From IMG/VR virus record IMGVR_UViG_3300025032_000461: DNA of 64,000 bases, one strand, 5' to 3'. Under the pieces are notes generated by a model. That model made no database searches and was not told the origin of the DNA. It saw only the letters and a list, made by a program, of their open reading frames with translations. A program made the translations under genes and the position numbers. The DNA comes from an uncultured virus (IMG/VR IMGVR_UViG_3300025032_000461). Its lineage: Duplodnaviria; Heunggongvirae; Uroviricota; Caudoviricetes. Shown here in pieces: positions 1 to 64,000 of this stretch (position 1 is the stretch's first letter; each line of letters opens with the position of its first letter).

Positions 1-2
1 TG

Positions 3-101
3 AGAAAAAACAAACTATTCCTTTGCCCGATATGTAATATAAAAAAAGATGCAGATAAGAATGCATCAGATACGATAGCCAGTTTTTTATTGTTGCGTTA
101 A
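3..101 (+). CDS. tnpB: TnpB (IS200/IS605) C-terminus, gene truncated by window edge
   Basis: Manual frame-3 translation RKNKLFLCPICNIKKDADKNASDTIASFLLLR* has the Zn-ribbon CxxC and RuvC-III DADxNA motif. Confidence 0.85.
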   Translation, partial: RKNKLFLCPICNIKKDADKNASDTIASFLLLR

Positions 102-213
102 CGCAACAATAGTGATAAATAGTTTTTCTTGGTTGCTGCTATCTTTAAACAGAACAGCATTCAAGAGAAGCCCCCACCATAGTGAATTTATTCACTTGGT
201 GGTGGGTTATTCA
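102..213 (+). ncRNA. IS605 right end / TnpB omega (re)RNA scaffold 3' part; guide would start at 214
   Basis: Directly follows tnpB; ends GAAGCCCCCACCA-tagtgaatttattcact-TGGTGGTGGGTTATTCAC (subterminal hairpin plus TTCAC end); near-identical copy in reverse at 61956-62057. Confidence 0.75.
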
Positions 214-307
214 CTATAGTATATTTATTTATTTTTTTTATAAAATTATTGTTATTATTTTGCCGTTGTGTTATTATGTTTAATAAATAAATTAAGGATT
301 TAAAAAT

Positions 308-1333
308 ATGAAAAAAGACAATGAACTACATATTGCCTTCTCACTTGGATCTATTATTGATACTAAAAAAGCAGAAGAAGTATTGGAACAGAAAGGAGTT
401 AAAGCATTTCAGAAAATTTTAAAGAAACATCGAGATAGTAGTACTATTTTTGATGCTGGGCCTTCCCTTGGTTTTTTCATGGCATTAAGACGCCTCAACA
501 AGCTTATTCCAGATGATATTTTAAAAATACGTTTTGGATTAATTTCCAAAATAGATCCTAACCCAAATGTCAGTGCTGTCATTTTAGAGTCAATGAAATT
601 TTATTTAGAGGAAAATAAAGAAGACCTTAGCGATTTTGGTTTCGATGTTGTAATGATGACAAATGGCAAAGACACTACTTTCTGTCACAAAGTTTTTGAT
701 ACTGACTTAATGTTTACTACTTCACAAAATAGTGCAAAAAAATTATTCAATGACGGTTTTCCTGCTGTTGCAATACCAAATATTCATAAAGACCTTAATA
801 AGGAATTTTACAACAAGAGAAACGGCAATATTGTACTATTTACAGATTATGATGGCGTTATCGGAGATGTTGAATCTGAAAAGGTATTTCAAAAACACTT
901 ATCTACACAATCTCCATCAGGTGCTGTAAATGCATTTATTCAACATGAAATCTCAAACTCTGAAACCCCTATGGAACTTGGGCCTCTAGGTGCTGTTATG
1001 CAGAAATTAGGGCGTATTGTTAAATACGAAAAAGAACAACAACAAAACTCAGGTGATTATAATAATTTACTAGATATTTTAGTTGTTACAGCTCGTGGTG
1101 GACAAGCACAAACACGATTAGTTAGAACAATTGATAATTTTAATATTGAAATTTCTTCACTCTACATGATGCAAGGTCAAAATAAAAATGATTTATTATC
1201 TGAATTAGGCAAACTCTATCAAGGTTATAATATTTTATTTTTTGATGATTCTGAAATTCACTTTAAGAGAAGCCAAGACTTAGCAACAATTTTATCTGGT
1301 TTGGTTCCCAATAGTGATAATATTACAAAATAA
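308..1333 (+). CDS. 5'-nucleotidase (HAD superfamily, cN-I-like)
   Basis: Motifs FTDYDGV..ESE, GPL, VVTARG, LFFDD. Confidence 0.75.
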   Translation: MKKDNELHIAFSLGSIIDTKKAEEVLEQKGVKAFQKILKKHRDSSTIFDAGPSLGFFMALRRLNKLIPDDILKIRFGLISKIDPNPNVSAVILESMKFYLEENKEDLSDFGFDVVMMTNGKDTTFCHKVFDTDLMFTTSQNSAKKLFNDGFPAVAIPNIHKDLNKEFYNKRNGNIVLFTDYDGVIGDVESEKVFQKHLSTQSPSGAVNAFIQHEISNSETPMELGPLGAVMQKLGRIVKYEKEQQQNSGDYNNLLDILVVTARGGQAQTRLVRTIDNFNIEISSLYMMQGQNKNDLLSELGKLYQGYNILFFDDSEIHFKRSQDLATILSGLVPNSDNITK

Positions 1334-1347
1334 ATAATGGTATAATA

Positions 1348-1373
1348 AAGCCATAATAATATATTATGGCTTT
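1348..1373 (+). terminator. intrinsic terminator-like hairpin
   Basis: aagccataat-aatat-attatggcttt after the 308-1333 stop. Confidence 0.55.
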
Positions 1374-1457
1374 ATATCAATTGTTTTTTTATCATTTAGT
1401 ACTCAAATTTTAGTAATAATACCCTGTCCTTCAGGTCAGGGATAAATTTCGCCTTAG

Positions 1458-1988
1458 TTACCAATTAATCCTTCTGAAATTTTGGCGAGGGTTAAGCATT
1501 GTTAACTCTTTAGGACTGAAATTAGTTGTCCCTTCATTCTTCAATCTTACATACTTTCCGTTATTGGTATTGCCTGAAATTACCCTTAATTTTCCATTTA
1601 GCGTGACCAAATCCCCCTTTTCAAACGAATAATGTGACCGATCTTGAAACTTAACTGTACCTTTCAATACTTTTAGTTGAGAAACGTGTTTTTGAGTGTA
1701 TTTTGCTCTAAACTCTTCAAGAGAATCCTCTTTTTGGTTCATTGCTTTTTTTCGATTATAAACAGTAATTTTTTTACCATCAATAATGGCGGTATACCTT
1801 CTTTTTGTCGTTGCATAAATGAATACACGCTTGTTATTGGCAAATTGTTCGTATTCAATTTCCACCGCACGACTTAATTTTTTGGGTTTATTATTCCCAA
1901 AGGAAATAACAAATGCATCATTATTATGCGATTTATCAATCCCATATTCATAACGTTTTGCTTTTGTTTCATAACCAAAGGTTTTCAA
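1458..1988 (-). pseudogene. iscB: IscB C-terminal fragment (RuvC-III onward); PLMP, RuvC-I/II and HNH missing
   Basis: TFGYETKAKR...KSHNNDAFVI and FEKGDLV motifs; in-frame TAG just upstream of the TTG start. Confidence 0.75.
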
Positions 1989-1989
1989 C

Positions 1990-2191
1990 CCGAAGGTTGT
2001 TATTTTTTCCTACCCTTGATATAAGATTAATAGTGCTACAAACTGGAAAAATTTGTAGGTAATACTCATATCATATTTTAGTTTTTCAACTAAAAAGTGG
2101 GATTAAAATAACCACAAGAAGCCGAAGCAACTTGAATCCTAAGAATTTGGCTTCAATAAGAAGCCACATCCTTTAGGGTGTGGTTATTCAC
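1990..2191 (-). ncRNA. IscB omegaRNA (HEARO-like) scaffold
   Basis: Starts with the IS end hairpin, contains ACCTACAAA-tttt-TCCAGTTTGTAGCACT resembling the omegaRNA core stem, lies immediately 5' of iscB. Confidence 0.6.
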
Positions 2192-2210
2192 TATAACTTT
2201 CTTAAAATGT

Positions 2211-2939
2211 TCAAAACTTCCTTCTTTGTTTTTCTATAAGTGCATATGTTAATGACTTTTCTTTATTAACTACATCATACCCATTTCTCTTCATAAAGTT
2301 TGAAACTTCTGAATCCATATTAGTAATATCAAGATCGTTTGAAGAACCTATATAATCTTTTAAACCATAAAAAATATCTTGATTTTTCAAAAATGCATTA
2401 ACTAAAACAGGATTGAAGGCTTTCCCTGATTGCTCTGCCATAAAATCCATTAATTCTTCTTTATCCCAAGAGCGCTTATATACCCTTTCACACGATAATG
2501 CGTCAAATACGTCCACTACACCTACAATTTGTGCAGATAAAGGAATTTCCTCTCCCTTTAATTGCTGTGGATAACCAAAACCATTATATTTTTCATGATG
2601 ATATAAGGCTACTTCCAATGTAACCCTAAACTGTTCTGGTGATTGGTTTAGTTTGCTTTTGTTCTTTATTAATTCTTGATAGCCTAACTCTGGGTGTTTT
2701 TTTATCAATTCAAACTCTTCCTCTGTTAATTTATCTGGCTTTTCTAATACATTTTTATCAATATGCATTTTCCCTAGATCATGAGTTACTGCCGCTATTG
2801 CTATTTTATTTGACTCTTCGTTATTTAATCCTAAGATAATTGAAAATGCTTTTGCATACAATCCTACTCTTTTTGAGTGAATTTGTGTCTCATCATTTAA
2901 ATTTGCTACTTGATCCACTATATTACTTATTTTTTCCAT
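2211..2939 (-). CDS. stand-alone HD-GYP phosphodiesterase
   Basis: HSKRV, HDLGK, HHEKYNGFGYP, DVFDAL motifs; ATG at 2939 chosen (ORF open to TTG 2960). Confidence 0.9.
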   Translation of the reverse strand: MEKISNIVDQVANLNDETQIHSKRVGLYAKAFSIILGLNNEESNKIAIAAVTHDLGKMHIDKNVLEKPDKLTEEEFELIKKHPELGYQELIKNKSKLNQSPEQFRVTLEVALYHHEKYNGFGYPQQLKGEEIPLSAQIVGVVDVFDALSCERVYKRSWDKEELMDFMAEQSGKAFNPVLVNAFLKNQDIFYGLKDYIGSSNDLDITNMDSEVSNFMKRNGYDVVNKEKSLTYALIEKQRRKF

Positions 2940-3091
2940 TTTTTTATTTCCACTCTTCAATGACTTATAATTTGATTATATCATACTTTGTATTTATTAT
3001 AATATAATTAATATCTTTTTTTTATTTTTTTTGTGTGATATAATTACAGTATATAAGGAAGCTTTTACTTAAATACAATATAGGATCAACG

Positions 3092-4840
3092 ATGGATTTA
3101 CATACTCTTATTAAACAAGAAGTGCAAAAAATACCTAATCAAGACATTAGTAAAGGGTCAATTGCAAATCTAGCATTATTATCTATTTCCCAAATGGACT
3201 ATTTCAGCGATTCATATTATTATTTTTCCATGACAAAATGCAGAAATATAGATGACAATCAAGATCATTTTGTTATAAAGACAAGTTCACTTAATGACTT
3301 CAATGGATTTAAATACAATTTATTTCAAAAAAACTATATTGATGTATTAGAAAATTTTGAAGAACAATATGACCCAGAACCATTAGATGTCAATAATCCT
3401 CAATATCTTCTATTGGTTAATAAAAAAATATTAGATTGTTTAATTAACATTATTGATAAATCAAAAAATTTTAATGATTTAAATAAGCAAATTTTGGAAC
3501 AGCAAAAAAATGATACCAAGTTTTTACATCTTGCTCATTTACTTACTCAAAATAATAAGTCATTACATTCATTATTAAATGCTTCTATTCAACTTTCTCA
3601 ATTCAATGAACATGAAATTTTACAACCCTATTATTTTAAAAATTCATTTCATAAATATTATGACGATGTTAATATTAAAAAAATTCAAGATAGATTCATT
3701 GAAAATAACTTACCTACTTCTTCTTTCTCTGATTTTGAAAATTTTAGTCGGTTTTTATTATTAAAGAAGTTTGCTACTAATAATTTTTCGAATTATGATC
3801 TAAAATCACTTTTTTTTGACAGTAAATTACTTTGTGTTCCACAAGATATTGAAATAATGATTAACAATAATGAAAAACAAGGAAGTATATTAAATGCTTT
3901 TAGAAAAAAATATTCAAGCCACTTACTTTCCACATTATTTCAGGCAGGAGGCCAACAGGAAAGACGTGCATTATTCATTGAAAAACACTTCTCTTCATTA
4001 AAAGAAAATGCACTTAATGCCACTCCAAAGCATCAGCACACAGTAGAATCATTACTTGAACAATATAATGAGATCATATCACCCATCATCAATAAAGCGA
4101 CTAAGTGTTTCCCAGAACTTATTTCAAGAAGCATTAACTTTGAAATCATTCAGGCCAACAAAGTAATGAATAATTTCACTGAAAACCCTACTTACAATAT
4201 AATGAAAGATAAAAGTAAGTTATCTATATTTAAAGAATATGAAAAAAATATTATGTCACAAGGATTATATTTTTTAAACAATGAAGGGATCAATAATTAC
4301 AGCCAACACAACAAAACCTTTATACTTATGAAAGATAATAATCAGATTGTCGGTGAAATATCTATTGTTAATAAAAATAATAACATTTCTGAAATTCTAA
4401 GTGTTTGCATTGGTAGCAGTCATAAACAAAAAGGACTTCTTCGCCAACTTTATCAAAAACTAGCAGAGTATGCAATTGAGAACAATATCATTTTATTTAG
4501 TCAAGTATATAGCCAAGAAGGTAAAACCTACATCCCAAAGGTAAAAAATGACATTATTCGTAACAATCCTAATCTTATTTTTCTTCGTTGTGAAAATTTA
4601 GGAAACTCCAATGAACAAAAATTGGAGTCATCACTAAATCAAAAACTTTATGAATACATTAATAACATTAATCAGCCTATCGATTTACCAAAATTTAATA
4701 GACATTATAAAAAAGCGCTTTCAAGTATTAACGAAGTCTCCCAAAATACAACCGACATATATTCTGCGGCAGATATATTATTTCAGGACTTAAAAAGCAA
4801 TATTTCTTTAAAATCTAAAAAGAAACAATATAATCGTTAA
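3092..4840 (+). CDS. large protein with C-terminal GNAT acetyltransferase-like domain
   Basis: ILSVCIGSSHKQKGLLRQLY resembles GNAT motif A; basic C-tail. Confidence 0.55.
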   Translation: MDLHTLIKQEVQKIPNQDISKGSIANLALLSISQMDYFSDSYYYFSMTKCRNIDDNQDHFVIKTSSLNDFNGFKYNLFQKNYIDVLENFEEQYDPEPLDVNNPQYLLLVNKKILDCLINIIDKSKNFNDLNKQILEQQKNDTKFLHLAHLLTQNNKSLHSLLNASIQLSQFNEHEILQPYYFKNSFHKYYDDVNIKKIQDRFIENNLPTSSFSDFENFSRFLLLKKFATNNFSNYDLKSLFFDSKLLCVPQDIEIMINNNEKQGSILNAFRKKYSSHLLSTLFQAGGQQERRALFIEKHFSSLKENALNATPKHQHTVESLLEQYNEIISPIINKATKCFPELISRSINFEIIQANKVMNNFTENPTYNIMKDKSKLSIFKEYEKNIMSQGLYFLNNEGINNYSQHNKTFILMKDNNQIVGEISIVNKNNNISEILSVCIGSSHKQKGLLRQLYQKLAEYAIENNIILFSQVYSQEGKTYIPKVKNDIIRNNPNLIFLRCENLGNSNEQKLESSLNQKLYEYINNINQPIDLPKFNRHYKKALSSINEVSQNTTDIYSAADILFQDLKSNISLKSKKKQYNR

Positions 4841-4903
4841 TATTATTTTTTATTTAAAAATATGGTATAATAATAATATACAAATAAAATAAAGGGACAT
4901 TAC

Positions 4904-6763
4904 ATGAAGATAAAAATAAATGACAATCAATACATTTTACCTAAAAATGCAATTGAAGCATTAATCATTAAATTTGAAAAAGTTGAAGATAAAAGAAAAA
5001 AACTTATTAGCAAAGGTCGCATACCAGAAGATTTCCCTGAAATTAAACTAGAGTTTAAAAGTATTAGTCCAGAATTAGAAGATAGGTTATTGAATAAAAT
5101 TATTTCTTCACAAATTAAAAAACAATTGCTTAAACGTGGCATTCAAGAAAGAACCCTCTATGATGTAAGCATTAGCAGTAAAGAGTTGCCTATTCTTGAA
5201 AACTGGAAGGTATTAGGTTCTATCAATAAAAACGTAGAAACAGACTCATACACAATGGATAGTTATTACCAAAACCAACCAATCCCCCTGCAATATAGAG
5301 ATGCTGATCCTTGTAACTGTGATCATTGTGGTCATAATAGAAAAAGAAACTCTACCTTCATTATTGAGAATCAAGATACTAATGAAATTTCACAAGTAGG
5401 CTCTGCATGTATGACTGACTTTGTTTCCGCTGATACTATGGAAATGATTTTACTTTATTCCTTTGCCTTAAAAACACTTAGAAATGCTGATACTGAATAC
5501 AACAATACTAAAACTCATTATATGCTTGACAAGGTTGATTTCTTAGCTCATGTTAATGCTGCAATGGAACTTACTGGTGGTTTTATTTCTAAGGCTAAAT
5601 CTAATTATTCACTTGGTATTATCCCTACCTTCTCGGCTGCATTACATAAAATGGAAGCTTATCAATTTTCAAATTATGTTCAAGGTTTAAAAATGAATGA
5701 ATATAGCAAACTTGAAATTGATAAATATGTTGATTTTGTCAAAAAAATAGAACCTACTGAAAAAGATTATACTGCTGTTAATGATGTCATTCAATGGTAT
5801 AAAGATCATCCCCCAACTGACAAAGATGATGAACGATACTTCAACACTCATTCAGTGCTAACAAATCAATCTGCTATATTATTTGACCGTGAGCCTGCTT
5901 CTGTTTGCTATGCCATTCAATTTATTAAAAACATTGAAATCAAAAAAGAACTTGAACGAGTTAATGCTGAGAAACTAGCAAATAAACTGGATATTCCTAT
6001 TTTATGGGGAGAAGAAGGTAATAAGATTAGCAATATTGAACTTCAAGTCAAGCATATAAAAGTTGGCGAAAATGATTTTGGATCTTATACAAGCATTTAT
6101 TTTGAATCAAGAGATGGTAGAACGTTTAATTGGAAAGCTTCAGGTTATACACTTCCCGATGCTCTTTATAATATTCCTGACGTCCCTGATCTTTCCACTT
6201 TTGTTGAGTATCTTATTGCTTCTAAGAGTAAGGGGGAGGAAATTTGGCTTCAACTAAAAGGTTCTGTACAACATAACTCATATACAACAGATGATGGCAA
6301 ATTAATTGAGAATACTAAATTATCTCGTGTTAGCTCAACTTCCGAAGTCACAAGTCACCCTGTCACCAATGGCATTCCTTTTTTAAATGAAAAGTTTGTT
6401 GTAAAAGAATTTAAGATTGAAGATATCAAAGAAGGTTTATCAGTAAATACTGGTGAAAAACAATTCCAATACCTACTTACAGATCTTAATGAAAATAAGT
6501 ATAGTTTTATATCTTATGAAAAACTTTCTAATATTCATACTGGAGATTTCTTTCAGACTCCTATGCAATTTGCAGGCTCAGAAGTTATAGGGTTCGATCC
6601 TAAAAGAGTGTTAAAGGTGCCTGAATTTTCACACGATCTCTCTGGTGACTTACTTACAGTTAAAAAAGCTGAAAAATTACTTATTAGTTATGATTTAGAA
6701 CAAAAACCAGATATAGCTAGTGAAGTGCCGTCTCCTAAATCAAATAAAAGAAAGCCTAAATAG
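4904..6763 (+). CDS. hypothetical phage/plasmid-type protein with Zn-finger and possible OB-fold
   Basis: CNCDHC..R.R..T and QVGSAC motif; RBS GGGA; terminator follows. Confidence 0.55.
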   Translation: MKIKINDNQYILPKNAIEALIIKFEKVEDKRKKLISKGRIPEDFPEIKLEFKSISPELEDRLLNKIISSQIKKQLLKRGIQERTLYDVSISSKELPILENWKVLGSINKNVETDSYTMDSYYQNQPIPLQYRDADPCNCDHCGHNRKRNSTFIIENQDTNEISQVGSACMTDFVSADTMEMILLYSFALKTLRNADTEYNNTKTHYMLDKVDFLAHVNAAMELTGGFISKAKSNYSLGIIPTFSAALHKMEAYQFSNYVQGLKMNEYSKLEIDKYVDFVKKIEPTEKDYTAVNDVIQWYKDHPPTDKDDERYFNTHSVLTNQSAILFDREPASVCYAIQFIKNIEIKKELERVNAEKLANKLDIPILWGEEGNKISNIELQVKHIKVGENDFGSYTSIYFESRDGRTFNWKASGYTLPDALYNIPDVPDLSTFVEYLIASKSKGEEIWLQLKGSVQHNSYTTDDGKLIENTKLSRVSSTSEVTSHPVTNGIPFLNEKFVVKEFKIEDIKEGLSVNTGEKQFQYLLTDLNENKYSFISYEKLSNIHTGDFFQTPMQFAGSEVIGFDPKRVLKVPEFSHDLSGDLLTVKKAEKLLISYDLEQKPDIASEVPSPKSNKRKPK

Positions 6764-6779
6764 AAACAAACAATTAGAT

Positions 6780-6808
6780 AAAAAACCTTACAAAATAAGG
6801 TTTTTTTA
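6780..6808 (+). terminator. intrinsic terminator
   Basis: aaaaaccttac-aaaa-taaggttttttt. Confidence 0.6.
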
Positions 6809-6933
6809 TTTATATAGTCATAATTATAAGTTTTTTTTCTAAAATTTAAACACTTTACTTTATTATTAAATTATCCTATAATTGATTAATTCCCCATTAT
6901 TATAATACGATCAAAATCACTTCAAGGACACAC

Positions 6934-7647
6934 ATGAGCAATTCAATAGAAGAAAATCAGAAATATTATCAAGGTCGTTCTGGAAATCTCAATGATTTTT
7001 TATCTAAAATGAATTTAATGGTTGGTGAAGGCTCAAAATTTTTCGTCACTTTACAATCCGTTTATTTATATAGAAATAATATCAGCCATAGTAGTCATAA
7101 TAATTATTTTTCGCTCCAAAAAAATAAGTTTAAAGAAATGGCAGCAAGTTTATTATTTAATGTTGTTTTAAGGCAAGGAGGATCAGTTTTAAGCAACAAT
7201 ATGCAAAAAAATTTTAGCGCTAAGGATCTTATTGAATTTGGTTTTAATCCTAACATTATTCTCTCAAAATTAAGTGGTGAACAAAAATTGAAATCCCATG
7301 CTCAATTAAAAATCAAGATCAATAAACTGAAGAAAAAATACAATAAACTGTCTTACAGCAGCATGTTTTGTTGCAAAAAAAGATCCCCTTTATCAAAAAC
7401 AACCACATTTAACGAGCTATATGAGAGAACAAACATTAATCGCCATATGCATATGGATTTAAATCAATTAATTAAAATTAAAACAAAAATTATCAATTCA
7501 AATATTTCAACATATATCAAACTAACTAGATCTAAAAACATAATTCTTACAAAAAAAGATCTTAGCAAGAAAATGTTTTTTTTCCACAATTGTTATTTTC
7601 ATTCCAATAGTGTAGTTCAAAACAAAAAAAACTTAATTTCATTTTAA
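6934..7647 (+). CDS. hypothetical basic protein
   Basis: 237-aa ORF with AAGGA RBS; ends KNLISF. Confidence 0.6.
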   Translation: MSNSIEENQKYYQGRSGNLNDFLSKMNLMVGEGSKFFVTLQSVYLYRNNISHSSHNNYFSLQKNKFKEMAASLLFNVVLRQGGSVLSNNMQKNFSAKDLIEFGFNPNIILSKLSGEQKLKSHAQLKIKINKLKKKYNKLSYSSMFCCKKRSPLSKTTTFNELYERTNINRHMHMDLNQLIKIKTKIINSNISTYIKLTRSKNIILTKKDLSKKMFFFHNCYFHSNSVVQNKKNLISF

Positions 7648-7654
7648 AAAAACC

Positions 7655-8425
7655 TTATAATTTAAGTTTTTTTGAGGTATTTTTTAATTCTGGAAATCGT
7701 CTTGCTTCTTCTTTATTTATTATAGGCATTAAATCTTCATAGCTTTTCTTTTGAGGATTTAAACTACTTCTAACAACCATCTTATTTAATCTATCATAAT
7801 TAACATATTGTTCATTTTTCTCAACAAATGTTAATAACCTTAAGTAGTCTTCTTTCTTCCCAAGATTAAACACTTCTAGCCCAAAAATATCAGATGCATT
7901 TATTGCTGTGGCCGTTCCACCTGTCCCGTTCTTAGTATCAGCATATACCTTTTCACCACCAGATGTGTAGCATATCGTAAAATTAGACTTTGTTTTTAAA
8001 TCAACACCCAATACTTGAAACATATTTCTATTATGAAGATCTATCGTCTTTCCACTGCAGTTTTCCCAAGCCTTGTGTATTTTCTTTTCATGAATAAGCC
8101 TCATTGCCTGTCTATATAATCCTCTACTTCCTTTACCGTGTATTTCCATAGGGATTAAATAATGGGCTTTTTTTGTTGTTCCCATATTTATTGGGAAATC
8201 TTCATTTGGGATATATATTTCAGCAGTTCTATCTGGATATTCTAATGCATCTTCAAAAGCGGCATCGGCTCCTGTAGCACAACCACTTCTTAATATAAAT
8301 CCTTTTTTTTCAAAAATCATTGCTATTTTCGACATCAAGAAAAGAACATGCAGTGGTGTTTCTCTTGAACCCACGCCAGTATAATATCCTCTAAAATTTT
8401 CTATATCTTCCTTACTCATATTCAC
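7655..8425 (-). CDS. DprA/SLOG-fold protein (phage type)
   Basis: YTGVGSRETP, LRSGCATGADAAFE, GGTATA motifs. Confidence 0.75.
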   Translation of the reverse strand: MNMSKEDIENFRGYYTGVGSRETPLHVLFLMSKIAMIFEKKGFILRSGCATGADAAFEDALEYPDRTAEIYIPNEDFPINMGTTKKAHYLIPMEIHGKGSRGLYRQAMRLIHEKKIHKAWENCSGKTIDLHNRNMFQVLGVDLKTKSNFTICYTSGGEKVYADTKNGTGGTATAINASDIFGLEVFNLGKKEDYLRLLTFVEKNEQYVNYDRLNKMVVRSSLNPQKKSYEDLMPIINKEEARRFPELKNTSKKLKL

Positions 8426-8548
8426 CCCTCACCTATATTAATTTTATCATATTATTTAAATTAATAAACAGTTAATTTTATTGTTTTTGTTGTTAATATA
8501 GAGTACAATAATAGGATATATTATTATTTACGTTATTTAAGGATACAT

Positions 8549-9415
8549 ATGGAATATGGTAAGTTTGCAAAAATCAATAAAAAAGAAAAATTCAACGAAG
8601 ATAAAATAATCAAAGAATTTAGTTCCGAACAATATACAGTGGAGCAAATTTATGATATTTTTGTTAACGCTTGCTCTTTTGAATTAACTCAACTTTTTGA
8701 GTATATTGTGAAAAACTATGTATTACCTAAAAACATTATTGAGAATGGATTATTCGAGGCAATTCAATGGTCTAACGCTAATGTTTACATTAGGATAATC
8801 ACTCTTCATCCAGAACTATTTGATAGTGAAAATGTTTTTTTTACTCAAATTGGGAACAAACTTTGTAACTTACTATTTTTCAAAACCATTGAATTATTTA
8901 ACATTGATTTAACTTATAATAACTACTCTTTTTTACTACAAGCTAGTGAAGAAGGTAAGATTGCTATTGTATCTCATATTATTAAAGAATATGACATTCC
9001 TAGTGAAATTCTACTTAAATCCATTGAAAATTCAATTATAGGACACAAAAACAATACTGCAAAAACTCTTATTAATCATTATTCCATTAAAAATACAAAC
9101 ATAAAAAAAGATCATTTATTGGCACTCTCATTTAAGGAGTATAATGCACCAATATTCTCATTTATGACAAAAAAGTTCAATTTAGATATTAGCCTGAATG
9201 ATAGTTATTATTTTAACGCTATTATCAAACATAGGATTTTAAATAATTTACGAGGACATCAAATACTTTCTCTCATGAAATTGTTCTCTTTTATTTCACA
9301 ACAAGACAAAGTATTAAAGGGACTTACCTCTCAACCTATTGAGTATTATTCTAATAGTTTATTCGCTCATGATATTAAACAACTTTACATTTCTAAAAAA
9401 CTTGAAGTTTTTTAA
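8549..9415 (+). CDS. ankyrin-like repeat protein
   Basis: Repeats such as LLQASEEGKIAIVSHII; ends KLEVF. Confidence 0.6.
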   Translation: MEYGKFAKINKKEKFNEDKIIKEFSSEQYTVEQIYDIFVNACSFELTQLFEYIVKNYVLPKNIIENGLFEAIQWSNANVYIRIITLHPELFDSENVFFTQIGNKLCNLLFFKTIELFNIDLTYNNYSFLLQASEEGKIAIVSHIIKEYDIPSEILLKSIENSIIGHKNNTAKTLINHYSIKNTNIKKDHLLALSFKEYNAPIFSFMTKKFNLDISLNDSYYFNAIIKHRILNNLRGHQILSLMKLFSFISQQDKVLKGLTSQPIEYYSNSLFAHDIKQLYISKKLEVF

Positions 9416-9478
9416 TTAATAGTCTTTTTTTTACAAATAAAAATGTTACAATTAATGATAAAACAAGGAAAAACTTTG

Positions 9479-10435
9479 ATGAAACGATTTTTAAAAAATA
9501 AATGGCTGCTTGCTTTTTCATTTATTACTTTTTTCGCAATATATATAATGGATAATAAAATTTCATTTAATGACGGTATACTTACCATTCATTATCCATC
9601 AAAAATAGTTAAACTCATTAATTATAAATCAACAAATCAAAGACCTTCTCCACAATCTTCTTCTGACAGCATTCTTAACCCTGACCAGTCAAAAACACCA
9701 GATAGCATTGAGATTAGTAGTGATTCAGATCTTGATCTTATTGTTGATATTGATTATGGGTTTTTCAACTTAAGCTACAACTGCACTAAGGGAGGATTTA
9801 ATTACTTTGCTTACAATACAGTTAAAGATCCCCATATTGACATTGGTCGAGTCAGCCCTTTTCAATATGATGAACAAGTTGGTGAATTATGCCATTATGA
9901 TAATAATAGAATAAAACTCGCCAGCAATACAGATACTTATAAATCTCCAAAAGGCGCACCTTATACCTATGATAGAGGACATGGTAATCATCAAAATATA
10001 TGGGATCATGATGAAAACCTTATGAAGATCACCAACAATATGTCTAATATTGTTCCACAAGAGTCAACACAAAACAGAAGAGGTCTTTGGAGACATTCAG
10101 AAGTCATAACACAATGCTACAGACAAAATAATAGCCTTTATGTTATTGGTGGTAATATTTGGGGAAATGATGAATCAAATGATTATTTTACTAAACTTCA
10201 TGGTGTTGTTACACCTGACTATTTATTTAAAATTATTATTATGAATAATGAAACTGTATATGCATTTGTCATTCCTAATGATCCAACTGCAACTCCTACA
10301 AATTCCAGTCAATATATGACTTCAATTCACGAGATAGAAAAACTTGTTAATTATAAGTTCGATGTTAATGACTCTTTAAAAAACATTGTTTCTCAATCAA
10401 TTCCTCAGAAGCCGAAAGGCTGCTCTATTAAATAA
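9479..10435 (+). CDS. membrane-anchored DNA/RNA non-specific endonuclease (NucA/EndA family)
   Basis: N-terminal TM; YDRGH, MSNIVPQ..QNR.LW, TPDYLFKII. Confidence 0.85.
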   Translation: MKRFLKNKWLLAFSFITFFAIYIMDNKISFNDGILTIHYPSKIVKLINYKSTNQRPSPQSSSDSILNPDQSKTPDSIEISSDSDLDLIVDIDYGFFNLSYNCTKGGFNYFAYNTVKDPHIDIGRVSPFQYDEQVGELCHYDNNRIKLASNTDTYKSPKGAPYTYDRGHGNHQNIWDHDENLMKITNNMSNIVPQESTQNRRGLWRHSEVITQCYRQNNSLYVIGGNIWGNDESNDYFTKLHGVVTPDYLFKIIIMNNETVYAFVIPNDPTATPTNSSQYMTSIHEIEKLVNYKFDVNDSLKNIVSQSIPQKPKGCSIK

Positions 10436-10447
10436 AAGGCGTCATAT

Positions 10448-11482
10448 ATGTTAAAAAGTATATTAAGTAAAATTAAAAAAAATAAATTTATATCCTTCAT
10501 CATTTTATCAATAGTTGCGCTGGCTTGTGCATCATATTATTTTAATGTTATTCATTTTTATTCAGATAAAATGACTTATAATTATGCAAAACTATATAGT
10601 AATCTTACTACTACAAGTAAAACCACTAAATCCTCTAATACTTCCAATGTCGATACTAACAATGATAACACTATAGGTGTTGGTGCAGAGAAGGACTTAT
10701 TATCAAGTGTTGCAGATAGTGCTTATACTGCTGTCAATAACGGCATAAGTGCCATTAAGGACACTAGTATTATTGGAGATAAGGTCATTAAAATAGTTGA
10801 GAGAACAAACCATATTATTTACTATAATTGTAATAAAAAATCTTTCAATTATATATATTTTAAGACACAACCTACACCATTAATGAATAACGAAGAAAAC
10901 ACTGAAATCATCAACCATAACCTTAGTAAAGAGATTATTTCTCAGTGCGGATTTAACAAAGATGAACAACGATTACTTAAAAACACTTCAACATTCAATC
11001 ATGATAAATTTACTAAAGGATATGGAATACACCCTAAACTACTTGAACACAATTCTGACAATAAATACACCCATAGTGTCAGCAACTTAGTCCCCGTATA
11101 CAAAACAGATGCTAGTAGTGGCTCTCTATGGTCTTATATTGATACTGTTTTGGAGTGTTGGCAAGGAAATAGATATAAATATTCCTCTGTAGAAATCTTT
11201 TCTGGAAATATTTGGAATTCAAGTTTCGAATATGATGAAATATTTGTCAAACAAAATGGCATTCATACACCTGAATCTCTATTTAAAATAATTATTGTAG
11301 ATGATAAAGATGTTTACTCTTGGGTAATTAAAAATAGTCATGCAGTACCACTTAGCCTTGAGGGTGATTCACAATCCACTATCAGTGAAATTGAAAAGCT
11401 TTCAGGAATAACATTTGATATAAAAAATGATCTTAAAAACAAAGAATCTAAGGAATTACCTTCTTTAAAACAATGTAAGTAA
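10448..11482 (+). CDS. non-specific endonuclease paralog, probably inactive
   Basis: Colinear with the upstream gene (SNLVP, LW, GNIW, TPESLFKII) but DRGH replaced by TKGY. Confidence 0.7.
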   Translation: MLKSILSKIKKNKFISFIILSIVALACASYYFNVIHFYSDKMTYNYAKLYSNLTTTSKTTKSSNTSNVDTNNDNTIGVGAEKDLLSSVADSAYTAVNNGISAIKDTSIIGDKVIKIVERTNHIIYYNCNKKSFNYIYFKTQPTPLMNNEENTEIINHNLSKEIISQCGFNKDEQRLLKNTSTFNHDKFTKGYGIHPKLLEHNSDNKYTHSVSNLVPVYKTDASSGSLWSYIDTVLECWQGNRYKYSSVEIFSGNIWNSSFEYDEIFVKQNGIHTPESLFKIIIVDDKDVYSWVIKNSHAVPLSLEGDSQSTISEIEKLSGITFDIKNDLKNKESKELPSLKQCK

Positions 11483-11556
11483 CGTTAAACAAAATTAATT
11501 GCATTTATTCTGCATTTATCGTATAATCCATTACTAAAATACAGTTGGGGAAGCTA

Positions 11557-12183
11557 ATGCAAACAAAAGAGATTTTTTTTATAAAGAAAATTTTTGAAAA
11601 AGAAGAGTTAGAGAGTATTATTGATTGCTGTTCTAACTTTATTTTCTTTTCTCAACATCTTATATTTATTACGCTCATTTATCTTTTTACTTTTTTTTCT
11701 AACGAATTCTCCATTAAGAACTCACTTATATTGGTTTTTGGTCTTATTGCATACCTTTTTTTTGGAAGAAAAAAATACACTAATATAATTAATAATAGAA
11801 AAAGTTTTAAAAACAGATATTTTCAATTTCATGTTTTAAAAATCATGCTTACTAAATATAAAACGACATTAATTAAATATACTTTTTCCAATAGGGATTT
11901 TCTTATAATGCTTTTACAAAGAATGAAATTAAGTGATATTTTTCAAACACTTCTTTTTAATCCTTGTATCAAAAATGAGAGAAAAGAACTTATTATTTCC
12001 TATGTTTTCAAAAACATAAAGCTTGACCATGCTGATCAGTATTATCTAAGTAGGCTTAATCTAGAAGAGTGTTTTATACTATCGCCAGTGTTGAAAAAAT
12101 ATCGTTCCACAATTACCAATCTCAAAGAACATGCAATAAATCAACTCCCAGAATTAATATCTAAAAATATTCAGGGATTTTAA
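11557..12183 (+). CDS. hypothetical membrane protein
   Basis: Two hydrophobic segments; TTGCAT-17-TATAAT promoter; ends NIQGF. Confidence 0.6.
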   Translation: MQTKEIFFIKKIFEKEELESIIDCCSNFIFFSQHLIFITLIYLFTFFSNEFSIKNSLILVFGLIAYLFFGRKKYTNIINNRKSFKNRYFQFHVLKIMLTKYKTTLIKYTFSNRDFLIMLLQRMKLSDIFQTLLFNPCIKNERKELIISYVFKNIKLDHADQYYLSRLNLEECFILSPVLKKYRSTITNLKEHAINQLPELISKNIQGF

Positions 12184-12256
12184 AAAAACATTGCCATACT
12201 TTGTATTTACTGTTATTATAAAAAACGTTATTTAATTTTTCATGTAGAGGATTTTT

Positions 12257-12562
12257 ATGGACTTAGAAGCACTTATTAAGGACACAAAGCATAAAGTTAT
12301 TAATGGCATTTACGCTGATAAATCAGTATTACTACGCGCTTGTGAGTTTGGAAGTGAAGAGCTATTTGATTTAATTATCAATCAAAAAAACATTAAACCA
12401 GAATTTGATTTTAACCTCCCATTCTTCTATGCTTATCATTGTTCGCATTTTAATATCTGTAAAAAATTACTTAAATACGACAGTGTAATAAAACTATTAG
12501 AGAAACAGGATTATGAAATTTTCAAAAAAATGCAAGACTACTTAAAAATTTCAAATTTTTAA
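12257..12562 (+). CDS. small ankyrin-like protein
   Basis: LLRACEFGSEELFDLII / YAYHCSHFNICKKLL; ends KISNF. Confidence 0.65.
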   Translation: MDLEALIKDTKHKVINGIYADKSVLLRACEFGSEELFDLIINQKNIKPEFDFNLPFFYAYHCSHFNICKKLLKYDSVIKLLEKQDYEIFKKMQDYLKISNF

Positions 12563-12748
12563 TTTTTAATTTTACATATCATTGACTTTTTAACTAATAA
12601 TCATATAATTATATATACGAGTTTTTTAATATTTCATTATCTTAAAAATATCTAATCTTTAAAAATTACAAGAGTAGTTCATAGAGCATACTTAATATTA
12701 CACAGGCAAGAAAATAATAATTAAAAAAATAAAAAGGTTTTTATTCAA

Positions 12749-13606
12749 ATGATACACAAAACACTTAATCAGGCAGTTTTAGCCGATGATATTGAAGATA
12801 TAAAATTTAAACTTAAAGGCAAAATTAATAAAAAAAATTTTACATACTCTTTAACTAATTCTTGCTTATTAGGAAAGACTGAAATACTTCGCTTATTACT
12901 TGATAAAAATAATGAAGATAAATTATTTACAGTGGACAAACTTCAGGATTGCCTATGGCTATCAATCAGGCATAGCCAGATTCAATCTATAAAAATTTTA
13001 TTAGAATATAATGTTGTAAAAAAAAGCGAACACATGAAATACATTTGTGAAGCTTGCAAAATAAGCAAAACACATGTCTTAGAATATCTTTTAGAGCTAA
13101 AAGACCTTTATGATCTTGAAGAATTAGATAAGGGTATTATTGAAGCATTCAAATATGGGAAGCTATCTAATATTAAGCTATTATTGAATAAATTTACTTT
13201 TGATAATAATATTTTAGAAAGTTGTGCATTGAATGCAACAATACATTCAAAAAAATTAAGTCTACAATATCTTTGTTCTAAAAAATGTTTTAGTGAAGAA
13301 TTCATTACACACTTATTTTCAAAATCATTACTTTCTAAGTCTAGTTTATCTAAATTTTTACTTTCAACCAATAATATAAATGTAACCCCATTATTATTCA
13401 ATGAAGTATTTCTATCAATAAACAAAAATTTTGGTCATACTTCTACATCTCGATTTAACCTCGTAATTGATAATATTATTATTAACATTAAGGAACGCAA
13501 CATTATTAATAATATTGACTTAAAGTCACTGGAAGGAATTATGGAACCTGTATTTTTTAATCGACTTCGGGAATCCTACCTGAAAAATAAAATTAGTGAA
13601 TTTTAA
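12749..13606 (+). CDS. ankyrin-like repeat protein
   Basis: Repeats SCLLGKTEILRLLL, AFKYGKLSNIKLLL; ends KISEF. Confidence 0.65.
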   Translation: MIHKTLNQAVLADDIEDIKFKLKGKINKKNFTYSLTNSCLLGKTEILRLLLDKNNEDKLFTVDKLQDCLWLSIRHSQIQSIKILLEYNVVKKSEHMKYICEACKISKTHVLEYLLELKDLYDLEELDKGIIEAFKYGKLSNIKLLLNKFTFDNNILESCALNATIHSKKLSLQYLCSKKCFSEEFITHLFSKSLLSKSSLSKFLLSTNNINVTPLLFNEVFLSINKNFGHTSTSRFNLVIDNIIINIKERNIINNIDLKSLEGIMEPVFFNRLRESYLKNKISEF

Positions 13607-13689
13607 ATATTAACTCATTATATAAAACGTTAATTAATTATTGCTTTTTTATTTAATTGACTTTAAACACTTCTCTGTTATTATTAAGG

Positions 13690-13764
13690 TACAGGGTCGT
13701 TTATCCTTGTTTTCATAGTTAATCCTCCTAAGAGAAAGCTTATTTTATAATCTTTCTCTTTTCC
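13690..13764 (+). ncRNA. candidate sRNA exposing an anti-Shine-Dalgarno / anti-AUG segment
   Basis: TTGACT-16-TATTAT promoter (13657-13684), 5' hairpin, TTTCATAGTTAATCCTCCT, terminator stem AAGAGAAAG/CTTTCTCTT. Confidence 0.45.
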
Positions 13765-13920
13765 TTATTTATTTTATTTCGCATAGTAATAACTTAAAAT
13801 TCCTTTCCATTTAGAAGTCATTTTTATTAATATTATTTCCTATATTTAAATTAATCCGTCATTTACTTTTTTTTATTTATATGATAATAATATATTATCA
13901 ATAATTTAAAAGAGAAATAT

Positions 13921-14544
13921 ATGTTAAAATTACTTCTACTACTTTCACTATTCATTTTATCCCCTACTATTTTAGCAAACAATTATGTTATTAAATTAAG
14001 TGGTGATTACAGTAAATCAATTAGTGTACAAAATTCCAAGAAAAACTCATCTTCTCAAACTGATAATGTTTGTAAATTATCACTCACTAATTTAAAAGGG
14101 AAGGTTAGTTATGGCTCTGCATTTAGAGATTTAGAGTTACATACTCCTGATGGAACCTTTGATTTTGGAACTAGAAATAACTACACAAATACCACTGCTG
14201 ACTTCACTTATGCTTCAATTCAATCAAGTAGCTCATACAATAATGGAACATTGTTTTATGCCACTAATGCCATTAAAAACTATCGCATTAGTAGTTATTA
14301 CTGGTTATCAAATGAAACCATTGCTAGTTTTAATATTACATTAAAACAACCCACTTCATTAACACAATTATCATTATCTGATCATGTATATGATGCTGAT
14401 GAAAGAAGAGGAACTGCAGAAGGATACATTGTTACTCTTTATGATTGTAGCGACAATATATTATTTACAAAAGAATTAACTGAAAAACTAACTCCATACG
14501 AAAGAGCATCAGTCAATGTTGTAGGATATTTAGACCTTTTTTAA
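13921..14544 (+). CDS. secreted protein, beta-rich, function unknown
   Basis: Signal peptide MLKLLLLLSLFILSPTILA. Confidence 0.65.
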   Translation: MLKLLLLLSLFILSPTILANNYVIKLSGDYSKSISVQNSKKNSSSQTDNVCKLSLTNLKGKVSYGSAFRDLELHTPDGTFDFGTRNNYTNTTADFTYASIQSSSSYNNGTLFYATNAIKNYRISSYYWLSNETIASFNITLKQPTSLTQLSLSDHVYDADERRGTAEGYIVTLYDCSDNILFTKELTEKLTPYERASVNVVGYLDLF

Positions 14545-14767
14545 ATCAATTTTTGCATACTACAATAATATTTCTTATTATAGTTTATTGTCCCATTAGA
14601 ACATTATGCTTTTTATACAAAAAAAAATAACAAAAATACATACTTTACTATTAAACAATATTATTTACAAAATAATATTAAAAATTTTTAAAAAATACCT
14701 ATTTTGTTTCTTTATTTTTAAAAAAAATGCTATAATGAATAAATAAAGGACATTAGGGGATTAAAAA

Positions 14768-16075
14768 ATGCACACTCAATATTTAGGCGAAAACTCAAGC
14801 GAATATAAAAGTCTTATTCGCAATAACATATTTAACAATGAACTAGAAGAATTTAAAATCATAAATGATAATGGTTCTTTTACTGGTTTTAAGGTTAAAA
14901 AAGATGATAAGGAAGGTTATGCATACTTTAATCACAAAGGTGATTTTTATGAATTTGCAGAAGCAGCAGATTGCACAGTATCTTCTTTAAAAAAACATTT
15001 AATTGCTGAAAAAACTATGGTTAATCATAATGCGTACTCAACTGCACTTTTAAATAGCAGAGATTATGCGACTAAAAGCATTCAAAATTACGAAATTGAA
15101 TTTACAAATTCAGACTTATTACCAGAAGTTGTTGTGGCTTCAAGAATTATATTAGATGGTGTTGAAGGTTTTGTATTCAATAGAACTGAAAAACATACTT
15201 CTTTGGAAGATCTTGATAGAAATACAAATGTTTTCGTTGAAAAAAAACTAGTTAACATTCTTGGAAAAATGAATTCATTCACTGTTAACAGCAATGAAGA
15301 GCTTGATATTATTAGAGCTAAAAAAATAAAAGAACAATACTCTAAAACTGTTGATTTTTTTGAAAAAAATAACATTAAATTCCTTCATTTTCCAAATGAA
15401 AAAAATTATATAGAACATAATGGGGCAAACATAGATTATTTAATTAATAGATTAAAGGGATTCAGTGGCAATGCAGAATCTAATTTATTTAATCAAACTT
15501 ATAGTGATCTATCACACTTGTCTAATGAGATAAAAAAAGAGACACTAAATAATAAAACTATTGCTGCTGTTAATGCTAATGTTGATAATTATGGTTTTTA
15601 TGTAGAAGCGCAAGAAGATTATGCAAATAATATTTTTAGCCTTGACATTAAGGATAGTCAAAACAAAAAACTATCTTCAATTATTGTTAGTCATTTCCAC
15701 TTTGAGGTCGATCAAAAATTAAATGATCTTACATTACCCTCTGTTGAATTTACATTACTTGATCTTAGCAATGAATTAAATTTAGAAGATAAAAAAGTAC
15801 AGGTTTTTGAAAATGGAGAATTTATTTCACTTAATCAATCTAAGTTTAAGGATATTTATGAAACATTTAATAAATTTGCTTTTACTACCAGTGAAGATGC
15901 TGTTGAATATAAACTTGATTATGTTAAAGATAATGACGGTAATGAGTCAGAAGCTGTTTTTCTTGATTTACGCAATAAATTTTCTGCTAACTTATTTATG
16001 ACTAGTATGATTGAAAGTATACCAAGTATTGCTTCTCAGTTCTCAACAAAAAATATCAGTAAATTAAAAATATAG
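14768..16075 (+). CDS. hypothetical protein
   Basis: 435-aa ORF, AGGGGA RBS, ends SKLKI. Confidence 0.7.
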   Translation: MHTQYLGENSSEYKSLIRNNIFNNELEEFKIINDNGSFTGFKVKKDDKEGYAYFNHKGDFYEFAEAADCTVSSLKKHLIAEKTMVNHNAYSTALLNSRDYATKSIQNYEIEFTNSDLLPEVVVASRIILDGVEGFVFNRTEKHTSLEDLDRNTNVFVEKKLVNILGKMNSFTVNSNEELDIIRAKKIKEQYSKTVDFFEKNNIKFLHFPNEKNYIEHNGANIDYLINRLKGFSGNAESNLFNQTYSDLSHLSNEIKKETLNNKTIAAVNANVDNYGFYVEAQEDYANNIFSLDIKDSQNKKLSSIIVSHFHFEVDQKLNDLTLPSVEFTLLDLSNELNLEDKKVQVFENGEFISLNQSKFKDIYETFNKFAFTTSEDAVEYKLDYVKDNDGNESEAVFLDLRNKFSANLFMTSMIESIPSIASQFSTKNISKLKI

Positions 16076-16088
16076 TCAATGATTTTCC

Positions 16089-16119
16089 AAAAAAAAGAAG
16101 CCAGTAGGCTTCTTTTTTT
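16089..16119. terminator. bidirectional intrinsic terminator
   Basis: A-run gaagcc-agta-ggcttc T-run. Confidence 0.8.
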
Positions 16120-16255
16120 GTGATATGTTTTTTTACGAGATATCACACAACTTTACCAAAGTTTACTCGTATTAATTATAAGTGCTTTACGCTAACGATA
16201 ATAAAGTAATTAATAAATTTTAATACCGTGCTTATGTTGGTAACATAAACATACA
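16090..16255 (-). ncRNA. candidate structured sRNA of about 165 nt
   Basis: TTGACA-17-TATAGT promoter (16289-16261), several hairpins, no RBS-led ORF, ends at the terminator. Confidence 0.4.
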
Positions 16256-16355
16256 ATAACACTATATATACTTGTTTATTGTTTGTCAATCATTTATTGA
16301 CTTATTTCATAATATAGATATAATATCAAAATTACTTTATTAAGGATTGAATACA

Positions 16356-17213
16356 ATGATTAGCAAATATAGAGATATTTCCATTGAGATTATTGATATT
16401 GGAGAAGGTTTTTACACTCAAGGAAATCATATATCTTTATTTGCAAAATTAACTGCAAACCTTCACAAAAAAACAAATGAACTCATTAATATTTTTGGAT
16501 TTGAAGATAATTACATTATTGATTATAATGGTTTTTTGTATTATTTAAATGATCATTACGTAGAAGAACTCATTAAGTTTAGACCGCAAAATAAAATTAA
16601 TCAAAAATTAATTTCGGTAGAGCAAAAATACAATATTGCAATTTGCAATCCACCAATTCATTCAAGCGACCAAGAAAAAAATATACTCACATTATCATTC
16701 CCGACCAATTTACTTTCAGGCTTTAATACTATTGATGACGTTTTACAAAAATTATCTGCTTTTTATCCACAATATCCAATAGCACACAAAAAATCAGAAA
16801 TTAACTTCCTTACACATCAAGTTAAAATAATTAAAAACAATAAAATGTTAAATGCAGAATATTTTCAATCAATATCTAATCATAAAGTTTATTCAATACT
16901 TGAATTAACTCATAGAATTATAGAAACTAATTTTTTACCTAATATTAGTAAAGAGAATATTATTGAATTTTATAAACAATTTTGCAACGTATCTCATGAA
17001 GAATATTATTTTGAAGTCAAATCTGATACAAATCTTCATGTTATCGGAATTTTTGCAAAGAAACTTTATAAGCATAATGTTCTGGACTACTTTTTTTATC
17101 CAATTGACGTTGTTAATAATAACGAATCTATTTTTGATTTTTTCTCAAACCGCTTCTTTTTAACAATACTACTTAAACAGTCATTTCTATCCAACAAGAT
17201 TGATCACTTTTAA
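16356..17213 (+). CDS. hypothetical protein
   Basis: TTGACT-16-TATAAT promoter, AAGGA RBS; ends KIDHF. Confidence 0.65.
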   Translation: MISKYRDISIEIIDIGEGFYTQGNHISLFAKLTANLHKKTNELINIFGFEDNYIIDYNGFLYYLNDHYVEELIKFRPQNKINQKLISVEQKYNIAICNPPIHSSDQEKNILTLSFPTNLLSGFNTIDDVLQKLSAFYPQYPIAHKKSEINFLTHQVKIIKNNKMLNAEYFQSISNHKVYSILELTHRIIETNFLPNISKENIIEFYKQFCNVSHEEYYFEVKSDTNLHVIGIFAKKLYKHNVLDYFFYPIDVVNNNESIFDFFSNRFFLTILLKQSFLSNKIDHF

Positions 17214-17230
17214 TTCATTTTTTATTTTCT

Positions 17231-17280
17231 CTGAAACTCACCATAGCTAAAGCAAGGAGCTTCCTTTTTCTGTTTTTTTG
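17231..17280 (-). repeat. solo IS200/IS605-type right-end hairpin
   Basis: Minus strand AGGAAGCTCCTTGCTTTAGCTATGGTGAGTTTCAG; inverted copy of 19168-19215. Confidence 0.6.
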
Positions 17281-17317
17281 TGATATAATTTAATAATAAC
17301 AATAAATAGGATTCATC

Positions 17318-18532
17318 ATGGAAGATAACGATTTGCTCTACAATCATGTTAGGAAAGAAGAGTTGCTTACTCTTGGAGCATATCGCCTTTTAACGGAAGA
17401 ACTTGCTTGCCTTAGAGACACTACTGCTTATCGTGGTCTTAGCTTTAGAACTAAGAGAGAGTATGAAGATTTCATTCAATTGCTTGATTCAGGAGAATAT
17501 CATCCTGCAGTTCCTGAAAGTTTCTCAACATCATTAGTTACCGCTGAATCTTTTGCTAAAAATAAAAAATCTTTTTTCTTTTTCAATGACAACATTATTG
17601 CACTTGAAAACAGCTACAAAAATCTTACTTATGAAAACATATCCGTTTATGCTGGAGTTGTTATTGAGATTGTTATACCGCAAGGGGAAGGTGTTGATGT
17701 TAATCGTTCAGATTGTGGAGTTGAAGATGAAATTATTTTTTCAACACCAGATAAAATAAATTATACATACAAAATAATTGATAGTTTTGAAACTCAGTTA
17801 AAGAAAAATCCGATTGATATTAATCAATATATTTTAAAAAATGACATTAAAGATCCACTTAGTAAATACATTATGTTTAACATGCAAGAACAAATCAATC
17901 CAGCAACTCAGATGTTTATTGCAACCTCATTTTTTAAGCCTTTACCTCTAGTTAAACACATTAATAATTACCATATTGATAATGATAAAAATCTAGTTGC
18001 TTCTGAACATAATCCATCATTTTTAAACACTGATAGAATTGATATTAAGTTTCATTTCAACAATATTATATCTCCTTACCAAAGCGGTGTCTTTACAGAT
18101 CCAAATGTTATTAAATTTATTAAAGATAAACTTAATAATATTGTTCTTGAAGCTTGCGAGTTTATTGAGTCTGAATATCATTATGGAGATAGAGAAGAGA
18201 AAATCTACTATGACATGTCCAATATTAGTAATATAGGGTATTTATGCTCGGAGTATGCCCAGAATCGCATTTTAGAGTGTAATTTTATGTGTACTCCACA
18301 AACGTATAACGAAATCAATGAAGACATTAGAGCGCTTAATGGACGCGAAGATTTAACTTCTGATGAAAAAAACAATATATTCAGAAATAAGACAGAAGAT
18401 ATCAAAAATTTTCTTTTAAATAGAATTAATTCATTACCAAAAAAAGAGGAAACCGTTGCATTACAAATAGAAGAAGAAAATAATAAAAAAAATGATATTA
18501 TTATTAAAATAAAAAAAATAAGGAACTCTTAA
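17318..18532 (+). CDS. putative ADP-ribosyltransferase (R-S-E class) N-terminal domain plus unknown C-terminal domain
   Basis: AYRGLSF ... SFSTS....SFA ... EDEIIF. Confidence 0.6.
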   Translation: MEDNDLLYNHVRKEELLTLGAYRLLTEELACLRDTTAYRGLSFRTKREYEDFIQLLDSGEYHPAVPESFSTSLVTAESFAKNKKSFFFFNDNIIALENSYKNLTYENISVYAGVVIEIVIPQGEGVDVNRSDCGVEDEIIFSTPDKINYTYKIIDSFETQLKKNPIDINQYILKNDIKDPLSKYIMFNMQEQINPATQMFIATSFFKPLPLVKHINNYHIDNDKNLVASEHNPSFLNTDRIDIKFHFNNIISPYQSGVFTDPNVIKFIKDKLNNIVLEACEFIESEYHYGDREEKIYYDMSNISNIGYLCSEYAQNRILECNFMCTPQTYNEINEDIRALNGREDLTSDEKNNIFRNKTEDIKNFLLNRINSLPKKEETVALQIEEENNKKNDIIIKIKKIRNS

Positions 18533-18551
18533 AGGAGTTCCCGTAATTATA

Positions 18552-19094
18552 TTACCAACCACTAAAAACCAAATAATCATCTTCCCAGTTAAAATGTTTA
18601 TATATTGAAATTAAGTTAAATACCATATACTCATAAGAGCCTAAATTAGTTACACAAAGATTATTTTCATCCCAAACTAATGGTGATACAAACTCAGTAT
18701 CCCAATCATTCCTCTTACTCATAATCATTGATGCTATCCTGCCTATTGCACTTCCACCACACCCATTATGAAGATCTATATGTAAGCTGTTGTACATTTT
18801 AGATATTTCTTTGGTAATTAAATTAATTATTTCCTTTAAGTTTTCTTTACTTAAAATACTGAATTCATAACCATATTCCTTTAAATCAAATGAATAGAAT
18901 CTAGCCCATTCAGAGCTACTTGGGTAAGGCAAGTCTGGAATGTATTCTATTTCCTCAAAGCCTTCAATTGAAGCAAAAATAAAATTATCTGGATCATCAT
19001 CACCAAACTCCTTTAATACATCTTCATATGATTTACCATTATATTGATTTTTTAATTCTTTTTCTATTTTACCTAGTCTTAATCTATATGACAT
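18552..19094 (-). CDS. hypothetical protein
   Basis: GAGG RBS; 180 aa; ends LVFSGW. Confidence 0.7.
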   Translation of the reverse strand: MSYRLRLGKIEKELKNQYNGKSYEDVLKEFGDDDPDNFIFASIEGFEEIEYIPDLPYPSSSEWARFYSFDLKEYGYEFSILSKENLKEIINLITKEISKMYNSLHIDLHNGCGGSAIGRIASMIMSKRNDWDTEFVSPLVWDENNLCVTNLGSYEYMVFNLISIYKHFNWEDDYLVFSGW

Positions 19095-19167
19095 GAATAC
19101 CTCTACTTTAATTTAAAAACATATTATATTACATTTTCACAATTCAGTCAATTAAAATAGTCCTCAC

Positions 19168-19215
19168 CAAAAATAGAAAAAGGAAGCCCCTTGATTTATC
19201 TATGGGGAGTTTCAG
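19168..19215 (+). repeat. solo IS200/IS605-type right-end hairpin
   Basis: AGGAAGCCCCTTGATTTATCTATGGGGAGTTTCAG. Confidence 0.6.
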
Positions 19216-19320
19216 TATGATTGACTTTACTATTTAAATCTGTAATAATTAAACATTAATTATGGGGAGTTTCAGTATGATTGACTTTACTATTTAAATC
19301 TGTAATAATTAAACATTAAT
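19201..19320 (+). repeat. exact 60-bp tandem duplication containing a sigma70-like promoter
   Basis: 19201-19260 is identical to 19261-19320; includes TTGACT...TGTAATAAT. Confidence 0.9.
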
Positions 19321-19338
19321 TAATGGAGGCTAATTATT

Positions 19339-19926
19339 TTGAGTGATAAAAATATTATTTTAGAAAAATATAAAAAAAATATCTATACAAGCATAGATGT
19401 TTCTAGCTTTTTTGATTATCACGACCCTTTAAAGATCATTACAACACTTATTGAGCACCATGAATATAAAAAAACTATTATTCATAATTTTATCATTATA
19501 TTGTTTTCCCTTGGCAAACATGAGATTATCAATAAAATGGAGTCTTTATATCTCAATTCCTTCTCAAATATTTATAAGGAAGAAAACTCATACGCTGCAT
19601 TTAGCGCTGCCATAACTAACAACCATATTGAGACAGTTAAATACCTTTTAGATAAAAAAGTCCCTTTTTTTAATAACTCAATAGAACTCACCATATATAG
19701 AGATAATATCGTTTTACTTAAATTACTTCTAAATAATTTTAGTCCACTATCTGACTTCTATTATACCAAATACCTATTGTTATCAGCAGATCTCAAAAAA
19801 ACTAATTTCTTATCATTTTTTGTTTTAATGCCACAGTTCAAAGAACTATCCGAACTAAAACTGTCTGTTATAAATGAGTCATATGAAAAGGAAATTCGAG
19901 CAATATTAAACTTATCACAGTTTTAA
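19339..19926 (+). CDS. ankyrin-like protein
   Basis: AAITNNHIETVKYLLDK; GGAGG RBS, TTG start; ends NLSQF. Confidence 0.7.
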   Translation: MSDKNIILEKYKKNIYTSIDVSSFFDYHDPLKIITTLIEHHEYKKTIIHNFIIILFSLGKHEIINKMESLYLNSFSNIYKEENSYAAFSAAITNNHIETVKYLLDKKVPFFNNSIELTIYRDNIVLLKLLLNNFSPLSDFYYTKYLLLSADLKKTNFLSFFVLMPQFKELSELKLSVINESYEKEIRAILNLSQF

Positions 19927-21416
19927 TTCCATCTAAAACCATTCAACAAAACCCATTCAGAAATAAATTTATTGTAAAAACTATCAATTGGTGTATTACC
20001 TTTTCCTTGTAACTGAGATATATTTCTACCGACAACACTTATTGTTGCTATATTCTTAAAGCTTAATGAATCAAAGTGTTTTACTTTTAATGAAAAAATA
20101 GAAGTTCCACCATTACTACAAGCTCGACCATAAGAACCTACACAGTGCTTCATTGATCTTCCCTCTTGACGTAACTCAACCTCTGAAAGTAGCTCTGTTA
20201 TTGTTATAATTCTTTCCTGAACTGAATCATTAGCATTCGTTCTCTCATCTTTTATGGAGTAATCCTTACCAATTGGCACCCAAGATAATACTCCCTTGTA
20301 AGAACCAATTTCTTTATGCCATTTATTCATTTTTTCATAAAGCGCATCAAGTCCATAATCTTTTATTACAAATCTTCTACCATCTCTTGTTGCAATATTT
20401 TTTTCATGCACAATGTAATCATAAATAGGCATTATTTGGTCTTTTGAGAAAAAATCTAAATTTTTATTATTTCGTAAATAACTAATAAATTCTTGAAAAA
20501 CATCCTCATTAATTATAAAATTACTCATTTTTACATGATTTTTTAAAGCTAAAATGAATTTAGGATTTATGCCTTCAAGCATAATTTCTCTGCAACTAAA
20601 GAAAAAATCTTTATTTGATTTTTGACTTACTATTTTATTTACTTGTTTTTTCGTCAACCACTTCTCTATACTTGGCAACCTTTCCTTAAAAACAGTATTT
20701 GGTTTTTTTCCATTAGCAATATCAATAAATATAGAAATATTTTTAGGATCATAAATTAGTGATTTTAAAGCTGAATCTATATTATATTTAGAAAACAAAA
20801 ATACAGCTAATTCTTCCAGTGCCTTTACATTGTTTTTTGTTTTTATTTCAAAATCTTCAATATTACTAATCCAATATTTTTCATTTAAAGCAATATTTTT
20901 TATTAAATCAATTATTTTTTCATTTGGATTAACCTCTGGCTTTCTATTATAGAAATGTATGCCAATTTTATTTGCATGACTAACAATTAATTTAGTAAAT
21001 TTTTTTGAATTAAATTTTCTTAATATTTTTTTAAATGCTATTTTTTGTTCCAAATTCATATTCTTATGTATTGAGTGTAATTGATTATACTCGTTACTTT
21101 CACCAAACTCATTCATATTATCTTTTTCTAAAAAATCAACAATATTTTCCTTACCTTGCTTCTTTTTTAATAACAATTTTTCTTTAACAATACTATCTCT
21201 GTAAATACGAATTTCTTCTTCAAACTCTTTTGTTGTTTTTTTTAGTGAAATTCTAAATCCTAGTTTCTCACAAATTAATAAATACTTATTTTTAAATGAA
21301 TTTTTCTCATTTCCTTTAAAAAACAAATCACTTAATTGCCTATCAGTTAGAACAATATCTTCTTTTTTTAAAAATACTGGTTTGACCTTTTCTTTTGAGT
21401 GTTTAATACTTTTCAT
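19923..21416 (-). CDS. PcfJ-domain protein
   Basis: C-terminal ELRQEGRSMKHCVGSY...IFSL...QLQGKGN. Confidence 0.75.
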   Translation of the reverse strand: MKSIKHSKEKVKPVFLKKEDIVLTDRQLSDLFFKGNEKNSFKNKYLLICEKLGFRISLKKTTKEFEEEIRIYRDSIVKEKLLLKKKQGKENIVDFLEKDNMNEFGESNEYNQLHSIHKNMNLEQKIAFKKILRKFNSKKFTKLIVSHANKIGIHFYNRKPEVNPNEKIIDLIKNIALNEKYWISNIEDFEIKTKNNVKALEELAVFLFSKYNIDSALKSLIYDPKNISIFIDIANGKKPNTVFKERLPSIEKWLTKKQVNKIVSQKSNKDFFFSCREIMLEGINPKFILALKNHVKMSNFIINEDVFQEFISYLRNNKNLDFFSKDQIMPIYDYIVHEKNIATRDGRRFVIKDYGLDALYEKMNKWHKEIGSYKGVLSWVPIGKDYSIKDERTNANDSVQERIITITELLSEVELRQEGRSMKHCVGSYGRACSNGGTSIFSLKVKHFDSLSFKNIATISVVGRNISQLQGKGNTPIDSFYNKFISEWVLLNGFRWN

Positions 21417-21623
21417 TATTTTTTAGACAAAGGCATTATCTATCTTACTTTGTAGATAACCAACCTTATCACTCTCCTTTTTCAGTTAATATATTTATAT
21501 TTTTTTTATTGTATTTTAAATCTAATTATATTAAAATATTATTGGAAAGTCAATACATTATTTTACTTGATATTATTTTATTTATCATTTATAATATCTG
21601 TAAATTTTGATAGAGGAAAAATA

Positions 21624-22253
21624 ATGAAAGTTGCAAAAAAAGCAACACCCAAAAATGATGAAATTAATTCATTATTAAAACTTGATGATATTTCGTTATT
21701 TAAAAAACCTTTATATCAAAATTATATAAAGAAAAATTATAAAACAATTTTAACCAGATGTTGTGAAGAAAATTTAATTAATTTTATTAGTCACATACTA
21801 ACACTCGACATTGATCCCAATTATAGATTTGGTCAACCACTTATTTCAGCTTGCAAAAATAATTCTATTGAAACAGTTCAATTATTATTAGAACAAAATA
21901 GCATTAATCCTTCAATAGAAGATAATATTGCTCTTGAAATTGCAATAGAAATTAATTCTATTAAATTAGTTGACCTATTACTATCAAACAAGAAAATCTC
22001 AAATTCCATTAACTTATACCAAATTATAATTGTTGCAATAGATTTTTTTTATGACTATTTTTACGACTGCGATACTAATTTCAAAGACAAATCAGACGAA
22101 TTTTTAGAGAGAAAAAATATTATAAAAAAACTATTATTTATCCCAAACAATAAATTTGATATAAAAAATGAATTTCTTGTTAGCAGATTATCTGATGAAA
22201 AAATAAGACTTCTTCATCAAATTAATTTAGAAAACAATATAGGATATTTCTAA
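21624..22253 (+). CDS. ankyrin repeat protein
   Basis: PLISACKNNSIETVQLLL, DNIALEIAIE; ends NIGYF; start placed after the AGAGGA RBS. Confidence 0.75.
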   Translation: MKVAKKATPKNDEINSLLKLDDISLFKKPLYQNYIKKNYKTILTRCCEENLINFISHILTLDIDPNYRFGQPLISACKNNSIETVQLLLEQNSINPSIEDNIALEIAIEINSIKLVDLLLSNKKISNSINLYQIIIVAIDFFYDYFYDCDTNFKDKSDEFLERKNIIKKLLFIPNNKFDIKNEFLVSRLSDEKIRLLHQINLENNIGYF

Positions 22254-23188
22254 GATTTTAATTTCAATAACCACTTACTGTCTTTCTCACTAAATGATAT
22301 TAGTTTTACTGCTGTATCATTTCCTGTTTTTGCACCTAACATATATGTATTGCTTTGAATAAGATCTTTCATTAAATTATTCGCTAATTCCATTTTCAAT
22401 AATTCTAATTTCTTTTGTTTCACGGCATACTCTGATTTAAATTTCAATTCTTTTTCACACAAAACCTCTTTATTGCTTAGTCTATAAAACTTGCCTATAT
22501 TTTTCATTAAATAGCGATTTAGTTCAATAAATTTATTTTTATCCTTACCTAAACCAAGTTTTAATTCGTTAAAATTCTCTTTCTTAATAAATTCGGCCAA
22601 TACTTTTTTGCCAACTTCATCACTATTTTTAGAAACATAAATAAGGTATATTTTTCCATCAAACACATGATAGCTTAATCTCATTGACATTAACTGCTCT
22701 ACAATAACAACATCCCCTGTTTTTTGATAATATTGTGGTGATTTTAAATTGAAAAATAATTTTGGCTTAATTAACACTTCTACTTTAAATGATCTCTCTT
22801 TTAAATATTTTTCTTTTTTTTCTAATTTTATTTTCGCTATATCTTCTTTGGATTTAGTTGTTTTTGTTAATTCAGCACTATATTCTCGACTAAACATATG
22901 CAGCCATTTCCCCATATGTGCATCAATTTGAATCCACTCAACAGATAAATTTCCAGCAATTTGCCTACCCATAATCGGATTATCTATTTTTGCTTCATAC
23001 TTACTCCATGTGTCCTTAATAATATCATCTTCAAAAAAAACATTCCCTTCCTCATCAAATACTTTTAAGTGATGATCTTCTGTTAATTCAAAAAGCCCTT
23101 CATACCCTTCCTTACCATCTTCATAAAAAGCCCATCTTGCAGCTTCCATTCCAGTCTCAAAATATGGTATTAATATTCCTTTTTGCAT
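22250..23188 (-). CDS. hypothetical phage-type protein
   Basis: 312-aa ORF, GAGG RBS. Confidence 0.65.
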   Translation of the reverse strand: MQKGILIPYFETGMEAARWAFYEDGKEGYEGLFELTEDHHLKVFDEEGNVFFEDDIIKDTWSKYEAKIDNPIMGRQIAGNLSVEWIQIDAHMGKWLHMFSREYSAELTKTTKSKEDIAKIKLEKKEKYLKERSFKVEVLIKPKLFFNLKSPQYYQKTGDVVIVEQLMSMRLSYHVFDGKIYLIYVSKNSDEVGKKVLAEFIKKENFNELKLGLGKDKNKFIELNRYLMKNIGKFYRLSNKEVLCEKELKFKSEYAVKQKKLELLKMELANNLMKDLIQSNTYMLGAKTGNDTAVKLISFSEKDSKWLLKLKS

Positions 23189-23336
23189 TATGTTAACCTC
23201 ACTAATTATTTAAAAAAAATATAACATTAAAAAATAAAAAATCAACTATTTGCCAACCAAATATACTTATTTTAAATATGGTTGCATTAATTTTCCTACA
23301 ATGTTATATTTACTCATTACTTTGATAAGGATTATT

Positions 23337-23774
23337 ATGACATTATTTTATCACACCTATTTTGATCTTAGAGCAAAAAAAATAGAGGAATTATTAAAAA
23401 TTGATAAAAGTAATGAACCTTTTGAATTATTTTTTAACAAATTCATGCTTGGTAATTATCAAGATTTTATCAATACTCGAAGTATTGAAATTCTGGAACA
23501 ACCAAGGACTTTTTTTTATGATTTAATTAATTATAAAGAAGTTCGATATTTCCAACCTAACTGTAAAGATTGGTATCAATTAAGAGTAGTTCTTTTTCAA
23601 AGCAATGTCCTTAACAAAAGCAATAAAATATTATTTAATGACATTAACTCTGGATTTTACATGAGTGAAAAAAAATTTTATAAAATAAAGAAAATATGGA
23701 AAAAATACATTGATTTTATTATCTTTCACAATAATCCTCAACAAAGATTAATAAACAATATCAATCTTTTCTAA
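23337..23774 (+). CDS. hypothetical protein, paralog of 23877-24335
   Basis: Shared MxGxYxDFIxTR, WxxLxxVL and FYKIKKxW; ends NINLF. Confidence 0.65.
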   Translation: MTLFYHTYFDLRAKKIEELLKIDKSNEPFELFFNKFMLGNYQDFINTRSIEILEQPRTFFYDLINYKEVRYFQPNCKDWYQLRVVLFQSNVLNKSNKILFNDINSGFYMSEKKFYKIKKIWKKYIDFIIFHNNPQQRLINNINLF

Positions 23775-23815
23775 AATATTGCTTTTAAAAATCAACAAAA
23801 TATGATATTATAATC

Positions 23816-23859
<44 letters not shown>

Positions 23860-23876
23860 TTTATAAGGATTTTTTT

Positions 23877-24335
23877 ATGGCAGTTTTCTATGATGGAGAA
23901 TATCCAGTACCGTTAGTTTCTTCAATTTCTGATTTTATGGAAAAACCTCGTTGCGTTCAAGATTACAGAAGCATTGACTTTCTCACTCGCTATATGACTG
24001 GAAGCTATCGAGATTTTATAAAAACTAGACAAAAAGAGCTTAATATTGATGGTTTTTTTAAAAAATTTTTTACTATAAATTGTGCATTTTCAACCAATGA
24101 TCAAGAGTGGACTAATTTAAAAAAAGTATTAAAGCAGACACATTTATTTATTGAGAATGTTGATCAATCATTTTCAGAATATCAGGAGTATGCCACTTTC
24201 TCATACTTCCATATGACTTCTTCAAGATTTTATAAAATCAAGAAAGAATGGAGTGTATTCATTAAATACATTCATGACGAAAAAATGAAAAAAGACAAAC
24301 AATATTCACTTAATTTTAAATTAAGTAAATTCTAA
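23877..24335 (+). CDS. hypothetical protein, paralog of 23337-23774
   Basis: Same motifs as the paralog; ends KLSKF. Confidence 0.7.
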   Translation: MAVFYDGEYPVPLVSSISDFMEKPRCVQDYRSIDFLTRYMTGSYRDFIKTRQKELNIDGFFKKFFTINCAFSTNDQEWTNLKKVLKQTHLFIENVDQSFSEYQEYATFSYFHMTSSRFYKIKKEWSVFIKYIHDEKMKKDKQYSLNFKLSKF

Positions 24336-24337
24336 AG

Positions 24338-24366
24338 CAAAAAAAGCCTGCAAATGCAGGCTTTTT
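24338..24366. terminator. bidirectional intrinsic terminator
   Basis: aaaaaagcctgca-aa-tgcaggcttttt between convergent genes. Confidence 0.8.
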
Positions 24367-24377
24367 AACAAAATATT

Positions 24378-25631
24378 TTACTTCACTTTAAGTAATGCAA
24401 AATTTCTTTTACCTCGTTTTAATACAGCAAACTTATTCAATAATAGCACTGTTTTATCTATCATTTTATCAGGAGATAATTCCTTTCCCCCATTAAGCTC
24501 TATAGCTCCATTTAAAATAAACTCTTTTGCCTGTCTTTTTGATTTAGCTAAATCACCTTTAACTACGACATCGATTAACGCCATCCCATCTTCTTCAAGA
24601 GATAAACATTCCATACCATCATTTTCTAATTGCATAAAATCTTCCAAGCTTAACTTTGAAAAATTACTCGAAAACAAAGCTTCAGTAATTCGCAGTGTTG
24701 ATTCTAAGCCTTCTTCTCCATGAACAAGCCTAGTCATTTCCTCTGCCAACAACTGTTGTGCTAGTGGCTTAGAATTACTCTCTTTATCGGTTTTTTCAAT
24801 ATTCTCAATTTCTTCAACACTTCTCATTGAGAAAAACCTTAATAAAGAGTATACGTCAGCGTCTGTGGTTTTTAACCAAAATTGAAAAAACGTAAATGGT
24901 GTTGTTTTATTTGGATCTAACCATACAGCACCAGATTCTGTTTTTCCAAATTTCTTGCCTTCTGAGTTAGTTATTAAAGGGAATGTCAACCCGAAAGCTT
25001 CAACTTTAGAACCCATTGACTTTCTAATCAAATCTGTTCCAGCGGTAATATTTCCCCACTGATCACTGCCACCTATTTGCAATGTGCAGTTGTGATTTTG
25101 ATTTAATTTTAAAAAATCCATAGATTGAATTAACATGTAACTAAACTCAGTAAATGAAATCCCCTGATCTTCCCTATCAACTCTTTGCTTTACAGACTCC
25201 TTACTCAACATTGAGTTCACAGTAAAATGCTTACCAAAATCTCTTAAAAAAGTAATCATATCTATTTGGGAAATCCAAGATAAATTATCAACACATTGAG
25301 CGCCTACAACATTTTCTATTTGGGATACAATCCCCTTTTTAAATAGTTCAATTGTATCCGTTGTATTTAATACTCTCTCCTCTGACTTTCCACTTGGATC
25401 ACCTATCATACCAGTAGCACCACCCACTAGTGGAATAATATTATGCCCTGCATTCTTAAATCGCAATAATGTAATTAATGGCAATAAACTCCCAATATGC
25501 AAACTTTCTGCAGTAGGGTCGAATCCACAGTATAATGTTACTGGCATAGTATTTAATTTATCTTCCAATTCTTTTTCATGGGTAATTTGGTGAACTAACC
25601 CACGAGCTTTCAATTCTTTAATTAACGACAT
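24378..25631 (-). CDS. tyrS: tyrosine--tRNA ligase
   Basis: YCGFDPTAESLHIGS, QIGGSDQWGNI, KFGKT, C-terminal S4 domain; ATG after GGAG. Confidence 0.97.
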   Translation of the reverse strand: MSLIKELKARGLVHQITHEKELEDKLNTMPVTLYCGFDPTAESLHIGSLLPLITLLRFKNAGHNIIPLVGGATGMIGDPSGKSEERVLNTTDTIELFKKGIVSQIENVVGAQCVDNLSWISQIDMITFLRDFGKHFTVNSMLSKESVKQRVDREDQGISFTEFSYMLIQSMDFLKLNQNHNCTLQIGGSDQWGNITAGTDLIRKSMGSKVEAFGLTFPLITNSEGKKFGKTESGAVWLDPNKTTPFTFFQFWLKTTDADVYSLLRFFSMRSVEEIENIEKTDKESNSKPLAQQLLAEEMTRLVHGEEGLESTLRITEALFSSNFSKLSLEDFMQLENDGMECLSLEEDGMALIDVVVKGDLAKSKRQAKEFILNGAIELNGGKELSPDKMIDKTVLLLNKFAVLKRGKRNFALLKVK

Positions 25632-25772
25632 ATTTTCTCTCCAACAATAATTTATTTTTTTTACAATATTTTTCAATAAATTATTATTGATATCGTAATG
25701 CTTGATTTTCCATACTTTATTCCTTATTTTTCATAATAATTAAGTATAACATCGTTTAAATATATTTTACAG

Positions 25773-26603
25773 TTATTTTTTTGATTTTAAACAACTTGGT
25801 ATTGGTTTAGCCGTTAGGTAATTTTCCTTACTAACTACTTTATGCTTTTCTTCAAAAAAGATAGAAGCAAAATTTTTCTCTTCCAAGTGTTTACCATTTT
25901 TACAATCACGACAAATACTAATATACCTTTTCATTGTTGCAGGATTGTAATCACCATTTGCTTTTTCCTTTTGTTTATCTCCATTTTCAAAAGCCAACTC
26001 GACTTGTTTAGCTTTAACATATTTGTCATGCCTTTTCTTGTAACTCATTTTACTTAAATCAATATCTTTTAAATCAATACTTTTTAACAAGTCAACATTA
26101 TTAACTAATTCAAATTCTTCAAAACCTGCGTCACTTAACGTTCTATTATTTCCAAATAACATATCCCATTTACTTACCATTCTATTCCACTCTACCTTTG
26201 TTGTAGAATCTGGCCTTTCTATATTAGGTGAATAAATAAATTCAAATGCATTAAGGTTTTTTACTACGTATTCCTTAATTTCTTTGCTCTCTGAGTTTAA
26301 TATACAAAATACATCACCACCTATTTCTTTCAATGCTATTGAGCAGCCTAAATCAAATGTAGGCTCCCTATAAACACTTGACATCTTTTCTATATATTTA
26401 TCTATTGTTAACAAATATATTTCAAATACTGTTTTATTTGGTGGGCTTTCAATATCAGCAATATCGTCCAATATTTCATAATATAAATTAATGCAGTTTT
26501 TATGCAATTCTTTTTTTGCTTTAGAAAAAATAACACTCTTTCTTTTTAATAACTTATTTTTAAGACTAAGAACTGTCTCATTTTCTACAATAAATCTATT
26601 CAT
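25773..26603 (-). CDS. hypothetical protein
   Basis: 276-aa ORF overlapping the upstream gene's stop. Confidence 0.65.
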   Translation of the reverse strand: MNRFIVENETVLSLKNKLLKRKSVIFSKAKKELHKNCINLYYEILDDIADIESPPNKTVFEIYLLTIDKYIEKMSSVYREPTFDLGCSIALKEIGGDVFCILNSESKEIKEYVVKNLNAFEFIYSPNIERPDSTTKVEWNRMVSKWDMLFGNNRTLSDAGFEEFELVNNVDLLKSIDLKDIDLSKMSYKKRHDKYVKAKQVELAFENGDKQKEKANGDYNPATMKRYISICRDCKNGKHLEEKNFASIFFEEKHKVVSKENYLTAKPIPSCLKSKK

Positions 26604-27399
26604 ACGAAATATTCACTTTGTTTGATTCAAGGCAAATGTTATTAAAGTTATATTTTTTGTAATTCATATTTAATTTCTCATTATTAAGAAATACATTCCA
26701 GAAATTTAAATGTCTCACAGTGACATTATCTCTTCCTATCTTACTATTTATCATTAAATTTAAAATAACTTGGCATAAATCTTTTGACACACCAGAATAA
26801 TTTATAAACATATCCTCCCGATCTTCCTTTTTATCTACATTTTCACCAGCGTTATTTAAAAAATAAACTTCTCTACCTGCCACAATATTACTGCTAGGAA
26901 AATACCCTTTATCATTTTGAAAAACTGATATCATTTCATAAATATATCTTGCCTCCTTTAAATCTTCTGCAGCAAAAATATTTTCTTTTAAGTATTTTTT
27001 CATACCTTCGCCATTTCTATCAAGCATGAATGATAATTTAGTTTTATTTCCTGTTGATAAATATATATCATAATCAGAAATAGTCATTCCTTGATAAAGA
27101 GTAGCAATTCTCTCAGGAGAAAACGAGTTGTAGTCTATCGTTATTTTAATCTCATCCCATAGAATATTTTTTTCTTCTAAATTATATTTCAACACTTCCA
27201 TACAATCATTGTAATAACAAAATAATTCAACTATTAATTTATCATCATTAGAGTGCTCACCATAATAATTTAGATATTCAGCAGCAGTGGCCTTATCTTT
27301 TCCTTCGATAAACATTTCATTAATTCTATATATATTACCATTATGGTCAGTACAGCCTATTAATAATAAAAACCCCAAAAATATCAGTATTTTCTTCAC
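26596..27399 (-). CDS. lipoprotein; C-terminus loosely pilin-like
   Basis: Lipobox LLIGC; C-terminal Cys pair (GVSKDLC...IC...N). Confidence 0.55.
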   Translation of the reverse strand: MKKILIFLGFLLLIGCTDHNGNIYRINEMFIEGKDKATAAEYLNYYGEHSNDDKLIVELFCYYNDCMEVLKYNLEEKNILWDEIKITIDYNSFSPERIATLYQGMTISDYDIYLSTGNKTKLSFMLDRNGEGMKKYLKENIFAAEDLKEARYIYEMISVFQNDKGYFPSSNIVAGREVYFLNNAGENVDKKEDREDMFINYSGVSKDLCQVILNLMINSKIGRDNVTVRHLNFWNVFLNNEKLNMNYKKYNFNNICLESNKVNISYE

Positions 27400-27546
27400 G
27401 TTTATACCCCTATAAAAAAATAAAATTTAATAACGCTATTTTGACAAAAATACAACAGCATGTCAAGCAATTTACAATCTTTATTAAAAAAAGGGAGAAG
27501 ACAATAAATATCCTCTCCCTTTAATGCATTTTTATCAAAAAAACAC

Positions 27547-30129
27547 TTACTTTTTAAAAATAATTACACCTTCTTTAACTGCTGCCTTAATGGTATCACC
27601 TTTTAAAAATATACCTTTAATTATTTCATCTGCCAAAGGAGTTTCAATATATCTTTGAATTGCTCTTTTCAATGGCCTTGCACCATATTTAGGATCAAAC
27701 CCTTTTTCAATTAACTTTGACATTGCGCTTTTTTGCACACTAAGTTTAAGTTCTCTATTTGCTAATCTTTTATTTAATTGAGCAATTTGTAAGGTCGCTA
27801 TTTTAGTTACATCTTCTTTAGTTAAAGGATGGAACACTACAACATCATCAATCCTATTTAGAAATTCTGGCTTTAAATGATATTCAAGCTCTTTAAATGC
27901 CTTCTCTTGCATAATTTCATATGACTCACCCTTCACAACAGCATCTTGAATAATTTCAGAACCAATATTTGAAGTCATTATGATTAATGTATTTTTGAAA
28001 TTCACTAATCTACCTTGACTATCTGTTAGCCGCCCGTCATCAAGCACTTGCAGTAAAATATTGAAAACGTCTGGATGAGCTTTTTCGATTTCGTCAAAAA
28101 GCACAACTGAGTATGATTTTCTTCTTACTGCCTCAGTTAATTCACCACCTTCTTCATAACCAACATACCCAGGAGGCGCACCAATCAATCTCGAAACACT
28201 ATGCTTCTCCATATACTCAGACATATCAATACGGATAAAATCAGAGTCACTTTCAAATAAAGCATGACTTACAGCCTTACACATCTCTGTTTTACCTACA
28301 CCTGTTGGGCCTAAAAACAAAAATGAACCAATAGGACGATTAGGATCAGACAAGCCAGCCCTTGAACGCCTAATACAAGAAGATACATTTTTAATTGCTT
28401 CTTTTTGCCCAATGACTCTTTCCGCAATACTTTCTTCTAACCCCATTAACTTATCACTATCACCCTTACCCATTTTATTGATAGGTATGCCAGTCCAACG
28501 AGATACAACTTCTTTAATTTCATTATCAGTTACTTTATTTCTCAGCAATTCATTTTCAGGAAGCTTTGCATTTACATTACTTTTTAAAGCGTCTAATCGC
28601 TTAATTAACTCTGGCAGTAAACCATAAATAATTTCTGCGGAACGCTCTAAGTCTCCATCTCTTGCACACTTCTCTTTTTCATTTTTCAAATCATCAATTT
28701 GCGCACGAAGATCACTTTCTCCTGTCAATGACGCTTTTTCACTCAACCATTTTTCTTCAAGTGTTAAATATTCTTTTTTCATATCCTTTACTTTAGCTTG
28801 CAAGTCTTTAAAACGTTCAATTTGATCTCTTTCTTTTTCGAGAGACTTTAATTCAATTTCTTTTTGCTGAATTTTTCTCGCCAACATATCCATTATTTCT
28901 GGCTTTGACTCAACTTCCATTCTAATTACGCTTGCAGCTTCATCCATTAAATCAATTGCTTTATCAGGAAGGTTTCTATCTGTAATATAGCGATCTGACA
29001 ATATAGCGGCAGCAATAATTGCATCATCAGAAATATCTATACCGTGATGTAATTCATATTTTTCTTTAATACCACGTAAAATTGAAATTGTATCTTCAAT
29101 ACTTGGCTCTTTCACTAATATTTTCTGAAAACGTCTTTCAAGTGCAGGATCTTTTTCAATAAAATTCCTATATTCGTCAAGCGTTGTCGCACCAATAACA
29201 TGCAAGTTACCTCTAGCCAACTCTGGTTTTAATAAATTTGCAGCATCCATACCACTACCACTACCACCTGCCCTAACTAATAAATGCATTTCATCAATAA
29301 ATAAAATACATTGACCATTACTTGCATTTAATTCCTTCAACAACCCTTTTAATCTTTCTTCAAATTCACCTTGATATTTAGCACCTGCAACTAACTGCCC
29401 CATATCAAGTGATAATAAGTCCTTACCTTGCAAACCTTCTGGAACTTCATTATTAATAATCCGCAATGCAAGTCCCTCAGCGATAGCTGTTTTACCCACT
29501 CCTGCTTCACCTACCAATACTGGATTATTCTTTGTTTTACGTAATAATACTTGCATTGAGCGTCTAATTTCTTCACTTCGGCCAATAATAGGATCAATTC
29601 CACCCTCAGACGCTAATTTTGTTAGATTTTTAGTATACCTATTAATAAAATCTCTTTCTGACTCAGCCTCTTTACTTTTCGGTTTTGAACCATTTCTTAC
29701 TTTTGCAATTTGAGTTTCAATATCACTCGCTTCCACACCATGATTTTCTAGAATTTCTCGACATTTATCATCTTTAAACAATGATATAAAGGCCACTTCA
29801 ATTGTAATAAAATCGTCTTGTCTTTCTACTGCTGTCTTTTCCATTTTAGCAATTAGTGTTGAGAAACATGTTGCGGCATACAAGTCATTATTATCTACTT
29901 CTTTGGTAGGTTTTTTTGCTAACGTCATTTGAAGCTCTTTTTTTATGTTACTCACGTTAGCGCCTACATTACCTAAAAATGTCACAACAACATTTGTTTT
30001 CTCTTCAAGAAGGGCTTCCATAAAGTGCTCACTTGTTACAAATGAATGCTTATACTTTATTGCTTTCTTTTGAGTTTCATCAAGAACATTAACTAATGCA
30101 TTTGTGTATTTTTCTTTTTCGATTTCCAT
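27547..30129 (-). CDS. clpB: ClpB disaggregase
   Basis: Clp N-domain, GEAGVGKT, coiled-coil middle domain, GPTGVGKTE, GARPLKR. Confidence 0.96.
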   Translation of the reverse strand: MEIEKEKYTNALVNVLDETQKKAIKYKHSFVTSEHFMEALLEEKTNVVVTFLGNVGANVSNIKKELQMTLAKKPTKEVDNNDLYAATCFSTLIAKMEKTAVERQDDFITIEVAFISLFKDDKCREILENHGVEASDIETQIAKVRNGSKPKSKEAESERDFINRYTKNLTKLASEGGIDPIIGRSEEIRRSMQVLLRKTKNNPVLVGEAGVGKTAIAEGLALRIINNEVPEGLQGKDLLSLDMGQLVAGAKYQGEFEERLKGLLKELNASNGQCILFIDEMHLLVRAGGSGSGMDAANLLKPELARGNLHVIGATTLDEYRNFIEKDPALERRFQKILVKEPSIEDTISILRGIKEKYELHHGIDISDDAIIAAAILSDRYITDRNLPDKAIDLMDEAASVIRMEVESKPEIMDMLARKIQQKEIELKSLEKERDQIERFKDLQAKVKDMKKEYLTLEEKWLSEKASLTGESDLRAQIDDLKNEKEKCARDGDLERSAEIIYGLLPELIKRLDALKSNVNAKLPENELLRNKVTDNEIKEVVSRWTGIPINKMGKGDSDKLMGLEESIAERVIGQKEAIKNVSSCIRRSRAGLSDPNRPIGSFLFLGPTGVGKTEMCKAVSHALFESDSDFIRIDMSEYMEKHSVSRLIGAPPGYVGYEEGGELTEAVRRKSYSVVLFDEIEKAHPDVFNILLQVLDDGRLTDSQGRLVNFKNTLIIMTSNIGSEIIQDAVVKGESYEIMQEKAFKELEYHLKPEFLNRIDDVVVFHPLTKEDVTKIATLQIAQLNKRLANRELKLSVQKSAMSKLIEKGFDPKYGARPLKRAIQRYIETPLADEIIKGIFLKGDTIKAAVKEGVIIFKK

Positions 30130-30196
30130 AATTCACCCTATCTGTTTAATATTTTTCATTATTATATATGACTCAAACATCATAAACAAGCTTTTT

Positions 30197-31597
30197 TTAA
30201 AATTTATTAATATTTTGAGATAAAATATTTTGACTTACTTCCTTAATTAATTCGTCAAAAACATAATAATATTTGTTTTTTGAAAAATAATATTCCATCT
30301 TAGATAAATACTCTCTTTTTGACTCTACGCTCTTATTAACCATTCTTTTAGCCCAAATACTTTCATATTCTTTAACCCAAATATAAGCGTCTTTACTTAA
30401 ATCTATTTTATTATTAAGATAATCATAAGTCTGATAAATATATTTATCATCTTTTACATACTCTGTAATTAATTTTAATTTAACTAATCGTTTTAATTCA
30501 GCAGACTCAATGCTTTTTACCAAATCCTCATCATTTACATCCCAGTATCGATTATGAATCAGTTCTGGATAATCCTTCATTACTTGTTCGGCAACATAAT
30601 TTCTATTATTCTTATAATTAGCTTGGGTTACACCTTCCCTATCTATTGTTATTCCGATCATAAAATTTGGATCTGACTGTTCTAAGTTAAAATCCCATAA
30701 TATCAACTGAACGTTATTTAATTCTGCTATATCATACTTCTTTTCATATAGCACGTAATTATTAAACAATTCTTCACTATACTGAATACACCAAGATTTT
30801 GAAGATAGTTTTTTTGATGCATTATAATCTAATATTCTCACTATGAGTTTTTTATCAACTTCATCACTCTTAATTACTTCGGCATTCAATCCTTTATATT
30901 CTATTTTCTTCAATATTTCTTCAATAGTCAAATCATGATATCCCAACAACCCCCTTACCCTACTATAAAACATATTAAAATCTTTCATAGACTTCAACTT
31001 ATCGCCTACATATTCAACTAACTCTTTCTCACTTATTTTTGCGTCATTAATAAGACAAAATAATGAAATAAGCTTTTCTGTTTCTTCCGAGTTTCCTTTT
31101 AAGAAATTATATTTTGAAGACAAGATCCCCTTCATTCTTTTTTCACCCAAGTGTCTTTTATTAAAAAAATGTATTTTATCTGAAAATTCTTCAAATGTTT
31201 TTGTTTTCAATAAAATATCTTTTTTATCCCTAAATATGTGATAATTATTTTTAAATAGTATTAAATCCTTTTTTATTTTCAAAAATTCCTGAAATACATC
31301 ATCTTCCAAATCTTCATAATATGAAAAATCTTCAAATTCTAATTCAAAAGCATTGCCATTTGCATCTTTAAATACACATTCTTCCGAATCCACTTTTTTA
31401 ATATTATCTTCAATAAAATTAAGTAAAAGATTTTTTAAATGACGAACATAAATATGATAGTTAAATTTTATTTTTTGCAAATCTTGATTAAAAAAACCAA
31501 CAAGCTTAATAATATCAGAACCTTTATTTTTAATTCTTTCATTAAGTTCACTATCCAATATCTCTTCTTCCACTGTTCTATCTTGATTATTTGCCAT
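30197..31597 (-). CDS. hypothetical protein with WCI motif (PcfJ-related, phage type)
   Basis: IVRILDYNASKKLSSKSWCI; ends NINKF. Confidence 0.55.
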   Translation of the reverse strand: MANNQDRTVEEEILDSELNERIKNKGSDIIKLVGFFNQDLQKIKFNYHIYVRHLKNLLLNFIEDNIKKVDSEECVFKDANGNAFELEFEDFSYYEDLEDDVFQEFLKIKKDLILFKNNYHIFRDKKDILLKTKTFEEFSDKIHFFNKRHLGEKRMKGILSSKYNFLKGNSEETEKLISLFCLINDAKISEKELVEYVGDKLKSMKDFNMFYSRVRGLLGYHDLTIEEILKKIEYKGLNAEVIKSDEVDKKLIVRILDYNASKKLSSKSWCIQYSEELFNNYVLYEKKYDIAELNNVQLILWDFNLEQSDPNFMIGITIDREGVTQANYKNNRNYVAEQVMKDYPELIHNRYWDVNDEDLVKSIESAELKRLVKLKLITEYVKDDKYIYQTYDYLNNKIDLSKDAYIWVKEYESIWAKRMVNKSVESKREYLSKMEYYFSKNKYYYVFDELIKEVSQNILSQNINKF

Positions 31598-31753
31598 TTT
31601 TTCTCACTATAATGTAAAATATTTTATCATTTATTATCCCATTTTTTAGATTATATGTCAACTTTTTAATATTTTTTTACCACCTTGTATTGACTTATAT
31701 CCCTATATAAATTATATTTATAACTTAGATACAATTATTTAAGGAATTATTTT

Positions 31754-31801
31754 ATGAGCCTAAGCATTCAATTAATGAATACCACGACCACAACAACCTA
31801 G
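31754..31801 (+). CDS. threonine-rich leader peptide MSLSIQLMNTTTTTT
   Basis: AAGGA RBS; six consecutive Thr codons; upstream of thrS. Confidence 0.85.
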   Translation: MSLSIQLMNTTTTTT

Positions 31802-31864
31802 TTTGTTGTGTTGGTTGCTTATTAAATAATTAAGACTAACATGATATATGTTAGTCTTTTTTTT
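31781..31864 (+). promoter_or_regulatory. ribosome-mediated transcription attenuator
   Basis: 1:2 ACCACAACAAC with GTTTGTTGTGTTGGT; 2:3 GTTGGT..CTTA with TAAG-ACTAAC; 3:4 terminator AAGACTAACAT/ATGTTAGTCTT plus T-run. Confidence 0.85.
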
Positions 31865-31947
31865 ACCCGCATATATCTGCTAGTTTACTTTAACAATATT
31901 AGTTTTATACCTTTTACTTCTTAAATTAAATACTCAGGAGATATACT

Positions 31948-33144
31948 ATGAAAAATGAACACAGAAAAATCGCAAATGACCTAAACCTTTTTAAATTATC
32001 AGATTATTCATCTGGCATGATTGTTTGGCTTCCAAAAGGACAAAAAATATATCAGTCAATTGAGAATTATTTACGAGAAATTCAAATCAATTATAATTAT
32101 ATTGAGGTTAAAAGCCCAATAATAGCCAATAGTGAGTTATGGAAAAAATCAGGTCACTTAGATAATTTCAAGAACAATATGTTTTTTTTAGAAAACAACC
32201 AAGGTGACGATAGCAATATGGCTATTAAGCCAATGAACTGTCCTTTTCATATTGACATATTTAAGCACCTAAATTATTCATACAAAGACCTTCCTATCAG
32301 AATGAGTGAGTTTGGTTTATGCCATCGTAATGAGCCTTCTGGCTCCCTTAATGGCTTATTTAGGTTGCGCAGTTTTAACCAAGATGATGGGCATATCTTT
32401 TGTAAAAAAGATCAAATAGGATCAGAACTAATATTATTCATTAATATGGTCTATGAAATTTATCTAAAGTTTGGTTTCAAAAAAGAACAAATTTCTATAA
32501 AACTAGCATTTAGACCAGAAAATAAAATTGGTGATGATTCTTTATGGGATCTTTCTGAAAATTATTTAAAACAGGCATTATGTGATCTTGAAATTGATTT
32601 TGAAGAACTAGTTGGTGAAGGTGCATTTTATGGACCTAAAATAGAATTTAATCTAAAAGATTCATTAAATCGAAACTGGCAGTGCGGTGTATTCCAACTA
32701 GACTTCTTGCTTGCAGAAAGACTTGGTGCTTCATTTATTAATGAAAAAGGTAATAAAGAACACCCAATAATACTTCATAGAGCTGCATTAGGCTCAATAG
32801 AGAGATTTATCGCTATTTTACTAGAACATTATAATGGAAAGCTCCCTTTATGGTTAAATCCTAACGCTATATCTATTCTACCAATTTCCAATGAACAGCA
32901 ACAATATGCATTAAAAATTCAAGAAATACTCAATAAAATAGGAGTATCAAGCTCAATTGATTTAAGTCAAGAAAAAATGGGATATAAAATTAAAAAATCT
33001 TTTAAGGATAAATCTAATCTAATGTTCATCCTAGGCAATAATGAGGTTAAAAATCAGCAAATCTCAATTAAATTAAAAGAAGATAATATAGTCATTAATA
33101 TCTCAGAACTCGAAAAATGGATAAAACACTTACTCATTCAGTAA
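31948..33144 (+). CDS. thrS: threonine--tRNA ligase lacking N-terminal TGS/editing domains
   Basis: KPMNCP, HRNEPSG, QDDGH, GAFYGPK, HRAALGSIERF; only 398 aa. Confidence 0.95.
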   Translation: MKNEHRKIANDLNLFKLSDYSSGMIVWLPKGQKIYQSIENYLREIQINYNYIEVKSPIIANSELWKKSGHLDNFKNNMFFLENNQGDDSNMAIKPMNCPFHIDIFKHLNYSYKDLPIRMSEFGLCHRNEPSGSLNGLFRLRSFNQDDGHIFCKKDQIGSELILFINMVYEIYLKFGFKKEQISIKLAFRPENKIGDDSLWDLSENYLKQALCDLEIDFEELVGEGAFYGPKIEFNLKDSLNRNWQCGVFQLDFLLAERLGASFINEKGNKEHPIILHRAALGSIERFIAILLEHYNGKLPLWLNPNAISILPISNEQQQYALKIQEILNKIGVSSSIDLSQEKMGYKIKKSFKDKSNLMFILGNNEVKNQQISIKLKEDNIVINISELEKWIKHLLIQ

Positions 33145-33326
33145 CTATTATAGTTGAATCAAAAAGTCAATACATTATTCATTTTTTACCTATTGACTTT
33201 TTAATTACAACTTGCTATATTCTTAGCATAACTAAGTAAATACTAAATTATTAGTACTTTTATATTAAATTAAAATAATAAGTTTAGGCATTATAACCTA
33301 AAAATATATTTTTTATGGAGGATATA

Positions 33327-33719
33327 ATGATCACACATAAAATTACTGACTTTCTAGATAATGATACTAATTGCGATTATGTTCGTTACTCTTGGAATAA
33401 AAATATTGAAAATGATGTTGAAGTACTAAAAAGCATTGTTTTATCAAATAATAAGCCTGCTACAATTACAATCCCTATTGATAGCCTATATATATATCAT
33501 TTTACTGACTTTACATCAGAGACTCAGGCTTCCTCGGTTATGCTACGATATGATGGTAAGGAATGGTTTATATCCATCTATTTCATTCCCACACCTATAG
33601 GTCATGAGGTTTTTAATGCTAGCGATGTTAATGCTGAAATTTCATTTGCTGTAACTGAAAGTTCTATTAATAATGCTATAAAGTTTTTTCAAATGGAATA
33701 TCAATCTGCAATCGGCTAA
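33327..33719 (+). CDS. hypothetical protein
   Basis: GGAGG RBS; first gene of a four-gene operon. Confidence 0.65.
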   Translation: MITHKITDFLDNDTNCDYVRYSWNKNIENDVEVLKSIVLSNNKPATITIPIDSLYIYHFTDFTSETQASSVMLRYDGKEWFISIYFIPTPIGHEVFNASDVNAEISFAVTESSINNAIKFFQMEYQSAIG

Positions 33720-33733
33720 CTTTGGAGTTAATA

Positions 33734-34396
33734 ATGCAAATAGAAGAAGAGCAAAAAATACGAAAAGAATATGGTTGTTTTAAAAAACGATTAGATTTTG
33801 AAGAACAAATCATTCGTCATGAAGAGATAATTCTTCAGATGGATTACGCTTATGGTTGGGCTAACCGTATGAGTTATGCCATTAGACGAAAAGTAGGTGC
33901 TGTCCTATATAAGAATCGCACACCTATTAGTTGTGGATACAATGGAACTTCCAGCGGTGAGGATAATTGCTGTGAATTTGAAGACCTTTCTGGAAACCTA
34001 ATTACCAAGGATAATGTTATTCATGCAGAGGCTAATACTCTTGATAAATTAGCTGCTTTTGGAAGTGTTACTGGTGCTCATAATGCAAGCATATTTACAA
34101 CCACTGCACCATGCATGTCTTGTGCAATTAGAATTAAAAACGTTTTAATTTCAACAGTTTACTTTACCGAAATTTACCGTAGTGTTAGTGGTATTGAACA
34201 CTTAATTAAACATGGAATAACTGTTAACCATGTTGATTTAGTTACAGAAGAAGTAACAACTATATATCAGGCAAAAGAAGATAATGATATTGATAATAAG
34301 ATTGCTTCTATTAAAAAAATTAGAGAGATGTTTGATAGTTACGCTGATGGTATTTTTCATTTTCCACAAGTCACTACTATATCCACTAGGAAATAA
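33734..34396 (+). CDS. dCMP deaminase
   Basis: KVGAV, GYNG, HAE, PCxxC. Confidence 0.88.
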   Translation: MQIEEEQKIRKEYGCFKKRLDFEEQIIRHEEIILQMDYAYGWANRMSYAIRRKVGAVLYKNRTPISCGYNGTSSGEDNCCEFEDLSGNLITKDNVIHAEANTLDKLAAFGSVTGAHNASIFTTTAPCMSCAIRIKNVLISTVYFTEIYRSVSGIEHLIKHGITVNHVDLVTEEVTTIYQAKEDNDIDNKIASIKKIREMFDSYADGIFHFPQVTTISTRK

Positions 34397-34398
34397 AA

Positions 34399-35064
34399 TT
34401 GAAAAAAAATATTTTACTTATTATTATTGCTATCCAAATAACAATATTGGCTAATTTTCTTATTTTTTTATACGACAATATTTATATTGATAATGCAACA
34501 TATTACTCTCAAGAAAATTGCAAAGTATTGTATAAATTCCCAACGGCTTATGAAATTAAAGACATTGGTATTCAGCAAACAACAATAGCAATTAATGATT
34601 GTGACAATAAAACATTCAATACTGATTCATTAATTCAAGATTTAACACAATCAGCCCTTTATGCATATAAAGTGCCTGTTACTTCTAATTTAAGGCAGTT
34701 TTATAAGTCTAATTATTTTTTCTACTATAATGGCAAGAGCATAAAAGAACTTACTGAGATTATTGAAAATTACTCTTTTATTTTTAATTCAACTCCTGCT
34801 CATTATTCTTTTAATTTATCTATTATAGATACAGATATAAAGCATAATATTATTAAAAATATGCCTACCAAAATCATAGATAAAAAGTTTAATCAAACGT
34901 TAGATGAGGTTCAAACTGAAATCTTGATTACCTTTAGGATTAAGCCTAATGATGATTTAGAGATATCATATAAATATAATAATTCTCCACAACATAAAAA
35001 AGACTTTATTTACCCTCTAATGAAAACTATGGTAAATAAAAGCAGTGCAATTAATTTAAAGTAA
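34399..35064 (+). CDS. hypothetical membrane-anchored protein
   Basis: N-terminal TM helix. Confidence 0.6.
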   Translation: MKKNILLIIIAIQITILANFLIFLYDNIYIDNATYYSQENCKVLYKFPTAYEIKDIGIQQTTIAINDCDNKTFNTDSLIQDLTQSALYAYKVPVTSNLRQFYKSNYFFYYNGKSIKELTEIIENYSFIFNSTPAHYSFNLSIIDTDIKHNIIKNMPTKIIDKKFNQTLDEVQTEILITFRIKPNDDLEISYKYNNSPQHKKDFIYPLMKTMVNKSSAINLK

Positions 35065-35076
35065 AGGGAGTATAAT

Positions 35077-36006
35077 TTGAAAAAATATAATCTTAGTAAA
35101 AAACTCATTAACTCCTTTATTAAGGCGTTTAGTTTACCTATACCCCTTATTTTAGAGCATTTTGACTATTATATTGAAATTCTTGATCCCTACTATGATA
35201 CAAAAAAGAAACTTTCTTTTTTTTACAAACTTATTGATGAAGCCCAGTTACATAATAGTAATATTGAGGAATGGTTCTTTAACTCTTCTAACAATATATA
35301 TAAAAGCATTATTAATGACATTAGTTCTAAACCTAAATATATACAATTCACTAATATGGCATTAAAAGAATTTGAAGTTAAGAGCCTTACTACTTCTAGC
35401 AGTTTATACAATAATGCACATGTAGGTAAGTTTTTTTGCTCGATTGATTTAAAAAAAGCCAATTATCAAGCCTTAAACCTTATTTCTAATGAACTTGTGT
35501 TAAACACTAAATCTTATAGAGAAATTATAGAAAAATACACTCACGAAAATTGCGTTGATTTCTTTGCCAACTCCAAAAGCATTAGACAACAAATTTTTGG
35601 AAATTTACAACCTAAAAAACAACAGAAGATACAGAAATATATATTAAATCAAGTAGTAGAACTTTTAATTGATCTTAACGTTAGTCAATGTCACATTATT
35701 TCTTGCTCGTCAGACGAAATTTGTTTTGAACTTTTAGATTATGATATTACTTCTATCAAGGACGTCATAAGCAAAAAGTTTCCCTTTGAATTTCATATTG
35801 AAACTTTTAAATTATGCCTAGTTAAGGAAGATACAACACTTTATTACAAAGAAGATACAATAGATGGTAAAATAACTTTTAAGGCCATTCCTTCTCATAA
35901 TATTTTAGAGTGCATCAAGTATATTGAAAAAAAAGAAATAGATTACCGAGATAAACTATTTCTTTTTGAAGGTCGAGTATCGTCTTTTAAGGACGATTTG
36001 CTCTAA
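35077..36006 (+). CDS. hypothetical protein (SIDLxxANY / SDEI motifs)
   Basis: 309-aa ORF, GGGAG RBS. Confidence 0.65.
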   Translation: MKKYNLSKKLINSFIKAFSLPIPLILEHFDYYIEILDPYYDTKKKLSFFYKLIDEAQLHNSNIEEWFFNSSNNIYKSIINDISSKPKYIQFTNMALKEFEVKSLTTSSSLYNNAHVGKFFCSIDLKKANYQALNLISNELVLNTKSYREIIEKYTHENCVDFFANSKSIRQQIFGNLQPKKQQKIQKYILNQVVELLIDLNVSQCHIISCSSDEICFELLDYDITSIKDVISKKFPFEFHIETFKLCLVKEDTTLYYKEDTIDGKITFKAIPSHNILECIKYIEKKEIDYRDKLFLFEGRVSSFKDDLL

Positions 36007-36778
36007 GTCTTGTTAATGTTGGCTGTTCTAATTTTTTACTATACTTTTTCCTTAATTGATCTATTACAGAATCAAGCTCATTTGGATTGTTAATTTCAGC
36101 AACTATTTGATTTAGTGCCTTATTAACTTGCTCAGTATTTAATACTGCATCGTATTGAGGCATCAAAATATTAACTGTATTTTTAGGATTTGAAGAAAAA
36201 CTTTTAGTGACTTCATCAGCCACAATATCGCTATGAATAATACGATCACCCTGAACAACAAGTAGAGGGATATCATTTAATGTTAGAATCCTGACTGTTT
36301 CTGGTTTGGACGTTGTTGCAAATATATTTCTTTCTATTTTCTTTCCTTGTTTTATAATTTCACTTAATGCATCTGCACTAGAATTAGTTGAGAACTCAGA
36401 AAGGTCTTTATTTAACAATGGTCTTTCAACCGCATCTTTTTTAGACACCATCACTTTATAGAAATCATCTTCTACGTTAGTTTTTTCCATTCTAAAATCA
36501 ATTACCTCTACTTCAACTCCATATTTTTTATTGAAATATTCTGCATTTTCTTCCAAAATTTGATATTTACCATCTTTAAATTTCGCAAAGTTCTTATCTT
36601 CTATGCACACTAAATCAAACTCCTCACCTGATTTTTGCAATGCAATAATTATATCTGATACAGAACTTACACCCGTTAACAGACTATCATCTCTAACTGC
36701 TTTTAGTGTAAATGTTTTCTCATTACCTTCCGTTAATTCTTGTTCAACATCAACAATACTTAATACATTCTTACTCAT
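35987..36778 (-). CDS. hypothetical protein
   Basis: GAGG RBS, TGTTATAAT promoter, basic tail. Confidence 0.7.
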   Translation of the reverse strand: MSKNVLSIVDVEQELTEGNEKTFTLKAVRDDSLLTGVSSVSDIIIALQKSGEEFDLVCIEDKNFAKFKDGKYQILEENAEYFNKKYGVEVEVIDFRMEKTNVEDDFYKVMVSKKDAVERPLLNKDLSEFSTNSSADALSEIIKQGKKIERNIFATTSKPETVRILTLNDIPLLVVQGDRIIHSDIVADEVTKSFSSNPKNTVNILMPQYDAVLNTEQVNKALNQIVAEINNPNELDSVIDQLRKKYSKKLEQPTLTRLRANRP

Positions 36779-36941
36779 AATAACCTCTCTATGTTTTTTT
36801 TATACTTACCTTTTATTACATTATAACATATTTTAAAAAAACTATAGTTTCAATTATATTTTATTTATTTTATTGACTTATTTCTATATATAAAGTATTA
36901 TTTTATTGTTCGTCATACATAAACAATAAAAGGATAATAAG

Positions 36942-38025
36942 ATGAAAAACCTATATGAACTTAATGAAAAAATTTCTGAATTACAAAACAACTTGTCAAC
37001 TATGATCGGCCACTGCCTTTAGCACCTCTCTCACTGAAAGGACGGAAGAACTATCCCTACTTTTAAGCCAAAATGATATCTGGACTACTCAATTACAAAA
37101 TGCAACAGAATACAGTAAAGAGCTTAGTGATATCAACTACAAAAAAAATACCTTTAACACATTACAATCAGAACTTAATTCACTAAATGAACTCACTAAA
37201 GAAAGTGAAGAATTTTATGATGTTATTTATCAAGAATTAACATTACTCACCATATCTATTGACACATTTTATAAAAAAATATTTTTAAACAGAAAACATG
37301 ATCCAAATACATGTTATCTAACAATTAAATCAGGCGTAGGTGGATTGGAGTCAATGGATTTCACAAAAATGTTACTACAAATGTATTTAAAGTATTTATC
37401 AGAAAATAACATAAAACACAGCATTGTTGATCTTAATGAAGGTGATCAAAAACTTATTAATAGTGTCACTGTTTTAATTAGCGAACCTTACGCTTACGCT
37501 TACTTTAAAAATGAAGCAGGCATACATAGATTAACAAGAGTATCACCCTTTGGTAATGGAAAGTTGCATACTTCCTTTACAGAAGTTCAAGTTCTGCCTA
37601 TTATTGGCAAAACTTCTTTTGAAATTAATAAAAAAGACCTTAGAATTGATACCTATCGAGGTAGTGGTGCTGGTGGTCAACATAGGAATAAAACTGACTC
37701 CGCTGTTAGAGTTGTTCATATACCTACTGGTATAACAACAACGTGTGAAGGAGAAAGAAGCCAACACGCCAATAAAGAAACAGCTATAAACAAACTACAC
37801 TCTGAATTAACATTGCTTTATGCTCAACAGGATAGTGACGTTAATAATTCATTTAAAAATGAACACACATCGCAATGGGGCAATCAAATAAGATCATATT
37901 TATTTAATAATAATTTAGTTAAAGACCATATTACTAACATTGAGTATAATATTCATGATTTTTTAAATGGAAATATTGGCGAAAGCATCAAACTTAAGTC
38001 TTGTTTACAAAATAATAAGTCTTAA
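36942..38025 (+). CDS. prfB: class-1 peptide chain release factor, RF2-like, needing a +1 frameshift at CTT-TAG (37017-37022); about 360 aa
   Basis: 26-codon ORF MKNLYE...GHCL-TAG with AAGGA RBS; +1 frame open from 37021 (...SQNDIW...GVGGLESMDF...SPF...GAGGQH...WGNQIRSY). Confidence 0.9.
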
Positions 38026-38031
38026 TCTATC

Positions 38032-38063
38032 AAAAACACCATTTAAGTAAATGGTGTTTTTTT
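38032..38063 (+). terminator. intrinsic terminator
   Basis: aaaacaccattta-ag-taaatggtgttttttt. Confidence 0.8.
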
Positions 38064-38124
38064 CGTTGACTTATAAGACTAGTTATTTTATAATATTTTA
38101 TTAAATTAATAGTGAGGCTATAAG

Positions 38125-39456
38125 ATGGAAAAGATATTGAGAGTTGAAACACTTTTTGGGACAGTCACCAAAGTTCAAGATGCCTCACACATTGCTAAAG
38201 AGAAAACAATTAATAATATTAAAGTTTTTAAAATAAAAAGCGTATTAAATGACAACAATATTTTTATTGGATTCGGACGACCTAATGTCTTTATCGCCAT
38301 TCCAAGTGAAGAAGGCTATAAAAAGGTTGATGCAAAGTCAATTAAACGCAAAAAAACCTCAATTATTGACACTCGTGGATTTGTTCAATCTGGTTTAATA
38401 TTCTCAATTGACCACTCAACAGACGATATGCTTAATCGAATTAATATTGCAGCACAATCATTTGTCGGTTCTAAACATTGGACTTGCGTTAATGCTAACT
38501 GTCGAATTCTTAATCGAGCTGGCTTTACTAGTGGACATAAAGATTTGTCTTCATTTTATTTCCCTATGCCACTTGCAAGACATATTATTAAGTATGGACT
38601 TGAATATAATGGTAAACCAGTTCAATACTCTATTATAAAAACAACACAAAATTATCTTGAAAATTTTGGCTTATCAGTTATTAAAGCGCAATGGCTAACT
38701 TTATATCGTCATGGTCGTATTTTGGTTCAAAAAAATAAATTTCTTAATAATATTAATAATGTAAAACACACTATTTTAAACAAACTATTTAAAAACAAAA
38801 AAAATAACAAAGTTGGTAAAATAGAAGATGTTGTGACTAATTTCCCTGAAAATATTAAGTCTGGCTCTTTTTTTGAACTTACTGTTAGTAAACCTAGAAA
38901 AATGGGATTGCTTGGACGTTTTATTTGGGGACCTCACGTATTCTTTGAAATAAATCAAGACAAAGAAATTATTAATAATGCACTTCCCAATAAATTGACT
39001 GCCTACAAAGCAAAAGAGAAAAATATTTTCAATTTTATTAAGAAAAATATTTTATTTTCAAAACCTGTTATTTCTTTTATTCGCTCAATATTAATTAAAG
39101 ATCGAGAGTTAATTCCAAATTGTTCAGAAAAAGAGCTTTACAATATGATCCGAACTAACTCTAATACAAAGCCACACAAATATAACCTAGTGATCACAGA
39201 TACACAAATTTCAGTCATTAAAATTGATATAAAATACAAAGCTATTGATTGGATATTAAGTAAACACGTTTTACTCTCTGGTTACTCCAATGAAGTTAGA
39301 TTTGCTGGTGAATTCTGGAAAGACCCTAATGGCAATATTTATTTTAATAACAATTCAGGAACATATGCTCCTTGCAATAATACACTTTCAGAGGTTGATG
39401 TTTTATTAAAAAATATTTTCCCAAATATTAACATTATTTCGATTCCTTTTGAGTAA
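38125..39456 (+). CDS. hypothetical protein with C-terminal KH..AGE..NNSGTY.P domain
   Basis: 443-aa ORF, GAGG RBS. Confidence 0.7.
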   Translation: MEKILRVETLFGTVTKVQDASHIAKEKTINNIKVFKIKSVLNDNNIFIGFGRPNVFIAIPSEEGYKKVDAKSIKRKKTSIIDTRGFVQSGLIFSIDHSTDDMLNRINIAAQSFVGSKHWTCVNANCRILNRAGFTSGHKDLSSFYFPMPLARHIIKYGLEYNGKPVQYSIIKTTQNYLENFGLSVIKAQWLTLYRHGRILVQKNKFLNNINNVKHTILNKLFKNKKNNKVGKIEDVVTNFPENIKSGSFFELTVSKPRKMGLLGRFIWGPHVFFEINQDKEIINNALPNKLTAYKAKEKNIFNFIKKNILFSKPVISFIRSILIKDRELIPNCSEKELYNMIRTNSNTKPHKYNLVITDTQISVIKIDIKYKAIDWILSKHVLLSGYSNEVRFAGEFWKDPNGNIYFNNNSGTYAPCNNTLSEVDVLLKNIFPNINIISIPFE

Positions 39457-39533
39457 AATTATATATTGATTATTTAAATTAAATGTATTATAATGAAATA
39501 GTATTATCTTTAAATGAAAAAATGGAGAGTAAA

Positions 39534-39692
39534 ATGGAAAATATTATTGCAGAATTTACATTATTTACTGGAGGCACTTGTACTGAAAAATTTGACAACC
39601 CTTTTGAATTTGACTCTTATTTTTCCGACAATAAACATTTATTTTCTGGTTTTAAAATTATAGAATCTGTAAAAGTTAAGGAAATCAGTTAA
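39534..39692 (+). CDS. small hypothetical protein
   Basis: GGAG RBS; ORF track frame. Confidence 0.5.
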   Translation: MENIIAEFTLFTGGTCTEKFDNPFEFDSYFSDNKHLFSGFKIIESVKVKEIS

Positions 39693-39759
39693 TTAGCTTC
39701 AGTTCTTGCAAAGTATTAAAAATGTGATATAATAATCACAAGAATATAAGGAATAAAAC

Positions 39760-40116
39760 ATGACGTCTTTTAAAGATAAATTTCAATCATATAATAAAAT
39801 AACAAGATTATTTAGCATATTAGCATTAATGGGAATACTATCTTCATTTTCATTATTTTACATAATTTTCTACTTCACCATTATTGCATTAGGGGTAAAG
39901 TCAGTATATCTTTGTTACCAACTCCTTATTGAAGACAATAACTTAATGGAAGACAATGACTCTATTTTCTCTCAAGATAATTTTGATAGTGGCAAAGATG
40001 AGTTCAATATCTTATTTTTCATTACTTTACTAACTTCCATTATTATTATGTCTCCAATAATTTTCGTCTCACTACTTATTATATATTTTACAAAATCATT
40101 ATTTATTAAGAAATAA
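39760..40116 (+). CDS. small membrane protein
   Basis: Two long hydrophobic stretches. Confidence 0.65.
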   Translation: MTSFKDKFQSYNKITRLFSILALMGILSSFSLFYIIFYFTIIALGVKSVYLCYQLLIEDNNLMEDNDSIFSQDNFDSGKDEFNILFFITLLTSIIIMSPIIFVSLLIIYFTKSLFIKK

Positions 40117-40117
40117 T

Positions 40118-40735
40118 ATGACTATATGTATGCGTTGTCGAGTTGACGATAAAAAATATTCATTCAAAGAAATTCCAGACCGATTTTATTGCGATTGTAA
40201 TGTTCATATTGCAAATAAGGCTATTGAATTTCAACTATCTAGAAAGCAAGCAGAGGATTCATTCTTTGATGAACTTAATGATTTTAATAAATTTGAAAAA
40301 TTTGAAAAATTTAAAGAAAAACAAAACTTACAAGATGAATATAGTTTTGACTTCGAAGATTACTCCGACATTAATGATTTTACCCCACTTTTAGAAACCA
40401 AGGGCAATAATGCCTATAAAAATAGTTTTTCAAAAGCTGAAAATCTTAATTTTAAAAATAAAGAAAACCTTTCTTATATTGATACAACTCTTGTTGTTTA
40501 TAAAATTATATCATTATTTCCACTAGAGAAATCTTATAAAATTCGTCAAAAACAAGAGGACTCTATTAAATCATTAATTCTTGATTTTCACTTTAAACAA
40601 AATAAAAAAGAAGATCAATTAATTAATAATAACACACCCTTAAAAATCAAGACAAATAAATTAAAAACTACCGTCATTAAAGAAAGAAAGTGTGACTATA
40701 AATCAAAAGTTACTGCAAAGGTATTAACAATATGA
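40118..40735 (+). CDS. hypothetical protein with N-terminal CxxC...CxC
   Basis: CMRC / CDC. Confidence 0.55.
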   Translation: MTICMRCRVDDKKYSFKEIPDRFYCDCNVHIANKAIEFQLSRKQAEDSFFDELNDFNKFEKFEKFKEKQNLQDEYSFDFEDYSDINDFTPLLETKGNNAYKNSFSKAENLNFKNKENLSYIDTTLVVYKIISLFPLEKSYKIRQKQEDSIKSLILDFHFKQNKKEDQLINNNTPLKIKTNKLKTTVIKERKCDYKSKVTAKVLTI

Positions 40736-41187
40736 ATAAAATATTTAGTTTACTTAATTACAAAAATAATAAACAAGAGGGATTTTCATATAATTCGTTC
40801 AAAAAAGAAGTTGACTTAAAGATACTTGTTGAGCGAAAAAATACAAAAAAATTCATTAATGATATAATTAAAAATATAGACAATGTTAGTCATCAAAATT
40901 CTAAATTAATTCAATATAGAGCTAACCTTAATTTGCGTAATAACTTAAATAATAATAGAGAAAAATTTAAGAATGAACTTAATTTTATTACAAAAAAAGA
41001 CTTTAATAAAAAAAATGAAAATAACAAAAAATGTCCAACCAATGAATCACTTTTGAGTGATATTTTTTCAGCAAAACATAATAACGTGCATAGTTATATG
41101 GACGAAGACCAATTAATATTAAGGTTAAATAAAAATAAGCACAAAAATATAAATAAAAAAATTAAATTCAAAGTAATTACAATATAA
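40732..41187 (+). CDS. hypothetical Lys/Asn-rich protein
   Basis: ATGA overlap with the upstream gene. Confidence 0.5.
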   Translation: MNKIFSLLNYKNNKQEGFSYNSFKKEVDLKILVERKNTKKFINDIIKNIDNVSHQNSKLIQYRANLNLRNNLNNNREKFKNELNFITKKDFNKKNENNKKCPTNESLLSDIFSAKHNNVHSYMDEDQLILRLNKNKHKNINKKIKFKVITI

Positions 41188-41243
41188 TGCTTTATTTTTA
41201 ATCTTACTTATTTATTAATATATATCGATATGGAGAAAATTAA

Positions 41244-41675
41244 ATGACTGTCATAAAGAAAGAAACTAAAACGGAAGATCTTAGTGATTACAACAAAATA
41301 TATGCCATATCATATGATGGGTATGTTCAATCTTATTTAAATCCATTAAAAATTGAGGCTTCTGCCATTATTGAGGATAGTGAGCAATATTTAGCATTAA
41401 AGCAAGCTGAAATTACTGAATTAAAAATATTTCAGAAAATGGAAATAACAACAAATGAAACACACCTTATAAAGCTTGATCATTTATATGAAAAAAACAA
41501 GTTTCACCTTCAAAGATTATGGAATAAACCAGAAGATATCACTCAACACAAATTTTGGCTGGCACCTCAATGTCAATGTCCAAAATCACACAATGAATCT
41601 ATTTTTCCAAGCAAAAGCTATATCATTAGCGAAAATTGCCTAATTCACAGACACAGACTTTTTAAAATCACTTAA
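41244..41675 (+). CDS. hypothetical phage-type protein
   Basis: LQxLW...HKFW..P.CQCPK..N...C.IH motif. Confidence 0.65.
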   Translation: MTVIKKETKTEDLSDYNKIYAISYDGYVQSYLNPLKIEASAIIEDSEQYLALKQAEITELKIFQKMEITTNETHLIKLDHLYEKNKFHLQRLWNKPEDITQHKFWLAPQCQCPKSHNESIFPSKSYIISENCLIHRHRLFKIT

Positions 41676-41746
41676 AACCTACACTAACAGGAGAAAAGTA
41701 GGCTTATTTTTTTTTACATTAATTAAAAACCTACTTAAAAAAAACT

Positions 41747-42340
41747 ATGAAAGAAGAAACTAACATTAAAGAAATATCCAAAATACTAACCTTAAAAGTT
41801 TTTGAAGCTATTGACTTCTCAACGACCACACATGATAAATGGGATATTGACTCTTCCTTATTAAAACTTGATGAGGAATTTGGTGAATTATCAGAAGCTA
41901 TTTTATTTCAAATAGGATTATTGCCACATAAAAAATTAAAGGAAAAGGCTATTGGAGAAGTTGCTGATAATTTTATCCAGATTTGTTGCATATTTTCATA
42001 CCAAAAAGATATTAAAAAATATTTAAATCAAAGATTTAATATAGAAAAAAAACTGATTGAGCATTGTTTTTTAGAAATCAAGCCCTATGAAACTTTATTT
42101 TTAGCTCTAAAAGATATACAAAGAGAATATCGATTAGATTGTTCAGAAATTGAATTATTAAATGTTTTTTATTTAGAATACATACTTAAAAGACTTACTA
42201 CTTTAGCTATTATTACGAAAGCCATTGATGATAAACTTGATATTTCTGAAATTAATGAAGATTACATTGCTGAATCCATAGCCACCTTTGTTGCTCAGAT
42301 TGACTTAAAATTAAATAAATGGAAACGCAACTACCTTTAA
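41747..42340 (+). CDS. MazG-like nucleotide pyrophosphohydrolase
   Basis: KLDEEFGELSEAI...GEVAD. Confidence 0.7.
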   Translation: MKEETNIKEISKILTLKVFEAIDFSTTTHDKWDIDSSLLKLDEEFGELSEAILFQIGLLPHKKLKEKAIGEVADNFIQICCIFSYQKDIKKYLNQRFNIEKKLIEHCFLEIKPYETLFLALKDIQREYRLDCSEIELLNVFYLEYILKRLTTLAIITKAIDDKLDISEINEDYIAESIATFVAQIDLKLNKWKRNYL

Positions 42341-42431
42341 CAATAACAATACTTTAAATAACCTACAATTAAAAGGAGAAAAGCAATAATAACGTATATT
42401 AAAAAAACGATATGCTTGCTTAAAAAAATAT

Positions 42432-42641
42432 ATGAAAAAAATCAACATTACACTAGAACAAAGACTGCAAATTAATAAAATAATTAGTAGAAAAAATAAT
42501 GATATAACTTGGAATCAAGCAACAAAATTTACTGTCAATAAGGACGAGACAGAAGATAATATTAGTGCAATTGCAGAAAAAGCAAAAACTGTTTATTTTG
42601 AAAACCTTCAGGAAGATCAATACTTACACTCACTCTCATAA
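42432..42641 (+). CDS. small hypothetical protein
   Basis: 69-aa ORF followed by a terminator. Confidence 0.5.
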   Translation: MKKINITLEQRLQINKIISRKNNDITWNQATKFTVNKDETEDNISAIAEKAKTVYFENLQEDQYLHSLS

Positions 42642-42705
42642 TTAATAAGAAAGGTAAAAAAAGGAAAAACAGCAATGTTTTTCCTTTTTTAATAATTGTT
42701 TTACA

Positions 42706-43410
42706 TTAATATAATTTTAATTCTGAAGTACAGTTATTAATTACTTCAACCAGTCTTGGTTCAGTGGCTAAAATTACAATTCTATTATCGTTTCTTTCTT
42801 CATGAAATAAAACATTACTATCAGATAGTTTTGTCTTTAAGTCTTGAATGTCACATTCTTCTATTTTTAGTGTTATTTTTGCAAAAGCACCCAACAACCA
42901 ATTTCTTAAACCTTCCTCATCTAAATTTAAAATTAATTCATTGCCTGTATCCTCCATTTTATCCAACAATACACTCCAAGATGCTCTGCCAGCGTAAACT
43001 GCTAAAATCCATTTATTTAACGATAGCTCTCTATTGGCAATCAATGTTTGTTTTGCTTGTTTGTCACTAAATGGGAAGTCTACTACTTTTTTATTTAGTA
43101 CAATGTTGTTAAATTCTGACAAACAAGTATAGGTTGGCTCCTTAAATTCAGTTCTACCATGATCTTTAATTAAAACAGTGTTATTGGTTTGGCAAAACAG
43201 TAATTCACCCTCACTATTTACAGGAACAATATTTATTTTTAACCCTTCCAATACCCACTTCTTATGTATTTCATAATTATCACCTTTTAAAATAAATTTA
43301 TCTTCCGACTTATCCATTGCTCCCAACCATAACCCGACTACAGCATGAGCCACTTGTGAAGTTATTTTTCCCTTTCTCATATTTAAATCATTTCTTACAA
43401 AAATATTCAT
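42706..43410 (-). CDS. peptidyl-tRNA hydrolase 2 (Pth2) family, two tandem domains
   Basis: VRNDLNMRKGKITSQVAHA, DHGRTEF..PTYTC; degenerate second copy ending ELKLY. Confidence 0.8.
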   Translation of the reverse strand: MNIFVRNDLNMRKGKITSQVAHAVVGLWLGAMDKSEDKFILKGDNYEIHKKWVLEGLKINIVPVNSEGELLFCQTNNTVLIKDHGRTEFKEPTYTCLSEFNNIVLNKKVVDFPFSDKQAKQTLIANRELSLNKWILAVYAGRASWSVLLDKMEDTGNELILNLDEEGLRNWLLGAFAKITLKIEECDIQDLKTKLSDSNVLFHEERNDNRIVILATEPRLVEVINNCTSELKLY

Positions 43411-43561
43411 TTTTTTACCCCAAAATATTGTTTTGTTTATAATATCATGTTTTCTTAAAAACAATCAACATTTTTATTAAAAAAATACTTTTAAATTGAC
43501 TTTTAATCAAAAAAAAGGTATTATTAGTTAATAATAACTTACAAAAAAAATCAAAGGTCTT

Positions 43562-44878
43562 ATGGAAAAATTAAAAATAAAAGTAACAAATGAATATAAG
43601 ACCTGCTTAAAACTTATTAAAAATGATGAAAAATTTATTTTTATTAGTGGTAAGGCTGGTTCTGGGAAGTCAATTTTAATTAAATTCATTAAGAGTAAAA
43701 TCAGAAATAAGAAAATTATTCTTGTTGCCCCCACTGGTATATCTGCTATTAATATTGGAGGTCAAACTATACACTCTATGTTTGGCTTTACAAGTGATAA
43801 TATTACTACTGCTAAAAATATTAACTATGAAGCTACCAAAAATGGCGTCTTTGACATTGTTAACCTTATTATTATTGATGAAATTTCAATGGTTCGAGCT
43901 GATATCATGGACGGTATTGATATTGCATTAAGACGCATTAGGCGAAATAATGAACCTTTTGGTGGGGTTCAAATTATTGCTGTTGGTGATTTATTTCAGT
44001 TACAACCTATCGTCAAAACATTTGAAGAAAAACAGCATTTTAATGGATATTATAATACTGAATTCTTTTTTAGCGCAAAGGTTTTTGAAAAAATAGATTT
44101 TTCAGCAATTATTCTTAATGAAGTTTTTAGACAAAGTGATACAAAAACTATTGAAGCATTAAATACAATTAGGAATAACCCAGATAATAGGGAAGCCATT
44201 GGGTATATTAATCGTCATTGCTATGGGGTTAACAAAGAGTTCTCTACCATTCCTAGAGATATTACGCTCACTACTGATAATTACAATGCTGGTGTTATCA
44301 ATAAGAATGAGCTTTTAAAACTTAATACTAAACAATTTAATTACAATGCAGTTATTAAAGGGTATTTTAAAACAAAAATCATTACACCAGAACTACTAAC
44401 ATTAAAAGTGGGTGCCAGCGTCATGTTTACAAAAAATGGCAATGAGTGGGCAAATGGAACTTTAGCTGAAATTATTGAACTTAGTCATGATAATATTGAG
44501 GTCAAACTAAAACACAATAATAAAATAGTCAGCGTAAGTAGAGAACTTTGGGAAAATAAAAAATATCAAGTTAGCCCTGATGGAACTGAAATTGATGCTG
44601 TTGTTATTGGAAGCTTTAAACAATTTCCACTTGTTCTTGCTTGGGCAATTACTATTCATAAAAGTCAAGGTCTTACACTTGATAACATGAGAGTTGACTT
44701 ACATAAAGGAGCCTTTGCCGCAGGACAAGTATATGTTGCATTAAGTCGTTGTAAAGATCTTAATAATGTAACATTGGCAAGACCTATTAGGATTAGTGAA
44801 GTTAAAAGAGATCAGCGTATTATTGATTTTTACTCCAGAATTGAAGAAAAAGAATTTAAAAAAAAATCCAAAGAGTAA
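43562..44878 (+). CDS. PIF1-family SF1B helicase
   Basis: GKAGSGKS, APTG, DEISMV, GDLFQL, TIHKSQG, YVALSR. Confidence 0.92.
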   Translation: MEKLKIKVTNEYKTCLKLIKNDEKFIFISGKAGSGKSILIKFIKSKIRNKKIILVAPTGISAINIGGQTIHSMFGFTSDNITTAKNINYEATKNGVFDIVNLIIIDEISMVRADIMDGIDIALRRIRRNNEPFGGVQIIAVGDLFQLQPIVKTFEEKQHFNGYYNTEFFFSAKVFEKIDFSAIILNEVFRQSDTKTIEALNTIRNNPDNREAIGYINRHCYGVNKEFSTIPRDITLTTDNYNAGVINKNELLKLNTKQFNYNAVIKGYFKTKIITPELLTLKVGASVMFTKNGNEWANGTLAEIIELSHDNIEVKLKHNNKIVSVSRELWENKKYQVSPDGTEIDAVVIGSFKQFPLVLAWAITIHKSQGLTLDNMRVDLHKGAFAAGQVYVALSRCKDLNNVTLARPIRISEVKRDQRIIDFYSRIEEKEFKKKSKE

Positions 44879-44896
44879 TATTAACATATTTAATAT

Positions 44897-44922
44897 AAAA
44901 AGCCCTTAGATAAGGGCTTTTC
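44897..44922. terminator. bidirectional terminator
   Basis: aaaagccctta-ga-taagggctttt. Confidence 0.75.
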
Positions 44923-44991
44923 AATAAAATATATAGATTCGGTTAATTAGGTTTTTTTATATTTTATTTTTAACTAAAATTGAAAGCACTC

Positions 44992-45342
44992 TTAAAATTC
45001 CTCCATTTCAATAGTCTTAATGTCATAAAGCTGTCTATTATTTCCATTACTGTCTTTATAGTAAGCTTTATTTAAAAGTAAATACTCGCCTTTATATGAA
45101 GAGTACTTTAAGAAACTATTAACAATATCATCGTCAATCATCTTTTCTGTTAAAAAATATTTTTCTTTTTTGTAATTATCGGATATTTCCCACATACTGA
45201 TCTCTTTGACTTCTCTTTTACGACAATTAAAGATTAATTTTTTTAGCAAACCTTCTTCTTCGTAACTTTCGAACTCAAATACTACTTGTCTGGTATGTTT
45301 AAAGTCTAATGCAATGTCCATTAATTTTTCTAAAATTTCCAT
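44992..45342 (-). CDS. hypothetical protein
   Basis: AAGGAG RBS. Confidence 0.65.
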   Translation of the reverse strand: MEILEKLMDIALDFKHTRQVVFEFESYEEEGLLKKLIFNCRKREVKEISMWEISDNYKKEKYFLTEKMIDDDIVNSFLKYSSYKGEYLLLNKAYYKDSNGNNRQLYDIKTIEMEEF

Positions 45343-45530
45343 GATATTTCTCCTTTAGACCGAACCTAATATCAATTATATTCCTTTTTTTATATTTTTC
45401 AATCAAACTTTATTTACTTGGCTATTTATTAAACGATTGTTTTTTATATTAAAGTGTAAAAAAAATGACCAAAAAATATTTTTAAAGGTCATTTTTACAT
45501 CTTAGATAATTTAATTAATTATTTATATTA

Positions 45531-45917
45531 TTATATTTTACTTAAAAAACAAATAACAACAGCAGGATCTTTACAATTTACCTTTTCTAATGTAGTTAAT
45601 TCTTTTAAGGTTTCACCAATATAAAACTCTTCATATTTTTCATTAAATTGTTTTAATGTTATATCTAAAATTTTGTTTTCACTTTTGCATACAATCCAAG
45701 AGTGTTGATGTTTTATGTTTTCATCTTCATAAATTCCATTATGAATTTCAAAATCCTCTATATTTTCATCATTTGAAAGCAACATTAAAAATATAAAAGC
45801 AACTGCATTATTACACAATCCAGTAACTTGCCTTCCATAATCACTCTCAATATATTCAATAGATTCTTCCTTTAAGAATTTCTTTATATTAATTAACTCC
45901 CGAATCCTCTCTATCAT
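45531..45917 (-). CDS. hypothetical protein with transglutaminase/papain-like C-H-D motif
   Basis: GLCN...HSWI...ILDIT..QF. Confidence 0.55.
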   Translation of the reverse strand: MIERIRELINIKKFLKEESIEYIESDYGRQVTGLCNNAVAFIFLMLLSNDENIEDFEIHNGIYEDENIKHQHSWIVCKSENKILDITLKQFNEKYEEFYIGETLKELTTLEKVNCKDPAVVICFLSKI

Positions 45918-45938
45918 TATTAATCCTTATCATTACTT

Positions 45939-46310
45939 TCAAATTAATGGCCTTATTTCTTTTTGCTTATTGATATATTCCTTTGGGAGTATTTTTGTTT
46001 GTTGATGCTTCAAGCTTACCGTTTCAAAATCAATAGATTTATTTTTTTTCGGCTGTTGATTCCCACTTATTGGAATAAACAATAATAATGCGACAGCACT
46101 AACCATTAATCCAACTATACTTATTTTGATCGGCCAATATGGAATCAAAGACTCATAATACATAGCCACTGTTGTTACTTTTGCACCAAAAAATATATCA
46201 TAAAATGAGGTTGCCATTCCTGCTACTAATCCAAATAAAATTAGTCCAATTCCAATAACCATAATAAAATTAACCATTCTTGAATACATTTTCTTATTCC
46301 TCATTATCAA
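45939..46310 (-). CDS. membrane protein
   Basis: Two TM helices. Confidence 0.55.
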   Translation of the reverse strand: MIMRNKKMYSRMVNFIMVIGIGLILFGLVAGMATSFYDIFFGAKVTTVAMYYESLIPYWPIKISIVGLMVSAVALLLFIPISGNQQPKKNKSIDFETVSLKHQQTKILPKEYINKQKEIRPLI

Positions 46311-46464
46311 TTTTTAGTAATACTTAGTTCTTATTTAAGTCTTATTATTCTTATATTTTGCCTATCATACTTTATATAATTTAGTTTTTCAAGCTTTTAT
46401 AATTTATTTTTAGACTTGTTTTTTTTGTTTTTTCTTATATATTCTATTAAAAGAGGGACTTTTA

Positions 46465-47496
46465 ATGATTCATTTAATAAAAATACTGATAACGCTCACT
46501 ATCTTACTTACCACACTACCATCACTTGCAAGTGATATACTTCCATTTATTAAATCTTTTAACTATTATTTAAAGGACTATGGAGTTAAAGTTGGTGACT
46601 ATAGATTATCAAGCAATAAAATAGAAGGATATGAGCTTTCACTTGTTATTGTTGACCCTTATTTAACTTCAAAATATGAACCTATTCAAAAAATATTAGT
46701 GAATAAAGATTTAAATTCAGCCTTTATTATTTTTAAAGAGAATGCTATTAATGAAAAACTCCGAGACAAACCTTATATTGAGCTTGTTTCGCTATTTAGT
46801 GGAGTATTTAAGCAAGAACTCCCCACATATTACAAAAATTTACCTTTATTTTCTAAACAAAAAACAACAACATTTAGTGACAATATATTTATTTATAATG
46901 ATTCAGAAAGAAGCTTTATTATAGATAAAGATAAAACCATCGTTGCCTCTGCACAATCTCTCTTTTATAACGGTGAAACATTTACAAATTACTCAGAAGA
47001 TCAAAGAAAAGTTGACTTATATGAGTTAAGGGAGGTTATTAAATCTGTGTATGAGAGTCAAGAACAACTTACTTTTTTGCCAAAAAAAATGGATAATCTA
47101 GTCGTTGCCTTCTTTTCAACAGAACGTGCTGATACTGTTGATTTATTTAAATCAATTTCTGCTTATAATGATAGTAATATTGGCTTACTTTTTTTGCCAT
47201 ATTATGACATTACAAAAGAGCACTCTGGATTTAAGGATTACCAACTTTTTTGTCAAATTGAATTTAATCTTACTGCTGAGTATTATTTACTTGGAAATCA
47301 TAATGAACAAAATAAATTTAGTTGTGGAGACAACAACCCTTCAATTGCAGAGGATAAAACACAAAGACTTATTTCTATTTACCAAGCACGTTCTAACATA
47401 CTTAATCGTTTCTATTTAAAAGAAGATACACCTTATTACTATCTATATCAACAAGAGGTTTTCATTGATTATGAATTATATAAAGAACTTAATTAG
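46465..47496 (+). CDS. secreted DsbC-like paralog lacking CxxC
   Basis: Signal peptide; colinear with the next gene (VAFFS, LLFLP, YQLFC, TP). Confidence 0.55.
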   Translation: MIHLIKILITLTILLTTLPSLASDILPFIKSFNYYLKDYGVKVGDYRLSSNKIEGYELSLVIVDPYLTSKYEPIQKILVNKDLNSAFIIFKENAINEKLRDKPYIELVSLFSGVFKQELPTYYKNLPLFSKQKTTTFSDNIFIYNDSERSFIIDKDKTIVASAQSLFYNGETFTNYSEDQRKVDLYELREVIKSVYESQEQLTFLPKKMDNLVVAFFSTERADTVDLFKSISAYNDSNIGLLFLPYYDITKEHSGFKDYQLFCQIEFNLTAEYYLLGNHNEQNKFSCGDNNPSIAEDKTQRLISIYQARSNILNRFYLKEDTPYYYLYQQEVFIDYELYKELN

Positions 47497-48451
47497 TCTA
47501 TTTTTATTTACGCTATCATTTAATTCCTTTGCCAATATTGATACTGGAGAACTTAATGTCATTAATAAATTCCTTTTATCTTATGGTTATGAATCAGATC
47601 AAATTGAATTTAATTCAGACTACATAAATAACTCATACAAAATATCTCTTAAGAGTATTAATAAAGAGATAAATACTCTTAGACCGCTATCAACACTTTT
47701 TATACTTAATAACAAAAAAGATCAAGGATTTATCGTATTTGATATTCAAAATAACAATCCTCAAAAATACACCTTTGATAAATTTAAAACTTCAATAACT
47801 TATTTTCAAAAAAACAATAGACAATTCTTAAAATTTAGCCTTCCCATTCAAGTTAGCATTAATAGTGAGTTTAATAATGTTGATATTTATAACTCAACAA
47901 CCCATTCTTTTTTATTACCAAAATATAGTAACACTGTTTTATTTGGAGAGATTATTTCTTTTAAAGGAGATTCATATACTAATATTACAAAAAAACTTAT
48001 TATTTCAAAAAAAGAGACTGAAGAAAAAACAATAAAGGACATTATATTGCAATACCCCGATCTTCTTCTAAATTACAAGAATGTTAAATCCAATAATACT
48101 ATTGTTATCCTTTTTTCAGAATCTTGTTCTTATTGTAGAAAGATGATTAAGAATTATAAAAAATATAATGATAAAGGATATAATCTCCTTGTTTTACCTG
48201 CACCTGAAATTAGTTATGACCTTAATTTTAATCAATCAACTTATCAGTTTTTTTGCTCTGACAATATCAGTAAAGGACTCATTTCTTTTACAAGAAATGA
48301 ATCTTGTGATCCTAAAAATGAAAAAACAAGTAATATCTACTCATTAAAAAGAGATCTTCTTCAAGGTATTTATTTTAGAGGAACACCAACATTGTATCTC
48401 ACTGAATATAATTTATGGTTTTCTGGTTATTTAGATCATAAATCTTTTTAG
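47471..48451 (+). CDS. secreted thioredoxin-fold (DsbC-like) protein
   Basis: Signal peptide; FSESCSYCRKM and GTP cis-Pro motif. Confidence 0.7.
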   Translation: MNYIKNLISLFLFTLSFNSFANIDTGELNVINKFLLSYGYESDQIEFNSDYINNSYKISLKSINKEINTLRPLSTLFILNNKKDQGFIVFDIQNNNPQKYTFDKFKTSITYFQKNNRQFLKFSLPIQVSINSEFNNVDIYNSTTHSFLLPKYSNTVLFGEIISFKGDSYTNITKKLIISKKETEEKTIKDIILQYPDLLLNYKNVKSNNTIVILFSESCSYCRKMIKNYKKYNDKGYNLLVLPAPEISYDLNFNQSTYQFFCSDNISKGLISFTRNESCDPKNEKTSNIYSLKRDLLQGIYFRGTPTLYLTEYNLWFSGYLDHKSF

Positions 48452-48518
48452 AATTGTTGACTTTTCTTACCTATTAGGCTATAATTTTGAATTAAAGTAA
48501 TTTACAGGAATATTATTA

Positions 48519-49694
48519 ATGTTACTAGGTTTCTCCCATCATGAATTATATCAAAAACTTAATGTGCTTGTTAAAAACAATAGCGCAGTATTTAGCTATA
48601 CTGATACAAATATAGACGGTTCAATTTACCGTATTTTTTCTTATTCCTCTGCTGATTATAAATCTTTTTTAGCTGACGGTGCAATCGAGTGTCGTGGAAT
48701 TACATTTTTTATTGACGAACAAGAGAATTTTTTATCGCTCATATCATTACCTATGGAAAAATTCTTTAATTACAACGAAAACCCTTTTACACAAAATATT
48801 GGGGAAGAAACTGTTTCCATTGCGACCTATAAAGAAGATGGTTCTTTAATATCAACTTACCTTCACAATGGCAAAGTACACCTTAAATCAAAAGGTTCAT
48901 TCTTTTCAGAACAGGCAATTGCGGCAAATGAACTTTTACTAACATTTCCTGAATTAAAGCAACGATTACAGCATTATGAAGAACTTGGTTACACGGTAAA
49001 TATTGAATACACAGCTCCCGACAATCAAGTTGTCCTTGTTCAAGAAAAGCAAAATTTAATTATTTTAAATATTAGATCACGAAAAGATGGTTCTTATTTA
49101 TCTTATGACGATATCCTTGCACCAAAAGAACATATGGTATCTGTTTTAAGTGAGTACCATAATATGACTCTTAAAGATTTTTCAGTACTTATGTCTGGAT
49201 TAAAAAACTTAGAGGGTGCTGTTGTATTAACCAATAAAAACAAAAGGATTAAATTCAAAACAGACTGGTACTGTCAAAAGCATAACACATTTAATTATTA
49301 TTCACCTTGGGGTAGAAAAGGTAGACGTGAGATCATGAATGCCATTCTTAATCAAACCATTGATGACACTAAACAGCTTTTTGTCAATAATAAGCAAATG
49401 AGTTTTATATTAAATAGTGTAGAGTCTTTTACTATCGAATATATTCAAGAATTAACCAATGAGATTACCTTATTTTGTCAGGAAAATTCCGATCTTGATT
49501 CTTACTCATTCTTTAAAAAATGCACCTCAACTTTCAAAGATGATAACATTAAATTTACCTGTGCTATGAGAACTTACAATGGTACCCTAAAATCTATTTT
49601 AGAGCAAATTTACATTGCAACCCAATCCAGTAAGTTTTATAAATATAATAAGTTTTTGGAAAATTTAAACATTGGTTATAACGAAGATGATTAA
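48519..49694 (+). CDS. T4 Rnl1/RnlA-type RNA ligase
   Basis: ECRGI, PMEKFFN, KEDGSLI, EGAV, KFKTDWY. Confidence 0.9.
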   Translation: MLLGFSHHELYQKLNVLVKNNSAVFSYTDTNIDGSIYRIFSYSSADYKSFLADGAIECRGITFFIDEQENFLSLISLPMEKFFNYNENPFTQNIGEETVSIATYKEDGSLISTYLHNGKVHLKSKGSFFSEQAIAANELLLTFPELKQRLQHYEELGYTVNIEYTAPDNQVVLVQEKQNLIILNIRSRKDGSYLSYDDILAPKEHMVSVLSEYHNMTLKDFSVLMSGLKNLEGAVVLTNKNKRIKFKTDWYCQKHNTFNYYSPWGRKGRREIMNAILNQTIDDTKQLFVNNKQMSFILNSVESFTIEYIQELTNEITLFCQENSDLDSYSFFKKCTSTFKDDNIKFTCAMRTYNGTLKSILEQIYIATQSSKFYKYNKFLENLNIGYNEDD

Positions 49695-49720
49695 TATCAC
49701 TATTTTTCATAGAGGTTATT

Positions 49721-50095
49721 ATTAGCGACTATAGTTTTGACCTCTATTCAACCTACTATGATGAACTTAATGTTTATTATTCTGGGCTAAAACTTCCGAT
49801 TAAATTTTCAGAAAACAAACTTATTAATAATGTCACTCATAATATTATTGAAACGGAAAGTAATCACATATTTTACTTTGTGAATGAGTTACTTCACAAT
49901 GAAGTTGATTCACCTTCAATTATTTGGAATGACGGTTCTACATTTTATTATAAATACGGACAACTACATCGAGATAACTTAAAGCCAGCCGTCATTTACT
50001 CATTTGGAGAAAAACTGTATTATATTGACAACAAAAAAATAGATAAGTCCATTATTGATCAATTAATACTTGAGAAAAATATTAATTTATTTTAA
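49721..50095 (+). CDS. LHRxxxPA repeat protein; possible ATT start
   Basis: Frame open from 49691; GAGG then ATT at 49718/49721; ORF track start is GTG 49880; ends NINLF. Confidence 0.5.
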   Translation: MSDYSFDLYSTYYDELNVYYSGLKLPIKFSENKLINNVTHNIIETESNHIFYFVNELLHNEVDSPSIIWNDGSTFYYKYGQLHRDNLKPAVIYSFGEKLYYIDNKKIDKSIIDQLILEKNINLF

Positions 50096-50320
50096 TAAGT
50101 CAATATTTTATTTTAAACACTGATTTACCAGCTATATATAAAAACCTAAATTAATTAATAACTTAATAAATAATATATTATTTTAAAGTCAATACTAAAA
50201 TAAAAAAATCTTCACTTGATTTATTTATTACTCTATGATAATTTCTTACTCAATGGTTGTTGATAACAACAACTTAGAACAAGTTTATACAAAAAAAACA
50301 ACATACAAAGGAGATTGTTT

Positions 50321-51007
50321 ATGAAAAAAACTTTATTAACTGTGGCTTTATTATCTTTAACCGCTTTAAACGTTCAGGCAAGTGATGTTACTTATGAAAT
50401 TGGTATCAAAAACGACTATCGTTTAAATGGCATTTCTTTTTCTGATAAAGATCCAGTTGTTCAAGGTAAAATTGAATATGTAAATCCCGATCATGGATGG
50501 TATTTAGGCACTTGGGCTACAAGCACAGGCGGTAATGAAGCTACAGATGCTGAGGTTGAAGTATTTGGTGGCAAAAGACACATTTTTGAAAATAAAATAG
50601 CGCTAGACGTAGGATTGGTAGCTAATACTTATCATGGTGATTCAGTTTCTAATGATTTAAATTATAATGAAGTTTTGGTTGCATTAAACTATGAAGGCTT
50701 TACAGGCTCAGTGGCTTACACTAATGACTTTTTAGGCTTAGATTTCCATCAATTAGTCTCCACTGTTTCTTATACTCAACCGCTTAGCAAAGGATTTTTA
50801 AAATTATCAGCTTCTCATATTGATAATGAAGAAAATATTTACTTTGGTGATGATGCTTATATGGCTTGGGAAGTTAAGTATTTACACCCTGTTTCAGATG
50901 ACCTTGATCTAACATTAGCTTATGTTGGAACAGACATTAGTAATAGACTTGATGTTGAAAATCAAGCCCAAGATGGTGTTGTTGCTGGTTTAAATTGGAA
51001 ATTCTAA
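50321..51007 (+). CDS. TorF-like (TIGR02001-type) putative outer-membrane porin
   Basis: Signal peptide, NDYRLNGIS....P.VQG, C-terminal GLNWKF beta-signal. Confidence 0.8.
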   Translation: MKKTLLTVALLSLTALNVQASDVTYEIGIKNDYRLNGISFSDKDPVVQGKIEYVNPDHGWYLGTWATSTGGNEATDAEVEVFGGKRHIFENKIALDVGLVANTYHGDSVSNDLNYNEVLVALNYEGFTGSVAYTNDFLGLDFHQLVSTVSYTQPLSKGFLKLSASHIDNEENIYFGDDAYMAWEVKYLHPVSDDLDLTLAYVGTDISNRLDVENQAQDGVVAGLNWKF

Positions 51008-51033
51008 TTTATTAATTAATAATATTTAATTTT

Positions 51034-51057
51034 AAAGAGCCTTTTGGCTCTTTTTTT
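51034..51057 (+). terminator. intrinsic terminator
   Basis: aaagagcc-tttt-ggctcttttttt. Confidence 0.8.
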
Positions 51058-51222
51058 CTTTTAAATACAGCTTTTTAAGCTATCAATAGTTTATCACTTA
51101 CTTAATTCTTAACTTAAACATTATTGATATTTTTTTTTCTGATGATATTATGTTAAATGTGTGCTTATTATGTTTGATAATGTTAATAAAATAGCACCAT
51201 TTAATGTAAAATTTAAGGAACC

Positions 51223-54200
51223 GTGATGATAATCAAAAAAATAAACAAATATGCAGTTTATTTATCCCTATTAATGTCATTTAATTTAATGGCAGCTAAC
51301 GAAAATTACTCATGCTCAAAAAATGAATATTCCTTCAAAGAATGTAAATTTGATGTACCAGAGATTAAGCACGGCCAAACAAAATTATTAAGCACTGACA
51401 ATGGTGTGTTCAATGGACAAGCCCTTATCCTATGTAATAATGGTACGCGGTCTATTATTAGCGAAAGTTGTGATTATGTTCAAGGTGCGCCTGATTCTTG
51501 CAAAGGAATACCTTCTAATACTTGGACAGGCACCAATAATTCAATGTGCCAACATTCAAGTATCTCTATTTCAATTACTAATGGTGAAGAATACAAAGTG
51601 AGTTCATTAAGTAATAATGGATTTATTAAGTATCAATGTGTAGACACAGAATTAAAAATATTATCTAGTGATTGTACTATTCCTGAAAGTTCAAATAAAA
51701 TAACTATTGCTTCTACTGGCGCACAATGTGTATCTAAGTCTTACTCATCTAATGCTCAATACAATTACAACACTAAATCTTGGAATTCCATTCCACCCAA
51801 TGATACCTTTTGCATTAATGAAGGATTTGATTACTTAAATTCTTACTCAGATATATCAACTGAAAGCAACTTAAATATTGAAAACAAAGGCTATTTTAAT
51901 GCTGTTTGTTGTGCAAATGATACATTAGATAGTCCCGATCCCACTATTACTATTACACCACTCTCTAATGATTGCGCGACTATTTCTGGTATTATATCTG
52001 GTGATATAAATGATATTACTGGCCTTGCAAGTAATAATCCAAGTAGCTTAAAAGTTTTAAATTCAATGTGTAAGCCTAATGGATATTCTACACTTGAAAA
52101 CCATAGTGTTAATAATGCAACTTCTGGATCATATATTTTTACTGATGAATTTCAGGTTATTGCAAACTGTTGCGGCAACAATTCTATTGTTGATAACAAC
52201 ACTGAATGCAAAGGGGCATTTCTTTCTGCTGGTATTAATGCAGAAACCGAAGCAAAATCACTAGGAATTCCTTTTATATGTGATAGCTCTGGCGGCTCTA
52301 TGGAGTGCTTTCTAAATACTTGCACTCCTTTTGTTTCTGACGCTGAACTTTGCGCTGATTGTGTTCTAGGCACTTACTCATTTGCTTCTAATGCTAATCG
52401 TTGCTCTGTTGATTTTCCCGTTGTTCTTACTGGTCATGAGTCTACCCAAACATTCTTTAATGATACACATAGTGGATACGCTGATGTTAGTTGTAATAAC
52501 GGAATTAGCAGCCTTGATGATGCTCGTTGCTTCAATAACTGTCTTAACAAAAGAGTTACTTGGGAAAATAAAAGTAAAACAGCAGTATGTTATGTTGATC
52601 TTCCAAATAGTAAATATAGGCATTATCTTGAACCAACTGATAATGATAGACTCAATCCTAATCTTTCAATAGGTGACAAAACTGATCGTATTATTTCCGT
52701 TGTACATACTGGTGTTGCTGAATTTCATTGTGACGATGGTAATTGGGTTGAAAATTCAGAAGATTTAGAATCCCCTATCTGCTTTGCAAGTTGTAGCGCA
52801 AAAACAGCAATGTGGGGTTCTGGAATATCTAAAGATGGTAGAGATAAAACAAATGCTTGTCAAGCTTCCCTTCCAACTCAAAGACATTTTTTACAGCCTA
52901 ATTTCTCTTCGGCTGACGGTGTTAATCCAATGATTGGTGCAATAGAAGATCCACTTCTTAGTGTAACTGCAAATGGATTAAATAGTGGTGCAGCAAAATT
53001 CCGTTGCAACGATGGTTCTTGGGAGATTAATGGAACCCAAACATGTAATCTTGACTGTAATGCGCAAACTGTTTCTTGGACTGAAAATGGCGCTACAGCA
53101 TCTGCAAGTGTTGCAGCCAATAAACACGGAACTACGCTTTACAATGTTGTTGCTACTAGCGGAACCAATATTGGTAAAGCCGAAAATAATAAATTAACCA
53201 GCTCTGTAACAAATTTGGTTTGTGATGATGGTCGATATATACCAGTTGCACCTGTTGTTGCAGAAGATTGCAAAGCAGGTGTTGAAATCCGTAATAGCGC
53301 TAATGTAACTAATGCTTGTTCATTTAATTGGGGAGTGCTTGGTCATACAAAATCTGGAACATTAATATCCTCAACTAATTCTGGCTCTGTCAATTATGTT
53401 TGTAATGATGGTCGAATGGAGTTCGATGCTAATAGTCTTGTTTGTAATGCCTCTTGTTCTGCAACTACTGTAGAATGGGCTAGAACTTCTGGATTATCTT
53501 CTGAATGTTTAACAGGTTTTGTTAAAATAGGTGGGGTTTGCCAAAGAAATAGCACTGTATTACCAACTTGCTCTAGTGGAAGTACATTTAACACAGTGTC
53601 TGATCAATGTGAATCAACGTCACCTGTTAGCAACTCTTATACAGCAATAGCTTCCTGTGATGGACTTTATGCAGATTATGATGAAAATGGCTTTTCTTGT
53701 CAAAAAACATATTTGATTCAACCAAAATGTCCAATAGGCAAATATTTTGATGGAAGTTCTTGTCAATCTATGTCTGGCGCTTCCATTAATGAAACTTGGA
53801 ATTGCCCTTCCAACAGCACTTATTACGCAAATTATATAGCGCAAGGAGCCAGTTCCACTCCAGTTTCTTATTCTGGAACTGGTTGTGCTAATTGCCCAAC
53901 TGGATCTCTGGAGTTACCACTTGATAATAGCAATCCAAATGGAACAAAGTTTTCTTATTGCTCTCCAAATTCTTCTACTTGGACAATAACTTCAACTGCA
54001 CAAAGCTATAGCACTAATACTAATGGAAAAGCTGTTTGTTCCATTTATAATACAGGTAGTGCTTCAAGCGGAACTTATGCAACTTGGTCTATGACGAAAC
54101 AAGCAACTTCGACAACTAATATAAATTATACAGATGTTTGTGTTGAAACTATTAATCAAACGCCAACTTGTGCAACTGGTTATACATTTAATTCGACAAC

Positions 54201-56694
54201 TGGCGCTTGCACAAACACCACATTAAGCGCTGCGCAATTATCTTGTCCAGATACACTAAGGGCTAAATTTACAAGAATGACAACACCAAATGGTATTTCA
54301 GCTTATACAAGAGTTCTTCAACATAAAAACAAATGTATAACTGATTCTATTGATGGTTATTGTTGTATATCTTCTGAGCAAACTTGTAGTAATAGACTTG
54401 ATGAAGAAAATGGCATTTGTGATTGGTTTGTTAATTCACCAACTGTCGTTTGTCCTACTGGAAGCTCTTTTGACACTGTAAGTAAAAAATGTGCTATTGT
54501 TTCTTCAAAAACTGCCACTTGTAATAATGGATATATATTATCAGGCAATTTATGTTCTACAATAAAAATAACTGATGCCACTTCTGTTTGTCCAGATGGA
54601 ACAGCAGCACCTTGTTCTGGCATAGAAACCTCAGCGGCAACTTGCTCAACAATTACATTGGACACTGGTTCAACAGCTAATCCAACTTTTATAGCGCCAT
54701 TTTGCCAATATACTGATGTAATCAATAATGTTGCGACAAGAACCTGTCCAAGTGGTGGAACACCAATTGGAAATAATTGCTACAATAACAGTACAAAGAT
54801 AGTTACATCACTTCCTATTTGCTCTAATGGTGGCACTTTAAATAAGTCAACTAATTTATGCGAAGCTACTGAAACTATGGCTCCAAAAATCTTTGAACCG
54901 ATTAACTGCTCAGGAAGTATTGGTTCAGGCATTCACACAACAAGTGGTGTATCAGTTATAGATAGCACTCAAAATGGAGCGACTGGATCTGCAACTATGA
55001 AATGTGTTGACGGTAATTGGGTTGCTTCATCTTCATTTTGTGCAAAAGATTGTTCGCCCACAATTACAGCAAGTACAAATTCCATAGGAAGCATGTCTTG
55101 GTCTACTGGCGAATCTTTACCTTCTGATCATATCGCTTATGGATTAAATTGTTCTACAGATAATATTTCAATGACAAACTATGCACACTCATCAAATAGT
55201 GGAGTTAAACAGACTAAAAATTCTGGAATGCAATTAATTGGAAATATAACTTATCAATGCACTGATGGAACTTGGAATAAATTATCTTCAAGTTGTTCAA
55301 GAGTTACTTGTTCTGCTTCAACAAGCTCTTATACTGGACTTTCCACATGTCGCGTTAATGTTCCTAATATGAAGTGGGGAGATATAAAAACTGTTGATCA
55401 ACCACTAGGCTTTTCTGGCACAACTGATGCTATTTATACTTGTGGTGATTCTGGAACTGCTACTTTATCAAACTCTCCTGACTGCAATGCTGACTGTAAT
55501 ATAACTGCAAACAATAATTCATATTTATGGTCTGCTGAGTATTCTGGTTGTTTTCAGTCAAACAGTAACTATCTAGATCACTTAGAAACTATTTCAATAA
55601 AAGACACTGATTCTAGTCAACGTGGTTCTGTTAATTTAGTGTGCAATAATGGTATAATTTCTAAGAATGGCGAAGTTTGTCGAAAAGCAACATTAAGAAA
55701 TACAACAGTTTATTGGAATAATACAAACGGCACAAATGGCACTTCTGGTAGCTGCTCTGCTACATTACCTAATGATATTATGTTAGGTGGCGCGTCTTAT
55801 GGTGCAACTGATTGTGTTAGTGTCTCTAATGCCAGTAGTTCTTTTTTAGGTAGTGCAACTATATGTGCAACTGCCACTGGGATGATTAAAACTTCTGGAA
55901 CTTGTAATGCCAGTTGTAATGCTACTAGTGTAAATTGGAGTAATTGTTCTGGAACTACCTCTTCTAGAACTCACGGTGGATCTGTTTCTGTTACTGATGG
56001 TGCTAGCGGTTCTTATACTGGTAGTGCGACTGCTACTTGTAATAATGGTAACTGGTCTTTAACTAACACATCTTGTGCAGCAACTTGTTCAACAACACCT
56101 TATACACCAAATTGTGGTAGTGGATTTTCTTATAATTCAACAAGCAAAATGTGTATAAGTAATTCTGGTTCTAGTTCTTGGAGTAGCCCAGATCTTATTA
56201 ATAGCTTTGGTAATCAACGAGGACAATGTGAAACAGATGATGTAACCGATTACAAAACAGGCGCTTGTTCTGGTGGAACATATCGAGCAGAAGTCTGTGT
56301 AAGAACTAATGACTGCCGAATTACTGCACCATATATGTGTAATGGAGGAACGCAAACTTGTGGATCTTCGATAGCGCCACAAACACCTACTTGTCCTTCA
56401 GGTGCTAATTTAGTTAATGGAATGTGTGTAAATAGTTGCAATAGTACACCACCCGTTACTTCTGGAACTTGGAGTGCTAAAACCCAAATATATACAACTG
56501 GTCAGTTTGCAAGTGGTTCTTGCCCTAGCATTGCCTATCAAAAGCGAGATTCTGATGGATACAATAATGGTCTTGTTTCTGCAAAAACACCTAATTCTTC
56601 TTGCTCTACAATAGGAGAAATAGCCCGTTCAGAAATGTTATCTTATGGCGGTGGAAGGTGCCAAATCTATATTTACCAACAAACTTGCCAATAA
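51223..56694 (+). CDS. giant secreted Cys-rich repeat protein 1 (putative adhesin)
   Basis: Signal peptide; repeated C..W..C...H(G)...G....C.[DN]G.W...C modules and CPxG..C modules. Confidence 0.85.
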   Translation: MMIIKKINKYAVYLSLLMSFNLMAANENYSCSKNEYSFKECKFDVPEIKHGQTKLLSTDNGVFNGQALILCNNGTRSIISESCDYVQGAPDSCKGIPSNTWTGTNNSMCQHSSISISITNGEEYKVSSLSNNGFIKYQCVDTELKILSSDCTIPESSNKITIASTGAQCVSKSYSSNAQYNYNTKSWNSIPPNDTFCINEGFDYLNSYSDISTESNLNIENKGYFNAVCCANDTLDSPDPTITITPLSNDCATISGIISGDINDITGLASNNPSSLKVLNSMCKPNGYSTLENHSVNNATSGSYIFTDEFQVIANCCGNNSIVDNNTECKGAFLSAGINAETEAKSLGIPFICDSSGGSMECFLNTCTPFVSDAELCADCVLGTYSFASNANRCSVDFPVVLTGHESTQTFFNDTHSGYADVSCNNGISSLDDARCFNNCLNKRVTWENKSKTAVCYVDLPNSKYRHYLEPTDNDRLNPNLSIGDKTDRIISVVHTGVAEFHCDDGNWVENSEDLESPICFASCSAKTAMWGSGISKDGRDKTNACQASLPTQRHFLQPNFSSADGVNPMIGAIEDPLLSVTANGLNSGAAKFRCNDGSWEINGTQTCNLDCNAQTVSWTENGATASASVAANKHGTTLYNVVATSGTNIGKAENNKLTSSVTNLVCDDGRYIPVAPVVAEDCKAGVEIRNSANVTNACSFNWGVLGHTKSGTLISSTNSGSVNYVCNDGRMEFDANSLVCNASCSATTVEWARTSGLSSECLTGFVKIGGVCQRNSTVLPTCSSGSTFNTVSDQCESTSPVSNSYTAIASCDGLYADYDENGFSCQKTYLIQPKCPIGKYFDGSSCQSMSGASINETWNCPSNSTYYANYIAQGASSTPVSYSGTGCANCPTGSLELPLDNSNPNGTKFSYCSPNSSTWTITSTAQSYSTNTNGKAVCSIYNTGSASSGTYATWSMTKQATSTTNINYTDVCVETINQTPTCATGYTFNSTTGACTNTTLSAAQLSCPDTLRAKFTRMTTPNGISAYTRVLQHKNKCITDSIDGYCCISSEQTCSNRLDEENGICDWFVNSPTVVCPTGSSFDTVSKKCAIVSSKTATCNNGYILSGNLCSTIKITDATSVCPDGTAAPCSGIETSAATCSTITLDTGSTANPTFIAPFCQYTDVINNVATRTCPSGGTPIGNNCYNNSTKIVTSLPICSNGGTLNKSTNLCEATETMAPKIFEPINCSGSIGSGIHTTSGVSVIDSTQNGATGSATMKCVDGNWVASSSFCAKDCSPTITASTNSIGSMSWSTGESLPSDHIAYGLNCSTDNISMTNYAHSSNSGVKQTKNSGMQLIGNITYQCTDGTWNKLSSSCSRVTCSASTSSYTGLSTCRVNVPNMKWGDIKTVDQPLGFSGTTDAIYTCGDSGTATLSNSPDCNADCNITANNNSYLWSAEYSGCFQSNSNYLDHLETISIKDTDSSQRGSVNLVCNNGIISKNGEVCRKATLRNTTVYWNNTNGTNGTSGSCSATLPNDIMLGGASYGATDCVSVSNASSSFLGSATICATATGMIKTSGTCNASCNATSVNWSNCSGTTSSRTHGGSVSVTDGASGSYTGSATATCNNGNWSLTNTSCAATCSTTPYTPNCGSGFSYNSTSKMCISNSGSSSWSSPDLINSFGNQRGQCETDDVTDYKTGACSGGTYRAEVCVRTNDCRITAPYMCNGGTQTCGSSIAPQTPTCPSGANLVNGMCVNSCNSTPPVTSGTWSAKTQIYTTGQFASGSCPSIAYQKRDSDGYNNGLVSAKTPNSSCSTIGEIARSEMLSYGGGRCQIYIYQQTCQ

Positions 56695-56705
56695 ATATAA
56701 TTTAG

Positions 56706-56739
56706 AAAAAAAACCAATATACCTATATTGGTTTTTTTT
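56706..56739 (+). terminator. intrinsic terminator
   Basis: aaaaccaatata-cc-tatattggtttttttt. Confidence 0.8.
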
Positions 56740-56908
56740 ATTTACATAAACAATAGGTTGTTATTTTTTTGCAAAAAAAACTAATTATTTTTACATTATA
56801 TTATTAACTGCTAAATAAAAGAGTTGATTTTATCTTTATTTTTTAATATTGCAAAGTTTAATTTGAGTGGTAGATTAATAGTATATATAAAATACAAAGG
56901 CTAAATTT

Positions 56909-59900
56909 ATGTTTAAAAAAATAATCCTAACAATCTCCTTATTACTACTTTCACAAAATATTATTGCAGAAGAAAATTACTCTTGTGCAGCAGATAGCTA
57001 TTTATTCAAAGAATGCAAGTTTGAATTACCTACTATCCTTCATGGTGAAACACAACTTGAAAGTGTTGATAATAATGTATTTAACGGAAATGTATTAGTG
57101 CTATGTAATAATGGAAAAAAAACTATTATTAGTGAAAGTTGTGATTATATTCAAGGTGCCGCTGACTCTTGCAAAGGCATACCTTCTAATACTTGGACTG
57201 GTTCTGGTGACTCAATGTGTACTCACTCTTCAGTTTCAATATCTATATCAAATGGAGATGAATATAAAATAACTTCTCTTCAAAATAATGGTTATGTCAA
57301 ATACATTTGTGAGGATAGTAAACTCATTGTTAAATCAAGCGAGTGTACACGTCCTGAAAGTACAAAAATCACAACAGCCTCAACTGGTTCACAGTGCATT
57401 CCCAAATCTTTCTCTTCTAATGCCCAATATGATTATGTTAAAAAATCTTGGTATTCAATTGCCCCAAATGATGCATTTTGCATTAATGAAGGATTTGACT
57501 ATTTGGATTCTTATATAGATATTTCAACTTTTTCAAATTTAAATACTGAACATAAAGGGTATTTCAATACTGTTTGTTGTTCAAATGATACTTTGGATAG
57601 CCCTAACCCTGCAATTACAGTAACACCAATCTCAAACGATTGCGCAACAATAACAGGAGTTCTATCGGGAGATTTAAACGATATAACAGGAACAGCCACT
57701 AATAAACCAAGTGCTTTAAAAGTAATAAACTCAATGTGTAAACCTAATGGATATTCTACATTAGAAAATTTTTCTTCTAAAAATGCAGTGAGCGGCACAT
57801 ATACCTTTACTGATGAATTTAATGTTTCTGCACATTGTTGTGGTAATAATTCTATTGCTGACAACAATACTGCTTGCAAAGGTGCATTTTTATCTTCTGG
57901 ATCTAATGCTCAAACAGAAGCACAATCTCTTGGAATACCATTTTTATGTGACAGTTCTAGTGGAACTATGGAGTGTTTCAAAAATACATGCACACCTTTT
58001 GTTTCTGATGCTGAGTTATGTGCTGAGTGTGATTTAAATAATTATTCTTTTAATGCCAACTCAAATCGCTGTGTTGTTGATTTTCCTATTGTTCTTACTG
58101 GACATGAAAATTTACAGAAGTTTTATAACGATACACAGAGTGGATATGCAGACGTAAGCTGCAATAATGGTGTTAGCAGTTTAGATGACGCACGTTGCTT
58201 CAATAATTGCCTTAATAAAAGAGTCACTTGGGAAAATAAAAACAAAACAGCAGTATGCTATTTCGACTTACCAAATAGTAAATATAGGCACTACCTTGAA
58301 CCTACTGACAATGATAGGAGTAATCCTAATTTATCAATAGGTGACAAGACTGATCGTATTATTTCTGTTACACATACAGGAGTCGCTGAATTTCATTGTG
58401 ATGATGGCAATTGGGTTGAAAATTCAGAAGATTTAACAACACCTCTGTGCTTTGCAAGCTGTAATGCTCAAAATATTACTTGGGGTTCAGGCATTTCAAA
58501 AGACGGAAGAAGTAAGGTTAACGCTTGTTCTTCCTCAGTCCCTACTCAAAGACATTTTTTGCAGCCAAATTTTTCCTCTGCTGATGGTGTTGATCCAATG
58601 AAAGATGCAAAAGAAGATCCGCTTCTTAGTGTAACAACAAGTGGATTAAATAATGGCGCGGCACAATTTCGCTGTAACGATGGTTCTTGGGAGTTAAATG
58701 GTACACAAACTTGTAATCTTGATTGTAATGCGCAAACTGTCTCTTGGACTGAAAAAGGAGCAACAGCATCCGCTAGTGTTTCTGCAAGTAAACATGGAAC
58801 CACTTTATATAATGTTGTAGCTACTAGTGGAATTAATTTAGGAAAATCTGAAAATAATAAACTAACTAGCTCAGTTACAAATCTAGTTTGTGATGATGGA
58901 CGTTATATTCCAATTACCCCTGTTGTAGCTGAGGATTGTAAAGCTGGAACTATTACTCGCAATAGTGCTAATTTTGCAAACACTTGCACTTTTAATTGGG
59001 GAATTCTAAAACATACTAATTCTGGAAAACTACTATCTTCTACTAATTCAGGATCTGTTAATTATTCTTGCAATGATGGACAAATTGAATTTGATGCAAA
59101 CAGCCTAGTTTGCAATGCTTCTTGTGCAGCCACAACAGTATCTTGGGGGAGAACATCAGGACTATCTTCTTCTTGCTTAACAGGTTATACAAGGAATGGT
59201 GCTGTATGCCAAAAAGATTCAAAAGTTAGTCCAACTTGCGCCTCTGGTTTAACATTTAATAATAATACAGATCAGTGTGAAAGCAATATAACTAATAATG
59301 ATTCATATGCTGCTGTTGCCTCTTGTGATGGTGTTTACTCCAATTACAATGAAAATGGTTTTTCTTGTGAAAAATTATATTCAACAACACCTAAATGTTC
59401 GGCTGGAAAAATATTTAACGGTTCTGAATGTGTATCTATTTCTGGATTCAGTTCAAACAATGGCTCTTGGACTTGCCCTTCTGGAACAATTTATCACGCA
59501 ACATATATTGATAAAAACACATTAATTTCTCCAAAAACTTATTATAATGTTTGTGTTGCTAGCAACTCTAAGCAACCAAATTGTGCAACAGGATATTCAT
59601 TCAATACAACAACAGGAACTTGCACAACTAATACATTAAGTGATGCTCAATTATCATGTAGGACAGCAACTGGGACATACACACTCCTTGTTACACCTTC
59701 AATGACAGAGGCTTACACTAATGTAACAAAAACTATTAATGACTGTAGCACACTAGCTATTAGTGGTAAATGCTGTATTAAGAGCAATTACAGTTGTCGA
59801 AATACAGAACTTGAGTTATCTTTTAATTGTAATGATTGGGATGCATATGTTCCTGATGCAGCCTGTCCTACAGGAAGTTCTTTTGATCCTTCAAGTAAAA

Positions 59901-61942
59901 AATGTGCCATTGTTTCGTCCAAACCAGCAACTTGTGATAATAACTATATATTATCTGGGAATACATGCACAACTAATATAATTACTGATGCAAGCTTAAA
60001 ATGTAATGATGGAACTTCTGCACCATGTACAGACACACTTACATCTCAAGCTACCTGCTCTACAATTACATTAGATAATGGAAGTTATGCAACCCCCACT
60101 CTTTCAGTTCCTTTCTGCAAGTACTCTCATATTGTCAATAATATTGCAACAAGAACTTGTCCAAGTGGTGGTTCTGCTATTGGTAACGTCTGTTATGTTA
60201 GTTCCAGCACTATAATAACTGAGTTACCTACCTGTTCTAATGGTGGAATTCTAAACAAATCAACTAATTTGTGCGAAGCAACAGAAACTATGGCTCCAAG
60301 AACTTTTGAGCCAATTACATGTTCTGGAACAATTGGTTCTGGCGTTCATACAACTAATGGCATATCAGTATCTGACAACACCACTAATGGTGCTACTGGC
60401 TCTGCTACAATGAGTTGTGTTGACGGTAATTGGATAGCTACAAATTCATTCTGTGCGCAAGACTGTTCTCCTATCATCACAGCAGCAACAAACTCTCTTG
60501 GCTCCATGTCTTGGTCTACTGGAGAAACATTACCAACAAACCATGCTGCTTATGGGATGAATTGTTCTACCAATAATATTTCAATGTCTAATTATGCACA
60601 TTCAGCAAGAAGTGAGAACAATTTAACTAAAAACTCTGGACAAAGATTAGTTGGTTCAATTAGCTATCAATGTGTTGATGGACGTTGGGACGTCACCAGT
60701 TCAAGTTGCTCTAGAACAACCTGCGCAGCATTAACAACTACATTCTCAGGAGCATCAACTTGTGCAGCCAATGTACCAAGTATGAAGTGGGGTGATAAAA
60801 ACTCAATTAACCAACCACTTGGCTTCTCAGGAGCAACTGACGCTATTTATTCCTGTGGAGATTCAGGAAATTCAACTCTTAGTAATTCCCCAGACTGTAA
60901 TGCTGACTGTAATATTCATTCTAACACAAACTCATATATATGGTCTGAAGCTATTGCAGGTTGTGTGCAATCAACCAGTAATTACCTCGATCATCAGGAG
61001 ACACTATCGATAAAGGATATTAGTGGAACTTCTCGTGGAAATACAACACTAACTTGCAATAATGGAACAATTACTAAAAATAGTGAAAAATGTCGTTTTG
61101 TTACATTACAGAATACTGCTGTATATTGGAATTCCGTAAATGGTTCCGATGGTAAAACAGGTAGCTGCACAAGCACATTACCTAATGATCTTATGTTGGG
61201 TAGTGCAGGCTTTGGCGCAACTGATTGCGCAACCGTATCTAATACAAATAGTAACTTCACAGGTGAAGCAACCATATGTGCGACAGGAACAGGGATCACT
61301 AAAACTTCTGGAACTTGTGCCGAAAGCTGTTCCACTGTGCCTTATACACCAACTTGCCCAAGTGGATACACATATCACCAAACCTATGTTAAAAAAGGTG
61401 AGGCTGCTACTTATTTACCAAGATATTCTGGTTATGGTTGCAACGCTTGTCCTTTTGGGTCAATAACAGTCGCCAATAACAGATATTGCATGACTGGAAG
61501 CTCAACTAGTGATTGGACTATAACAACAGACGCAGCATTTAGACCAAATGATAGCCAAGCTTATTGTAAAACAATACTATCAGGAGCTGACATCGGAGGG
61601 TGGGAAGGTGGCTTTGATGCGAATTGGTCAATGCAAAGAAAACCATACACACTACCTGATGTATTAGTTGGTAATGTTTGTGTAAAAGATAATCTTGTGC
61701 AAGATGCAACTTGTCCTAGTGGTTCAACATACACTGCTGGAACTTGCGTAAATACTTGTTCTGCTAATGGTGGAGGCTCTGTTGTGGATGATCCATTAAC
61801 TACTGCACCACCACCAAAAGGAACTTTATTTGGAAGTGCAGGTTCTTGCCCTGCCTTTTCAATGCAACATTATAATTTAACAAACTGTAGGGCTGTTGGT
61901 ATTCCAGACTCTCAATCTTGTTGTTACTATTACGTTCCATAG
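56909..61942 (+). CDS. giant secreted Cys-rich repeat protein 2 (paralog)
   Basis: Colinear with protein 1 for most of its length; different C-terminus. Confidence 0.85.
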   Translation: MFKKIILTISLLLLSQNIIAEENYSCAADSYLFKECKFELPTILHGETQLESVDNNVFNGNVLVLCNNGKKTIISESCDYIQGAADSCKGIPSNTWTGSGDSMCTHSSVSISISNGDEYKITSLQNNGYVKYICEDSKLIVKSSECTRPESTKITTASTGSQCIPKSFSSNAQYDYVKKSWYSIAPNDAFCINEGFDYLDSYIDISTFSNLNTEHKGYFNTVCCSNDTLDSPNPAITVTPISNDCATITGVLSGDLNDITGTATNKPSALKVINSMCKPNGYSTLENFSSKNAVSGTYTFTDEFNVSAHCCGNNSIADNNTACKGAFLSSGSNAQTEAQSLGIPFLCDSSSGTMECFKNTCTPFVSDAELCAECDLNNYSFNANSNRCVVDFPIVLTGHENLQKFYNDTQSGYADVSCNNGVSSLDDARCFNNCLNKRVTWENKNKTAVCYFDLPNSKYRHYLEPTDNDRSNPNLSIGDKTDRIISVTHTGVAEFHCDDGNWVENSEDLTTPLCFASCNAQNITWGSGISKDGRSKVNACSSSVPTQRHFLQPNFSSADGVDPMKDAKEDPLLSVTTSGLNNGAAQFRCNDGSWELNGTQTCNLDCNAQTVSWTEKGATASASVSASKHGTTLYNVVATSGINLGKSENNKLTSSVTNLVCDDGRYIPITPVVAEDCKAGTITRNSANFANTCTFNWGILKHTNSGKLLSSTNSGSVNYSCNDGQIEFDANSLVCNASCAATTVSWGRTSGLSSSCLTGYTRNGAVCQKDSKVSPTCASGLTFNNNTDQCESNITNNDSYAAVASCDGVYSNYNENGFSCEKLYSTTPKCSAGKIFNGSECVSISGFSSNNGSWTCPSGTIYHATYIDKNTLISPKTYYNVCVASNSKQPNCATGYSFNTTTGTCTTNTLSDAQLSCRTATGTYTLLVTPSMTEAYTNVTKTINDCSTLAISGKCCIKSNYSCRNTELELSFNCNDWDAYVPDAACPTGSSFDPSSKKCAIVSSKPATCDNNYILSGNTCTTNIITDASLKCNDGTSAPCTDTLTSQATCSTITLDNGSYATPTLSVPFCKYSHIVNNIATRTCPSGGSAIGNVCYVSSSTIITELPTCSNGGILNKSTNLCEATETMAPRTFEPITCSGTIGSGVHTTNGISVSDNTTNGATGSATMSCVDGNWIATNSFCAQDCSPIITAATNSLGSMSWSTGETLPTNHAAYGMNCSTNNISMSNYAHSARSENNLTKNSGQRLVGSISYQCVDGRWDVTSSSCSRTTCAALTTTFSGASTCAANVPSMKWGDKNSINQPLGFSGATDAIYSCGDSGNSTLSNSPDCNADCNIHSNTNSYIWSEAIAGCVQSTSNYLDHQETLSIKDISGTSRGNTTLTCNNGTITKNSEKCRFVTLQNTAVYWNSVNGSDGKTGSCTSTLPNDLMLGSAGFGATDCATVSNTNSNFTGEATICATGTGITKTSGTCAESCSTVPYTPTCPSGYTYHQTYVKKGEAATYLPRYSGYGCNACPFGSITVANNRYCMTGSSTSDWTITTDAAFRPNDSQAYCKTILSGADIGGWEGGFDANWSMQRKPYTLPDVLVGNVCVKDNLVQDATCPSGSTYTAGTCVNTCSANGGGSVVDDPLTTAPPPKGTLFGSAGSCPAFSMQHYNLTNCRAVGIPDSQSCCYYYVP

Positions 61943-61955
61943 AAATATTATTAAT

Positions 61956-62160
61956 TTGAATAGCCCACTACCAAGTGAATAAATTCACTATGGAGTGGGC
62001 TTCTCTTTAATGATATTCTGTTTAAAGATAGCTGTAACTAAGAAAACTATTTATCACATGGAATGCGGATCTCTAAAAATACCATTCCAAATATTTTTTT
62101 CTTTTGTAGATTTAATTTCATTAAGCAAATCTACGCAGTTATGGATGGGGTATTCTTGAC
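61956..62160 (-). mobile_element. non-autonomous IS605 miniature (about 205 bp, both ends, no ORF)
   Basis: Minus strand starts GTCAAGAATACCCCATCC (left-end-like); last ~100 nt closely match 112-213 and end TTCAA. Confidence 0.75.
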
Positions 62161-62484
62161 GTCTTTCAGATAAAAAATATTGGTTTTTTATTTTTTATTT
62201 TCTATTTTCTTAAAATTTTATTTTTTATTTTCTATTTTCTATTCTCTATTTTCTTAAAAGTTGTTAACATATATGGTAAATAAAACAAAAAAAATTTTTT
62301 ATATTTACATATAATAAACATCTACTTATATTGTTTTACAATTTTTGAATAAAAATACACTTTCTTATATTTTTTTATTAATTTAAAACCTTTTACATAA
62401 ACATACTTAACCTCAACCTTATATTGAAAAATTTTTTTTGAGTGATATTATGTTTTTTAAGAGTATAAAAATTAAGGAAAAAAT

Positions 62485-64000
62485 ATGTTTAAAAAAAGTT
62501 CAAGCCAGTATGGATTAATTCTATCCTTATTATTATCTGCAAATATAGTTTCGGCTAGTGAGAATAATTATTCATGTTCTGCGGATAATTATTCATTTAA
62601 AGAATGCAAGTTTGAATTACCTACAATATTACATGGTCAAACAAAATTAGAAAGCGTTGACAATGGAGTATTTCAAGGAACAGCACTTGTCCTTTGCAAT
62701 AATGGTAAAAAAACAATTATTAGCGAAAGCTGTGATTATGTTCAAGGCGCTCCTGATTCTTGTAAGGGAATACCTTCCAATACTTGGACTGGCTATGGTG
62801 ACTCTATGTGTTCTCACTCTTCTGTTTCAATATCCGTTGCAAATGGAGATGAATATAAGGTTAGCTCAATTAAAAATAATGGCTATGTTAAATATTCTTG
62901 CGAAGATAGCAAACTAACTGTTAAATCAAGTGAATGCACACGCCCTGAAAGCACAACAATAACAACAGCATCTTCTGGTTCTCAGTGCGTATCAAAATCA
63001 TATTCTTCCAACGCAGAATATGACCATATCAATAAAAAGTGGATTCCGATTGCTCCTAGTGATAATTTCTGCATTAATGAAGGTTTCGATTATTTAGACT
63101 CATATACAGATATCTCTACGCAATCAAACTTAAATACAGAACATAAAGGCTATTTCAATACTGTTTGTTGCTCAAACGACACATTAGATAGCCCTAATCC
63201 TTCAATTATTGTAACACCAATATCAAATGATTGTGCAACAATTTCTGGTGTTATTTCTGGCGATCTAAATGAAATAACTGGTGTCGCTAGTAATGCACCA
63301 AGTAGCCTAAAATTATTAAACTCAATGTGCAAGCCTAATGGTTATTCTAAAATTGAAAGCTTTAGTGCAAAAAATGCAACAAATGGATCTTATACATTTA
63401 TTGACGAATTTCAAGTAACGGCAAGTTGTTGTGGAAATAACTCTATTGCAGATAATAACACTGAATGTAAGGGCGCTTTTTTATCTTCAGGCATTAATGC
63501 TCAATTAGAAGCACAATCTTTTGGAATACCATTCTTGTGTGATAGTTCAAGTGGTTCTATGGAGTGCTTTAAAAATACATGTACACCTTTCATTGCAGAG
63601 GAAGAGCTATGTGCTGAGTGTGTTTTAGGGAAATATTCTTTTAACGCAAACTCTAATCACTGCATAGCAGATTTCCCCATTATTCTTACAGGTCACGAAA
63701 GTTTACAAAAAATATACAATGACACTCATAGTGGATATGCAGACGTAAGCTGTAATAATGGTGTTAGCAGCTTAGATGACGCACGTTGTTTTAATAACTG
63801 CCTTAAAAAAAGAGTTACTTGGGAAAATAAAAATAAGACTGCCGTATGTTACTTTGATTTACCAAACAATAAATATAGACACTATCTTGAACCAACTGAT
63901 AATGATAGGACAAATCCTAATTTATCAATTGGCGACAAAACGGATAGAATTATTTCAATTGCACACACTGGTATTGCTGAGTTCCATTGTGATGATGGAA
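62485..64000 (+). CDS. giant secreted Cys-rich repeat protein 3 (partial, runs off window; absent from ORF track)
   Basis: AAGGA RBS; MFKKSSSQYGLILSLLLSANIVSASENNYSCSADNYSFKECKFELP..., colinear with proteins 1 and 2. Confidence 0.88.
   Translation, partial: MFKKSSSQYGLILSLLLSANIVSASENNYSCSADNYSFKECKFELPTILHGQTKLESVDNGVFQGTALVLCNNGKKTIISESCDYVQGAPDSCKGIPSNTWTGYGDSMCSHSSVSISVANGDEYKVSSIKNNGYVKYSCEDSKLTVKSSECTRPESTTITTASSGSQCVSKSYSSNAEYDHINKKWIPIAPSDNFCINEGFDYLDSYTDISTQSNLNTEHKGYFNTVCCSNDTLDSPNPSIIVTPISNDCATISGVISGDLNEITGVASNAPSSLKLLNSMCKPNGYSKIESFSAKNATNGSYTFIDEFQVTASCCGNNSIADNNTECKGAFLSSGINAQLEAQSFGIPFLCDSSSGSMECFKNTCTPFIAEEELCAECVLGKYSFNANSNHCIADFPIILTGHESLQKIYNDTHSGYADVSCNNGVSSLDDARCFNNCLKKRVTWENKNKTAVCYFDLPNNKYRHYLEPTDNDRTNPNLSIGDKTDRIISIAHTGIAEFHCDDG

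Follow-up and report, generated by a model that had tools for sequence, protein, structure and literature searches.

The window, the whole stretch of 64,000 nucleotides that was analysed, belongs to an uncultured, very AT-rich, phage-like element, and its DNA is 25–30% GC across the genes listed in Table 1. It holds 57 non-overlapping ORF products, 12 of which (about one in five) end in the pattern [KN]-[IL]-x-x-F directly before the stop codon. Every ending named in the original prediction was found in its place with the letters claimed for it, and a further copy is carried by a gene relic.

Table 1. Genes of the window, and one relic, that end in the shared C-terminal tag.
Coordinates	Strand	Description	C-terminal end and stop
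6934..7647	+	tagged gene, 237 aa, orphan	...QNKKNLISF-TAA
8549..9415	+	tagged gene, 288 aa, helical-looking orphan	KQLYISKKLEVF-TAA
11545..12183	+	tagged gene, 212 aa	LPELISKNIQGF-TAA
12257..12562	+	tagged gene, 101 aa, ankyrin-like	KKMQDYLKISNF-TAA
12749..13606	+	tagged gene, 285 aa, sub-threshold ankyrin	RESYLKNKISEF-TAA
14653..14691	+	13th tag copy, gene relic between two genes	KQYYLQNNIKNF-TAA
16347..17213	+	tagged gene, 288 aa, orphan	KQSFLSNKIDHF-TAA
19339..19926	+	tagged gene, 195 aa, sub-threshold ankyrin	KEIRAILNLSQF-TAA
21567..22253	+	tagged gene, true ankyrin-repeat protein	HQINLENNIGYF-TAA
23250..23774	+	tagged gene, paralog of 23877..24335	PQQRLINNINLF-TAA
23877..24335	+	tagged gene, 152 aa, paralog of 23250..23774	KQYSLNFKLSKF-TAA
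30197..31597	-	tagged gene, 466 aa, orphan	SQNILSQNINKF-TAA
49880..50095	+	tagged gene, 71 aa from GTG	DQLILEKNINLF-TAA

The tagged genes and their products

The carriers were claimed to be mostly unrelated, and all-against-all BLASTP of the 12 agrees: a single paralogous pair is recovered (the 23250 and 23877 genes, 29% identity), and no similarity at E under 0.01 is found among the other 10. In placement, 11 of the 12 lie within one 25-kb stretch of 24 genes (Fisher P = 1e-4), and 11 of the 12 are on the + strand. Of the 21 proteins that match an enzyme, housekeeping or phage family, none is tagged, compared with 12 of the 36 others (Fisher P = 0.002), confirming that recognisable enzymes lack the tag. 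Eight window proteins have Sec-type signal or lipobox starts as judged by eye, none of them tagged; the proposed lack of cleavable signal peptides on the carriers likewise holds on inspection of their N-termini by eye, rather than by a predictor.

Family searches covered all 57 proteins at E <=0.01 and four of them at E <=5. Ankyrin-like carriers had been reported, which is correct for the product of 21567..22253, as its Ank_2 match of 35.2 bits passes the Pfam cut-off; three others are sub-threshold only, including the 101-aa carrier (Ank_2 at 20.6 bits, below the 27.3 cut-off), and the remaining eight of the 12 have no ankyrin match. The 21567..22253 gene probably starts at 21624, giving 209 aa, and exhaustive HMMER searching with its product returned 3,248 matches to the repeat region only, the tail being without an ortholog. 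The AF2 model of the 101-aa carrier (pLDDT 74.9) is all-helical with a final helix at residues 86-96, followed by coil in the last five residues (pLDDT < 50 at 99-101), and Foldseek returned weak rows for it, mostly ankyrin proteins, at E 0.5-1.4. The AF2 model of the 19339..19926 product is unusable (pLDDT 39); the stop of this gene overlaps that of the convergent gene 19923-21416.

For the six carrier families probed, no orthologs were found in the searched collections. The product of 6934..7647 has no Pfam, PHROG or NCBIfam family and no tblastn match in phages; that of 8549..9415 has no family over cut-off and, like that of 12749..13606, no tblastn match in phages. Family searches with the 11545..12183 product were equally without a match, and a hydrophobic hairpin is visible by eye near its residues 30-75. 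The 16347..17213 gene probably starts at the ATG at 16356, and its product (Atlas entry from residue 4) has no relative listed there, with scores <=0.77. For the 23250/23877 paralogs, the former of which probably starts at 23337 to give 145 aa, a search of 5.8 billion proteins returned only the window's own two proteins; an intrinsic terminator follows 23877..24335. The same search gave one marginal match (E 6.7e-4) for the product of 30197..31597, whose closest neighbours in the Atlas are clusters of Uroviricota hypotheticals (score 0.92). Immediately downstream of this gene, also on the - strand, lies ClpB, for which no connection with the tag is known. The start of 49880..50095 is uncertain, the frame being open from 49694 (133 aa), and its product has no Pfam family over cut-off.

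Conservation of the C-terminal peptide

The ending is far more frequent at C-termini than elsewhere in the same proteins, as [KN][IL]xxF occupies 37 of 18,765 internal five-residue windows (0.20%; binomial P = 2e-21 for the 12 in 57). When the last 30 residues of each protein were shuffled over 5,000 rounds, the count against shuffled C-termini that the original prediction had called for, the mean number of such endings was 0.16 and the maximum 3. In six-frame stop-to-stop segments, the pattern closes 12 of the 68 that are >=100 aa compared with 23 of the 5,531 that are 5-59 aa. Outside the window it closes 3 of 1,295 long segments from 47 other viral loci (22-43% GC) and 4 of 745 from 120 bacterial or archaeal loci. 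By the shuffles, the non-coding frames and the AT-rich viral loci, the frequency exceeds the AT-rich compositional expectation.

The conserved peptide is longer than first noted, with the 12-residue consensus K-Q-x-x-L-x-[KN]-[KN]-[IL]-x-x-F-COOH, beyond which conservation ends abruptly. Gln occupies position -11 in seven of the 12 tags (P = 2e-8) and Leu or Ile occupies position -8 in nine (P = 5e-5), in keeping with the L/I often seen a few residues upstream in the original prediction. The conserved positions are -12, -11, -8, -5, -4 and -1, and by helical-wheel arithmetic a single helix face holds all six. Not every tag follows the full consensus: in a leave-one-out PSSM those of the 6934, 11545 and 12257 genes score below 0 and match in the five-residue core only. 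The relic, whose 35-codon frame lacks an ATG, GTG or TTG start, scores 16.6 bits, above all 18,366 internal 12-mers (maximum 10.4). Taken with the AF2 model of the 101-aa carrier, the Asn/Lys at -6/-5 suggests that the C-terminal end would be exposed.

Selection acts on the tag as a peptide, because its codons differ, no DNA repeat accompanies it and no RNA fold is shared, as the original reading of peptide-level conservation held. The core residues vary in codon (ATT, ATA or ATC for Ile; TTA or CTT for Leu; TTT or TTC for Phe; AAA or AAG for Lys; AAT or AAC for Asn), and none of the 20 largest of 58 repeat families lies at the carrier 3' ends. Folding against shuffles revealed no RNA hairpin common to the tag 3' ends, 11 of the 12 folding no better than shuffles (z -1.5 to +1.7). 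An intrinsic terminator or hairpin overlapping the gene end was rejected, as the sole outlier (z -5.3) is a terminator hairpin that lies beyond the stop, after the tag.

Proposed roles of the tag

The combination of peptide-level selection, dissimilar carriers and absence from enzymes and from proteins with Sec-type signals fits a portable handle that is read in the cytoplasm. That the tag binds anything, and what the partner might be, we infer; a portable docking peptide for one common cytoplasmic partner is given roughly an even chance. A short amphipathic helix, one face of which bears Q(-11) and L(-8), would be followed by a polar [KN][KN] break and then by a flexible [IL]-x-x-F tail, whose terminal Phe, with its carboxylate free, would be offered to a pocket of the partner. 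The handle would be placed on fast-evolving accessory, non-enzymatic proteins, several of them ankyrin-type binding modules; one partner could therefore deal with every one of them. For the portable address label proposed originally, the peptide selection, the unrelated bodies and the untagged enzymes speak in favour, but no candidate machine emerged.

The identity of such a partner is a more tentative matter. It is possible, if rather unlikely, that an AAA+ unfoldase or protease, of the host or the element, acts as partner, with the carriers as interchangeable adaptors or clients: as adaptors they would bring bound host proteins to the machine, and as clients they would be removed by it on schedule. 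Such a system would resemble the C-terminal tail of SspB on ClpX, or the poxvirus ankyrin proteins whose C-terminal F-box-like PRANC domain engages the SCF ubiquitin ligase of the host. The chances are about the same as for the AAA+ version that the tag serves instead as an address label, sending its carriers to packaging, to export or into a compartment. A host hub, for example RNA polymerase or a sliding clamp, is a less likely docking site and may be regarded as doubtful.

Against docking, the tag may pack against the protein that carries it instead of a partner, because its first half is the final helix in the 101-aa model, and the clustering of 11 carriers in 25 kb on one strand also resembles tandem diverged paralogs. 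The tag could accordingly be an inherited mark of a tandem-amplified family in which the C-terminal helix alone is conserved for folding or self-association, an explanation with a modest chance of being right. The clustering, the one clear paralog pair, the ankyrin-type signals in four carriers and the helix of the AF2 model are all consistent with it; however, the other 10 carriers show no BLASTP similarity, carrier lengths span 101-466 aa, one carrier has a hydrophobic hairpin that by eye is absent from the ankyrin-type carriers, and the 12th carrier lies 18 kb away. The sharp break in conservation 12 residues from the end also argues against kinship, and an exact Phe-COOH end under strong selection would still need a reader.

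An amphipathic helix that targets the inner membrane is improbable. MinD and FtsA rest on the inner membrane through their C-terminal helices, and the tag shares with such a helix its terminal position and hydrophobic residues at -8, -4 and -1 that are spaced by K/N. However, each 12-mer contains just three or four hydrophobic residues, and the net charge, counted by hand, ranges from -1 to +3 and averages close to +1. Neither the polar Q(-11) and N/K(-5), conserved by position, nor an exact end of F and stop is needed for binding lipid.

The last 12 residues might instead modulate release at UAA from within the ribosome tunnel, possibly in concert with the RF2 and peptidyl-tRNA hydrolase that the element encodes, but this is very improbable. 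All 13 copies (12 genes and the relic) end in Phe directly followed by TAA, and the element encodes prfB with a programmed +1 frameshift as well as PTH2; TAA already closes 46 of the 57 window genes, however, and a termination signal gives no reason for restriction to non-enzymatic proteins. We know of no arrest peptide of such form. Finally, a nucleic-acid element over the 3' ends (a terminator, recombination site or repeat), or plain AT-rich composition, has a negligible chance of explaining the tag: AT-rich codons specify K, N, I and F, and the window is AT-rich too, but the non-coding frames, the shuffled tails, the other AT-rich viral loci, the synonymous codon variation, the lack of a repeat family and the single fold, past the tag, all stand against it.

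Known systems and significance

A close parallel in arrangement is found in poxvirus ankyrin proteins, in which a C-terminal F-box-like (PRANC) region binds Skp1 and the repeats take substrates (PMC4353913). There, too, many variable binding-repeat proteins of one virus share a common C-terminal module that connects them to one machine of the host, the SCF ligase through its Skp1, with target choice left to the repeats (PMC4353913). In contrast, the present tag is also found on non-ankyrin proteins, and Shine-Dalgarno sites, sigma-70-like promoters and the prfB frameshift mark the setting as bacterial. A comparable adaptor repertoire, in which at least a dozen binding proteins feed one unfoldase/protease, possibly the phage ClpB, that dismantles host targets, is an unlikely version of the docking proposal; each fast-evolving binding protein would grab a different host protein and plug in through its 12-residue Phe-COOH peptide. 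PRANC itself, Pfam domain PF09372, exceeds the 12 residues of the tag several-fold, and PRANC/F-box was rejected, having no match in the 57 proteins at E <=0.01 or in the four at E <=5.

The C-terminal tail of SspB docks on the ClpX N-domain, its body binds cargo and a long flexible linker is present; neither this tail nor ssrA is known to end in Phe. The SspB adaptor is described as tethering itself to ClpX (PMC9963277). As in SspB and ssrA, cytoplasmic proteins here end in a short C-terminal peptide, which in those systems tethers them to an AAA+ machine; however, the sequences are unrelated and the tag follows the body directly, without a long linker. Among known classes, ssrA-like and other ClpX degrons (LAA-like and RRKKAI-like ends) were rejected, as all 12 tags end in F and none in AA.

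PTS1, encapsulin cargo-loading peptides and microcompartment encapsulation helices are transferable C-terminal peptides with one receptor or shell as reader, likewise short and on unrelated proteins. Their consensus differs from the tag and their carriers are mostly enzymes, whereas here enzymes are untagged; no shell, encapsulin or receptor gene was seen in the window by family searches. The sliding-clamp motif QL[SD]LF is often at the extreme C-terminus, including clamp-binding tails of T4-type phage proteins, and is similarly a five-residue hydrophobic-type ending in Phe-COOH common to unrelated proteins. It was rejected since position 1 of the tag core is K/N in all 12 and never Q; core position 4 is hydrophobic (V, Y, L, L) in four of the 12 and polar or Gly in eight.

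The C-terminal signal of outer-membrane beta-barrels also ends in Phe, but requires an N-terminal signal peptide and a barrel body; it was rejected, as none of the 12 has a signal peptide by eye and the bodies are helical where modelled. The real barrel protein of the window (50315-51007, Gcw_chp) ends in NWKF, without the [KN][IL] core. Type I and type IV secretion signals are C-terminal and uncleaved with no strict consensus, and they work without a Sec signal through a cognate transporter; no secretion transporter gene was found in the window by Pfam search. T9SS CTD, PEP-CTERM, LPXTG and similar sorting domains were rejected in the absence of any Pfam or NCBIfam match. Large phages of the Chimalliviridae likewise sort a chosen subset of proteins, and import into the phage nucleus is described as using a recognition surface with no conserved signal sequence or terminal signal (PMC11087766), in place of which a linear terminal motif is seen here.

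A literature search found no published description of a shared C-terminal tag on phage proteins, and the ending looks like a common handle, new to the literature, for one putative partner. Terminal peptides that send unrelated proteins to one machine, such as ssrA, PTS1 and those of encapsulins, are highly useful handles in cell biology. A statistically unambiguous 12-residue tag on about a fifth of these huge-phage genes offers a direct experimental entry, with the peptide as bait for its reader. The same approach could also show what unites a large block of orphan accessory genes. Should the reader prove to be an unfoldase, a protease or a machine for packaging or export, a ready-made tool would be at hand as well.

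A common C-terminal ending and its anatomy

The 12 endings listed in the original prediction, each closing a protein with the tag [KN]-[IL]-x-x-F-stop, were all found as described, and the observation of a common C-terminal ending is confirmed and extended. The ending forms the C-terminus of 12 of the 57 window proteins, compared with 37 of 18,765 internal five-residue windows in the same proteins (P 2e-21); 5,000 shuffles of the last 30 residues gave a mean of 0.16 matches and a maximum of 3. In the same DNA, 12 of the 68 stop-to-stop frames at least 100 aa long end in it, versus 23 of the 5,531 that are 5-59 aa long; for long frames in outside DNA the figures are 3 of 1,295 (47 viral loci) and 4 of 745 (120 prokaryotic loci). 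Internal windows, shuffles, short frames and outside loci thus rule out plain AT-rich composition as the cause of the ending.

In aligning the tagged proteins (carriers) from the stop codon, conservation is seen to extend 12 residues upstream, giving K-Q-x-x-L-x-[KN]-[KN]-[IL]-x-x-F-COOH. The three core positions, K/N(-5), I/L(-4) and F(-1), are present in all 12 carriers, joined by L/I(-8) in nine, K/N(-6) in eight, Q(-11) in seven (P 2e-8) and K(-12) in five. Leave-one-out scoring gave at least 6.2 bits for nine of the 12 tails, the other three having the five-residue core only. By helical-wheel arithmetic, six conserved positions occupy a helical arc of roughly 120 degrees. In the AF2 model obtained for the 101-aa carrier (pLDDT 74.9), the final helix spans residues 86-96 and the last five are low-confidence coil; the model of the 195-aa carrier (pLDDT 39) is unusable. 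A 13th tag-like frame end scores 16.6 bits, the best of 18,366 internal 12-mers reaching 10.4, and is taken for the remnant of a carrier since lost, an argument for gene turnover.

Features of the window discussed in the text
Feature	Position	Strand	Description
13th tag copy	14653-14691	+	KQYYLQNNIKNF-TAA; frame of 35 codons with no usual start codon
101-aa carrier	12257-12562	+
195-aa carrier	19339-19926	+
Ankyrin carrier	21567-22253	+
Tagged paralog pair	23250-23774; 23877-24335	+	29% identity
466-aa carrier	30197-31597	-
Untagged phrog_2319 gene	4904-6763	+
Endonuclease paralogs	9443-10435; 10448-11482	+	adjacent; 30% identity; non-specific DNA/RNA endonuclease
YRG ... STS ... EDE protein	17318-18532	+	spaced motifs in N-terminal third, by eye
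Threonyl-tRNA synthetase	31948-33144	+	398 aa; class II core and anticodon-binding domain
RF2 (prfB)	36942-38025	+	classical programmed +1 frameshift
KVLTI and KVITI genes	40118-40735; 40732-41187	+	overlapping neighbours
Giant tandem paralogs	51223-56694; 56909-61942; 62485-64000	+	1,823 aa, 1,677 aa and >505 aa
60-base tandem duplication	19196-19315		97% identity
TTA/ATT trinucleotide run	23806-23860		about 45 bases

Carriers, their neighbours and their relatives

The carriers are restricted in both kind and location. As originally claimed, recognizable enzymes are free of the tag: none of the 21 proteins that match an enzyme, housekeeping or phage family has it, versus 12 of the 36 others (P 0.002); it is likewise found on none of eight proteins judged by eye to begin with a Sec-type signal or lipobox. 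Eleven of the carriers lie among the 24 genes at 6.9-31.6 kb (P 1e-4), and 11 are encoded on the plus strand. The ankyrin-like class holds up in part: ankyrin repeats are genuine in one carrier and sub-threshold in three others, and the model of the 101-aa carrier has a weak likeness to ankyrin proteins. Inspection by eye places a hydrophobic hairpin in one carrier, and those with neither feature are orphans. MORN-type repeats, a by-eye guess for the product of 49694-50095, were unsupported by Pfam or PDB sequences.

Some untagged genes are also of note. Both endonuclease paralogs have an N-terminal hydrophobic anchor and lie untagged amid the tagged cluster. The YRG ... STS ... EDE arrangement resembles that of R-S-E ADP-ribosyltransferases, T4 Alt for example; this identity is only a lead, with no matches in Pfam (E up to 5) or PDB sequences (E up to 1). 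The overlapping neighbours ending in KVLTI and KVITI may represent another small ending held in common, or else a pair that has diverged, their products having no BLASTP similarity.

The main rival to a portable tag is that the carriers are a diverged tandem paralog family, which is considered improbable. In its favor are the clustering of the tagged genes, the ankyrin signals and the way the helix packs in the single usable model, that of the 101-aa carrier; against it, no similarity is seen past the 12 residues and the carriers range widely in size. All-against-all BLASTP identified a single paralogous pair among the 12.

Less likely still are a membrane-binding helix, a termination-level signal and a nucleic-acid element. 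The last of these is opposed by the DNA encoding the tag, which differs between genes as first noted: synonymous codons vary at every conserved position, no direct repeats fall on tagged 3' ends among the 20 largest of 58 families, and in 11 of the 12 tagged genes the 3' end is no more stably folded than its shuffles, the sole exception being an ordinary terminator downstream of the stop codon. The tag is conserved as a peptide and not as a nucleic acid. Tagged and untagged genes are not distinguished by their promoters, as sigma-70-like sites lie upstream of both and their total count equals that in shuffles. Each copy of the 60-base unit, just upstream of the 195-aa carrier gene, bears a promoter-like TTGACT-N17-AATAAT site, and the trinucleotide run lies between the tagged paralogs, in the promoter region of the second.

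No orthologs were found for any carrier family probed. The 466-aa carrier had one marginal match, the paralog pair returned only themselves, and a tblastn search of 50,697 phage records found nothing for three further carriers. The ankyrin carrier matched 3,248 generic ankyrin proteins with alignment confined to the repeats, and the motif ends one of 149 other ankyrin proteins among the matches listed. Of all that was tested in the window, close relatives were found only for the untagged phrog_2319 gene, at 55% (P0157, encoded on a 257,619-base contig) and 53% identity (P0158). Three viral loci reached through alignment of this neighbour gene were distant and untagged. The strict DNA pattern KQxxLx[KN][KN]IxxF-TAA matched once in each of 47 loci of the viral collection, none ending a frame of at least 80 aa, and in at least 120 prokaryotic loci, with one match per listed locus and one on a long frame; matches outside the window are at the level expected by chance. 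The huge phage LR756511.1, sharing a PcfJ-like protein with the window at 23% identity, was rejected as a tagged relative (43% GC, 84 long frames, none tagged). The carriers act like a group of rapidly evolving accessory proteins.

The element and its gene content

The window makes up the initial 64 kb of a metagenome contig of 119,273 bases; a 44-mer from it is absent from the viral_contigs and genome_contigs collections. GC content is 25-30% as far as about 51 kb, then 34-37%. Twenty DNA runs labelled aquifer metagenome are all flagged as possible sources and give no independent support, and of four RNA runs two contain 0.23-0.33 of the sampled words and two less than 0.2, from which nothing on expression follows. 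The gene layout is dense and bacterial in style, with Shine-Dalgarno-like sequences and TTGAC-N17-TATAAT promoters upstream of many genes, and no tRNA genes are present. Translation is represented by TyrRS, a short ThrRS, RF2 and PTH2; ClpB, a Pif1-like helicase, T4-type RNA ligase 1, dCMP deaminase and MazG-like, HD, 5'-nucleotidase, DprA-like, HNH and PcfJ-like proteins are also identifiable. These recognizable genes are an accessory set typical of huge phages. The ThrRS presumably lacks the N-terminal domains of the bacterial enzymes. The main frame of prfB is open from 37006, and its start is overlapped by a 26-codon first frame, MKNLYELNEKISELQNNLSTMIGHCL followed by a stop; the frameshift indicates that the element has retained prfB autoregulation.

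The element is read as part of a huge tailed phage because the sole match of the PcfJ-like protein among phage records lies in a 595-kb uncultured phage (23% identity), and one carrier has Uroviricota hypotheticals as its nearest protein-language-model clusters (score 0.92). As no capsid or terminase gene was found within the window, the element may instead be a giant plasmid. The three giant tandem paralogs are Cys-, Ser- and Thr-rich, share 59-80% identity, begin with a signal-like N-terminus and have 34-37% GC versus about 28% elsewhere; they gave no Pfam or PHROG family matches, and a plasmid search returned only one marginal Alteromonas match.

A putative docking peptide

The tag may be a docking peptide read by one cytoplasmic partner, a reading given about an even chance. 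It is suggested by the exact Phe-COOH end and the conserved polar and hydrophobic positions on one helix face, together with the exposed tail and the absence of the tag from enzymes and exported proteins. The portable label originally proposed is partly supported: a peptide-level tag on dissimilar, non-enzyme proteins stands, and its role as an address for packaging, export or a compartment is doubtful, fitting the data about as well as the AAA+ handle considered below. For phage-nucleus import, published work reports no linear signal (PMC11087766). Searches of the literature gave no account of a shared C-terminal tag on phage proteins.

As a docking peptide, the tag could be a handle by which an AAA+ unfoldase or protease is linked to its adaptors or clients, which is favored by the recognizable carrier bodies being binding modules, yet is itself rather unlikely. 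The gene for ClpB directly follows that of one carrier, in the same orientation, its sole link to the tag; co-folding of the ClpB N-domain (residues 1-150) with the 101-aa carrier scored 0.00 in two runs without controls, a result that weighs neither for nor against binding. The model for such an adaptor handle is SspB on ClpX (PMC9963277), the C-terminal tag of the window proteins having the proposed role of tether to the AAA+ machine. Poxvirus ankyrin proteins, as described in PMC4353913, dock on the host SCF ligase via a C-terminal F-box-like PRANC domain; this is a C-terminal docking module on binding proteins, as the tag would be on the ankyrin-type carriers of the window.
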